The notes under the pieces: model-generated
Told to the model about the DNA's origin: nothing
Databases searched by the model: none
Seen by the model: only the letters and a program-made list of their open reading frames with translations
Translations under genes and position numbers: made by a program
NCBI GenBank assembly: GCA_048013815.1
Contig: CM106586.1
Coordinates: 10,044,001 to 10,107,718, forward strand
From: Setoptus koraiensis
Taxonomy: Eukaryota; Animalia; Arthropoda
Length of the DNA: 63,718 nucleotides
Direction of reading: 5' to 3'
Part shown: positions 1 through 63,718 of the stretch, piece by piece
How the letters are laid out: each line of letters starts with the position of its first letter
Numbering within the stretch: position 1 is the first letter of the stretch

Positions 1-1276
1 GCTTAGACTGAGCCTTCTTTGCCATGGCGCAAATACCCACTATGACTTGTTGATGTGACTTATCGTAATCATCTTCATCGACTGATTGATTATCCGTAGA
101 AACATCATCGGACTTATCAGTAGTATGGTCATTTCTGAACTGAGAACTGTCCTCACCAGCCGAATCTCCGGCTTGAAGGTTTATAGGGGTTGCTGGTGAG
201 TTTTCACTCGGTTGGTGCTCTACATCGGCAGAGCTGCTACCTGCCTCGGTGTCAGCAATTGTATTAAATTTAAGAAAATCTATCAATTTACGTAAGCCAA
301 ACAAATATTTTTCGTCTCTGGAATCACTATTGACGGGGTGCAGATGGAATACATGAGCAAAGTCAATCAAAGCTAATCGCACAGATTGTTCAACATCGTC
401 TGATGAAGAATCATACACGATGAGTATGGACGATGAAATGAATTGTAATTGACCGACATTGTAATTGAAGAACCATGATTCAATGTCGTCAAGTTTTTTC
501 ATCACTCGATCTATTGTCTTGTGCCTGTTCTCACTGGATTCTATTGCCGAGAAGAAGCTGTAGAGAGCCTCTGATAGTTGATTATGGCTCAGCAACGTCC
601 TGCCGTAATGCTTGTCTTTGTCTAATAAAATTTCACCATTGCTTGAGGTTACTTTCATTCCTAGAATACGAAAACCAAATTCAGATAGCTTGCTATATTT
701 ATTGGACTCTTCGAGAATTTTCTCTCTTGTTGCATTTGGATCATATGTAACCTGGCCTATTTTGATGTCGATGACACAAGGTGTCAAGCAATGAGCAGTG
801 AGATCCTCCAGGCTTAGAAAAAGAGATGGATGATCACTAACTGAGTCTCCTTCTTCTGACATTTCCTTATCTTGATTGTATACTAGGCGACATATGCCCT
901 TATATTGTGGCACGTGCTTGACCAATTTCAACAATGCTTGCTTGTCCAATAAACAGGAACAACAACTGTTTAGATCACGAATTTTAAACAAATCCATATT
1001 GCTATAACTATAATTTTCACTGCTGCTAATTTCTCTATCACAATCGTCGGGGAAATTGGTTTGACTTGGATCCGAAGAAAGGTTTTCCTCCAGTTTGGAC
1101 AACTTGTCTAGTAGCTCATAGAAATATATCTCTCGCTGGCTTCGGACATCCGTCAAGGTTATGGGCTTAAGAATGTGCTTGGTAGTCTTGCAACGATAGA
1201 AGCCATCGTGTCCTGCCACCTGATACTGGCTACATTCGACATCATCGAACATGATATCATGAGATATTTTCATCAT
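1..1276 (-). CDS. IPMK: Inositol polyphosphate multikinase (IPK family), 3' end beyond the left edge of the window
   Basis: Manual minus-strand translation from ATG at 1276 stays open to position 1: MMKISHDIMF...YQVAGHDG...TPCVIDIKIGQVTYDPNA (PxxxDxKxG)...FISSSILIVYD...LALIDFAHV...YLFGLRKLIDFL. An in-frame TAA lies upstream near 1338. Missing from the ORF track because no stop lies inside the window. Confidence 0.88.
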   Translation of the reverse strand, partial: MMKISHDIMFDDVECSQYQVAGHDGFYRCKTTKHILKPITLTDVRSQREIYFYELLDKLSKLEENLSSDPSQTNFPDDCDREISSSENYSYSNMDLFKIRDLNSCCSCLLDKQALLKLVKHVPQYKGICRLVYNQDKEMSEEGDSVSDHPSLFLSLEDLTAHCLTPCVIDIKIGQVTYDPNATREKILEESNKYSKLSEFGFRILGMKVTSSNGEILLDKDKHYGRTLLSHNQLSEALYSFFSAIESSENRHKTIDRVMKKLDDIESWFFNYNVGQLQFISSSILIVYDSSSDDVEQSVRLALIDFAHVFHLHPVNSDSRDEKYLFGLRKLIDFLKFNTIADTEAGSSSADVEHQPSENSPATPINLQAGDSAGEDSSQFRNDHTTDKSDDVSTDNQSVDEDDYDKSHQQVIVGICAMAKKAQSK

Positions 1277-1974
1277 ATCACGAGAGACTACTAAGAGTCT
1301 CCGGGCCAGCTGTCTTTGTGTAATGTACTTAATAAATTACTCCACTACCCTGAATGGGATAATGATTTGGCTAAAATTGGTGGCACATCGTTTGCTGTTG
1401 TACTAATATAATGCTAATAATAAATAATAATGTTAATGATGATAATGGTGACAGCTAAATTTGTTTGTTAACCACACCGTACATGCTACAACAATGTGAT
1501 TATTTACATACGTAAATAATAAAAAACAAACATATTCAGTGCAAGCTAGCCAAGGGTGTCTCATATAGTTTCACACGAGATGCAATATGTTCACGAGAGG
1601 CCGCTACGGTTGCCAATAACGATATCACTTTAGCGTCGTTTGCTGCGCTAGACATGCAGCGATTGTGGCCCGCAAGTTGAACTAAAAACACCTTGTTCTC
1701 TTTTCGCAAGAGGGCGCGTGTGCTCAGACTTCGTCATGTTCACTGTGAACAGTTCACATGTGTGTGTGCGCGGTTCTCTCAGAAAAAATAAAAGTAAAAA
1801 TAAAAAAACATGTGTACTCAACATCGCAAGATCAAGTGCGATCAGGGGAAGAAAGAATCGTTGTTTATTTCCATATCTTGTATACATTATTATCATTATT
1901 GTTGTTACATAATCATAACATAAACACAATTGATTTACAGCTCAATTTACATTTAATTTAAATTTGAAATTGCC

Positions 1975-2892
1975 ATGTCAGATGAAATCGCCATGTCAGA
2001 TGAGAAAAAGAAGCCAACATGCATGATCATAATGGGTATGGCCGGCTCGGGGAAAACCACATTCGTTCAGAAATTAGCGGAGCATCTCTATCAAAATAAA
2101 CGCCCAGGTTACTTGATAAATCTTGATCCAGCCTGTTACGACTTGCCCTATCCAGCCAATGTAGATATCAGAGACACCATAAACTACAAGCGAGTCATGA
2201 AGGAATATGAGCTAGGTCCGAATGGAGCCATCATAACATCTCTAAATTTGTTTGCAACAAAATTCGATCAGATAATATCTCTCATATCACAACGGAGCGA
2301 AGAGCACGACCACTTCATATTGGACACCCCAGGACAGATTGAGGTATTCAATTGGTCTGCCTCGGGTATGATCATCACAGAGAGTTTGGCATCTCAATTT
2401 CCAACTGTTGTTGTTTATGTGATGGACATTGTTAGAAATCTCAATCCGGCAACGTTTATGTCCAACATGCTTTATGCCTGCTCCATTCTTTACAAAACAA
2501 AACTACCACTCGTTGTTGTCCTTAATAAGATTGACATCCAGGATTGCGAATTTGCCATTGAATGGATGCAAGATTTCGAAAAATTCCAGGAAGCCTTGGA
2601 GAGTGAGACGAGCTACATCTCGAATTTAACCCGATCTTTGTCTCTTGTGTTGGACACGTTCTATAGGGACCTCAAATCTGTTGGCGTTTCCTCGATAACA
2701 GGCGCAGGTTTGGATGAGTTTTTGGTCCATCTTGATAAGGCCGCTCAAGAGTACAGTAAAATTTACAAGCCTGAGTACGAAAGACTCATGTCCGAGGCCA
2801 AAAAACGTAAGGATGAGGCAACGACAGATGAAGGTGAGGCAGCGACCGACGAGGGCGAGGCAGCGACCAATGAAGGCGAGACATCGAAATAA
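1975..2892 (+). CDS. GPN1: GPN-loop GTPase 1 (XAB1/Npa3), single exon, 305 aa
   Basis: [10 protein letters not shown]-loop, NLDPA, DIRDT, LGPNG GPN loop, DTPGQIE, NKID; typical GPN1 context [12 protein letters not shown]. Confidence 0.95.
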
Positions 2893-2897
2893 ATAAA
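2888..2897 (+). terminator. Tandem AATAAA polyadenylation signals overlapping the GPN1 stop codon
   Basis: AATAAA at 2888-2893 and 2892-2897; the TAA stop is 2890-2892. Confidence 0.6.
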
Positions 2898-2921
2898 TAC
2901 TGCATATGTACATATACATCC

Positions 2922-4058
2922 TCAAATACGAGTGTCTTGACATTTGATATTATATTGCCAGTCACATATGCGCAATTTGGCATTGAAGATTGTGCCCGTC
3001 GGACAGAGAAAACTGTATTTTCTGTTGCTGGAGCAAAGATGCCATACTTGACAGCCTGTTTTGTAGTCAGCAAATACGCCAGATATAAACTTGCCTTGCT
3101 TGTCGGTACATTCAAAGTCTGTCTTGGGGATGGTGTTCAATGTCGTTGACTTATCTCCTGTATCTGATGATGCTTGAAAATTGTCGCTTGAAGCGTCGCT
3201 GAAATCGGGCGCCACAGACACTTTACGTTCGCTTGCGTCAGTATTAAGTAAACCGAGTCTGGCCTTAATTAGGTTGGCCTTTTGAGGACTTAGAACAACA
3301 GACCTGGGCTTGACATCGGACAAGTCCGACGATGATCTGGCCGATGTTGATGCAATCGGTGGTCTACCATTCTGTCCTGTCTGTTGTTGATTGTTATTTA
3401 TGCCTCCTTTTCTTCTAGAGAATACCTCATTTGTCGTTGAGGACGAATCCAAATCTTTGCTCAACAGTGATAAAGACGGTTTTGGTATGTATCCGTTGAG
3501 ACTGTACTTAGCAGGCCTCATTGGTTTCATTAATAATTTGGGCACCTTCTTAGTTGACACTTGATCCTGTTGCTGCTGCTGTTGCTGCTGATTTGTTCTA
3601 GTCTCTGCATCTCTGCTACTGAATTGACTGCGTTTGGCACCTTGATAGAGATTAGAATTGTCAGGGGTGTTGCCAATTAAGCTGGTGAACATGTGACTCG
3701 GTTTGCTATTTGCCGTTATATCCATGTTTGGCGCGCTAGTGGTGCTAGGCTCAGAGAAAGATGCCTTACGCTGGCTAGCTTGTTCGTCCATGAGCTTGGC
3801 TCCATTATCGTTGTTGCCGGTCATTAGATAGGCGCCATTTGATTGTTGTTGTTGCATGAGGGTCTTATTATGCAATTGCATCGCTGATAATAATTGAATG
3901 TTTTTCTCGTTCATCATGTAAGTCGCTGCAGCATCGGCGAGTGATTTGTTTTTGCTTATCATCAGATCCATCAATTCTCTTTGTTGCTGAGGCTTCATCA
4001 TTGATATGAGAACGCGATAATAATTCGACGACTGTATCAGGCTCTCCAATCTCCGTCT
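2922..4058 (-). CDS. Exon 4 (last) of the CPAP1-like gene; contains the CBM14 domain
   Basis: TDFECTDKQGKFISGVFADYKTGCQVWHLC...SFLCPTGTIFNAKLRICDWQYNIKC: six Cys in ChtBD2 spacing. Acceptor aacaacag|AGA is the first AG after TACTAAC at 4230-4224. Confidence 0.88.
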   Translation of the reverse strand, partial: RRRLESLIQSSNYYRVLISMMKPQQQRELMDLMISKNKSLADAAATYMMNEKNIQLLSAMQLHNKTLMQQQQSNGAYLMTGNNDNGAKLMDEQASQRKASFSEPSTTSAPNMDITANSKPSHMFTSLIGNTPDNSNLYQGAKRSQFSSRDAETRTNQQQQQQQQDQVSTKKVPKLLMKPMRPAKYSLNGYIPKPSLSLLSKDLDSSSTTNEVFSRRKGGINNNQQQTGQNGRPPIASTSARSSSDLSDVKPRSVVLSPQKANLIKARLGLLNTDASERKVSVAPDFSDASSDNFQASSDTGDKSTTLNTIPKTDFECTDKQGKFISGVFADYKTGCQVWHLCSSNRKYSFLCPTGTIFNAKLRICDWQYNIKCQDTRI

Positions 4059-7000
4059 CTGTTGTTGGCGTTGTTGTTGTTGGTGGTGTTGTTGTTGTTG
4101 GTGGTGGTGGTGGTGGTGTTGTTATTTGTGTTTGATGGTTGCGAGATGGGCGCACAAAGGAGCCAATGAAGGGAGACGTTCAATGCATGTTGCATTGGAC
4201 AAGTTGGTCAACAGGTAGGCACAGTTAGTATTGTAGTATACACTAGGTAGCATAATTAGAATCACAACCATTAAGCGCCTGTTGCATCATGCAACTTGCA
4301 TGTGATGAGATACTTACGTCTTTCTTCGGGTGACGGAACAACACTATTGCATTACTTCCATGGGCATTTATGGCGCCTAGATTGGTCAGTGGCTTCCTTT
4401 CTGTAGCGGTGGTAGCGCTATCGTCAGATCGTCTATCCGATTGCTGTTGTTGCTGCTGCATTGTTGCTCGGTCGTTGTTGTCCGGCGAGCTGCTCGATGT
4501 GAAGCTCCTCGCTCTGCTCTTCCTACTCACAATATCCTCGTTGCGGTGTTGCTCTCCGCTAGCGTTGGACTCTGCATTAACTCGTATCATTATGGGACTA
4601 GGGAACAGCGACACACCGTGCGAATGATTTTTCACCTGTTCGGGGGCCGCATCAGCAGCGGAGGCTGGTGGCTGGTGTTGCTTGTGACGATTCTTGAAAA
4701 ACTGTCTCGGTTGACCAAGTGCGTTCAATAGGCCCAATGTGTTATATTGTTGCTCCGACGGGCCATTGTCGCCGTGTTTCCGGCGCAATCTTATTATTGG
4801 TTTGTTGGAATCTTCAGCATTGGCGGCCGATGCGGTTGCATTTGTTTCTGCGTCTGTCTCGGTCGCTACAACGGTCGCCGGTTCTGTCTGTTTCTTTGCC
4901 GCTGCTGCTGCTGCTGTTGCTGGTTCGTCGTCATAAGCGCCGCCATTGTCACCGTTATCGTCAGTGTCTAGGCGCGACGGCTTCGTCGTGATCGACTTGT
5001 GAGTGGTTTGATGATCGACATACGGCCGATTGTTGTTGCTGGCATTAGCATTGTTGTTGGCGTTTTGTGTAGCGGTGGCACCCCGCAACACAATTGACGA
5101 CGACGACGACGAGCCGGCTATCTTTGTGGCGATGGGCTTTATTTGAACATAATTGGAGCTAGCTCGTTCTTTCAAAGCGGGTACCTGGTCATATTTACGC
5201 AACGACGACGATTCATTATCTGGCTCGTTGTCCTCTGAACTAAAGAGCTCTTTGGCAGCGTTATTGCTTATTATGGTGGTTGTTGTTGTTGTGGCGGCCG
5301 CTGGCAGATTGTCAATTGTTGTTGCATTGGCGGCATTTAACGACGCTGCGTTGCCATTGTAAAATGGAAACTTCTTGAGATCTGGCTTCCTCTTGAAATG
5401 GAACAACTTTATGTTGCCACTGGTGGCCGAGCCACTTTCTTCGCCGCTCGATTTAAGGCTGGCGCGCTTCTTGCCGGCCAGAGTGGCCACGATGGCCTGA
5501 TCATGATCTTTGACACTCGCTGCTGACATCCCTGTCGAGCCCTTGTTGTTTGCTGATTTATTGGATGACGGCCCGCCCGGGTGTAGCTGTTGCTGCTGAT
5601 TGTGATACCGTTTGCGTTTGGTGGCCCTCACAGTTGTGCTGGTCTTGGGTTTTGGCGTTGTTGTGGTTGTTGTGGTTGACGTGGTAGTTGATGGTGTTGC
5701 ATCGTCTGTAGTGGTGGTGGTCAGGTCGCTGTCGTCGGTTGACTCGCTGTCCACAGTGATTTCTCTGACGGTGGTTGTCTCAGATTCGGGCTCAACTGTT
5801 GTTGTGGCCGTGGAATTGTTGTTGTTGTTGTTTCGCGACTGCTGCTGTTTCAGCTCAGACGCCATCAGAATGGCCGCCGCCGTTGAGGCCACTGTGGGCG
5901 TCGGCGGCTGGGGCACCTGTCTCGCCAACGAGGAGCCATAATCCGCCGACTCGACGTTCAGTCGGCCCTCGGCCAGATGATGGTTGTGCGAGGCAGTTGT
6001 TGTGACATCGTCCGCCACTGTTGTTGGGCTTGCTGTTGTGGTGGGATATTCTTTCATGCTCCACAGCTTGTTGTTTGACTTTTTGCTTGTTTGACTTTGA
6101 GCTGTCAAATCGTTTGCCATCAGCAGTGCAGCGCTGGCCGGCCGCATAGTGGTCAATGGGTGATAATGGTGCTGCTGCTGCTGATGCGATTGGTTGTTGA
6201 ACGACGACGAGCTGCTGACCACAGACGATGACGATGTGACAGTTATGAGCACATTGGTGCCATTGTGCAACGTAGTCACCCGCTTCACGCTGGTGCTGGG
6301 CGCATTTGTGATGCCGATGGAAACGGGGTACTGGCCGGCGGGCTCGCTGGGGAAATTGCTGGCCGTCTGAGCCGGGCCGGAAGGCTGCTTTTGCTGCTGG
6401 ACGGCCTTCTTGTGTTTTCGGTGCTTCTTTGGGGCGCCCGCTTCGGCCAGCGGCAACGCGGCTGGCGTGGTGGTGGTGGGCCTGAGCTGTCGTTCGGCGG
6501 CCACGGGCTCAAGTGGGGGCAAAACTGTGGTTGTGGTTGTTGTGGAGGGCGCCGCTGTTAAATCGAGGCCGGCACCCGCCGGATCGTCCTGAGCTGCAAT
6601 CACGCTCCTTGGGGCCGATTCGCTGGCCAATTTCTGGCCGTCGCGCCACGATTGTTGACTGTTGCTGTGTTGTGCAGCAGTTGTTGTGTCGGCGCTGGCG
6701 GATTTAATTGGCTGCTGTGCGGTTGTCGGGTGCGAAGCGGACACAATGTGCCGCTTGGAGCCGTCAGTTGTGGTCATCATGTCATACTCTTTCACAATCA
6801 TCGGGTACCCGCTAGACTGTTGCGTTGGCTTAACAGCGGGCTGGCTGTCAATGGGCGCCTTACGCAACACCTGATTATAGTAGCTCTGCAAGAATGACAC
6901 CGATCCCGCGGACGATGGCGATGCGGACGCCTCAACGGGCCAAAATTTGACCATTCGTTCCTGTGACACCAGCGGCTCTAGCTGATATTGATTTTTAACC

Positions 7001-10000
7001 AGCGAGCTGGCCTGTTGGTCGCCCAGCCAAAACTCTGCAAGCGGCACCTGAATGCGACCGGATTGAGCGGTTGGTGGCGGCGGCTGATGTTGCCTGTTGT
7101 TGATGTTGGCCACTGGCTGTGGCAGCCGGCTCTCTAACGGTTTGTTTGCATTCTAAAAATAGCCACCAGGAGATGGATTAAAACAATTGTGTGGAGGAAA
7201 AAATATTCAAGCGTAAGATTATTGTAATTTTCTTGGATGATTGTGTCGGATTGGATTTAGCGGTTTTTGTACAGCGCCCGCTCAAATGAGAAAGTCAAAT
7301 GAGAATGAGTCAGTTGGTGGCAGCGGCGAATGGCGTTCAAGAACGAATCACCAACAACAATCAAATGGGAGAGAGATAATCCATTGCAACTGGCAACAAT
7401 CGAATTGCAAATTGCGATGCGGCTGACCCTGGCCGCCCGTACCGTAGGCATCGTATCGCATGGATGCAAATTTCGCTGACGAGACGCCATTGTTATGCCG
7501 CCTTGCCAAGATATTGTTACGAGATAGATAAGTCACTGTTGTGTTCAATTGATGCTTGCGCGCAACAACACACAATTTTCAAAACAACGATTGACTGATA
7601 AACAATTTGGCTAATTGTCGATTGGGCAAATTTAGCAAAATTGTTTATCAAAATGACTGTCGGGCAGTGATTGAAAGATTGAAATGGCCACAGTGAACAA
7701 TTGTAACAATTTGCCGTTAACTGTTATCCGCCAAACTGTTACCCAGTCGTCATTAGCATTGATCCGCTGCTCGCGATACACACACACGCACACGAATACT
7801 GTATTCGGAATACAGTTTAAAACAGTTTGTAAAACGAATTACATTCAAGGATGGCGGCGTGTGCCGAAACTGGGGGCGATTTTGATCGTTTTAAAATAAT
7901 TTTCGCTTATAATTCAAAACTATTGGGCTAAATCAATACAATTGGCACGCACTGTAGCTAATTAGTTAAATTCGCGCGAGCCGCGCTCATGACACGACAC
8001 GACGACGACGACAGGTATCGACAGGGCAATTATCTGGCTGTCAAATAAATGCTAGAAACAGCCGAGCGGCCCGAAACAGAGGACGAAAAGGCAAAAGGAC
8101 GCCACCCAGTCAGCCAGAAATATCTCTACTGCATCTGATGGTGCGAGCGTCTGACTGTCGAGTTTGTGCCAGGTTTCCTTGTTAGTTAGGCTGGCGAGAG
8201 AATTAGCCCGTTTGAAGCTGTTATTTTTAGCCGTTATTGTGTTCCGCCGCTGTTGGCTGTATGGCGCCGTCGTAACAAGCTAACGAGATATCAGTGGAAC
8301 CTTGGCTTTGATATATGCCTTCGCACACATTGTGAGGGGATACATTGTGAGATTGTAAATTGTATGATTCAATTTGGCTCGGCTCGGCTCGGCTCGCTGG
8401 TTGGCCGGCTAAATAGATGAGTGAAAATAGATTAGTCAAGATTGTAACAAGATAACATCGGCAAGATAGCAGCTGAATTGCAGCCAAACGCTTACAAATA
8501 TGCTGTGCTCGCTGTGTTCCCATGCAACAATGCACAACATACAACAAAATAGAAACAAAAATATGAATCGGCCGCCCTGTTCAATTGTTATTATTTTGTT
8601 ATTTTGTCCCTTGTTACAGATGACCCCAAAAAGGGTACAGTTGTCCATTGTTTCATGTTATTAGCCGCTCGTCTCCCGCATCCAATTATTTAGAAACGGC
8701 CGGCGGAGTGCGCGCCCGACCAGGTTAATTAGCGCCGGTATCACTCCCATCATGCGACTATGATATGACTATGATACGACTATGATATGACTATGATGGG
8801 AGTCCTATGACTCACCAGTGGCCCACTGGCAGTGGGTCAACAAATGAAAACGGCGAGCTTTTATTCTTTTCGAGCGCACACTTTTCAAATTGGATTTTTG
8901 ATACATTTTTGGGCTTCAGACACTTTCGGCTCGAAAGTTTCGAGCCGAAAGTTTAGACTTGCACACACACACACGGATTGACACTGGCTACATGCGTCTC
9001 ATAAATGTTGCTAATGATAGTTATTGCGTTCAGCTCGAACCGATCACCGGCAGCTGCTCATTTCAATGGCTCTGCCAGCCAGAGTCTGGCTGGCCTAATT
9101 AACGCTGTCGCTAATTACTGCCCGCGTTGGGCGACCGTCTGGCTGACTTTTGCGAAACAAAACGTGGGCCGTGACAAATAATCACTTGCAGTGCAAATAA
9201 AGCATAACTGCAATATTGATTATATATCATTATTGATATATAGCCATACTGACATGTAGTGATATCGATATGCAGTGATATTGTTGATATAGCGAGCGAG
9301 CGGTGGCGCCGGTTAATGGCTACTGTTTGAAATAAAGTTGATCAAGACGGTAATTAAAAAATAAAACATTTCGAGAACATAATTTCTGAATGTCAGTTCT
9401 GATGAACTGAACCTCTGATAAACTGAACCTCTGATAAACTGAACCCCTGATAAACTGAACCTCTGATGGGTTTGCCTTTATGTGCCGGCTTGCGCTCGCG
9501 CTGCCGATTTATGTGACCAATCACGGACTCTGACAGTCACAGTGTGACTATCACTTCGACCCTGAAAACGCTTTGCAACCCGTACCTGTCAATGATGGTT
9601 GTCGATGATAGTTGAGCGACTGGCTACCGGCGCTTGAAACAAACAACGTGCCCACGTCAGATATGCAAATATTATCCTGCATGATTAGCGTATCGATTAG
9701 TTAGTCAGTAAGTTAACTGTAAAGTAAGTTTGACTGTGCCCGTGCCCGATCGCACTGTCAGCGAGCAACTGGCACTTGTTAAAATGTGTCCAAGTGACTA
9801 AATATTAATTTTAACTTTTAATAGCTACGCAGGCGCCTCACCTGTAAACACGGCCATTTGTATCCTGTTTAAAAAGGTTGATTGGACACACTTCCGACAC
9901 AAACAACAACATATAACAACATATAACTCTTGTCGAGCTTGCGCCACACAACTTATCATATTGGTAATATCAATGGCTTGCAACAGGGCCGATGTGGCCC

Positions 10001-13000
10001 AATGTGGATGATGAGACGATGATGTGCAGAGAAGTAATAAAATCAAGAGAAAAGGGTTGTCGAGCGCACGCCGGCATAAGTAACAGATCAACCGGTTCGC
10101 GAAGCCCTCGAGCCTTGTAGCCCGAGCCTTGTAGCCCGAGCCTTGTAGCCCGAGCCTTGTAGCCCGAGCCTTGCGCATCGGCCGGCCCAGCTCGAGCCAG
10201 CCAGCACAAGGGGGGTCTCGCCAGCTCGAGCTGGCCTGGTCTGGCCGCCATTTCAGCAATCAGCTGACACAGGTAAGATACAGGTATGATACAGGTGTAT
10301 GCAGGTAAGCTGATGATGGTCGCAGTAGGTTATTGATTGCCCATTAATAGCAGCGGCCATTAATATCGCAACACACTTGTTGCGGCGCTTGCTGGCACAA
10401 TCATTAGCCGCTCACACAATCGCTGACACTGGCACTGGGTATTATTTGGCAATATTAGCCGGCGATGCTCAGTATCATACTGACAGTATGAGCCGGCGAT
10501 GGATGGCGATATTTAAGATGCTATCCGTTAAGTGCTCGCTTTATCCGACCAACGCCGATGAAGAACCCTAGCGACTTTCGATGATATATTGGCGCCAATA
10601 TTTTTGCAGCAAACAATGTGTTGTGCAATGAGATAATTTGAGACATTTGCTTTCAAAACGATGATTTGCTTTCGAAACGACGATTTGCTTTCGAAACGAC
10701 GATTTGCTTTCGAAACGACGATTTGCTTTTGAAACGATGATTTGTGTTCGGTTTTGTTTGAGCCGCGCAAGTTTGTTGAATTGAGTGCAGGGGCACCGGC
10801 TGATACATACTGATAAATGCGAGACAAAATGCACACTGGACATCGGCCGAGAGCCTTCGCACTATGAAGTTCAGAGGGCATTTGCGACTCGCCATGCGCA
10901 TGTCGGCAACATGATGTTGCTGCACGGCGGCAAGTCGGGATGCGGTGCCGAGACCCGCGACGAGGGGCAAATGCGAACCCGAGCGGCCAAATTGAATAAA
11001 TATAAAATTAATTTGAATGGAAATCAATTATCCAGCGACCGTGTTCGTCGGCGTGTGTGTGTGTGTGTGTGTGATCATTTGCGAAAATGCAGACTGCACT
11101 TAATGATGATGATACACAGACACACACACACACTTGGCAATTTTCAATATGAGCGATTATGTAACTGTGATTCTCATGGTACGAGAGCGAGAGTGAGCGC
11201 TCTCGTTGGATTTGCCGAGCGAAACAGGTTGATTACTTGTATCTGTTGGCGCACTGCTGTGGCTGCCGCTGCATAACAATATCACTGCTTCATTCTTCCT
11301 GATAAATCATTCTGAAACTAATTCTTGATACACACACACACACACACACACACAAATATGAAGCGATATAATGATGCGAAAGTTGCTCTCGCTCTCGGTT
11401 CATCATGACGTCTTGCGAGAGTCTTTCTAAAGTCAAATTTATCTCTCTCTCGCTGGCGATTGCGAGCTGATTGCGATTGCATACTTTGTTGCTATTTGCG
11501 CTCATGCCTCAACAAGCACCACTTAGCTGTGTGACGCAACCGCTTTTGCCGTGTCGTCGGCTAATGAATAGCCCCTGTCGAGCTTGCCGGCCGCTCATTT
11601 GGCCAGCGACTGGGCGCCAGTGATGACAAAGATGCTGCTGTCGCCGTTGTTGCTGTTGTTGTTGCTGTTGCTGTTGTTGTTGTTGCTGCCGTTGTTGCTG
11701 TTGTTGTTGCTGCTGCTGCTGTTGTTGTTGTCGGTGTTGCACGACCGTACTCACAAAGCGAAGCAGCGGCGAGTAACGGTCGAGTGAAACGGCCCAAAAG
11801 CGACCCTTTCGACACACACACACACACTGGCCCGTTGCGTCTGCTCAAATTCATGTGTGGATCGGGATGAGTGAGTGGTCAAGATGGACGAATGACGCAA
11901 CTTTGTGACTTTGTGTTCATGCAGCAGCGCACACAAGGACACCAACAAGCTGCGGCAGCGGCTATAATGACTCGGCACAATGATGACCAACGGAGCCGTT
12001 ACAATCAAACGACGACGCGATACGCTATCCTGTTTATGTCCAAAATTAGATATGTATCTCTCATCATTTAAACTCTCTCTCTCTCTCGCTCTCTTTCTAG
12101 ATTTCTATCTCACATCAGGTATCAGCCAGTTACTCACCTGATGTGTCTGATGCCTGATGTGAGCCGGCCACATCGGGCCACTAACATATGATATAATATC
12201 ACTGGTAGTGACCAGTGGTATTATATCACATAACAGTATTCCGCTGGGCACAGCGGCCGGCGACTGCACTAATTAGCTGCAAAAGTTCATTAGACTGACA
12301 TAAAACATGTCAGTGTAATAGATAAAACCGGCTCATGTTGCGACCGAACTGGACACGATCGATAGCAATCGATTCTCACGCGCCCCTCACGACACTTTGG
12401 CTCGCCAACACTGATTTTAACGGCGATTTGTGAATGGGGCTCAACTCACAAGTTGCAACTCACAAATTGCAACTCACAAATTACAAATCACAAGTTAAAA
12501 AGTCACTCACAAATTACAAATCTCAGGCCGGCCTCTCACAGATGAATCATCTGAGATGACGTTGTGGCACTTGTTGCATGTTTTTCAACATACAACAGAA
12601 TGCGGCCGCGAGCTGTCGCTGTCGCCGACAATTGAAACGCAATTGACGGCAACCCAGATACGCATGCATTTGCAACAAAATATTGATCATTACAGCTCAA
12701 TATTTAATTGCAAAATATTTTTGATTAATACAGCTCAATAATTAATTGCAACACAAGATGCAGCCGGCGCCGGTATGTTGGCGTCGTGCGCTAATTAGTG
12801 CGCCCGCTCGCACAGGTGAGCGAGCCGATGTGAGCGAAGCCGCTAATTGACACAGCACTAATTGACAGTGCGCTAACTGGCAGTGCTATGAGCGCTAATT
12901 GACAGTGTAACGGAGAGTATAGCAACAGTTGTGCGCAAGCAGTGTCTGTCAATGCCGGCCATACAAGCCACTGGTCAGCGCACTGGTCAGCACACTGGTC

Positions 13001-16000
13001 AGCCGACGAGCCACCAACTTTGCACTTCCGTCCCCATTTGGCAGCGCCAGTCCTTTTTGCACTGGTTAATGGTGTCAGCAACGGTGAGATACGCAGCCCA
13101 TTACACAGGCAACGAACGGTATCTTGACGGCATCATTTATGTGCCGGCACATAACGGGATTCTCTGCCCAATCGAGACTCTTGCTCCGGCCAGCCGAGAC
13201 TCTCGAATGGGCGGCGGCGGGCCAGACACTGTCATTAGCGACACATAATTAATTAATAATTAAGCTGTGCGGCCGGCGCAGTGGCCAGACCAATAGCGCA
13301 CTGTTGGTCCGGCGGATAGCTGGGCGGCTCTGTTGTGAGTGACCGGCGGTCTGATTGAAACAAGCTGACCAAAACCACGACCCAAGCGACCCGCCACTTG
13401 TCTCCTCTACTGTCCAGCAGGGCAACACAATTGCACAATGTATCCCGTGATGTAACGAGCCAATAATAATAACAACAATTGTTTGCTTGTTTGTTATGCA
13501 AACACTCACACACTTAATAACTCGCTCATATTCGCTCATATTCATTGGCGTGTCGTCGTTGTGATCATTATTACGCAATTATGTAACACACGTTGTAGTG
13601 CCACCAACGAGCCAACACCAACAACATTGTTTGTCATTTTGTGCTGCTGCTGCTGCTGTTGGCGCCACAATGAACCAGAATAGCTGGCCACAACACAGTG
13701 AACAACACGGGACAGGTTGCGTGACCAAATTATGCAAGGCATCGCATGGCGTTGTGCGCAGCCACAACAACAACAAACAATGGACAAACATCATTTGTCA
13801 GTCACTGTCGCTCGCTCTGTCATGTGACACGTCCTCGTCGAGCTTGATGTGGCCGCTGCTGTCGTCGGGCTGCCTCGACATGCTTGTCAGCTCACCTGTT
13901 CATTGTGTTACGCGAGCCGGTCAAAGTTACGTCTAACACCGTTACGTAACAATCGTCGGCGAGCGGCTGGCCAGCAACGGCAAGCGGCCAGCGGACAGCA
14001 ACGGCAAGCGGCCAGCGGACAACATCGCCCTGTTCAAATGTCATCCTTGGCTGACTGGCCAGCCGGCCACACGAGCGCGCGCGATAATGTAACGGTGGCG
14101 CCTCGTGACTGCCCGTTCAAGGTGCAAGCGCGTTGCATTCAATTATGCTCTCAAATTAGTTGCATTGTGTTGCTACAAGTCGGTTGTTGCTGTCAGTTTG
14201 TTGGCGCCGCCAGTGCACACAAACACAACAAACAACGGACAGGTGACATCTGACACTTGTTACACTTTGTTGTGCGCGGCCAACACTGGGCCGCGTGTGC
14301 GTATGATTATGCAAATGGCCAGAGCATGGACTGTTGCTGTTGTTATTGTCGTGAAATTATTAGATATTATTCTCGATTTCGCCACTTTCGCCTGTTCACT
14401 CGCTCGCTGGCTCGCCTGCTCACCGCGCGCATAATACAAAATGTATGCAAAATGCTGTGCTCGCGCGTACAGGCACGACCTGCGACAAACAGTTTACAAA
14501 CAACGACACAAGCAACAGGTTGGTCTGGCCGTGTGACGTAATGCCCGCTGCTGTTGCGCTGCTGCTGCTGCTGCTGCTGTCGTTGTTGTCGTCGTCGCTG
14601 CTGTTGTCAATGACCGAATTGATGGCTGCGAACGCACACCGATTGTCATAGCAGAGTGCTGAAAACAACACATTCCACCATTTGTTGCGCCAGCGCCAGC
14701 AGCGACACAGTGGAATTCGAATTAAAATAATAACAACGCTAAACTGGCGACACAAGCACAAATAAGTGTGATAATATTCACATTCATAATCGTGCCGTCA
14801 CAATGTCGAGCTCTTTGTTTTGTCGGGCTGTGTGGCCGCGAGCGCCGTTACAGAGCTTGCCAACATCTGACCTTGATCCCTGCCAGCCCGCGCGCCCGTC
14901 GGGTGTCGCTGGCTGGCATGTTTACGAGACGAACGTTTTAAAAACAAAATGGTATCGCTCGCACAAATCTGACAGATCTCTCTCTCTCTCTCTCTCTTGC
15001 GATCTGAGAGTAACACTTACGCAAATCGAGTATCAAACAAAACTTTTGTTACGAACCTCGCCACTATCGCAGGTCGCTAGTTGCGCCGCTATCGCACACT
15101 ATCGATGGTCAGCCGACGGCACAAGTTTGAACTGTTTATTTGACGAGATCTGTTCGAGATCCCGTCGTCAACTGTCAAATAAACAGTCATTTGCAACTGA
15201 CTGTATTCCGACACCCGCCTGTCGGATACAGAACGCTTAGGTGGCGCCACCCAGATACGACACACTGCGCATTGGTGCCATAGGCGTGAATGGCAGCGCA
15301 CAGTTGATATTATTTGATTTTTATTGAGCCAATCAATTAATGCAAAGGTGTCGAAATGAGCATGAACCTGACAACTGGCTCGCGAGCTGGCAATCTCTCT
15401 TTTATTTGATCGTCTCGTTGAAATGATAAATGAATTATCTCCGGCTCGCCATCTCAAGCCTATCTCACGGTTAGATCTGTCTCTCAATGATGGCCGCAAT
15501 CGGCCGAGCCAACACTTACTTTTGATTGCTAATATACAGCAATAATAATGTGAGTGATTAGCGGACCGTCGCTCATATTGACCCGTCGGCCCGTTTGTCG
15601 TTAGCGGCCAATGGCAAACTGAAGTGCGCTTGTTGCCATTACACACACACACACACACACAGTAACTAACAATATCTCAGATATCTGGTAATATCTGAGA
15701 TATTGCGCAATTTTTACACTTGCGTGTGTGATATGCACACTTGTTGCGTAATAGGCACACTTGTTGCGTAATTAGAGTGCGCATTGCAACACCCAATCGC
15801 CAGCAACAAAGTGCAGAAGCTCGTTTATCGTCGCTTCATCTCGCTCGCTCGCTCGCTCGCATTACCTGTCCGACGTTGTTTAAATGTTGTTGGTGAATGT
15901 GTTCTATCAACACCTATCGTCTATTCGCAAACAACTGCACACAATGACAACAATGGCGGCCACCAATACGTAACAGCGCACAATATAAACACACATGAAA

Positions 16001-19000
16001 TACACACACGAAATTCGCGACAAGGTGACCATGGTTACGTAACGGCATGCGGCGAGCTTGGCACGCTTACAATTGTTAGATTGCGATCGCTAAAATCGCT
16101 AAATCTGTGTGTTATGCAAAACAATGGCCAGCTATGTTATGTAACTTGTGTGTGTAACACAAGTTTAGATAAGTTTGCAATAAGTTTGGGTATGGCGCTC
16201 GCTTGCGCAACAAGGCGAGCTCGCTGTTGTGAACTGGTCAGTGGTCATCTGCCCATCAGCTGGTCAGTTCTCATCTGTCGCTTCTCATCATCGCTGGTTA
16301 TTTTAGTTGGTTGTTATAGTTGGTTGTTATCAGTTGGCTGGCGATTCGATTCACAATTCAGTCAGTTCTCGTAATAACTCGCACCCAAAATGCCCGAAAT
16401 ACCCCGATTGGCGGTCGTGTCACCCGAACAATTAGAACGTCCAGCAGAATGTTGTGTGCGATGTGAGGAGATAAGATTGAGCGAGCGTTTGCTTGTAACG
16501 TCGAGCTGATAAGGCCAGCAAACAAGAGCCTAGTGGAAACTGGTTCACAATCAAGTTCACCTTCTCAGCGCAACAACGACAACGACTACGACAACGACAC
16601 CAACGACAACAACGACAACGACACCAACGACAACAACGACAACGACAACAACGACAACAACGACAACGACGACAACGACAACAACAGCACAAACGGTTAT
16701 AAACGTGAAAACACAATCGCGCTGGCGGGCGTTGTTGCGCTGGCGGGCCGGCGCGCAAGTTCATCTTGCGACTTTATTATTATCTTCATTTGCATCTGTG
16801 CAAACGACCAACACACAAACGAACTGTCGGGCTAATTGACGGCGCAAACGGCTCGGTTGCTGGCGCCTCGGCTGCAGTTTGCGGCACCCGAAGCTTATCA
16901 CTTTATTAATTACAGTCTCGAGAACGGCTTGTGACACTGGGCTTGCGCAAGCCAGCCCAACCTCATGTAACCTGGCGCTGCTGCGCGACATGTGAGAGCG
17001 GAGATGCGGCGCGATAATGTCAGCATGACATAAAGATAATAACATTAAGATGATATTAAGATAGTATTAATACGATATTAATAAACGGCCGCTAGTTGGC
17101 GGCCGCAACTGTGCGCTGCGTAGTCGCGGTCGTACTACAGAGTGTGTCGCAAACCGGCCAGTGGCAGCCACGACACATGACGTTCGTTTGACATATGTGA
17201 CATTTGTGACACATGTGACAAGTATGACAACCCGCGATCATACGTTCGCCCAGCTGACCAGCCGCTGACCTGGATTGCACACAATACCGTTGCGTATTGT
17301 TGTGTGCTGCTGTGTGTTGTGGTTGTGTGTTGTTGTTGTGTGTCGGTGTGTGTTGTTGTTGTGTGTCGGTGTGTGTCAGCTGGCTGGCCAACATTGCAAA
17401 TCAGCGGCGCACTAATTTAATTTTGTGTCGTCGGCGGCATTTTGCGCACTTTGTCAAACTGTCACACAAACACTCGCATGGAATTTTGTCGGATGATCTC
17501 TCAATAAATTACGCAACATCTCGCGCTCTATTTTGAGCGTGTGACAATCGCTGCTGGCATGTCGTCGTGCCCGCACACATTTGTCAGCGCCACAACAACA
17601 CCGATCTGCATAGCGCGCATGCTGCATGATGCAACAGCATACTCACCTGTACAGTGTACAGTACAGGTGAGCGGGTGTGCGATCTGTCGCGCTTGGCGGA
17701 CCAGCGATCGAGAGCATATTTCGAGCCGTCGCTGTGCGCCGGCCAGACACTGGCGCTGACAGCCGCCAGCGACACCCGAGCCGATTGACAATCGAGAGTC
17801 AATTGTGACTCACACCATTTGTGACTCACACAATTTGTGACAGCGAGCTGCCAATGGCCGGCGCTTGTCGCCGGTTCGTTAGCCTGCTCACCTGTCGGCT
17901 CACCTATCGGCTCACCTGTCGGCTCACCTGTCGGCTCGCCCGTTGCCTCACCTGTGTGTGTGTCGTGTCGCGCAAACACAAATGCGCAAATGCCTGCGCG
18001 CCTGTCACTGACCCCGGCAAGAGGCGACAGAAAGTGGCGACAGCGAGTGTCTGCGAGTGACGGCTCACTCGCACATTGTCGGCTCGCTGGCAGATTGTCG
18101 GCGCGGCTCATGGAAATCGAATGAGATTTGACTGGCTCATTTGAATGAGGTTTGACTGTGTCGTTTGAATGCGATTTGACTGTGTCGCTTGAATGAGACT
18201 TGCGCAATCAAAATCAAATCAATAGAGCACACGACTGTGCATGCCGAATGAGCGGACAAAAATAGACGAAACGGTTGCAGACATTCAATTGCGCCGGTGC
18301 GATATGTGCGACGCTCCAAGACGACGCTCGATGAATCACTTTCGCTGGTCGCTCACGACATGTCACGCAATGCCGGCAGGCGCGTTTTTTCTCTCGCACT
18401 GTCACTGCGTCTTGGCGACTGCCACTGCCACTGCGACTGCCACTGCGACTGACTTGTGAGGCTGACGGAGACGTCGACAGAGAGCGCGACAGCGGCCACC
18501 GTTACGGGCGCTCGGCGCTGACAAAGTCGCGCATTGCGGCACAAAGTCGCGGATTGCGGCCGCTGCCAGAGTGGCATTGTGGCGAGCGACCAATGCATGT
18601 TGTGCGAGCGATTGATTCAATGCGATTCCAATTGCGATTTGTAGCTTGCGTGCCCGCATGTGCCCGCCCAGTTGACATGCCGCTAAACATTGGCGACTGC
18701 TCGCACTGGCACTTTCACCGTCCAGCCTCCGTTGGCTCCATTACATCATTTGTTGCTGGTCGCATTCGTGCCCAATGTGACCAGTGTATGATTGCGTAAC
18801 ATGTGCGCTCAATTACTAAATCAACATTATCCACTTAGACAATCGGCTGTCGAGAGATTATCCCTTGGCGTTGTCGTGCCTCCGCTTTCGCAGCCTGCAT
18901 ACGCTCACACTGTAATACACTCACGCTGTAATACACTCACACTGCAATACACTCACACTGCAATACACTCACAACCGGCACAAATGGCCGCATGTCGTAT

Positions 19001-22000
19001 ACATGCAACACAGACGATATGTCTCAATGTGTACAAATGGCCGCACAGGCGAAATCAATCACGACGCACGGCGAGACGGTCGGTCGTCGCTGTCGTCGTC
19101 GCTGTTGCTGTTGCCGTTGCCGTTGTTGTTGCCGTTGTTGTTGTTGCCGGTTCTCATGCCTCGCGCGCCAGAGAAACAGAAGTCTCGAGCGCTCTCACGC
19201 GCTCTCACGGAGCCTGTCGAGCCCTCGGCCGAGCGGGCCCAATCGATACTTTGGATCGGCTGCTCGGAGCGGCCGTGCGGATCGGCCGTGCGGATCGGCC
19301 GCTCGGATCGGCCGTGCGGATCCGCTGCGCGGATCCGCTCACTCGCAAATGCCAACGAGCGCCAATGAGCCTAATCGAATCAAATTCGAGCGCCGATTGA
19401 CGCGGCCGCCGTTATTAGGCCGCCGTTGTTAGGCCGCCGTTGTTATTGTGCCGCTGGGAGTGCCCTATCAATTATTAAACTGTTTCGCGAATCGCGAGCA
19501 CAACTCCGCCGATCGCCGCTCGCCACAACCGTGCAACAGGCGCCAACTGCCCACCGGCCAGCCCATGCAACTTCATTGGCTACCGGTAGCCGGCTCATTT
19601 GTCGACCGGCTCGACCGTTTTGCAACGTTACGTAATGTGTGTGTGTGTGTGCTCGCTGGATCATGAATAAATGATTACACTCAAATTAGTATCAACACAA
19701 ACGGCGGACAGTCGCTAGTGGCTGCTCCCGTTCTCTCAGTTCGAGAGCCGCGAACTGAGAGAACGCTCTCAATTGGCCCAATCTGGCCGCTATACAAACA
19801 AGGCGGCAGCCGGCCGAGTATCATGAATTGCATCATGCGCACAAGTATGCAGATGAGTGGCCGGCTAACTGGCCGGCAAGTCGCTGAGAGCGCTGAGAGC
19901 GATGAAAGCGAGATAAACGCTCCGCTGTAAACGCGCTGGCCGGCTGACGCGGCTCGGCTTCGAATCATCATATTGCGATATCGCCAGCACACAAATAGAT
20001 CGTTAACCTGTCTCGGCGTCTCGGCGTCTCGGCGTCTCGGCGTCTCGCTGTCTCACTGGCTCGGTGGCGCATTCTGTCCCAGTCGCGCATTCGCTCGCAC
20101 TGTCCGGCGCTCGGCATTCTTTTGGGCCGGCGCTGGGCATTCTTTTCGGCTGGCCAACTGCGCTGGCCGGCTGGCCCGACGCAACGTTGCGCCGCAAAGT
20201 GTCTTCTTTTGCCTGTTGCCACTTGCACACACACACAACTCTAAATATACACACTGTACACAATGACGACCGGCCCAAAACCTACACAAGCGCTCACGAC
20301 GCAACTTGCGCAACTTGTTCTTTCGAGCCGCGCCAGGTAGCCACTTACGCAACACACTACGTATAAATATAAACCGTAACGCTGCTGCCTTTACAAGTGG
20401 CCAAAACACAAGTAGCGGCTGCATGGGAGATATTCATCAAAGTCAGGCGCGATCTATCTGCGTATGCAGATCAATAAAAAAGAATGGCACAAAACACAAG
20501 AGCGCAACAAACAACAAAATGACTATTCACTTACCTCAATTTTAAACTCTGGCTTGTTTTTGTTGTGCTGCGCCGTTGTTGTTGTTGTTGTTGTCGTTGT
20601 CGTTGTTGCTGGCTGCCTCTGCGACACAACCACCTCTCTGAAGCTCTCCAGTGCGCTGTTGCTGTCCGCTCGCTGCTGCTGCTGTTGCGCCGCTGATGAC
20701 TTTTGCACATTATAATTCCAATTTAAATTGTTGTTGTGATTTTGCTGCGACTGCTCGAGTGGTTTAGCTCTCGTTTTGGGCTCTTGCGGCTCGCCAACAC
20801 CGACGGTTGCCGAGTGAAATTGTTGAAATTGCTGCTGCTGCTGCTGCAAGTAATTATGCCTACTCGCTTCGTTTAGCGGATGGCGATTAATTAGCGCCGC
20901 CGCCGCCGCATTGTTGCCGTTGCTGTTGTTGCCGTTGTTGTTGCTGTTGTTGTCGTTGTTGTTGCTGTTGTCGTTGTGGTTGCCGCTGCCGCCGTGTGTC
21001 ACGGCCAACAACTTGGCCGGCGGCTCGCCGGCCTGTCCGACGCTGGCCAACTGTTGTTGCATCGCCGGCGCACCGCTCGACCCATCATGGCCAGACAGCG
21101 GCGTCGTCCAGTGTGGAGGTCGCCGACCGTTACTTACGGCCCCGTCGTACGTCATTGTCGTGGGTGGCGCCGTGGTCGTTGTTGCCGCCGTCGTGGGCGA
21201 TTGAGGTCCGCGCTGCTGCTGTTGTTGTTGCTGCTGTTGCTGTTGTAGTTGTTGCTGCTGCTGCTGATAGTGGTGCTGACTGTTGTGCGCCTGGTGCGTG
21301 TGATATCCGCCGCTGACCGCTAATTGATTCAATTTCGCCAATTTGAACTCACCTGTGCCCGCATGCTGTCCGCGGCCGCCCGTCGGGGCTGTCGGCGCAA
21401 CCGGCTCGCCTATGCTGATAATCTTTATTGCGGTGGGCCCGACGGACGGCTCGGCCAGCTTGGCGTCGCTGTGCGTGAAGGGTATTGTTTTGCTCGGCAA
21501 ACCGGGCCGGCGCAGCATGTGAAGCGCGCTTGCCGCTTTCGCGTGTTGCTGCTGTTGCTGTGCATCCCGCTTCTCCGACAAAACATTATAATCTCGGCCG
21601 GCCAGCTCGCCAACTGAGGCCGGCCCGCCGGCGGCACCGGTGCTGGGCCAGAACAGCGCGCCAGCCTTGCCGCTGCTGCCATGATGATTGCGTGTGTGCG
21701 GGTCGCTCGACAGCGAGCGTCGCTGCTTTGCGCCGGGCTCCACCGGCGGCGGAAGTGGCAAGGGCAGCGGCTTCAGTTTCAGATGGAGCTGCAGCGGAAC
21801 TTGCAATTGCATTTGCTTCAGGTTGGTGTCGCCGTTGTCAGAGGATAAAATGGACGTCAGATCGACGTCGTCGGCGCCATTTGAGGTATAGTTTTTGTTT
21901 GTGTTGGATGGCGATGATTGCAACCATGACGATTCAGTGGTATTCGAGTGCTTGCCGTCAGTATTGTCCGCTGCAGTTGTGGCAGCTCGCTGCTGATAAT

Positions 22001-25000
22001 GGGCCGGCGTCGCTGGCCATAACGGCAAGCTTGCGGTCAGTTTTGGGCCGCCGTTTGGCAAGCCTTGTTGCAGCCGGTCAACAAGTGCGCTGCCAATTGC
22101 TGAATTGTTGTTATTGTGCAAACTGCGAAATATTTGATGCCGCTTGGTGTCCATGGCGAGCTCGCGCAACAATTGGTAGGCCTTCACGAAGAAGGCATGC
22201 TGATGTTTTGCCACGTTGCCGGGCTCGTGCACGCCGCTACCTGTGCCGCTCGTCTTGTCCACCAGAGACTGGATGTTCATTTGCACCAACGAGGGCGGCC
22301 TCGAGTGGCTCAGATGGTACTGGAACACGACCGGCCTGGAGTCGTTTTGCGGGCCTGCTTCGGGCGTGATTTGAGCGATATTTGTGCAAACAAACAATAA
22401 TTCGTGAATAAAGAAATGAGCGTTAGTTGTATTAGATTATGATAACAAGCTGGGATTGGGCGAAACGATCGTTAGTTGGCTTGATCACTACGTGACACTG
22501 TGGGGCGCTCGATGGCGCCTCAGAGTGCGCCAATTCGAGCCGAAGCGACACGGTGATCGGATCAGCGCTGATTGTTATTATTGTCCGATCGAATGTGACT
22601 CGGTGATCGGGCGACGGGCGAATCGTTTCGAAAGAATCGTCGCGAAACTGTCAGAGATACTCGAACGAGCGCAACAAACAACTGTTGATCTGCTGATGAG
22701 CGGTCGCAATGCAAGCGACTGTCGCAAGATTCGATTCGACGCGATTTCTCTGTTCTGCGAAACGAAATGCAACGCTAAAATGCGCTCACTAGTAGTGAGT
22801 CACACTACACAATGGGCCGACAACAACAACATAAAAAATATATTGTATCATTATATGCGAGTATTGTATGCCGAATTGTTACGCAAACAAATATTGCGTA
22901 ATATCGGACTGTTGGGCAGTGTGAAGAAGCGCGCACTTCATCTTCCTCCAACGCAAGGTATGCGCGTCTCGAGGTCAATTGAGGATAACATTATACGTTG
23001 CAATACGTTTTCACAATTCAATACTCTCTGTTTATGTTTCTTTGTGCGCGCTTTGTCGGACGCTTTGCCTACGTTTTCGTTACGTTATCGCGTTGCTGTT
23101 GCGCTGGTTGCGCTGGTTGCGATAATCAAAACAAAATTAACGAAAATTCGTGCTAAACACGACATTGACATACAATGGCAGCCTGGCCAGCAGCCAGCCA
23201 ACAAGCCCATGCTGGCAAGACAGCTTTGCCAAGACTCGCCGCTGTCAGTCAAGTGCATGCCGACTGGGCCCGGTCGGTAGTTGGATAGTGGTGGATGGTC
23301 GCATAGTTAGATGGATGGCCGCTGTCTATTGTTGTGTTCCCACAAATAATACAACAAATAATCGCGGGACAGAATGAGCGAGCGAGAGAGAGAGAGAGAG
23401 AGAGAAAAAATGTAACACTTCGCTCTCGACGGTTTATCAAAAGCTGGGGGCATTTAATCTATTTTTGATTAATCTTAATAATTTTCACTCGCAACTTAGT
23501 CAACAATGGCAACGCGCGCAGCACCATTATCTAATTTGTGTTCTAACTGGTTAATTTGGCAACGAGCGGCGTTTTGCTGGCTACAATTGCAACAACAATG
23601 CAACCAATCGATAGTTGCAAATATCATCAATGGCGGTGCCGTTAAATGGCTCTCGTCGCTCGCTGATAGTCTGAAAGAATAGCTCACTGTGTTGCAAACC
23701 ACTGGTCACTGGCTAAATGCCCATTCGGCAAGTTGCTGCCGGCCGGCCGGGCCGGCAGAAACTGAATTCTGAATGAATCGCGAGCGCGCGATTCATTCAA
23801 AATTCAGTTTCTTCAGTTCGAAATTCAGCGATTCGAACACGGTGAAAATAGTATTTTCAAGACGGCATTTTCGAAATACCAGTCGCGTAAAATAGCGGGC
23901 ACGGCGAGCCAAAGCAAGGTCGCGGCGCCGATTAGTGGCCGCAAATAACGCCACACAATCGCGTTGTCGTGCGCGGTTTGCCAACGAAAGGCCCGGCCAA
24001 TGTCCACAAATAAATCCGCAAGTAAATCCGCAAATAAAACCACCAAAATAACACAAAAAACAAGTGGGCGGCTCATGAATAATTGCAACAAGTGCCTGTC
24101 CGCAAGATGCAACGTTGTTTGCAAACAGTCAGCCAGCTATTTCTGACAAGCTGCACGCTATCTGTGTTTGCAGAGCACACAGGTTACCGTTATATATCGC
24201 CGTTAATTATTATTTGAATTATCCGCTAATGAGGGCTCACGACACACACGGCCGCCGCTCGTTAACTGGGCCGATTTCATCGCCCGGGCCACCGTCAAAT
24301 AATTGACGCCAAGCCGGCTACTTGTAATGCCCGCTCTCTCTCGCTCTCGTTTGGCATTTATTTTATTTGGCATTGGCTAACATTGACATTAAGGCTTGCC
24401 AATGGCAACATTCAATGTTCAACACATTCAATGGCTGGCTAATTGAGCCCATTGTTTGCCAGCGTCGACAGGGGCCGCTTTTCGTGTTGCATGCGATCAT
24501 TACCATAAGCTCATTTTTCATTCTGTCAAAACGTATCTGCCGCTGCCGCCAGATAAAACTAAATGCGCCGGCTACTAGCGGCAACAATGATAATTATGGC
24601 CGTCATTGTTATTATCATTACCGACATGCTCATTAGCGCTCCCATGATGGCACACATAATAAATTATCAGCTATTATTATCTCATGCGAGTTGATAAAAG
24701 TTTCATTCGACAGTCTCGGCGAGCTGAGCACTCACGATATTTCGCGCCATGTCTAGGCTCGCAGCCAGCACCGTAATGAAGATCGCCGACGATTTGCGTG
24801 CTCCATATTTGCAATATTTGTTTGTTTGCAATGTTACCCCAAAATGGATATTGATATTGGCATGCGTGCATCGCCGCAAATCATTGCTCCGTCTAAACAT
24901 GACCTAGACACTCCGGGCTACAGTGCGCCGAGACGCAAATTCTGGAAATTGAATTTCGCTGACGAACCCCCGCTGAGCGGCGCTCGTCTCGATTGCGCCC

Positions 25001-28000
25001 GGCTTCTGTCGGGCCGCTCCGCCTGCTCCGGCCGCTCCGGCCGCTCGCCTGGTCCGGCCGCTCGGGCTGTCCCGGCGAGCTCGCCACAATCAAATTGATG
25101 ATGCGCTCGCTGGTGACACGTCTGCTTGCGAGACCTAACGCAATTAGTTATTAATAATTTTGTTTCTGTTTCGCTGGCCAGTGGCTCGCCAGTGCCGATG
25201 CACAAAGTCACTAGTGAGTCACTGGGTCACCGGTCGTCTCCGGCGGAGCGAGCCGGAATTATCAATGCCATTAGGCTATTCGGGAGTGAATTCAATAATT
25301 CATTAGGATAATGGAGCGGCAGTTATCGCTGTTGGCAGCGCATTGAGTGGCTCGATTCGAAGCACTGGCAGCGTGCGGCGCGTTCGCGCCGTCGTCGTGA
25401 GTCGCTCGCAACCGCCCTTGCCCGCCGCAACGGTTCGAAATGGGCCGCTTCGAAGCCGAAACTGGCAGCCAAATCATTTCGGGCCTACTTGGGCACTATG
25501 TCAATACAGCCTGTCGTCGGTGGTTGTCGCCAGTGACTGTCGTCGGTGGTTGTCGTCGGTGACTGTCGTCGGTGACTGTCGCCGGTGACTGTGATCTGTC
25601 GAGCACTCGTTGACAGCCAACAACATTAGTTGCCAGCGCATTTGTTGGCCGTGTGTGCCAACAAATTTGTCGCAGCCCTGAACATTGCCGCAGCGGACAG
25701 GTAACCGAGCCAGGTGAGCGCAGGTGAGCGACAGATTGCAAGTTGCCAAAATGGTCGTTGCAAGTTGTCGTCGTCGTCGTAGCACTTTGCGAAACGCCTA
25801 GAGACGTACCATTACGCAACATACGTATCATTGTTGAGATCAATTGTTGCATTGACAATTGTGACAATTGGCACATTGTTCGCCGTGCTGACTACACTCA
25901 AAGGGGAAGCCTCACAGCAACCACATACGCTCGCAATAGGAAGTCAATATGGTGACAATATCGCCAGCGCGCTCGCCATTACGCCAAGCCGCAGCATGAC
26001 CACTGCCGCTCACATGAAGAGCTCACATTATGCGACATTATGCGACATTATGCGACATTATGCGACATTATGCGACATTATGCGACATTATGTGATATTA
26101 TGTGACATTATGTGATGTGATCATGTGAGCCACATACTTGTGCACAATCTTACATAATACATCAATATATATACGCAAGTATGCGACTAAATAACATATG
26201 TACGAGTGTGGTCATCGTGGAGCGAGTCAGCCGATGAGCGACTCGCGCCCCAGTCGGCACAAGCAACAGGTTGCTATGCACAGGTATGCGACAGGAACTG
26301 ATCGAGTGACCGGCGCAATTGTTCTAAATATGCTCTCATCATCTTGTCGTCGGCCCTCTCGAGTGCTCCGCTTGACACCAACAACTGGCCGCTTGCCAGT
26401 GGTTCCGTCTGGCCGGAGCGTCCAAGCGCACAGTTATAGCAAGCTACGCAACAGCATCAGCGTTTATCCGATCGGCACAATGAGTGAGCATGAAATGCAA
26501 TCTCGCAGGACGCGAGCTGTTTCAGCCTGACACTGTTTCAGGCGCTGAAATTCAATGTTGATCGCACTTGCGCACGACGCGCTCTCGCCGGCAAGTCTCG
26601 ACGGCCGACCAACGGCGCACTTTCAATGTAAATGGGCGAATTGAAAGGCACTGATGGAAATTTGCATCGAAAGCCTCGGCCTCCATCGCCGTGGCCCGTC
26701 GTCGAGCTGTCGGCATTGTGCCCGGGTCACCTGCCAAGATAGTTTCGGACAAGTGTGCCGCGACCGGCTTCGGCGGCCAACGAATCAATTAGCCGCCGAA
26801 ATTGAATGATACGCAAGCTGAAAAACTCTCATTGAGCCGAGTGGACACAATGGCACAGCAACCGCTTGAGATGGTTTGATTCACGGCTCGGCGGCTCGGC
26901 GGCGATTGGCGCAGTGGCACTCGTTGCAATCGACAGATCGATCCTATCGAGTCTGGCCATCAATTTCGGCCTGTCGGTTGCGATAATTGAAAAGTTTGCA
27001 GAATTTGCGCCGCCGATGCCAGCGAGCGAGCCAGCGGTCAGTTCAAGTTTATTCATCCATCATGGCGAGCGATAATGGCCGCCGCGCTCGCTTGCCATGA
27101 TCGCTTGTGTGCGACGGGCACATCGGCGCGCTCGTCGCGAAAATAGAATTCGGGCCGCACAATGTGGTTAATTTGGCCGGCCTGGCCAATGGCGCCAACT
27201 TGGCCAATTGCGCGAATTTCGCCCAGGTCCACACACACACAGGGGCTACGAAAATAGAACGCCGCGCCGCGGCAAATTGGAGAAGGCCTCGACGGGATTA
27301 GCCGCTACCAGCTCACAGGCACCGGCCCGCCGCAAATACCGGCCATCGCACAAGTGTGTGATGCGGCCAGTGTGGCAAGCGAAGCGATCAGATAGCCATC
27401 TCACATGATTGTGTGTGTGTGTGTGTGTGTGAGTGATATAATGGCCGAAGAAGCGGTCAGTTGGCCGCGGTGTGTTGGCGATAGTGCGATGATGCTATGC
27501 AAAGTTATTTAGTGAGCCATTGGCCAGACAAAGGGGACGCTGGCGAGCTCACACGTCGGACTCATTCAGTGCATCGATGGCAATTGCATGAATGGTTGCC
27601 GTGCAACGCCGGCGCATCAATCGCCGAACGCCGGACCTTTGGCCAACTTGCGCACTGCCAGCGGCCGAGCGATTTCGCGGCAACGCGATGCCGGTGCCAT
27701 ATGCGCCAGACGAACAATGCCACCATGTCCAGCTAGCCGGCTCTGTTTCGATGATGTGGGCTCTCTTCGCGCCGTTTGCAAATCAGCGAGTGGCGCCACT
27801 CGCAAATCGACAAATGGCGCCGTCCACAAATCAACAAATGGCCAGAATAACGGTTTGTCTTGCCGTGGCAGCTAATAACATCAACGCAACGACACGAACA
27901 AACGGCAGACACTCTTTTGTGCTGTACCTGCGACTTAGCTGCTCTGACTGCCGTAGCGGCCGGTCGCGGGTACAGCACGGTGGTCATGAAAAGAGTTCAT

Positions 28001-31000
28001 TGGTCGCCGACTATCGATCAACGGCTCGCAACGGCACGCAAATTGATCATTCGTTCGAGTGCCATTGCATTCATAGTGGCCAAAGTTAGCACAGCGCAAT
28101 CTGGATAAACAAACGATGAGGCCATCGAGACACACACAGTTACAAGTTAATCTGACCGTTAGATGCTCGCTCACCTGTGCTCACCTGCCGCATTGTGCAA
28201 CACACAATACACAGGTGAGCACAGGTCGGCAGCAGGCATGCAGCCAGCTTTGGCCTAACAGCCGACTGGACAGCCGACTGGACAGCTGACTGGTCGGCCG
28301 GGACGCAACAAGTGTCGGCCTAATGCGACTGCAACAACAAATATGTATAAATATGTCCAATTTGCTCACTCGGCCAGAAATCAATCAATTACAAATCACT
28401 GCCAATCTGACTCTGATTCGGTCGGGCGTGATTGATTCACACGAACTGTGTGTGGCTTATGGGCTGTTGTGCGTACGCGATCTGCGCATTACGACCAGTA
28501 CGTACCTGAGCGAGCGATGTAGAATTGGTTGTTGTTGTTGTTGTAGAGAGACAAAGATTAGACAGTTTGGCGCCCTATCAAGGTTGCGCGCATTGCCGAG
28601 CTAGCGCGAGCTCTTTGTCGTGTGTGCTCGCAAGTGTCAGTGCCTGTCTATCGTTTTTCCATCAATTTGCCAGCTATTCCAGTTATTGAAATATTACGCA
28701 ACAACTCATTATGTGATAATAATTATTACATTGTCGGCATCGCCAGCACTGCACTTTCGCTCACTTTAGCCACATATCATGCCCGCAATCTTATCTCTTC
28801 CTCACTCTACCTGTCGCCCTCACTCTACCTGTCGCTCTCACTCTGGCTGTCGCTTTCGCGCTGCCCGCCGCTCTATCTTCATCTCGATCGACCCCTTCGA
28901 TCGGGCCAATTCCATTAGGCACACTTGATAACAATCACACACAATAATTTTTGATGATGGTCCTCGCACAGTTCGAGCGCCGTCGTAACAGCACACACTC
29001 GTTGGCACAGCGCTCTGAGGGCGCTCGTCCGGGGCGTCGTCCATTATAGCTGTATATTGCACAGTGACCGGTGGTCACTCGCATGTGTATTATAATGGAT
29101 GGCCATTATAATCAGCTCTCGAACATCAAGTCTCCTCTATTGGTTATAATAGTTATATTGGTTACATAAGTTGAGAGGTGACTGCCGTAACCGGCCGACA
29201 GCTTAGCGAGAGATGCTGATAAAATCTGCACACTTTCTAACGACTCAACCGGCGTTGAAGAAAGCCCGGGCGAGCGCAAAAACCGTTTGACAATATTGCG
29301 ACGATATCCAGACGACAGTCAGACGACATCCAGACCATGTTCAGACGATATCCAGACGATGTTCGGACGATGATGTTCGTGTTGGACAGACTTGCACTTA
29401 CTGTCGTAAGACAGGGCCAGCCGAGAGAGACGATCAGATCGCAATCAATCATTCAATTAATATAATTATTTGCAGTCTAATCAAGATTTTCCATACGACA
29501 TAAACACAAATCACACAACACGGCAGAGTATTACGCGCTTGAGTGGCCGATGTGTTGCGCTCGCAGCGAAATTTGCTCATTTGTTAACATTTGAATTGTC
29601 AATGTTGAGAGAGCCCAACGAGATTGGATTAACGACAACCTAATGGACAATTTGGACAGTTTGATCCGTCCGGCTCGTCGGCGGCCACAAGACGCAACAC
29701 ACTCGGCCTGTGGGAGGAGAATCACTTTATTTGTTGCATCAATCAATGGGAGGATGATTGCTAATGAGATAAAACGGATAATGGGAGAGCCCATTCAGCA
29801 TGTTCCGGATTAGCGGCTGCGACCTGGCTGCGAAATGGATGCTTGTCCGGCCGGCGCAAGAGGGACGCATAGTGGTCGAGAGGCGCACCAGCCAATAAAT
29901 AAGGTGATGTGTGTCGGATGGCGTATGCAAATCACTGGCGCGCAATTAATTAATCTAGATCAGCTTGCTCACACACACAAGTGCCGAGATGAGCCTAATT
30001 AATAATATTTCATTCATTTTCAGCGAGCTGTGAGCATGACGCAATGGTGAGCAAAGTGGCCAGAGTGGCCATGACAGGCCGAGAGTGGCCGACACAAGAC
30101 AAGTGGCAACAAGACAATCCACGCACAACAACGAGAACAATGCGACACGACGATTGCTGGTCTTGATGCCAGCCGGACAGCCAAAGTGGTGCGCAACTGG
30201 AAACACTGACTGCCAGCAGCGTTAACTGATGGCATGGTGAGCGCGGCCCAATATTAGTCTCGGTACGCCAAAAAGAATTTAAATATTAACAAACTCGATC
30301 ATCCCCCGTTAGCCCGGAGGGCCGTCACATCAGACAAACAGGCAGCACACAAAGAGAACGCGCGCCAATATAATAATAACAATAATAATGATAATATCCG
30401 TTGCAAAAGCAACTGCACACAGTGCGCGCTACTTGATGCAATAAATGCTCGCCGCATCGAGTTACAGATCCGTGAGCATATCCGACAGTCGCCAACGACC
30501 TGTGCGGCCACAAACGGAACCAAGAAACGGAAATAAACGGTGAACTACTTGCCGTTGCCCGCTGTCGGCTGTTGGCTGTCGGCTGTCGGCTGTGATACCT
30601 GCCGGCCGGCCGGCTGGCTGTGCCGTGCCGTAATGTGCAACAGGTATCAGATGCCCATTAAGATGATGCTGATGATTGCGGACACTTCACAGTCAATCTT
30701 CATTAAGCGTCGCCGTTTCGCTCACAGCAACAATGGACGGCGGCTGTGCACAGCGTTACATCATGCGAGTCACATCATGTGCTAAACATCAATTGTAGCC
30801 AGCAAATTGTGGTGCAGTATGCGCTGTCTTTGTTTCAAGTTTATTGCTCATTGCCTGCGCTCATTGCACTAACAGCAAATATTGTATAACAACGGCCACC
30901 ACTACATTACGTAATCTGCCCATACATGACTCACTCACAGTGTGTGTGTGTGTGTGTGTACCTAGTTGATAGTGTGTCAAAAAAATATGATACCATGCAG

Positions 31001-34000
31001 TTTACAACAAAGCATCATCATGTAAGGTGATCTCATATAAGGCGATCACATAAGGCACACACACACACACACACACTGATATATAACGCACTGACCAGTG
31101 GTGGTTAATTGTTGTTGCTGTGTGCTACTATTATTGCTGCTGACGCAACTGTTCCAAAACGCGCTGGCGATTGCTTTTCTTTTTGCATTTGCTCATACTT
31201 ATAAACACATGCGTTATGTACGTTATGTGAGCGATCAGTTGAACTCGATAGCAAAAATTGATTGTAATCCATAGCTGGCCAGCGACAAGTGAGCCGGTTT
31301 GCATTATTAGGCAACGGCTCGCGGCGACGGCACTAAGGTCTTGCTAATGGCACTAAGGTCGCACCACCCAAACAGCCCAACGGCCGAGCAGCTGAACGCT
31401 AATCGTGGACAGCGGTATCGCACATCAACACCTAGTCCAGTTTTGGCGACCCTATTGAGCCAACCTTATTAACTCCATCTCGCTCTTCCTACTCGGGCTG
31501 GGTGGGGCGCCCATTCGACTGCTCGCCGACAACGACAACCGGCTGCTCGCCGACGACGACAACCGACTGCTCGCCGACGACGACAACCGACTGCTCGCCG
31601 ACGACAACAACGACGGCGAGAATCAATCATAGTCAGCCGTCGAACTTGAACGTAGTGAGCTCGAGAGGTAATTGCTTTATTATCTCAGTCGCTCATATTT
31701 TCAACGGCTCGATCTCTGACTAATCGAAAAATTATTATTACTATCGGAAAGGCATAAACAAATCTGGCCGGCTTGCATCTCATCCGAACCCAAGGCAGAC
31801 CTACTCTGTGTGTCGTCCCCTGTCTGTCTGTCTCGCTGTCTGTCGGTGCTCGTTTTGTTTCTCGCTGATGATAATTTAATCAGTTCAAATCAATCATTCG
31901 TCGACTGACTTGGTGAGCGACAAATTGGCAGCCAACATTTTTCAAGACTAACTTGTTCTCGGGCGCCAACTTTTCATTCGACGTTCATGCATTCATTGTG
32001 CAATGGAACGCCAATTCATACCGCACTCGAGTGCGATATTTTGATTGTGTTCTTCTAACACCCCGAAATAAGATGTATGGCACACAAAACGAGTCGACTT
32101 CCTATTCCTTGTCGCTTCTTCGCTTCATGTTTCGTCTATGTGTCATGACAATAAATTGTGCCAAACTTTTTGCAATTTGCGACCTTGACCAGCGCCGCTC
32201 TGCGAATATGTCAATGTGTGTGTGAATTATGGCGCTCTGTTATTGTGAATTACAATTGTGTATTATTGTTTTGCGCTTATTAGCCGGACACATGTGCCAA
32301 ATGGGTGCGCTGAATTCAATTGATACTACCGGTTTCGATTGGAGCGTCTGGCATAAATTGACACCTCGCTCAAATCAAGTTTGTTGCTGGTCAGTATGTG
32401 GGCGCCAAACAGCTACAAATGTGATATTATTATAAGGATACAATTGACAGCTTCAAATGTGTTTCCATCCATCAGCTGATCTCAGTTGGTTAGCGCATGG
32501 CGAGCAATACGCTCAAAAAAATTATATTACTTTACTTGGAACGTTTCTAGCAACGACTGACCCACTGACACGGCCGAGATTAGATGAAAATCAACGAGGC
32601 GAATGAAATCAAATTGAAACATCTAAAACGACAGCAACAACAAGCATGTTGTTGGCTCAACATTAGAATAATGCGTTATACGAGAATAATATTTAATATG
32701 AGAATAATGCCAATCCACCTGTCGCTATCTGATAGCGGCTATCGTGTTTAATGAAATCATGTGTTGTTTGCACATTGCATATTTTCTTGCTGTCTTGTTG
32801 TAGCTGTCATATGCGCTTCGCTGTCAAAATCTAAATAGCATCAATATGCTAATCAATACGCTCACAGCCATGCGATTAATATAAGTCACAGGCAATGGGC
32901 ATTGAGATTCTCAATTTGAGAGGGGCATCTTATCGTTGAGATAGGCAGGCAAAACAGGCGATTTCTAGACAGAATTGAAGAATTGCCTTCATAGGAGATA
33001 TCTATTTTATATCTGGGAAAACATTAGCGCCAGCTCACATTTTATATTAATGTGTGCATGTGAGACGAATGATAATATTGCCCACAACAGACCCAAACAC
33101 TGCAGCTAACTGCGGCCAGCTCTCTCTCTTCGGGTCGGAACAACATGGCTCGAATAAGCCACTTTCGAGCTATTCTATTGCCTCATAATGTCCGCCTGCA
33201 CAATAATGTCTTCCGGTTTTTTGCATTACAGCAAACACAACAATAGTTGCGCAATCCATCGGTGAAGTAGTAGGCAAAAATGATGATGATCAATAATGAT
33301 GCAATAGCGAGGCACTCTTATGACACACACACACTATACTAACTAATATATACTAACTATGACTTGTGAGCTGACTATGCCTGGGTTAACTATGAGATCT
33401 CTTTTTTTGGCTTGTTTTTTCTCCCCCCCCCCGCTCACCTGTGTTCACCTGTGCGCTCGGGAGTTGGCATTTTGCTCGGTTAGGCGCACAAAGGTGAGCC
33501 AGGTATGCAGCGCATACTCAAACTTTATCTTTTCACATCTACATCAATACTACAATCGTTCTGGTGTATCGCAGGCTATTCATTGGCCAACACAGACACA
33601 CAGCTACATTGAATGGCGACCTGTTGAACGAATTCCTCAATTGAAATTGATTTGAGCGCTAATTGTTGGCTCGCCGATCAAACCTGGCAGCCCAATGATA
33701 AATACTCAATAAAAAGACTGACCGGTTGTGTGCAGCAACACACACACACAGTCACTCACACTCATAACAAGAAAGAATCTAGATTAAATATCAATAAAAA
33801 CGAAAGCGAGCAACTTGTTGTTAATAAATTGATGCTTAGATTACATTAGCCGAGCGATTAGTTATCTTGTTATTTATCGAATCTAATGAAATAGGATCAG
33901 ATCAAATCGTTTCTTCTGTGTATGGCCAGATCGAAGCGATTTGAATGCAGTCCCGCAACGATTCTTGCCAGTGAGTTGCGAGTAATTCGGGATTGTGATT

Positions 34001-37000
34001 TCGTGCGCTCTAACGAACGTGCTCAGATTAAACAATTTGCAGCCATGAACATGGGTCCGGTATTGCAAGCCACGCCACAGTCTGCTGGCCAGACATAAAG
34101 CATTCTTGATTTTGGCATCAGTGATGTTTGTTTATCAGTTTGTGTCCGTCAAACAATTGTCGCGGCCGCGTTACGACATTATTTGGTCGCTGGTCCAATT
34201 ATTGTGATTCGGTCATAATTTATGAGCCATAAATTATGACCAAATCGATTCGCAACGGCGTTCCGCTGCTGGTGATACGTTTTTTTCAGACTCAATTTAT
34301 TCCACCAAGCTAACTTTATCACGTGATTCACGTGACGCGAAAATGAGGCTGCGGTCGGTCCCACTTTTGCATTGTCATAGCAATAATAATGCATCATGGG
34401 TGAGATCGTTGCCGAGAAAGCGAGAGAGAGAGAGAGAGGCGGACAAAAACAAAGAACTTGTCAGAGTTTGTAACACAAACTTTGTAGTGCCTGTGCGAGC
34501 CCAGCTATAGCCGAAATGAGCAGATGCCGATATTGAAACGTGCTGTTTGCTGTGATTTGGATCGATTTCCAATACAAAACCGCTGATTAATATCCGACCA
34601 GCCGGCCGCATGCCAACTGCATTCCGCTGCTTCCGGTGAGTGATAGATCATCAGATTAGACACTAACTAACTAACGGGTTGGCATTAAATTGGCTTTGAT
34701 TAGCAGCACAACAATAGTGTTATGTATGTATGTTATGTAGTATACAAGTTATGACATGCTTATTATAGCAGCCTAAGCTGGCCGTCACAACAATGGTGAC
34801 CAGCCAGTCTGCCGTCTAGACAAAGCCAGCCATTGGTTTACCGCATTGATTGCCATTGAACACACATTGAAGAACATACAATATGCATTATACATACAAT
34901 AGCCGGCTGAATAGACAGGCAGACTTACATAACATTACAGGTAGGCAGCAGCAGCAGCATTTACAAATTGTTGCTGATTGTATAATATCATTGGCGCCTA
35001 AGTTTCTTCTTCGATTGTTGCTCGGCTAATTTGATGGCCAATTGATTTCAATTGATTTCAATTGATCTCAACTGATTGATTTTATTGCCATACACACTAG
35101 CATCTTCTCTCTGGCGACTACATACAGACGCTTGGCTGCATTGGCCATAAAGCAGCGGATCAGCGCATCCGGGTTGCGGGCATTACGACAAACAAACAAT
35201 GGTCGCCGGCTTACAATCAATAGACAAATTTGTTGGCCTTCTTGCTCTCTTTACTATTCGGGCATTAGGCAAATTTGTTCAACATGCGCCGCCGAACGAT
35301 GCACAAAAATAGGGAAGAGGCCCATTGACACTGTTATAAATTTTGTGTGTTGTTGTTGTTGTTGGCCCAACTGAATAATACTGCCCTTATATGTGCGCGT
35401 CATGGTATCATGAGATGACGCAATACTAACCACTAATTTAGTGTCCACCAACGATACAATACAACCTGCATACACAATATTGCTGTCATATCAATCTGTT
35501 GAGTTCAAGAGTAGCCTCGTCCGCCGCTAGAGTAACATAAGTAGCCGCCACCATGGTCAATTGTTGCATCCACAAAGCTTTGTGCGCGCATTTCCTATTT
35601 CTCACCGTCTAACCAGCTCGCTAACCAGCCGGCGAAGCGGTGAATGGCCCGCTAGCGAAATAAAAATGAATTGATTTAAACGTGCAGTCTTGCATCTTTC
35701 TTTGTTACAATCACACACACTCACAGTGTTGTAATATGCATACAACGGCCACAATTGCCCACAGCCGCAAGTGCCAACCATGCTTTGATTTTACTTTATG
35801 TATTAGAATAGATACACGCCAACAAAAGAATCCCATCCTAAGAAACTGTGCCCGTTCGACCAGGCGCTGCCGGTATATATTCATATATGCATATCGCTGG
35901 CTAAACGGCCATCGCCAAATTCCAACAAAATCATCCGACAAACCAATAGACCAATAGAAGCAAGATCTATCTATCTGCTGGTGTGATTCTGCCGGCTCGA
36001 GGGTGACTAATCTAAGCAGCATGCCCCCGTTGGCCGTTCTGGCGCTTCTTTTTCTCGCCACTGCTCGTTGTCGCTACCGCTACTGCCGCGGCAAGTAGCA
36101 CCTAGTGTAAATGAATGCACGCCGGAGCACCGCAACTTTGACGACAACATTAGATGGCGAGACCACTTGTTGGCCGACTTGTGAGACTTGTGTGTCTAGA
36201 CTTGCGGTAACAGCGTCATGATCATGAATGGAAAACCAGAGAACGCTCATCGATTCCCATCGAGTTGAAAACATGAAACATACGAATGGAATCGGCAGGA
36301 ATTAGAATACGATGTTATCATCATCATCATCGTTCTAAATTGCGCCGGCGCAATTGTACACAATAATTGTTGCAATATGCTGCGCTAGTCAGATGTGTTC
36401 TGGCCAACATTTCGGCTTCGCTCCAACTGAACATTTTGTCCCCTTTCGGTTCGTCTCGTCTAGCTTCTTTTCTTTTCGTCTCGTTTCTATTCTTTGCGTC
36501 TCGTTTCGTTTCGCTGCATTGACCGGCCGCTGAATGGTAGCCAATGCGACTGTCCGTGCCTGTACTAAACAGCTAATGTAATTACTGAAATTCCAATTCA
36601 AATGAATTGGAGTCAGACGAACTGGAGAATAATACACACAAAATTGTGTATAACACATGTACACATATAAGATGCGGCCATTCAGTGTTGCTCGCTCATA
36701 GCGATCAACTTCAAATCAGAATACAATCAATTGGTGCCAGGAAAAGCCTCAAATGAGTGCCATGGGATAGGAGGCCAATGGAGAATAGCCTCTCAGGCTT
36801 AACTCGTCATGAATAGACAGATAGATAATAATGGTAGCTTATGGTCAGTTGGCAAGCGGCTATCACCAGTCAGCTGGACGGGATACATCAACGTGTACTG
36901 TATTTCATTTTCAAACATTTGCTCGACCTACTGACGGTGTTGTGGGCCACAGTTCATAGAATGGATTGGATTTCGTATGACGAGTATTTCAAGTGCCGAG

Positions 37001-37873
37001 AGCACAGGTGCGCAGCCCTGTTCGATGAAGCCTTGAGCACTCATTGCTGAGACGAATCCATTTGACATTCGATGCTGGATTGGTTATCTGAGTGATTGAA
37101 ATCGATTAAAACAAGATCGGCAATAAATAGAAAGCAACTAGCGCGTCCGTGACTGTATTTTGATTAATTGGCGTCGCTCAATTAATGTTTTGGATGGTCT
37201 TGAATTTTTGCAACTGAGTCATTTGCGAAAATTGTGACGTTGCTGCTCGTTCGCCACAAATGACTCGTCTGGTTACATGAAATGCACGTTGAATCTCTCT
37301 ATACACTGTATACTGTGCGTGAAATGCATCGTCGACGAGTATCATGCATAAATGAACAAAATGGATCCCCTGACTCTCCGTAGTGTGGGCCCATGGAACG
37401 ATTCCCACTATGGAGCCGCATTGGGCCACCTAACAAGCCAAATCGGCTCAAACTGGCGCGAACTGGCGATTGTTGGCTACATTAACTGTTGGCTACATTA
37501 ACTGTAGGCTGTGTTTGGTGGACTTACCTTGCAGTGGCGCAAATGTGCTCGCGTCCGGCGTTGACGTTGATTGTTGCGGCTGCTGCTGCTGATTGGTGCT
37601 CGATGGGCGATGATAATTGATTGTGGACGATTCGCTGAATGCTGTCGCCTGATCAGCTGGTGCTGTTGTTGCTGTTGCTGCTGTCGTTGTCGTCGTTGTT
37701 GGTGACACGCTGGTGGTGGTTGGTGACATGCCGTTGGTGGTTGGTGAGTGGTGTGAGGAACAAGTGACCCATCTTGGCTGCATGTTGATATGCGAACTGA
37801 GTGCGACCAGCAACAACAGGCCCGCGCTGGCCAGAGCTGCCGATCTGGATGCTGTTCTCTTGTTGGCGGCCAT
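2922..37873 (-). CDS. Spliced gene: secreted Q/T/S/N-rich protein with one C-terminal chitin-binding peritrophin-A (CBM14/ChtBD2) domain, CPAP1-like, ~2045 aa. Model: complement(join(2922..4058,4318..7152,20535..22354,37528..37873))
   Basis: Four long minus-strand ORF segments joined by GT-AG introns with matching phases (1,0,0). Donors are all GTAAGT; acceptors are CAG, TTTTTAG, CAG. N-terminal signal-like segment and a C-terminal 6-Cys CBM14. Extra small exons cannot be excluded. Confidence 0.72.
4318..7152 (-). CDS. Exon 3 of the CPAP1-like gene (945 codons, mucin-like low complexity)
   Basis: Acceptor ctatttttag|AAT (phase 0), open frame matching ORF 4243..7113, donor AAAGAC|GTAAGT at 4318/4317. 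Confidence 0.8.
8743..8803. repeat. 11-bp tandem repeat (GACTATGATAY x~3.5) bracketed by an 11-bp perfect inverted repeat
   Basis: ACTCCCATCAT (8743-8753) and ATGATGGGAGT (8793-8803). Confidence 0.85.
8922..8952. repeat. Perfect inverted repeat, 15-bp arms, 1-nt spacer
   Basis: ACTTTCGGCTCGAAA-G-TTTCGAGCCGAAAGT. Confidence 0.95.
9399..9467. repeat. 16-bp minisatellite x~4.3
   Basis: CTGATAAACTGAACCT units. Confidence 0.9.
10109..10173. repeat. 14-bp minisatellite x4.6
   Basis: CGAGCCTTGTAGCC units. Confidence 0.95.
10645..10744. repeat. 19-bp minisatellite x5.3
   Basis: ATTTGCTTTCGAAACGACG units. Confidence 0.95.
11633..11731. repeat. (GTT/GCT)n trinucleotide microsatellite
   Basis: ~33 triplets; source of the spurious poly-L and poly-Q ORFs. 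Confidence 0.95.
12109..12231. other. Two adjacent hairpins with ~17-20 bp stems
   Basis: CTCACATCAGGTATCAG / CTGATGCCTGATGTGAG (12109-12163) and TGATATAATATCACTGG / CCAGTGGTATTATATCA (12189-12228), each 16/17 complementary. Confidence 0.8.
15670..15705. repeat. Perfect inverted repeat, 15-bp arms, 6-nt loop
   Basis: CAATATCTCAGATAT-CTGGTA-ATATCTGAGATATTG. Confidence 0.95.
16571..16686. repeat. (AAC/GAC)n microsatellite
   Basis: Mixed AACGAC/AAC run. Confidence 0.95.
17885..17954. repeat. 12-bp minisatellite x~5 containing CACCTG
   Basis: GCTCACCTGTCG units. Confidence 0.9.
18119..18198. repeat. 24-bp minisatellite x3.3
   Basis: GAATGAGATTTGACTGTGTCGYTT-like units. Confidence 0.85.
18904..18973. 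repeat. 16-bp minisatellite x4.4
   Basis: CTCACACTGYAATACA units. Confidence 0.9.
19729..19765. repeat. Perfect inverted repeat, 15-bp arms, 7-nt loop
   Basis: CGTTCTCTCAGTTCG-AGAGCCG-CGAACTGAGAGAACG. Confidence 0.95.
20535..22354 (-). CDS. Exon 2 of the CPAP1-like gene (~607 codons, Q/N/T/A-rich)
   Basis: ORF 20523..22397; branch-like CTAAC at 22426-22422, then no AG until AAG CAG (22359-22355, phase 1); donor GAG|GTAAGT at 20535/20534 (phase 0). Confidence 0.75.
26026..26115. repeat. 10-bp minisatellite x9
   Basis: CATTATGCGA grading into CATTATGTGA. Confidence 0.95.
28173..28226. other. Hairpin: 15-bp perfect stem plus 6-bp inner stem
   Basis: ACCTGTGCTCACCTG / CAGGTGAGCACAGGT with inner ATTGTG / CACAAT. 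Confidence 0.85.
29300..29372. repeat. Degenerate 11-bp minisatellite x~6.5
   Basis: GACGATATCCA-like units. Confidence 0.85.
31516..31611. repeat. 24-bp minisatellite x4
   Basis: CGACTGCTCGCCGACGACGACAAC units. Confidence 0.95.
32471..32513 (+). pseudogene. Possible tRNA-derived 5'-half remnant (tRNA-Ile(AAT)-like D-arm/anticodon region); no T-arm
   Basis: CTCAGTTGGTTAG followed by cGCaTGGcG..AATACGC resembles the eukaryotic tRNA-Ile sequence AGCTCAGTTGGTTAGAGCGTGGTGCTAATAACGC (from memory). The D-stem is broken and there is no B-box. Confidence 0.2.
36021..36098 (+). CDS. Candidate 25-aa smORF MPPLAVLALLFLATARCRYRYCRGK, antisense within intron 1
   Basis: ATG at 36021, TAG at 36096-36098; hydrophobic core, A-T-A cleavage motif, two Cys, terminal GK. 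No expression evidence. Confidence 0.2.
   Translation: MPPLAVLALLFLATARCRYRYCRGK
37528..37873 (-). CDS. First coding exon of the CPAP1-like gene (signal peptide plus T-rich segment)
   Basis: MAANKRTASRSAALASAGLLLLVALSS hydrophobic leader; donor CAAG|GTAAGT at 37528/37527 (phase 1). The frame is open upstream to 38230, so an earlier ATG is possible. Confidence 0.65.
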
Positions 37874-38994
37874 TGCGAATGGCGCTTGGCCCACAAGCTT
37901 GCTGTTTTTGTTGTTGCTGACAGTGTGTTCGGCTATTCGGCCAATCTTTTTCTTCTTGTGGGCGCACTCACAAATGTGGCCACGCTGGCGAAATATCCGC
38001 TGCAAATCATTATTATCTTTACTGACTTTGACTCTGATTATTTTACACGTATTGTCGCTGGCGATGGCACGGCAAGAGGGCGACAGGTAATTGCTGGGTA
38101 TGCGTTGCTTCATGTTGCTGTGTTGCTCTGCTGGCTTGCTGCTGTTTGGCCTCTTTGGGCCACTCGTTGGCACTGTGTCTTGGGGCCTGTGTGGCTGCTG
38201 CTTCTTGACGAAGATTCTTGAATTGATCAATCGGCGCTGACGATGTTAATTAATCAACTATCAATTGATTAACTGCAACTGATTCCACTAATTAATGAAG
38301 TTACTTATTATTAACTAATTAACTCCAACTGACTCTAATTAATCACTGAATTGAATGACGAACTATTTTTCAGTCGCTGACCGAGCGTGTGCAATCCTTG
38401 AATCGAACTAACTCTGTTTGTGCGTCTGTCTATCTCGGGCCCATTGTTCCACTGGCCGTGTGACGAGCAATTCGGTAGTAATTCGACTAAACTTGTGCGC
38501 TGCGCTTGCCAACTGCTGACTGCTTGCTGCTCATGGTGCGCGCCTCACATTATGACAATGCGCAAATGTGTGCGTGCGTGCAACAAGCTCTATCTAATCA
38601 GTGCAACAATTGGTGTGTGTGCGTGTGTGTCTCTGCAACAACAAAATGGCGACAAAAATGGCGCCCACTATTGACTCTCTAACTCTTACGGTCTCTTGAG
38701 CTCTCTTGTGTTTTCTTGCTCGCTGTTGCCCAGCTCGATCGATTGGTGCGCGCGCCGCTGTCGAACTTTTTTCTTGCCACGCTGTCTGTATCACTGTGTG
38801 TCGTGCTAACGTTCGCTAACGTTACATGTGCGCAAGTTGTGTGTGTGTGTGTTGTCGTGCCAGCGTGAACCAGGCAAATGAGTGGCTCTGAACCAGGCGA
38901 ACAAACCGCTGAGCGAACAAACGGCCAACGAACAAACCGCTAAACGAACAAACGGAGAAACGGCAGCGGAGGGGGAAGCGAGCCATGTTTCCTA

Positions 38995-39093
38995 TTTGTG
39001 CACTATTTGTGCACTGTCTGTGCACCGCTTGTGCAACGTTTGTGCACCGTTTGTGCAACGTTTGTGCGCCGTTTGTGCAACGTTTGTGCAACG
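38995..39093. repeat. 11-bp minisatellite x~9
   Basis: TTTGTGCAACG / TTTGTGCACCG units. Confidence 0.9.
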
Positions 39094-41037
39094 GACGGCG
39101 TCTTGGCGACGCCTCCTTCCCCTTCCTCCAGATGGGCGGCGCATGCGCCCTAGGGCGAGCGATGCAACACACAGCGACCGAAAGCGGACGGCGGCGGCGG
39201 CGGCGAGACAGGCGGGCAAAGTGCGGCAAGGATTGCAGAAAGTTTGCGCCAGTTGCAAGTTGCGCCAGTGTTGGCGAGCTTGTGCAAGCCAAGCCACAGC
39301 GACATCTGTTGGCGAGCGGCCACCAGTGGCGGGCGCCAAACGGTAGCCGGGGTAACGAGCAACAAGTTGCAGTTGCAGCTACAAGTTTTTCACTACTGTG
39401 GCCTACAATTACTCTTTATTTACAAGCGAAAAACTTGTAAATAGAGCAACTTTCACCGTTGCTCTCTCACCTACTGCCAGCAGTTTGCTACTGGCCACAC
39501 GAAACAAACGAGGCGCCATTGGAATGGTCGAGTGCATAAATCCGGTCCGATGTGCGTCCAATCGATTTGTTGTTGCAATAGCGCTGATGACGTTGAGAGC
39601 ATCTCATAATAACGAGCGACTCATGCGTTGTGCGTCTGGCCAATAATTTCATTACTGCCATAATGGCCTCTATTACAGATGGCGTAATTGCCGGACAATG
39701 GTGCCGCTGTGCAGGCTGTGTGGCGCGCACAGGCAAACCGTTGGCCAGTGCCGATAATTAATCAGCTGGAATCGTAACGGAAATGGGAAAGCGAGGCACA
39801 GTCGGCTGCGAATCAAATCTGTGCGACTGGATACGCAAATTTGTTGCGTTGCTGGCCCTCGCTTCTGTGCTGGCGCCAATGCGATACTGCCAACTCGATA
39901 CTGCCAACTCGATAGTATCAACTCGATAGTATCAACTTGATACTATCAAGTTGATATCGCTGCTAATACAGGCTGCATAATGGCGTACAATGGCATGTAA
40001 TGCCAGCGCCAAGCTACCTGTGCTGAGCGATGCCAACAGGTTGCCAACGAGCGACAGCCAGACATGCTGGCAACGGCGCCCGTTGCTGCACAAATGTGTC
40101 ATTGCGTCTTGTTATTGTTTCAGCGAGCTCGTTTCGGCAAGCCACCGGCACCGGCCAGCGAGCGGCCGAGCCGGTGGCCATGTGGCGGAAACAGTCATTG
40201 TTGCGTAATGCGATGCTGGTGGTTCGCCCGCTCTCGCCGAGCGAGCGGCTCTCGCCGAACGAGCGGCTCTCGCCGAACGGACGGCTCGCGAGAGCGAATG
40301 CCAACGAGGGCCGGCGCAGACGAAATGATTGATTTCGGCTTGGCAGTGCGACGGACAAAAATAGAGGGAGTGCAAACGACGAGCATATCTGCTCACAATG
40401 GCCCGCGATACTGGCTCACAATGGCCGGCGATATCTGCTCGTCACAACGGTCGGCTCGGCGATAATGTTATGTAATGTTATACAATATTGATCATGCTCA
40501 TTGGGTCGGCCGCAATGCCGGCTGCCGATGGTGGCCCGAGCGGCGACGCCGCCACAACAATGCAGGCACAACTGTAATCGGTCATTGCACTTGAGGGACT
40601 GGCGGCCGGCCAGCCCGGTGGCCGGCAATTCTGGCGGCCACCGGCCAACAGGTAGCGAGGGTGTAATTTGGGCGAGTTCTTACAGTGTCGGCAAACTTGA
40701 ATGTTTGCACACAAATTCAATCATCTGGTGAGAGTCATTAGTTTGCTAATGGCAGCCATAATGCAATAATGCATAATGGGCACTCATTATTTCGTATCGC
40801 CTCGCTGTGTCGCGCTCGCCGTGTCGCGCTCGCTTGTCTGGCGCTCGCTTCGCTGGCGCCGATGAAACCAAATGCGCACCAATATTGAGTCGAATATTGA
40901 TTTTGTTGATATTGCGCGATATTAAATGATCGCGCAACCTTCATCGCCGATTAACAGCCGAGTGCATCGATCGCACAGAGACACTTGTTGCGCTCGCAGC
41001 GCCGAGCTCTGACAGACGGCCAAACAAGCCGCACGCA

Positions 41038-41114
41038 CAATTGGTTAGTCACAATTTGCGTCCGCGCAATTGGTTAGTCACAATTTGCGTCCGCGCAATT
41101 GGTTAGTCACAATT
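41038..41114. repeat. 29-bp tandem repeat x2.7
   Basis: CAATTGGTTAGTCACAATTTGCGTCCGCG. Confidence 0.95.
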
Positions 41115-43523
41115 GAGCGAGAGCGCAAATCAAGTAAACAAACGGGTTTAAATAAACAACGAGCCGAGAACAATAAATCATGTGTCAATTAGTGCTCGCT
41201 CTCGTGTCGCTGTTGTCGCTGCTGTCATGTTGTTAGGGCGATCGCTCGAAGCAACAACAATGACAACGACACCGGCTACAATTATCGCGCCGTTGTCAGC
41301 TCGTCGTGGCCATCACGACCAACTGGCCCGCTGTGTGCGCGCGCGACCGCCCCTTGACACGTTTACGATTGCTACTCCACTTTGTTTGCCCAGTGCCCAT
41401 GCAAGGCTCGCTTGCGCGGCCCGCCGCCGGCAGTCGAGTCAATAATTCGTCTGATTACATTGCGACTCATTGCGCATATTGCGTCTATCGCGCATATCGC
41501 GCATGTCGCGCATGAATCGCGTATGTCGCGTATGTCGCGTATGACGGCGCTAAATTATTAATTATTCCAATGCGAGCACGCAATTGGAATAAACTGGACT
41601 GAGCGCGCTGCACGTACCGCCAAACGTGCTGCCGTGAGTGACAAACTGGCTGGTGGTCGCGCGCGCCTCTCACCTGGAGTCGCATTCTTGTTCGGTGTCC
41701 CATTCGCAATTGTCAATGACACTCGCTCGTTGTGTGACAAGCGCTCATTGTGCCAACACACATATGCAAATATGAGCAGTCATATTTCAATTTGCATGCG
41801 AGTTGCAGCGCCAAAACAATGGCCCAACAAGCGGCCACAACGACGAGCGGGCGGACAAGACAATCTAATTGACAGTTCTCGACATCGAGCGTCTGATTGA
41901 CGTCTTGCTCACAAGTTGTGAGTCACAAGTTGCGACTCGCAACTTGCGAGTGAGACCGCGCAACTTGCGAGTGAGACCGCGCAACGGCCCACAATTGCGT
42001 CTGTGTCCATTTGCGACGCTCGCGACACTTGCGACAGCTGACGGGCGTCGCAGCCCCGTCTGGCTCGCTCAACTTGAGCGGCTCGAGCAAGTTCGATCGC
42101 CTTGGCATAACTCGCGAGTGACAAAACTTTTGTCACAAAAGCACAAAAATGATAATGCCAAACCGTTGCTGGCTTGCGCGGCGCCATGTGGCGGTTGGTG
42201 GTTGCTGTTGTCGTTGTTGGTTGTGCGACAAGAAACAAAGGATGTTGCGCTGGCTGGCTGTTGTGAGTCACATGGCCAACGAGTGCCGCGCACTCTCGAA
42301 TTTGTCAAGCTCGCCGAGGCCGACGCAGCTAGACACTTGTTGCGGCAACGGGCCGTTGTTGGCGACAAGAGTCGCTCGACAAGCTTGTGCGGCGTGCGCC
42401 TATGCCAGTCTGGGCCAACCTGCCAAATCGATAACGGTCGACGATGAATCGGCGTCATGTGCTGGCCCGACGACCCGCCAGACGGGCCACATAATTCCAT
42501 ACTGTTCGACCGGGACGCCGAGATCATTTTTCGTTTTTTGTCACCGATCCAGCCAAAATGAGCGCTCGTTTTGGCCGCTCATCTCGATCGCTCACAGTCT
42601 GCGAGTCACAGTCTGCGAGTCACAGGCGACGAAACTTGTCGGTTTAGTCGCTTATGAGTGGCTGCAAATCGAGCCCAATTGCGAATGGTGGTCGCGCACA
42701 AGCCGGCAAGCGTCGCCAACGATGCTCTCGGCGCGCCCGGAACAGGGAAATGGCAAATTGGCGCTCATCTGCGGGTCGCACGCTCACGCAGCGCCCATCG
42801 AGCGCCTACCTGGCCACTGTGAGCGCCTACCCGGCAACCCGATAGTATCGACTCGACAGTATCGACTCGATAGTATCGAGCGACTGACGAGCAACAGGCG
42901 AGCGCTGCAACGAGTGCCCAGGTATCGGCATTAGGCTTGCTGTTGCCCGTTGTGTTACTTCCTCGCGAAATTTCGCCCGCTGAGTCGCCGATCGCGGCCT
43001 CTGTGTGCAAAGGAATAATACGATACATCCAATTGTGTGTTCCATGCGATTCGATGGCGGTCCCACTGGCAAGCGATTGGCTGTTTGGCGCCTGCCCATG
43101 CTAAACGCGCCAAATAATGACATACCTGGCGACAGTAATCGCCTGTCCCACGTTCAGCGTCTTGGCACACGTCGTCGTCGCAAGTGCCGGCGAATGTCGG
43201 CAAGTGCCGGCGAATGTCGGCAAATATCGGCGAATATTATCGAATATTGGCGAGCACTGGCGAGCATTGGCGAATATCGGAAAATATCGGCGAGTATCGG
43301 CAAATATCCGCGAGTATCCGCCAACGCGAACTCGTCACAAATTGGCCACTCTCACACACTGGGCCGAACGGCACTGGCGTGCCGGGCCTGGCCAGCGAAA
43401 GTGTGTCATTATCAGCGTCATGCCCGCAGCGCCGCCACTCGGGCCGGCCGCGACAACAGGTGCCAGGCTTGCCGGTTGTTGCGTCCGCGCCGTTCGTTAC
43501 CTGTGCTTTGTTGTGCGCGCTTC

Positions 43524-43573
43524 CTCTTGCCAGCTCTTGCCAGCTCTTGCCAGCTCTTGCCAGCTCTAGCCAG
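43524..43573. repeat. 10-bp minisatellite x5
   Basis: CTCTTGCCAG units. Confidence 0.95.
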
Positions 43574-44098
43574 TTGGCCATACCCGACCAACTAGTAAGT
43601 TAACTGGCAAGCTAACCGGCGAGTCAACTGGTGAGCTACTGTGGGGCGCCCCATACCTCTCATTATGAGAGTCTCGTGCGCTGTGTGGCTCACTGTGGAC
43701 GCACACTGATCGGACGGGGCTCGCACGGTTGCGTGGCTCGCCGTAGGTCGCGCAAAAAACAAAATGAAAAAATAAAGATCTACGTTCGTAACAATGAGAC
43801 GCAATGTGAACTTCATTAGCCCGATTGGTGGTTGCAGTGTGCCGGCGATGGTCGGCCGTCATTGTCAAGTTGTCGCTGGCAAGCAGGATGTTGCCGTTGT
43901 CCGCTTGACATTGCAGTCGGCCTGTCACATGGCTCGCTGCTGAACATGTCGCTATTGAATATTTCGGCGCCTGTCGCTTGCCGTCGGTCGATTTGAATCA
44001 ACTGACAGCTGCCGACAATTGTCTTGGCTGGCATCTCAAATTGGCTAATTAATTTCCATCTGCAGTGAGTTATGACTCGTTGGCCAGCGGCCATCGAC

Positions 44099-44182
44099 AG
44101 AATGGCCGCTGACAAGAGCCGCGAGAATGGCCGCTGACAAGAGTCGCGAGAGCGGCCGCTGAGAAGAGTCGCGAGAGCGGCC
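44099..44182. repeat. 25-bp minisatellite x3.4
   Basis: AGAATGGCCGCTGACAAGAGYCGCG-like units. Confidence 0.9.
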
Positions 44183-46220
44183 AGAGCAAGTGGCCAGAAT
44201 GGCGAAAGCGAGCTCGCGAGACACGGCGAGCGCTTTGTGTGTGCCCACTTCCTTGTGTCAGATATCTGGCTTATCAGAATTGGTCCACTTATTGTTGTCA
44301 TACTGAGCCGCCGCATTTGTTACTCGCCAGCTAACGAGCGCTCTCACGATGCGGCGCTGACGACGGCGCTGATAACGGCCCGCCGGCCACCTTGCCAGCG
44401 CCGCCATCATTGAGATGCTAATTATGAGAACTAAGCGACGCGCTGACACGATCATAATGGCAATTAAATGTTGCGGCATTATATCAAATCCGGAGGGGGC
44501 TTAATGAGAATCGGCTACAATGCGCCTGTCCGTTCTCTTTGTTTCTCGGCTGTCCAATGCATGTCGGTCCCACGCCGGCCCATGCCCGCATCTCTCGGTC
44601 GACCAGCAGCCAGCAGCCACCAGCGGCCACCGGCAGTCCGGCCGGCATCGCATAACCGCAAATTACATCATATTAGGTCGTAGCACATCGTAGCGTCACT
44701 CACAGACTGTGAGTCACAGTGCAGGGTCTCTGAATGTGAGACTCTCAGATGGACAGATCGCATCGCGGGACGGGGTTAGCGGCGTGCGACAGCGTCGCGC
44801 TCTTGTTGCGTTGTTGGTGCGTTAGATAACAATATTGTTTGTTGTACTCGCTGTTGTGCTCTCTCTGTCCGGCCGACCGGACAGGGAGAGCGCAGACAGC
44901 AGAGAGACGGGCTAGCGGACCGGAGGGCCGGCCGATGAGGCGGGCTGATCTTGAATATTGCGCAACGCTGGCCAGACGGCAGCATTTTGCCGTTCGTCAG
45001 TGTGCCCGCAACGCGAACTGGCCAATGCGAGCCGGCAGACGAGCCAGCCCGACAGTAACTGTCCGCTCGCAGGCCACTTCTGGTCGGCGCTGGCCGCTGG
45101 TCGGCGCTGGCCGTTAGTGGGCTTCGGCCCGCTGTCAGCCCACACTCTTGTGGCCGGCTAAACGGCGTTGTGACTAAACGGAAAGCTCTTGTCGCCCAAT
45201 TACTCTCACTTCTACATTGTGTATTGTCTCGCTGATGATGCAAACGCACTAACGTATTGCGTAATACGTGAGCGTGGCGAATGGTTTGTTGAATGCAAAG
45301 TAACGTTAAATGCTGAAAGTTAAATGTTGGACGTTAAATGTGCGCTGAAGCCGATGCCAGCACAACAATGACATGTCAAGAAATATCGCATCCTGCCGCA
45401 TGGAATCGTATCGAATCGCATCACACACTCTTACACTGTGTAAGTTGCACACTCTGGCACACTCTGACACTCTATGACACTCTATGACACTCTATGACAC
45501 TGTCACCGGTCGGTGTGTGTTCGGTGTTCGGTGTTCGTATTCCAACAGTGTGTGTGTCGCTGACGCAACACACACCTGTTATGATATGGAAGAGAAATCA
45601 TGCGCTAACACACCGACTGACTGACTCACAAACTGGTCTGCACTATAGCGAGTCGATGATATCAACTATAGGTCACGCGAACGCTCGGCTTCCTTGATCG
45701 GCTGTTGGGACATTGCCGCTGCAACTGCCGGCTCACACACAGTTATCATTTATGTTGATACAAACACTTGCCAATCGGTCTGGTGCGCCGTTCACAATGT
45801 GCCTAGCTAGACACACAAAAACAATAACAACCGACTCACTGTCATTCGAAATCAATTTGCTCGTCCTCTTCCTCTTGCTCCTCATCACTGCCACTCACCT
45901 ATGCTACAGTATCACCGTAGCAGTATGTTACCTGAGACTGTTGCGCAACTGGCGTTGTTTGTCGCCGCCCTAACGGTGCGCACCGTTATGCATCTAAACA
46001 CTAAACTAAATTGCCGCCACCGTGATACACTGGCGTCGGTCACGACGATGCTCGCTTGACACATTTGCATGTATTTAGCGCGGCCACTCGAGCACTGTTG
46101 TTTATACGTTGAGCCATGACAGTACAAACAAATCACTCATTTGTTTATATTGTCTCAATGGTCACCGCGGCTCTATTACTCGCAAGCTGCCAGTCACCGG
46201 TGCCCGTCGCACTCTGGTCA

Positions 46221-46320
46221 CCACACTGTGATCACCACACTGTGATCGCCACACTGTGATCGCCACACTGTGATCACCACACTGTGATCGCCACACTGTG
46301 ATCGCCACACTGTGATCGCC
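46221..46320. repeat. 14-bp minisatellite x7 flanked by a 10-bp direct repeat
   Basis: CCACACTGTGATCR units; ACTCTGGTCA at 46211-46220 and 46323-46332. Confidence 0.95.
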
Positions 46321-48955
46321 AGACTCTGGTCATCGCAGTGCGATGGTCGCACCGCGATGGTCAGAGATTAAATGAAAGCAGCACCACAAACACATGACAT
46401 AACAACAACAATATGTGGCCAATGGGCATTTGTTTCTCATTCAACTGTTCCAACAAACAAACGAGAGCGTGTGTGAGCCAGTTGGTTTGTTGCTGGCGCA
46501 GTGATGCTGCCCAAGTCAGACACTCAACTAAACTTAGCGGCACCGACAACCGACCAGCGCGCCATGCCTCAACTGAACAAAACATTATTTGGAATAATTG
46601 CAAAACCAGATTGATGCTCATGCCAAACTGACTTATGTAATCAATGACACTGGCACTCACTTTATTACAACAAAGACGAGTTTCTTCTGTCGAGTTTCGC
46701 ATCGCATCTTCTTCTCGACTCAAGATTCTCGAGGCTGCGCTGTAGACATGTGTGCTGAGGCATCGCTTTGCGGCCCAGAAAAAACGCCAGCCAGCGAGCC
46801 AGCCAAACAGCCAGCCAGCCAGCCAGCCAGCCGGCCGGCAAGACAGACAAGCAAGCAATCGTGATGACGTAATCATCTATTGTGATGATTAAGAGCACAC
46901 TAACACAAGAGGCGGCCAGCAACCAACGACACTGACAACAATGAGGAATCACGATAGTAAATCAATACGTTACATGCATAACAATAAATTGTTCACTTTC
47001 ATTGTTGTTGATCGTTGTTCTCGTCGTCGCATTTCGTACGCACCGTCGCCCTAAGATATAACTAACCAAACATACATAACCAGACACATATAACCAAACA
47101 TATACAAGCGAGTGCATACAACTAAGCGCTCATTAGAGACACTCGAACAGGCCGAGTAACGGACCCATTTTGTCTCATTTTGTTGGTATTAAAGCGCAAT
47201 TTGTTCCCTTGTCTCGCTTAATTTCTACAGGTGAGTTTTTTTCTCTCGCTCTCTCTCTCTCTCTCTCTCTGCCTGGCAGTGTTGTGAATGGATCATGATG
47301 ATACATACAGCGCAATCAGTAAAAATAGGTGCTCCTCGTAGTTAGCATGACTAAATGAAAACCATGACTATTGATGACTGGCCAGCTCACTATGGCGCTG
47401 CACAGATGCGACTAGTCGTATCGCGTTTATACTGACATGATAGAGAGGAATCTCTCTCTCTGTCTCGTTGGATCGGATAGGACCGATCCGACGAGCCGTG
47501 CATGTATGTTTGCAGGGTCTGGGCCTGGGCTTGCAAAATAGTCGATAAACAACAACAACAAACAAATTCAAAGATTCTGTTAGTGACGCAACAAGGCAAC
47601 TTTATTTACTATTTATTTATAGATAAAACGATGACAAGTGCGCTCACAGTATTACAGTACGACGACCAACACGACCACTGACAACACAACTAATGTGAGC
47701 TATGGACCTAACAAATGGTTGTTACAGACGCTGTTGCCACTTGCTGCAGAGTAAGCAGCAGAATGGGCAAAATGGCTGGGCAAGCAGAATGGGCAGAATA
47801 GACCTTATAAAATAAATAACAACAGCAACCTGTGGAGTTGTTGGTCAGCACACAACTGGCACAACTTCCCATTCAAATGTGACCAGACCACTCACACAGA
47901 CACTGTACACATACTCAACTGCCATGAAGATGCACATCAAGATCATGATTGTTACAATCGTAATCAAACCGCGCCGATAGCTTGCCCATCGAGTGACCAG
48001 TGGTCATTCACGACAGCTAGATGAGTGTGTGTGTGTGTTGCCTATCGAACTTACATTGGATATAGACATAAAATAGCCGTGCATGTATTCAGATACGATC
48101 CACGATCACATTTAAATGTTGGCTTTTCATTAGCTGTATATTTCAGATTGAAGTTGCTCTCGCTCATCCGCACACTCTACGTCCCCATCTTTTATTATTT
48201 TTCATGATACTATTAATCATTGATATGACAGACAACATTTTCTCGCATATCCAATGCTTAATTTGGCCCCGAATTTTGCTCAATATTTGTCAATCAAATA
48301 TATAGCCGTCATCGAGAGGCTTATCAAAAGTGCACACCATCAATGTCCAGTTAGTAGCTTTGTCTTGATAGCTTGGCACATAAAATGTCACTTTGAATAT
48401 ATTAAATATCCGTGTGCAAATGAGATGTCACCCACTTTTGAAAGAGACGTCTTTGCGACACAAAAGTGATTCCCACTCTTTCGTCATCGGTATCGCCACG
48501 TCCGGAACAATAAGCTGATTGGAAAATATACCACCCTGCTCTGTGTGTCACAACTGGCTCCCCCTTTCTCGGGCCACAGTTCGGCTTTTAGGGGACCCAT
48601 CGCCGTGTAGCAAAAATGTTCCTCAAGATCATGAGATCCCCTTCGGCCCAATGAGTTAAATGAAACTTATGACATGGCTGTGTATATTTTATGTGAGTTG
48701 TTTGTTAATATTGACAGCAAATCATCACAATGACATGAACTCGGCACATTGCCATTGTTGTCATCTCGTAACAATGATGTAAATCTTTATTTATTACCGC
48801 TATTCTCTATTCGATTATTAACAGCGATGACACCGAACGATAAACGCATCGCTCAGCTTGATAGTTGATAGATTTTAGTTTATTGGTATCATCGTAAGCG
48901 GGCTGCTGCCAAAATATCGCCGGCCAATATGTAACCAATGGATACCTGTGTTCAT

Positions 48956-51900
48956 TTATTCACTGCAACCATTGTGAGCACAACAAAACATATCATGCAT
49001 TGTCATGTAATGTGCCACTGAATCAGGTGTGTTGGTCCAATCCATTTCGCCATTGAAATATTTTGTCCAATAAGTGAGCGTTGAATCTTGCCATATTTCA
49101 TCATCTAATTGTGATCTGATGCTAGTCACTAGATCCAATTGTATTAGATTGCACAAATTTAACTGTTGTATTTGTAAGTGTTTATAACCCGAATCGGCGA
49201 CAGTTATAATATTTGTTAGTATGGGCAATAGTTCCACTTTGTCATTGGCTACACAATCAAACAATGTCGCCGATAGTTTGTCATACAAGTTTGTCTCAAA
49301 TCTCATCAATCTCTTGGCGTTCATATTCAATATATATTTTGAATAAGCCGTAACCAATTGATCGCTTGAGAACTGTAACACAGACGATTGATTTGTCCAA
49401 CCGCGGATGGCATCTTTCATCAGACTCATGGCATTCATACTCTTGAATCCTTTTTCATCCTCATTGTATGGCAAACAACCAACCTTTTGTTTGACCCTAA
49501 GGCATCCATCATCATCCCACAGACACTTCTCTAGTGTCGACCAATTCTTGTTCCTGTCGAATTCAACTCGCCAATAGCGATCATCATCGACGCACACACT
49601 AACTATTGAATCCAGTTCAGGCAATAAACATGGTGCCTTGACTCGCTTTGTGACAGTGGTGGTTACGGTGTTGTTGGGGTCATTTAATACTAGTGTCAGA
49701 TACACATAGACGGCCTGATCAGTTTGAATGTGGCGTGGTATCAACAAACGCGGTTCCGCTGCCAATACATACAAGTGTCTGAATGCCTGCAAATGGTACC
49801 TGTTGTCTGTACTATGGGTGGGAAATTTCGGAAAGAAGGCACAAACTAATGCGGCTATGGCAGACGGTGATGTATTTAGTGAATAACGGCAACCACCTAG
49901 AAATAGTAGACCCAATGACATATGCACGGCCATGTGAGAGCCGTAAAACACACAGCTCAATGATACTCGTGATCGCAAATATCTACATACGCGCAATACA
50001 TCCAAATTGCCAGTGCCGGCCATTATCAATGACAACGACAACACTAGAACGTTTAGACATGTCTCGATAGTTGAACGACCGGCCTGCTCTGATAGGCTAT
50101 TCTTCTCGCTCATTGCTATGAACATTGATGTGTATTTGTAAACCGTTTTGTAAGCGTCCCTGTTAGCAGATCCCGCAAATTTTAAGCCCATTGCCATACA
50201 ATTGCCGGCAACAATGTTGCAATAAGCCTGGCTCATAGTTTCAAAATCAATTGTTTGACTAACTGAATTTGATGAGCGCTGAAATGCATTGTCCAAGACA
50301 ATTTTTGGAATATGCGACTCAATCCAAGATCTATTGGGCATTATATCACTCCACATAATTAAACCATAACTTATCATGCGCAATATCAACAAGTCTGGCC
50401 TAATTGATTCTAATAGATATTGGGTGTCTGGGGCAAGCATCCATTGAGCAACTGAACGATTGTTTGAGCGATGATACATCAAACCTAAGGCTAGTGTCGC
50501 ACCCGGACTGGTAACATCGGTGTTTATGAAATCTCCTTCGCGCATCTGACAGCTTGGAGTTTTGTAGCGTTCGCGCTGAGCAATACTCATAGGTTTCTTT
50601 CTTCCACCGAGCATGTAATGACGTAATTGATCAGCCGACATTATATCATTGCCAATGCTGCTGCTGCCACGGCATAGATTAACTAAACCAAAAGCCAGTC
50701 CGGCAGTCAGAGCATAGCTCTCTCTGTCAACGTGATTGTCTGTCTCTGGTCCAGGAGGTCTCTCGATTTCGTCTAGTAAAACCTTGGACAAATGACAATC
50801 TCCTGATTTCTCATACAGAAGTCCTACACCAAGTAATGAAGCGACCTGTACAGATGGCGGAACATCAAGCTCAGTAGATGTTGGTGGTAATAGTGCATCC
50901 ACGTGAATACTGAGCACTTTGATCATATTATTGTCTCGTGAGCCTCTTTTTGCTGCTGACAAACCCAAAAGAATGGCAACTTTAGTTAAAAAGTAATCGT
51001 TACTCAAACAGAGATAATCGTGTATAGTCATTAGTGACAATTTAGCTAGGTGACCATTCAGACCTAATGCAAATAAAAATCCTGCATGCTCATTCTGGGT
51101 GTTGCTCAATGCGGATTCACGATCCCTAGGATCCTGGCCATTCATACTACTTTTGGGCCGGTTATAATTGATCCATGTCGAGTCTATGACATTATTCGAT
51201 ATGGAGGCACATATGGTCAAACCGGCAGCGACCCCATTGTGGAAATAAGGCCATTGACACAGGGCAGGATCTTGGGTGGGTCCATCTATAGTTCTTTCTC
51301 CAGGCGGGGTGCGACCACTAAGGCATAACTTGGGCACATTGAACGATTCTCCTATAACTGGTGAGTATGTTCGCATAGTCAGCATGCCTCTACCAACTGG
51401 CAACGCCATGGTTCTTATATTTAGCGTGTACAAATAACGCTGTTGCTCCTCTCTTATCTCATCCTCATTAGATCCTTGACGGGGCGGCAATGATATGATC
51501 ACTGGCGAACTTGAAGACAGCATTCTTTGCGCCTCTGAAACTCGCTCGTCATCTGGAAAGAGCAAGCGTATAACTTCATCATTGAAAATATTGGATTTCT
51601 TGCTTTTCAATTTGTCATTTGTGCGATTTCCTAGACTATTCGACGACTTGTTAGCATCAGTTACTGGTTCTGCATCATTATCATTGTTGGAATTGAACAT
51701 GGTGCTTGCAGACTGGTATTTTCTCGTAAGTGAAACTAAGTCTTGGCGCCCAATCAGGGAGAAACAGGATTCGGGCCAATCAACAGGTGGTGAGATTCGG
51801 CATTTGAAGATACAATTCCATAAAATTAAAGCTATTCCATCTGGCAGATCAAGAATATATTCGCGATTCACTCCATATTTGTCCATGAGAGCAACAACTC

Positions 51901-54742
51901 TTTCGTTAGTAGTTTTTGCGGTCAAAGTGAGATCACATTTGCAATCTGAAGACTGGGTTAGATAACTGTTGCCAATATTACGGAGAGCCTGATCATTACT
52001 TGATTTAATTTCTCCTTTCTGCATCACGTAGAATAAACTAACTATTATTCTCGTATCGTTTGTCACTTTGGGTATGTGGGGAAAAGGATCAACATCCGCT
52101 ACAGAACTATCCTGCTGCCTTCTCAGGCAATGGGCAATATGATCATAGACACTGGGTGGGTTTTTAGTAAAAAAGTTAGGTTGAGCGATCAGATGCAAAT
52201 GATTCGAGTATAGGGTTGCAAGTTTGTCTCGATAAGGACCAACTCGAAGTCTGAGATTTGGAAATGATCTCCAATAATGTTCTTGATATTTAGGTAGATC
52301 TAGAATGCACGCTATCACGATAAGGAGATCCGACATTTGTTCGGCCCAGACCCAGGTTGATTTGCAGAGCTTGAAGTCTTCAAATACTAGATGAAATGTG
52401 TAGAACAATGATCTCAGATTAATGAATAGCTGGTTATTTCGAAAATTGCTCTCGGATGTGGCAAGCAAGAATATTTTGCTATCCGTTGTGATTAGTTTTG
52501 CTGAAGTAGGTATAGTTGAAGGAGACGAGGTTAGTGGAAAGGAACACTTTGAATTGGATAAAGCACGGGTCTCTGGGCGCATTCTTTTAGGAGAAGATAC
52601 ATCCGGAACAGGTTGTTGAGCTATCCGCTTGATACTTTTGTCTGGTTTCGGTGAAGAACTGCTCTTGGACATATTTAAGCTGTCTGTATTTAGCTGAATG
52701 TTGTTGAGGAACCATCTCTTGAAAAGGTCTAACTCTTGATCAGCAGTTATGTTCAAATTCGCAGCCGTATTTCTAGTTGTGTACCATTTTGTAAAAAGGT
52801 CCATGACCAAATCCTTGGAACCTACATTCCTAACAGAATCCAACAACTTATCTACTGCGGACGAGGTAGAAATGTTTGGTATTTCGAATCTTACAAGATC
52901 TTTGGGACCCGGACTCATCATAACAGATTGACCAATAATTGATTTGATTGACATAAACTTCAGTGTGGTCTCGGAATCAGCATCCATGTTAGTAGATGGT
53001 GTCGTAGCTGACTGTGAGCTACTAGAAGAGAAATTTCTAGTCAATTTACTACCCAGAACAGGTGATATAGTTTGATTGATGTCGAAAAACTTATCTTCAA
53101 AACTTCGCATCGAGTTGTTTCCTACAAGGCTTGATCGTTTTTGAATTGATGATAAAACAGAGGCAGGTGAAAGATGGGTTGAGAATGCCCAAGGTGTTTG
53201 AAATGTTAGGGGACGGAAATTTGTAGGAACTTGAGAACTCTGAGGTACTAAAACATTTGCGATCTTTGTTGTTCCACTGTAGAGCGCCACAGAATGGTCC
53301 ATTTGGATTACGATGATCATTTTGAGTTGATTCGAAGGCTTGGAATCAAATACTTTCAATGGGAGGGGTACGGTGGGACCAAACACCAACTTTTGACCAT
53401 CATTTGTGTTGTCAAACTTAACAAGTTTGACCCTCTTGTCTGACTGCCAGGCGAAATAGTTTTGTCCTACAAAATCGGTCGTGAGATAAAAAGACCTGCT
53501 TATCACATTACTATTACTTGATGATTCTGACCATATTTGCTCTAAAATGATCTCCGGTAAAATTGGTTCGCCTATATCATCCCTTAGATAGTCGATAATG
53601 CGACTTCTATTGGGTGTCGACATAAATTTCAGAGTTGAGGGTGAGTCGCTGAATATTTCACTATGCATACTCCTCATGGATGTGCTAGCAGCCATGGGCG
53701 ACATGTAAGCGGATTGGTGATTGAATGATGCGCTGCTTGATGAAATGTTTTGTTCTGTTGTGGAACAACTAGGCCGCAAATGATAGTAATTATCTACAGC
53801 ATCAATCTCGTCGTTTGTTGTTGGTCTGATGGACCACAAACTGTGAGATTTTTCGCTCGTGTTGTACATCAAACAAACTAGGGACTCCTCATGACAACTG
53901 ATAAGTTTGAACCTGTTGTGTGGTGCACAATATTGGAGAAATTTGCTTTCTTGTTGAGGCATCTTGGATGTAGATATTTTCATCAAAATAGGCGAGACCT
54001 CCAACAGTGGATGCATTAATGAGAATAATATGGGTAAAGTAGAGCTCACTTTATCACACGTGGCTCTCTCTATTATGAGGCCCAACTTGATGGGGTAAAC
54101 TTGAGCAACTGCGAATGGCAGAGGCAATTGAAAGTGATCTCCGTTCTTGTTGAAAATATTCAAATTTGTTGAATCAACTAAACAGACATAATCATCGGAT
54201 GTCCTGTCCGGTTGTTTATTTTTTGCCAATTGATTGTAGGCAGAGGCAGCAATTTGGCTTGTGTTAGCTAGATTGTTCAACTTTGACGTCGCAAGTTCAT
54301 TATTCATTATAGACGGGTGATCTTTAGGGACTATTTTACGACTCGAACCAGAGGACTCTCTTGAGGAATCAGGGTCAGATTGAAAACGACACCAAAACGC
54401 CTTTGTGACAGGTTTATCCAACGTGAATGTTTTGATGACTCTGGTCAGATTTCTGCCGTTACCAACGGTCCAAAATACCATATTATCTTTGACATAGAGC
54501 TCCTCTTCGCCTGCCTCAGTCTTCCTAGTTTCCCAAATCTCGTTCGTAGACGCTTCCTGTTGACCATAGTTTCTTTTGCTTGTGCCGGGCAATCTAAAGA
54601 ACTCACTGGATGCTGCGGTCTCACAAGATGATAACATAGTGGATAACATAAGATTATCGTCGTGTCCATCGTCGGTGCAATGGTGATCGAGCAACGACGT
54701 CGCGTAAGGAACGCAAGACAGCAAATGTCCCGAGGCAATCAT
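48956..54742 (-). CDS. ANAPC1: Anaphase-promoting complex subunit 1, single 1928-codon ORF
   Basis: N-terminus MIASGHLLSCVPY; PC-repeat motifs HAGFLFALGLNGHL, AGLAFGLVNLCRG, SPGATLALGLMY; MPVGRGM-like MALPVGRGML; NRYHLQAFRHLYVLAAEPR. Confidence 0.95.
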   Translation of the reverse strand: MIASGHLLSCVPYATSLLDHHCTDDGHDDNLMLSTMLSSCETAASSEFFRLPGTSKRNYGQQEASTNEIWETRKTEAGEEELYVKDNMVFWTVGNGRNLTRVIKTFTLDKPVTKAFWCRFQSDPDSSRESSGSSRKIVPKDHPSIMNNELATSKLNNLANTSQIAASAYNQLAKNKQPDRTSDDYVCLVDSTNLNIFNKNGDHFQLPLPFAVAQVYPIKLGLIIERATCDKVSSTLPILFSLMHPLLEVSPILMKISTSKMPQQESKFLQYCAPHNRFKLISCHEESLVCLMYNTSEKSHSLWSIRPTTNDEIDAVDNYYHLRPSCSTTEQNISSSSASFNHQSAYMSPMAASTSMRSMHSEIFSDSPSTLKFMSTPNRSRIIDYLRDDIGEPILPEIILEQIWSESSSNSNVISRSFYLTTDFVGQNYFAWQSDKRVKLVKFDNTNDGQKLVFGPTVPLPLKVFDSKPSNQLKMIIVIQMDHSVALYSGTTKIANVLVPQSSQVPTNFRPLTFQTPWAFSTHLSPASVLSSIQKRSSLVGNNSMRSFEDKFFDINQTISPVLGSKLTRNFSSSSSQSATTPSTNMDADSETTLKFMSIKSIIGQSVMMSPGPKDLVRFEIPNISTSSAVDKLLDSVRNVGSKDLVMDLFTKWYTTRNTAANLNITADQELDLFKRWFLNNIQLNTDSLNMSKSSSSPKPDKSIKRIAQQPVPDVSSPKRMRPETRALSNSKCSFPLTSSPSTIPTSAKLITTDSKIFLLATSESNFRNNQLFINLRSLFYTFHLVFEDFKLCKSTWVWAEQMSDLLIVIACILDLPKYQEHYWRSFPNLRLRVGPYRDKLATLYSNHLHLIAQPNFFTKNPPSVYDHIAHCLRRQQDSSVADVDPFPHIPKVTNDTRIIVSLFYVMQKGEIKSSNDQALRNIGNSYLTQSSDCKCDLTLTAKTTNERVVALMDKYGVNREYILDLPDGIALILWNCIFKCRISPPVDWPESCFSLIGRQDLVSLTRKYQSASTMFNSNNDNDAEPVTDANKSSNSLGNRTNDKLKSKKSNIFNDEVIRLLFPDDERVSEAQRMLSSSSPVIISLPPRQGSNEDEIREEQQRYLYTLNIRTMALPVGRGMLTMRTYSPVIGESFNVPKLCLSGRTPPGERTIDGPTQDPALCQWPYFHNGVAAGLTICASISNNVIDSTWINYNRPKSSMNGQDPRDRESALSNTQNEHAGFLFALGLNGHLAKLSLMTIHDYLCLSNDYFLTKVAILLGLSAAKRGSRDNNMIKVLSIHVDALLPPTSTELDVPPSVQVASLLGVGLLYEKSGDCHLSKVLLDEIERPPGPETDNHVDRESYALTAGLAFGLVNLCRGSSSIGNDIMSADQLRHYMLGGRKKPMSIAQRERYKTPSCQMREGDFINTDVTSPGATLALGLMYHRSNNRSVAQWMLAPDTQYLLESIRPDLLILRMISYGLIMWSDIMPNRSWIESHIPKIVLDNAFQRSSNSVSQTIDFETMSQAYCNIVAGNCMAMGLKFAGSANRDAYKTVYKYTSMFIAMSEKNSLSEQAGRSTIETCLNVLVLSLSLIMAGTGNLDVLRVCRYLRSRVSLSCVFYGSHMAVHMSLGLLFLGGCRYSLNTSPSAIAALVCAFFPKFPTHSTDNRYHLQAFRHLYVLAAEPRLLIPRHIQTDQAVYVYLTLVLNDPNNTVTTTVTKRVKAPCLLPELDSIVSVCVDDDRYWRVEFDRNKNWSTLEKCLWDDDGCLRVKQKVGCLPYNEDEKGFKSMNAMSLMKDAIRGWTNQSSVLQFSSDQLVTAYSKYILNMNAKRLMRFETNLYDKLSATLFDCVANDKVELLPILTNIITVADSGYKHLQIQQLNLCNLIQLDLVTSIRSQLDDEIWQDSTLTYWTKYFNGEMDWTNTPDSVAHYMTMHDMFCCAHNGCSE

Positions 54743-55168
54743 TGCGTTTGCTTATGGAGCCAATCGAAATATAATATAAATAGGTATTAGTAGTAATAAT
54801 GATATAGTTTCTTCTTAATAATTATAACATTTATTAGAGCAACATGTTACACGTACTGGCCCACTCCACATGATAATAATATTTTCTTCACATAAAACAT
54901 GTGGCCAGTAGCTGCGAATGCGCCAAAATGTCGCACGCTCAATGTTTATGCCGCCTGCCGCCAGGTGTGAGACCGAACGATACAGCAGAGACATCAAAAT
55001 ATATTTCCAATTTATTGCTTATTATTATTATTGAATGTTAATTATCAATGATGTAATACTGTTGAGCAACGAACATATGTTTGTTTGTGACTATGCTGTT
55101 TCTGTTTTCATTCATTGCATACAAAGACAAATTCTTAATTAATTACATTAATACTGATAGATTGCAAA

Positions 55169-57223
55169 TCATATGGTGCTAAGATCGAACAGTTCTACAA
55201 TAAGAGGTGTTATTTGAGCTGGTTGAAAGTCTTTCGAGAAGAATTTGTTGTATTCTTCGTTGGTTTCATTGATCTTATTGAGTGTGAGCATCAATTTTTC
55301 ATACTTCATTAAAGGTTCCGGGTGAACACACAAAAGATATTCTTTCAAACTGGATAAGTAGTATACATGTTCAGCGTGTATGTCACTACCACCTTCTAAA
55401 TTAGAATAACTAGCAATATCAAATAACAAAATCATGCCCAATATTGCCACAGTGATACGATCTTCTCTGAGGGGCCTGTCAAAAGTCATAAGAAGACTTC
55501 TATGTTTTTCATAAACTGAGCTCTTTTTAGCTTGCTTCAGCACTTCCAGCGATAGTTCACGGTTATTCTTGGTATCTCGCCAACCGCAAATATTGTCAAC
55601 GAAAGTATGAGTTGATCTTAGAATAAGAATTTTAAAACATGCTGTCTTGAGCAGAGCTATCTGATCATCCATCGACAAAATCTTGAACGCGTTGATTTGT
55701 TTGATCGTTTGGATGAATGATCGCAAGGAATAATCGCATAGTTGCACTAGATTTTCCAAAGTGTTTACATCTTTACTCAAAAGGGTAGCACCACGATTGG
55801 GTTCAAATATGAATTTTGACGCCTCTAAAAGTTCGTTGATTCTACGAAGTTGATTTGGGTGTAAATTGATGGAGGACAATCTGTCACGAACTTGTTCATC
55901 ACTTATGCAAGGAAAGGCGAACAATGATTTACCTCCGTCATAAGATAACAAATTGTTTGGATATATGATAGCGGTCGAATTTATGAAGAAGGAATTGCTT
56001 GTGGACGTATCATTTGTTTCGGCCTCCTCAAGTATTAGATCATATGCCTGGGCATTTTGATCGCAATCATTTGAATCAATTTTAGTGTTTGTTGAACCAC
56101 AAGTGACACAATTGCTCTGATTAAAATCTGGAATTGTAAAAGTTGCTGCTGAGTCTGATTGGCAGGAACATGGGGCATCGTTTATCATAGTTCGTTGTAC
56201 CATTTCCGAATTATAAGAGTAACATGGATTACTATAAACATGACTCCTGTTAATGGGGTCTCTTTCTGGCAATGTTTGAGTTTTGGCAATCACAATATTT
56301 TTGCAGTTTAGGCAATCATGAGGACAAAAGAGGAAAGCTGGTCCAGTGCCCTCCATAAGATCAGTTTCATCGGGGCAAGAGGTGCTAGCATCTTTCTTTT
56401 CAATGATTGTTTTTTCGTCGGCGTCCTTTGATTCTTCATTCGAGTTAGTATCAGTCTTTTTCTGTCTGTTTTGAATAATTTTCATTCGCTTCTTATATTT
56501 TTGTTCATCCGAGAGAATCCACTCTCTTTTCATGCCAATTTCAATGCACTTCTTGAGTCTACACCTTGAGCAAAATCGCCTGGTAACTTTGTCTATTACA
56601 CATTTGTCCCCGAACAAGCATTTCAATTTCTCCTTGAATGCATTCCTGCGGAAAAAGGCCTAAATTTTGACCGCAAAACCAATTCAAAAATTTATGCAAA
56701 AATATTGAAAGGGTTAGTGTGAAAGATCGTGATGCAACACTTGATGCGCGCGCGGCATTGACCGGTCACTCAAATGGTCAACAACAATAACAACGATAAA
56801 AACAATAACAAAATAACGAAGACTCACCTTGCATGATTCACACGTAACGGCATTGAAGTTACATGCAATAGCTCTATCGCCGCATACGGCACAAAATTTC
56901 TGCGGTCTGTATTTCTTATCAGATGTTGGGTCAGATACACAAAATGTTTGATGGTCGATCGAGGATGCATTAATATTCCTGGGCGGCGATTTTCTGAATA
57001 ATACCTCTCTATGGTCGCTCTCCGAACAGCCACTATGTGATAATGTGTTTTGTTTACCGTTTCTGATGGCCTTCTTCTTTTTATTATCATTCATTAATTC
57101 AGACATGTACATTAATTCGTTTTTTGCTGTGGATAAATTTCGTGAATCACACTCAGAGGACGACATAGAAGATGAATCAATTGAATTTTGTCTCTCATTT
57201 GAATTAGAATCATCCATATCCAT
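55169..57223 (-). CDS. Nuclear hormone receptor, HR96/DAF-12/NHR-8-like (NR1J); complement(join(55169..56659,56828..57223)), ~628 aa
   Basis: CAVCGDRA..CNFNAVTCESCK|AFFRR across a 168-nt GTGAGT...TTTAG phase-0 intron; second finger CLFGDKC...CSRCRLKKC; LBD FKILSMDDQIALLK; AF-2 TPLIVELFD. The N-terminus could extend via an upstream exon. Confidence 0.9.
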
Positions 57224-57592
57224 TGAGTTTATTTCGTAATTCGACTTGGATCTTGGCTTACTAAGTGTCCTTGAGCGTTGTTGACTGCTACGTTACTATG
57301 GTATCATAAGATATAATTATTATTATCTTTTTATTATTAGTGTTATAGCTGAGCATTAAAGAGGAATTAGTATTATCAAAATTTCTATGATATTAACATT
57401 GATGAGATCGAAATATTTTTTGTTTATTATCATTAATTTTGAAAACATTTCATGTGTTGACGTATTGATAACATTGTAATTACTTATGGGTCTTCTAATG
57501 ATATTAAGATAGAGGTGTGGTGTGACTCACAATATGTGAGAGTTTGTTTTTATGCGCGCGTGTGTGTGTGTATGTGCGTTTGTATGTTTAAA

Positions 57593-58216
57593 TTATCGCA
57601 ATAATTTCGTAGCTCTTTGATTGGCGTTGGTAATGCGTGTCTCATTAGACGTTGCCTTCTGATTGATTCTTTCAAGTTGAGAATTTTGATTTGTTATTTC
57701 ACTGCCCATGTCTATGGCCATATTTTTCAAGTTGCCGATCATGCTGCCCACTTGAGTTAAATTATCTTCCATTTCATCCTCTCTGTCATCATTGGTAATT
57801 CTGGCAACAATTCTAGTTGAAGATGGACCACCTGTGCCATTTCTATTATCTACAACTCTTGTTGGTTGACCATTGACAATTTTGCCGTCATCACTAGATT
57901 TCCACGTACTGGCGTCCTCTTTAAATTCTTTATTCTTTCCACATGGAATGTATACACAAAATCCGCAACATTTTTCCATACCAGTGAGATTTTTCTCTGC
58001 TTCTCTCATGTCAACATTGATTTTGTCCATATCTTCTTCAATTTTATCTAATTGCTCCCCCTGTTCATCCAATCCAACAAGAGTTCGTATGCCAGCCTCC
58101 TTGCTTTCATCACACATTGCTAACATACGTCGTGTGGCCTCAAGTGATTCATCCGTTTTGGCGGATGCCTTATATTGCAGCTCAGCCAATTCACTGCCAT
58201 TCTCTGGACCTGCCAT
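57593..58216 (-). CDS. SNAP25: SNAP-25 t-SNARE, single coding exon, 207 aa
   Basis: TDESLEATRRML...EAGIRTLV.LDEQGEQL; Cys cluster CCGFCVYIPC; second SNARE motif EDEMEDNLTQV...MAIDMGSEITNQNSQL. Confidence 0.95.
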   Translation of the reverse strand: MAGPENGSELAELQYKASAKTDESLEATRRMLAMCDESKEAGIRTLVGLDEQGEQLDKIEEDMDKINVDMREAEKNLTGMEKCCGFCVYIPCGKNKEFKEDASTWKSSDDGKIVNGQPTRVVDNRNGTGGPSSTRIVARITNDDREDEMEDNLTQVGSMIGNLKNMAIDMGSEITNQNSQLERINQKATSNETRITNANQRATKLLR

Positions 58217-58790
58217 GACAATTCCGATCCTACTATACTATGAATAAATAATAATAATGATGCTAAATAATAATAATAATAAAAAAAACAATAATAATCT
58301 AATAATCCTAAAGTGCAGCAAAGCAACAATAGAATTTTTTGCTCCAGTCCCGAAAATTCCCACCACATTGCGCACCGTCGAGTCTCCCACAGACCAAACC
58401 TCTCACCTCCCACACCTCTCCCTAAAAGTGGCCAATGCTCCCTTCGGAACACTTCCGTGATAGAACGAAATTTACAACATATCGAAGGGGAAAATCGAGC
58501 CACTTTTTAACACACACAAGGGGGGGTCGCGCTTTCTTTTTCCGTACAGCAAGCAGCACACAACAACAATCATCTGTGCTCCGGCCATTGACAGAGGGGG
58601 TAAAAGTGGACGAGATTTTTACACGCAATGAGGGGAAACGCTTCAATTTCTTCACTCAGAATCTCTGGAACTGCCCAGTGGAGACAGAAGTAACATGAAA
58701 CAAAAAATATAAATGAGGAAAAAATAAAATCAGCGTCAAGTCAGAGCCAAATCTCTTTGGGGATCCTATTGCCATATTCCGTCGCCAACC

Positions 58791-60109
58791 ATGACAGCGC
58801 CGTCCACTACTGCCAATTCGACCAGTATGGCACAAACAACTCAAACACAGATCAAATTGCAACAGCTACCTCAATACCTCCAGCGAAAGTCCACCAAGAA
58901 AGGATTCGAATTTACACTTATGGTTGTCGGAGTCGCAGGAGTGGGAAAATCTACGCTCATCAATTCGCTGTTTGCCTACGACATTAGAAGGGACGGTAGA
59001 GTGCTGGATGTTGATCAATTGCTCGACAGAACTGTGTCCATAGACAGGCACTGTCTCCAAATCCAAGAGAAGGGTGTCAAGCTACACCTGACTTTGATCG
59101 ATACGCCAGGCTACGGAGATGCTCTGGACTGTGAAGACTCTTTTATAGCCGTGGAGTCTTACGTGGAGGACCAATTTATCCGTTACTTCAAAGACGAATG
59201 TGGATTCGATAGAAAGAATATCCAAGATAACAGAGTTCACTGTTGTTTGTACATGATATCGCCCTTCGGTAGGTCTCTCACACAATTGGACAAAAATGTA
59301 ATGCTACGGTTGCACAAGAAAGTTAACATAATACCGTGCATAGCTAAAGCCGATGCTTTGAATAAAACAGAATTAGCAATTTTTAAACAAAGAGTAATGC
59401 AGGACATTGACGAATGTGGCATAGAGATCTTCAGACTGCCCGAGCTGGAATCGGATGAAGAGATCACTATCAGGCAAGAAAATCAGGAGATAAGAGACTC
59501 CATACCATTTGCCATAGTTTCCTCGACTACAACTGTCGAACTTAATGGACACGCAATCAGAGGAAGACTTTACCCGTGGGGTGTTTGCAACATAAACGAT
59601 CCAACTTGTTCTGACTTTATTAGATTACGATCTTTTTTAAGCATACATATGCAGGATCTCAAGGATCATACCAATGAAGTATTATACGAGAATTACAGAT
59701 CCTCATTTTTAGTCAAAATAACTCAAGATGGGTGAGTACTAAGAAAAAGAAAGAAAAAATATCGCTCAGTCTTAATAGAATGAGAAAAAAAAATCTTATA
59801 TAGAATCTAACCAAGAACATGTGTTTCTTCTTCACCTCCAGACGTCATGATCGTGCCGACGGTGATTTAGATCTTCCCTCACAAACAATAGCAGATATAG
59901 CACTCACAGATCAAGTTTCACGAGATCTGTTGCAACAAAAAGAAGAGGAATTGAGGCAGATGGAGGCGAAACTTGTAATGGTTCAAGAGCAATTGCAAGC
60001 CTTATCATCTGGACCCGTGAGTGAAAATCCCAGCGACGACGAAATGAGTCTTCATAAGATGCGTCGTTATCGACCCCACAACAATTTGGTCAGGGAAGAG
60101 CAAGTTTGA
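58791..60109 (+). CDS. Septin, SEPT2 group (Sep1/Sep4-like); join(58791..59731,59842..60109), ~402 aa
   Basis: RKSTKKGFEFTLMVVG..G.GKSTLINSLF, DTPG, DNRVHCC.Y.ISPFG, AKAD, RGRLYPWG; 110-nt intron GG|GTGAGT...ttcttcacctccag|A (phase 2) joins a coiled-coil exon. Confidence 0.92.
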
Positions 60110-60734
60110 TACTGAAGAGAGTTGTTTCCGTCCAAGAATTTCGCCATGCTACATCCATAAACAGAATTCATGCGTGTATATATACTCCTATGATCGGATA
60201 TCATGTAGGGTATAGTATTACATTTTAAGCCATTTTCGGAACCCCAAGGCGTTTCCACTAGTCAGACTATATCATTTTGTAGGATTCCAAAACCGGTGTC
60301 AAAATTCTGAAAAGAAGCTTTCCTACTTAAATCTACAAGCAATTTCACGCCATTAGCAACTCAATCTTGGTCTAATTGACCCTGATTATTTATTATAGCA
60401 TCTTATTCGTGCATTAAGAAACATTATTTTTTACTATCCAAAATATCTTTGTACCTATATATTATTTAAAACAATATAATTTAATAAAAAAAGATGAATT
60501 TTGTGTTCACCATACAATTCGCGTCAAGCTAGTGTGTATGTTTTTTTTTTACTTGAGACTTTTATCTAGAGTAACATACAATAACAGTACTTAAGGACAG
60601 AAAGGCGCTTGGTAGTTAGTACAATGTGTAAGAATGCTGATAATTGGGATAAAAGATAGTTCGATACACTTATTCTGATCAAATTTATTGATGATCGATA
60701 TTTATTGTGGCAGTCTGTTTCTTGACAGCGTCTT

Positions 60735-62495
60735 TTAGATTCCCAATACTAGTGAAGTTATGCTTTGCGGCTGCAATTCTACACTAAGTGGACTCGTTGA
60801 AGGGTCTCCAACGTTTTCAGTCGTCTTTACACAAACTCTTTTCAAACTGTCAGACAAATTGAGCAGTATCAGGCTCACATGCTTCTTTGAAGGCAAAATA
60901 AATGCAGTAGCCATTATTGAATGATCTCGCGGTGCATTCAATTCATTCTCAGCTTCGTATATTGTCGGACTCTGATGTCGTTTGACCAAATCCAATTGTA
61001 TTCTCTCAGAACCATGTGGTATAAATCTTGAAAAATGACCAATCACGTAATACATAGGATTCTTGTAAAACTTGTCGTTCGAATAATCTACTATTATGGG
61101 ACTGTCAACATAATTTCCGGCCCAATTTGGACCGCCCTTCAAATCTAAGGCCAAATTCCAATCTATCCAACCATTAATATTTCTATTCATATCTTCTATT
61201 ATATCTTTGGCATAGGATATTCCGCGAGACCAATCGCCTAGAATAACTTTTTGTTCGTATGGTCTGGAACCAGTACAAGCCTCTGTCATCAGCATGAATT
61301 CTATTTCATCCTTATGTTTAACGTAGAGTCTGTCAATATAATAATAAGGGATAGTGCCACTCAAATACCAGTGTATTCCCAAACCTGAAACGTATTTTCT
61401 GACAGAAACGTCACTTAATATTTCATCGATTAAAATGTTGACAATGCCAAGACTATCATCACCTATGATCAGTTTGAAATTACTCTTATCATATCCGTGT
61501 TGCTCTAGTAAAGGACCTAGGTGATACTTGATGAAATCTGTCTGTTCTTTTGGTGTAAATTGCAAACTATTGAAAAAATAGAACGGCGCAAAAGCCGATC
61601 CGGGCTCATTCTGCACAGTCATGCCCCACATTGATAGATCATTTTTTTCGTAAGCCCGAAGAAAATTCAATAGATATTTCGCATAGGCTTTGTATGTCTT
61701 GCCCTCGCTTGAGGAGGGACCTCGCAAGAAGCCGCGAACGAACTTGTGATTCGTTTTCATCCACGTCGGCGGCGACCACGACGAGGCAAACAGCTTTAGA
61801 TTGTCACCACGCTCAGCGACCAGTTGTTTGGCCATCTTGATGAATGGTATCTTTAATTTTGTGTCCTCATAGGTTAAACTCCAATATTTCTGCTCATAAT
61901 CTTGTTCCTCTACGTCGTTGTAGGTATATGTGTGATTAGAAAAGTCCGTGCCAGCGATTGGCACTCTTCCAAAGTTGTATTGCAAACCATATTCACCGTA
62001 ATAATTTTCTATTAAAACTTTTGCCAGTTTTTCCGATAAATTGTCTATGTTAATGAGCGACGCATCGGTGAAGGCCCCTCCCCAGCCTAATACTGTCTGG
62101 TACTTTTTAGAGTAATCCAACGTGATCGTGTAGGCGTCAGCTCTTTCTCGACAATCCTGATTATCTCCGGGGCAACCGGTGATTGAATCGTGTGCTGGCT
62201 GAGCAACCTTTTCGCTTGGTGAGTGATATAATGAATACCGGTCGCCTGATTTGCTGCTCACCAGTTTCAAGAATTGTCCTGACTCAGGCCAATCAAAGAC
62301 AAGATTGTCACAATAATCTACCGAGCATTCACAACTTATCCTGGTAGGATTGTGCGGATCATGATGATGAGGCCGACATTTCTTCATAGTCAAACTCTGT
62401 TCTGTCGGATAATTGCATAGTGCCGATGGAATAGTTATGATTATGATTAACTGAACCAAAGTCAACCCAGTTGATATAATTTCTTTTGTTAACAT
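60735..62495 (-). CDS. GBA1: Lysosomal acid glucosylceramidase (GH30_1), single exon, ~586 aa from ATG 62495
   Basis: Signal peptide; GWGGAFTDA; RVPIAGTDFS; catalytic QNEP and MTEAC; GWIDWNLALDLKGGPNWAGNYVDSP; KNPMYYVIGHFSRFI. The track start at 62516 is a GTG. Confidence 0.93.
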   Translation of the reverse strand: MLTKEIISTGLTLVQLIIIITIPSALCNYPTEQSLTMKKCRPHHHDPHNPTRISCECSVDYCDNLVFDWPESGQFLKLVSSKSGDRYSLYHSPSEKVAQPAHDSITGCPGDNQDCRERADAYTITLDYSKKYQTVLGWGGAFTDASLINIDNLSEKLAKVLIENYYGEYGLQYNFGRVPIAGTDFSNHTYTYNDVEEQDYEQKYWSLTYEDTKLKIPFIKMAKQLVAERGDNLKLFASSWSPPTWMKTNHKFVRGFLRGPSSSEGKTYKAYAKYLLNFLRAYEKNDLSMWGMTVQNEPGSAFAPFYFFNSLQFTPKEQTDFIKYHLGPLLEQHGYDKSNFKLIIGDDSLGIVNILIDEILSDVSVRKYVSGLGIHWYLSGTIPYYYIDRLYVKHKDEIEFMLMTEACTGSRPYEQKVILGDWSRGISYAKDIIEDMNRNINGWIDWNLALDLKGGPNWAGNYVDSPIIVDYSNDKFYKNPMYYVIGHFSRFIPHGSERIQLDLVKRHQSPTIYEAENELNAPRDHSIMATAFILPSKKHVSLILLNLSDSLKRVCVKTTENVGDPSTSPLSVELQPQSITSLVLGI

Positions 62496-63267
62496 ATTTG
62501 AAGTCTTTTCTCCCACTACCCATCAGAAATAGTTCATGAGAAAGGAGGCCAATGCTGTGAAAAAAAAAACTATTGTTTTGATTGCGCTTACAATTCAAAT
62601 AAAAAAAAACTGAAAAATCGATTTTTTTTCCTCATTTTCCGGGGTAATGAATTATGTTTTCTTGCTCCCCAGAAACAGGGGTATTCAGATAAGCCAGAGT
62701 CATGTTGAAATGGGCGTCATCAGGAATGAGGTTCACCGGAGGTAGTGATTAAAATCTGACCCTCTCAATGTGTGTATTTATTGTGATTGCACCCGTTTCG
62801 GACTCAACTCGCCGAGATCTTCAAGAAAAGACCCGTTAGAAAAAAATCTGAGAGTTCATACTCCCTAGGTTACAGGTGTACCCTAGGTGTACCTTGTGAG
62901 CGCCAGCTTTGAATCATTCTGCGGCAGCTACAATGACCAGACACTTCTTATCAATAATAATAATTCATTATTTATAACCATCTTCTCAGGATTGATTTTT
63001 CTTATTATTTCCGCTACTTAGACAACTCCAAGCTCCTTGAGTTTAGCCCTCAACTGCCTTGAGAGGGCCTTGGTTGACATTTGGTTCGTCATCAGATATC
63101 TACGAACCAAATTGTCAATATCTTGAACGAAATCAGTGCAAGGACGCTCAGATGGATCGGTATGTGCCGCTAGATTTCATTTGGAATTCTGTAGCCTCTA
63201 CGACAAGCTCCTCCATAACGGAATTAATTGTGGATCCATCTATGTCCGAGACATCGCTATTAGATGA

Positions 63268-63584
63268 CATGACCACCAAGGCCATGCATATTATTGTTGT
63301 GTCTTTGTTCGGCCTTATACAATCACTTTACTGAATGTATGTGGTGCCTTATGTGGCCTCACAATACAAAGAGATGTATACGGATATGTGTCGCAAATCG
63401 ATTTGAATCGCTTCAATTTCACTACACTCAACAGTACTGTCACTGACAACTTGTGAGTATCGTCACCACAATTACGTAATCCCCCTCTCTGTCCATTCAT
63501 CCATTTCGATGCATCCCCACCAGCTCTGCTATGCAGAATTTGGTGCCCAAAAGTGGTTCAGCCTACGCCCATTTATATATAACG
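63268..63584 (+). CDS. Possible exons of an unidentified spliced gene (..63452, 63524..63584)
   Basis: Donor TT|GTGAGT at 63453, 71-nt intron with a strong pyrimidine tract ending CAG at 63523, a 61-nt exon, then ACG|GTAAGT at 63585. The joined frame reads ...NRFNFTTLNSTVTDNFSAMQNLVPKSGSAYAHLYIT; no in-frame ATG found. Confidence 0.3.
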
Positions 63585-63718
63585 GTAAGTGTGCTGGCCG
63601 GATATTGTTTGGTCGTCGGACAGGATATAAGGATAGCAGGTGCGATAAAATTAGCATGTTAATAACACACAAATTGTATCAAGTGTAAATAAATCTAAGG
63701 ATCTAAGGACTTGACGTG

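Follow-up and report, generated by a model that had tools for sequence, protein, structure and literature searches.

The ORF-poor zone holds an excess of palindromes with a 1-nt spacer

The window, that is, the whole stretch of DNA that was analysed, comprises 63,718 nucleotides of the genome of the mite Setoptus koraiensis (contig CM106586.1, positions 10,044,001 to 10,107,718). Most of the structures described here lie in one zone of it:

7200..48900, strand.: ORF-poor, relatively GC-rich (45-56% GC) zone between coding flanks, holding 36 of the 40 palindromes

Pfam domains were searched for in 13 of the 19 ORFs of at least 150 aa in this zone, and none was found; an Rfam search also gave no match. 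The CpG observed/expected ratio was about 1, and the genes were of arthropod type, which excluded a human or vertebrate origin. Open-frame content was dropped as a proxy for coding sequence, because GC-rich non-coding DNA holds long spurious frames.

An exhaustive scan of the whole window showed 40 perfect palindromes whose arms, of 7 nt or more, are separated by a single nucleotide; the corresponding counts were 12 for spacer 0, 10 for spacer 2, and 18-24 for spacers 3-7. The 36 palindromes inside the zone were compared with sequences simulated under Markov orders 1, 2, 3 and 5, which gave means of 3.4-5.4 (sd about 2, maximum 12 in 60 runs). A preliminary description, made by eye, had listed 22 palindromes against a chance expectation of 2-3. 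Every one of the 22 was recovered with only trivial offsets (those listed at 10476 and 41936 start at 10475 and 41935, each with an arm of 8), and the excess proved stronger than claimed, even though the expectation had been set slightly low. For spacer 1 only, the arm lengths showed a spike at exactly 7 nt; low-complexity filters were applied in the arm-length counts and in the geometry counts below. Short inverted repeats are 3-4-fold over expectation at all spacers in this genome. The same structures were found in a 200-kb sample covering both chromosomes (combined search space 263,718 bases, about 264 kb), indicating that they are genome-wide and not local to the window.

The bias toward an A-(G/C)-T (A-S-T) centre, also reported earlier, survived the exhaustive scan, although its share dropped from 14/22 to 18/40 (45%). 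Within the zone, 17 of 36 palindromes had such a centre, compared with 9.4% of background x-N-x' triplets, and so did each of the five palindromes whose arms reach 10 nt or more, as described before. The arms had been called unrelated in sequence, and at first look they are, but they have in common a degenerate, position-specific motif anchored on the centre, with C at -7, T at -6, Y at -5, R at -2, and A at -1. Some of the palindromes overlap CGATA-type motifs.

Palindromes are paired in a 22-mer with centres 7 nt apart

When pairs of 1-nt-hinge centres with arms of at least 6 nt were counted over the 263,718 bases, 31 pairs were found at a distance (d) of 7, and only 0-2 at each other distance from 1 to 20. 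The repeating unit is a 22-mer of the form t1..t7 / t8' / t7'..t2' / t1' / t2..t8, where a prime marks the complement. It consists of an 8-bp site and a 14-bp insert made from the reverse complement of the site itself. The first and third segments repeat the site in the same orientation, which points to a duplicated 8-mer, and the centre spacing is always 7. With 14 pairing constraints imposed at d=7, there were 18, 26, and 24 sites with 0, 1, and 2 violations, respectively, whereas control distances of 5, 6, 8, 9, 10, and 11 gave 0-1, 0-2, and 3-17 sites. By our own arithmetic about 0.02 perfect pairs would be expected by chance, and about 16 of the 24 sites with two violations stand above background.

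In the 18 perfect sites, both hinge bases complement the outer bases of the duplicated 8-mer, and in imperfect sites the hinge frequently differs from the expected complement by a single transition. Since the centres are complementary to the outer 8-mer bases, the unit is a reflection; tandem duplication of a palindrome, which would give non-complementary hinges, was rejected. Of 36 unpaired arm-7 palindromes, 15 agreed at 5-6 of the 7 positions with the third segment that the unit predicts, compared with 2 of 36 in a shifted control. The sites in the window are as follows (window coordinates, all strand.):

1737..1758: perfect 22-mer, putative scar, centres 1744 and 1751, inferred 8-mer TGTTCACA, 0 of 14 constraints violated; beyond the range of the preliminary description
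4281..4302: perfect 22-mer, putative scar, centres 4288 and 4295, inferred 8-mer GTTGCATG
7793..7816: perfect 22-mer, putative scar, centres 7800 and 7807, second arm 9
8815..8836: perfect 22-mer, putative scar, centres 8822 and 8829
8922..8952: 31-bp perfect palindrome, arm 15, AGT, centre 8937, near-centres 8930 and 8944
9070..9094: arm-10 palindrome 9074-9094 (centre 9084, AGT) within a 1-violation 22-mer, 9070-9091
9528..9549: 22-mer with 1 violation, centres 9535 and 9542
10469..10491: perfect 22-mer, putative scar, centres 10476 and 10483
10899..10920: 22-mer with 1 violation, centres 10906 and 10913
12539..12560: 22-mer with 1 violation, centres 12546 and 12553
32723..32744: 22-mer with 1 violation, centres 32730 and 32737
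32901..32922: 22-mer with 1 violation, centres 32908 and 32915
34319..34341: arm-8 palindrome 34319-34335 within a 1-violation 22-mer
39922..39957: four-centre array in 7-nt steps (39929 G, 39936 C, 39943 C, 39950 G), including arm-11 and arm-13 palindromes
41908..41950: five-centre array in 7-nt steps, centres 41915-41943, including the palindromes at 41908, 41926, and 41935
42066..42087: 22-mer with 1 violation, centres 42073 and 42080
42118..42141: perfect 22-mer, putative scar, centres 42127 and 42134, first arm 9
42859..42880: 22-mer with 1 violation, centres 42866 and 42873
44698..44720: perfect 22-mer, putative scar, centres 44706 and 44713, first arm 8
45430..45451: 22-mer with 1 violation, centres 45437 and 45444
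46331..46352: 22-mer with 1 violation, centres 46338 and 46345

The three centres of 8922..8952 are 7 nt apart, and we read this palindrome as a nested, repeated event. In the array 39922..39957, centres 1 and 3 and centres 2 and 4 are complementary, again a pattern of reflection and not of tandem duplication; in both scorable arrays, the second and fourth centres are complementary, not identical. A tandem repeat with a 14-bp period, starting at about 39888, precedes this array, and the array 41908..41950 is followed by a 21-bp tandem duplication.

The duplicated 8-mers follow a hAT-type target motif

The inferred 8-mers follow the palindromic motif SA|CTYNNRAG|TS, which reaches 2 bp past the 8-mer on each side (flanks S-A and T-S). 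Among 44 scars the base counts were t1=C 26/44, t2=T 26/44 (59%), t3=Y 34/44 (77%), t6=R 34/44 (77%), t7=A 21/44 (48%), and t8=G 22/44; the p values at the motif positions ranged from 3e-3 to 2e-7. The anchored motif was also present in palindromes with arms of at least 8 nt, and arm-4 controls were flat. Such a preference, palindromic and extending past the duplication, matches the hAT-type target nTnnnnAn / NTYTARAN; the targets reported are 8 bp, nTnnnnAn (PMC10368747), NTCTAGAN / NTYTARAN (PMC2836564), and, for hobo, GTNCGNAC (PMC3276498). The central TA of NTYTARAN was not enriched among the 44 scars.

The genome contains hAT genes and an estimated 5,000 putative scars

The hAT dimerisation domain PF05699 had seven matches genome-wide, and four of these lay in long open frames (631-926 aa). 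No convincing terminal repeats were seen at the ends of the hAT gene at L023/L029, which may be domesticated. One hAT-like terminus family could be defined, of low copy number, with about 18 termini genome-wide; its 16 usable flanks, a small, old, single-family sample, had t2=T in 44% and t7=A in 31%, with no C1/G8.

No filled site, with an element between 8-bp duplications, was found in about 305 kb under strict and relaxed terminal-repeat criteria, and candidate resident elements with 8-bp duplications there turned out to be palindromic artefacts of larger inverted repeats. A multi-copy 257-bp repeat in L025 looked SINE-like and was not hAT. Classical short hAT footprints, with two target copies and flipped central bases, numbered 8 against about 12 expected. 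Extrapolation from the 200-kb sample gave roughly 5,000 scars with at most one mismatch genome-wide, far above the resident hAT copy number. Such a number is possibly compatible with a low-copy but mobile family leaving about one scar per 1,000 point substitutions, by a rough estimate.

Excision of hAT-type transposons is the preferred explanation

We consider, with moderate confidence, that the palindromes are excision scars of hAT-type cut-and-paste transposons. The hairpin chemistry and the centring on a complement are taken from the hAT literature: Ac/Ds footprints contain palindromic insertions centred on the complement of the element-adjoining base, with use of microhomology and with arms of up to 20 nt in yeast (PMC5873905), and the hAT hairpin model carries a 1-bp offset (PMC2921059). 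The 22-mers have a palindrome centred in this way, and an 8-bp target-site duplication flanks the scar.

The proposed events would begin with an insertion that duplicates an 8-bp target, t1..t8, with the preference SA|CTYNNRAG|TS. On excision, the transposase would nick 1 nt into the flank and each flank would be sealed as a hairpin, whose tip is the complement of the base formerly adjoining the element. If the hairpins were then opened far from the tip, the left end would read t1..t7 t8' t7'..t1' and the right end t8'..t2' t1' t2..t8. These ends would have in common the 8-nt reverse-complemented target, and microhomology-mediated joining on it would yield a single fixed 22-mer. Longer single palindromes could arise from hairpins joined without microhomology or from a second hit on the target regenerated in the middle of the scar, and multi-centre arrays from repeated hits; arrays of 3-5 centres would require such hits on the same 8-mer. 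The direction of change, insertion or deletion, is suggested by one internal comparison, at L019, where a 10-bp tandem unit with an intact 8-mer adjoins two units bearing the 14-bp insert.

A hairpin followed by microhomology joining would account for the 1-nt spacer, the arm of 7, and the 7-nt centre spacing. The A-S-T centre would follow too, as the hinge base complements either t8=G, which adjoins t7=A, or t1=C, which adjoins t2=T. With the hairpins made by a transposase at the 8-bp duplication, the A-S-T bias would thus be a target preference of the transposon and not a property of a repair polymerase.

Alternative explanations

The preliminary description had proposed fold-back repair, either by polymerase-theta snap-back or through hairpin intermediates resembling P-nucleotide formation. 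The hairpin option was right in kind, since each palindrome is mirrored exactly around one hinge base, as in P nucleotides derived from hairpins. A polymerase that folds back at breaks anywhere does not predict several of the features seen. A transposon-independent process, in which polymerase-theta snap-back/SD-MMEJ or template switching recopies the flank of an ordinary break in inverted form, is in our view unlikely, yet the strongest of the alternatives. It would fit the 3-4-fold overrepresentation of short inverted repeats, which holds for all spacers, and the iterative look of the multi-centre arrays. The repair context, which is in keeping with the excision reading as well, would suit it: the Ku core domain was not detected in the genome while the positive control of the method was, a family-A polymerase gave a strong match, and in the spider mite Tetranychus urticae polymerase theta drives end joining and Artemis was not found (PMC13571142). 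The Ku_N profile was also blank, a result without weight because its control was detected nowhere. However, snap-back requires a minimum loop of about 3 nt, and the hinge here is 1 nt; its template offset and length would vary, whereas arm and step are fixed at 7; and it neither produces the flanking direct duplication of the 8-mer nor predicts a palindromic motif 7 nt from the hinge. Iterated snap-back also predicts identical second and fourth centres, in conflict with the two scorable arrays. Polymerase-theta-type microhomology joining may still have a part in the excision pathway, namely in fusing the two hairpins once they are opened.

Slightly less likely again is the same mechanism driven by another superfamily that forms flank hairpins, such as MULEs with 8-bp duplications or an undescribed family. 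MULE transposases gave 12 matches, and six of these lie in open frames about 500 aa long; MULE excision passes through flank hairpins (PMC5499845), and the 16 usable flanks of the definable resident hAT family do not show the scar motif. On the other hand, MULE duplications are typically 9-10 bp, and 8-9 bp for Muta1 (PMC5499845); no 1-nt-hinge signal was seen at d=8, and 0-nt hinges at d=9 amounted to at most one non-repetitive case; a 9-bp blunt-hairpin signature of MULE type was absent outside low-complexity DNA. Both the 1-nt offset and the target nTYnnRAn are documented for hAT.

It is very unlikely that the palindromes are functional sites under selection, such as dimeric-protein binding sites, insulator clusters, or small hairpin RNAs. 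Their clustering in a GC-rich non-coding zone and the overlap of some with CGATA-type motifs could be taken that way, but what is conserved is the complementarity of the arms and not, apart from the degenerate target motif, their sequence. Transcription-factor sites were excluded, as half-sites are not conserved. Nothing in the logic of a binding site calls for the directly repeated third segment or the 7-nt arrays, the 18/26/24 series looks like neutral decay, and Rfam was blank.

Chance, low complexity, ascertainment bias, or an assembly artefact is hardly credible: palindromes were first selected by eye and the assembly was built from PacBio CLR reads of pooled mites (PMC11920263), but the signal withstood an exhaustive scan, Markov controls to order 5, and low-complexity filters, it is exclusive to d=7 with a sequence-specific motif, and 14-bp reflections anchored on a target motif are not expected from sequencing errors.

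Possible meaning of the scars

If the hAT excision reading is right, paired 1-nt-hinge palindromes with centres 7 nt apart could serve in any genome to date and count former hAT excisions, even where the elements have since been lost, and the mite genome may hold a readable record of transposon traffic and break repair. In an animal seemingly without Ku, the scars would show how germline breaks are repaired in vivo, namely by opening hairpins distally and then joining the ends on 8 nt of microhomology. Excision, and not only insertion, would add sequence to a streamlined genome, at 14 bp per event, and would seed perfect palindromes and alternating inverted arrays. The A-S-T centre bias would be explained without new polymerase behaviour.

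A further and quite improbable proposal is that the scars are a genome-scale record of transposon removal, in one of two forms. In the first, a mite lineage with a streamlined genome and apparently no Ku would have rid itself of thousands of hAT-type insertions by excision, and every excision would have left, deterministically, a palindromic insert of 14 bp; the target, regenerated and now more palindromic, would draw new hits, so that scars grow into inverted arrays with a 7-nt period. This would amount to a self-reinforcing build-up of non-coding DNA and palindromes from nothing. In the second, excision would be programmed and partly somatic: a domesticated hAT transposase removes the elements, and the whole-body assembly shows junctions, not germline elements.

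Comparison with known systems

The footprints of Ac/Ds, Tam3, hobo, and Hermes, all hAT elements, resemble the mite scars in their P-nucleotide-like additions centred on the complement of the element-adjoining base, the 8-bp target duplication, the nTnnnnAn / NTYTARAN target, and the use of microhomology. The mite scars differ in being dominated by one product, target(1-7) + reverse-complemented target + target(2-8), and in forming a fossil record, estimated at several thousand, across a natural genome instead of a reporter locus. Short footprints of the usual kind show no enrichment in the mite, and no donor element was caught in place.

P nucleotides of V(D)J coding joints (RAG/Transib) also involve a transposase-type flank hairpin, off-centre opening, and palindromic addition. 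Their hairpins, however, are made without the 1-nt offset and give even palindromes, the additions are 1-4 nt, and the duplication of Transib is 5 bp; none of these features agrees with the odd hinge and 7-nt step of the mite scars.

Polymerase-theta insertions (TMEJ, SD-MMEJ) share the inverted flank copies at repaired breaks and the microhomology joining, which is probably also the last step in the mite scars, but their template position, length, and loop vary, and they lack both a fixed 8-bp duplication and a target motif. Quasi-palindrome correction and short template-switch mutations likewise give rise to short inverted repeats in non-coding DNA or make existing ones perfect. They do so with any spacer and any arm length, which leaves the d=7 class unexplained, and they may account for the general inverted-repeat background of this genome.

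Palindromes with a single-base spacer are in excess and biased in their centres

An exhaustive scan of the whole window for perfect inverted repeats with a 1-nt spacer and arms of 7 or more returned 40, including all 22 that the preliminary description had collected by eye. The same scan gave 12 at spacer 0, 10 at spacer 2, and 18-24 at spacers 3-7. In the ORF-poor mid zone (7.2-48.9 kb), 36 spacer-1 palindromes were counted, whereas simulations under Markov orders 1-5 averaged 3.4-5.4 and never exceeded 12. The central triplet was AGT or ACT (A-S-T) in 18 of the 40, and in 17 of the 36 in the mid zone compared with 9.4% of background x-N-x' triplets; all five whose arms reached 10 or more were A-S-T. 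Thus, the excess and the A-S-T bias claimed earlier both outlast exhaustive ascertainment and k-mer-preserving controls. Nor was spacer 1 alone in excess: in the window and sampled loci L003-L022, the frequency of perfect inverted repeats (arms of 7 or more) was 3-4 times the Markov expectation at each spacer from 0 to 7, and this general excess carried no positional motif.

The window (63.7 kb; chromosome C2, 10044001-10107718) has a GC content of 47% and a CpG observed/expected ratio of about 1, in an assembly of 48.76 Mb with two chromosomes (24.22 + 24.53 Mb). Its DNA is neither human nor from any other vertebrate. Its long coding frames lie at 1-7 kb and 49-63 kb, with few long ones between, and it encodes the following.

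Proteins encoded in the window
GPN-loop GTPase, arthropod-type
Peritrophin-type chitin-binding protein, arthropod-type
APC1, a single frame of 1,928 codons
Nuclear receptor, arthropod-type
Septin, arthropod-type
Family-30 glycosidase, arthropod-type

No Pfam domain was detected in 13 scanned ORFs out of the 19 with 150 aa or more at 7.2-48.9 kb. Positions 7200-48900 form a zone of about 40 kb with few long frames, in a genome that is very compact and poor in introns; the zone may be a single giant intron or a regulatory desert. GC in this zone is 45-56%, compared with 38-42% in the flanking coding DNA, a reversal of the usual pattern.

The repeated unit is a 22-mer

Two regularities had been missed in the preliminary description. 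Arm lengths of spacer-1 palindromes in the mid zone did not decay smoothly but spiked at exactly 7 (175, 61, 24, 24, 5, 2 and 5 for arms of 4, 5, 6, 7, 8, 9 and at least 10), and in all nine overlapping pairs in the window the two centres were spaced 7 nt apart. The window was then combined with a 200-kb sample evenly spaced over both chromosomes (263,718 bases together). Pairs of 1-nt-hinge palindromes whose arms were 6 or longer numbered 31 at a centre distance (d) of 7, and 0-2 at each other d from 1 to 20. Two 7-nt-arm palindromes at distance d were also scored as 14 pairing constraints, each failed one being a violation.

Sites with 0 / 1 / 2 violations by centre distance
d = 7: 18 / 26 / 24
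d = 5, 6, 8, 9, 10, 11: 0-1 / 0-2 / 3-17

Of the 7 positions of the predicted third segment, 5-6 were matched by 15 of 36 partnerless arm-7 palindromes, against 2 of 36 in a shifted control. The d = 7 pairs and the third-segment matches therefore showed that the real unit is a 22-mer, a X b X' a' X b' with |X| = 6 (a prime denotes the complement). It reads t1..t7, t8', t7'..t2', t1', t2..t8, that is, an 8-mer (t1..t8) split by a 14-nt insert consisting of its own reverse complement and a partial direct copy. One comparison bears on polarity and suggests that the insert was gained: at sampled locus L019, a 10-bp tandem unit with an intact 8-mer adjoins two 24-bp units bearing the 14-bp insert.

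The window holds 9 perfect 22-mers, called scars here, and 15 with one violation, some of them chained; the 200-kb sample holds 9 perfect ones, or 20 when up to one violation is allowed, which extrapolates to roughly 5,000 genome-wide. If scars arise at a steady rate and decay neutrally, the roughly flat series of 0, 1 and 2 violations leads to an estimate of one scar for about every 1,000 point substitutions, a rate that a few mobile copies could be enough to sustain.

The 8-mer resembles a transposon target site

When palindromes with arms of 7 or longer were aligned on their centres, C was found at -7 in 47%, T at -6 in 50% and A at -1 in 51%; position -5 was a pyrimidine (G in just 7%), -2 a purine (C in 10%), and the centre G or C in 64%. 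This motif was present in each class (arms of exactly 7, paired, unpaired, arms of at least 8), and arm-4 control palindromes were flat. It was absent at other spacers except spacer 3, where it lay one position off, as mutation of the innermost pair would produce. The inferred 8-mer with its flanks was S-A | C-T-Y-N-N-R-A-G | T-S, with P-values for position preferences from 3e-3 to 2e-7.

Preferred bases in the 8-mer (44 scars with 0 or 1 violations)
t1, C: 26/44
t2, T: 26/44
t3, Y: 34/44
t6, R: 34/44
t7, A: 21/44
t8, G: 22/44

The A-S-T centre follows from this motif, since t7 = A, or the complement of t2 = T, flanks the complemented t8 or t1. Transposon target sites are known to have a palindromic motif that is centred on the duplication and reaches past its ends (PMC3276498), and the scar motif resembles such a site because it is palindromic, centred on the 8-bp duplication and longer than it. 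The hAT superfamily likewise makes 8-bp target duplications, and T2, Y3, R6 and A7 all agree with the reported targets of Hermes (nTnnnnAn; PMC10368747), hobo (GTNCGNAC; PMC3276498) and human hAT elements (NTCTAGAN / NTYTARAN; PMC2836564).

The 22-mers are probably scars of hAT-type excision

The best explanation of the 22-mers, which we consider moderately probable, is hAT-type excision. hAT excision closes the flanks into hairpins that are offset by one base (PMC2921059). Ac/Ds excision leaves palindromes centred on the complement of the base that adjoined the element, with arms up to 20 nt in yeast, often using microhomology (PMC5873905). With both flank hairpins opened 8 nt or more away from the tip, the left end would read t1..t7 t8' t7'..t1' and the right end t8'..t2' t1' t2..t8, with the 8-nt reverse-complemented target in common. 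Annealing on these 8 nt, a step that we infer, would give exactly the 22-mer regardless of nick positions. The flank-hairpin chemistry is already known. In the literature searched, neither a 22-bp product of such uniformity nor its persistence as a fossil record throughout the genome of a streamlined mite was found.

Arrays in which three to five centres follow one another every 7 nt occur at window positions 39922-39957, 41908-41950 and 8923-8951. If an element inserted again into the intact reverse-complemented target in mid-scar and was then excised, four centres would result, t8', t1, t8 and t1', along with palindromes whose arms measure about 14. The centres over 39929-39950 are G, C, C and G, the first and third complementary and the second and fourth complementary, fitting this prediction. 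Under tandem duplication or iterated snap-back, the second and fourth centres would be identical. The array at 41908 is a near-reflection around 41929. A second hit also accounts for the long A-S-T palindromes with arms of 11, 13 and 15.

Tandem repeats were observed beside several scars. At 39888-39960, a 14-bp-period repeat, whose multi-base steps from unit to unit make perfect palindromes, runs into the four-centre array. A 21-bp duplication at 41941-41985 directly follows a scar array and is younger than the scar, because it takes in part of the array. At locus L018:481-590, about 4.5 copies of a 24-bp unit (approximately GCGCTAAGATCGCAATTGACGCGC) lie about 60 bp from two adjoining scars.

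Snap-back or template switching at breaks anywhere, independent of transposons, may account for the general short inverted-repeat excess at all spacers, but not for the scars: it gives no reason for a hinge of 1 nt or a constant step, nor for the directly duplicated 8-mer and the anchored motif. Of the mechanisms proposed in the preliminary description, the hairpin type is supported, and polymerase fold-back at random breaks is not. Functional sites are unlikely because complementarity is conserved instead of sequence and no Rfam match was found, and chance or artefact is excluded by the controls.

Repair genes and candidate transposons

The repair gene content fits excision scarring. A whole-genome search detected no Ku core domain (PF02735), with the method's control giving its signal; the Ku_N search (PF03731) was also blank, but its control was silent, so that blank carries no weight. 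A family-A DNA polymerase gave a strong match (323 bits, 745-aa frame at C1:19995096; C1 and C2 are the chromosomes), and there is a single SNM1/Artemis family gene (DRMBL). This streamlined mite may no longer have classical end joining. In eggs of the spider mite Tetranychus urticae, polymerase theta drives end joining and ligase IV can be lost with no visible effect; Artemis was not found in that species (PMC13571142).

No element between 8-bp duplications (filled site) was found in about 305 kb, and classical short hAT footprints were not enriched. hAT domains are few in the genome (7 matches, 4 in long frames). One low-copy hAT-like family has a definable terminus, starting TAGAGATGGCAATGG, with about 18 termini genome-wide (e.g. 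locus L024:236, and locus L025:1911 on the minus strand) that adjoin decayed hAT transposase remnants, and with a 226-bp internal-deletion derivative at C2:8096708-8096933; its 16 usable flanks, a small and old sample, did not reproduce the scar motif. MULE transposase domains gave twelve matches, six in unbroken 512-548-aa frames, which may represent an active Mutator-like family.

Examples of MULE transposase matches
C2:5349920
C2:764467
C2:21377374
C2:2749219

MULE excision also proceeds via flank hairpins (PMC5499845); no 9-bp-duplication signature of the MULE type was found.

Other repeats were also observed. A SINE-like repeat of about 257 bp at L025:267-522 (C1:1338685-1338940) has more than 50 genome copies at 72-92% identity, with sharp common ends and no terminal inverted repeats. 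At L029:471-1087 (C2:24451347-24451963), nested near-perfect inverted repeats have 183-nt arms (97%, 16-nt spacer) and flanking 100-nt arms (96%), one of many mid-size palindromes in the genome.
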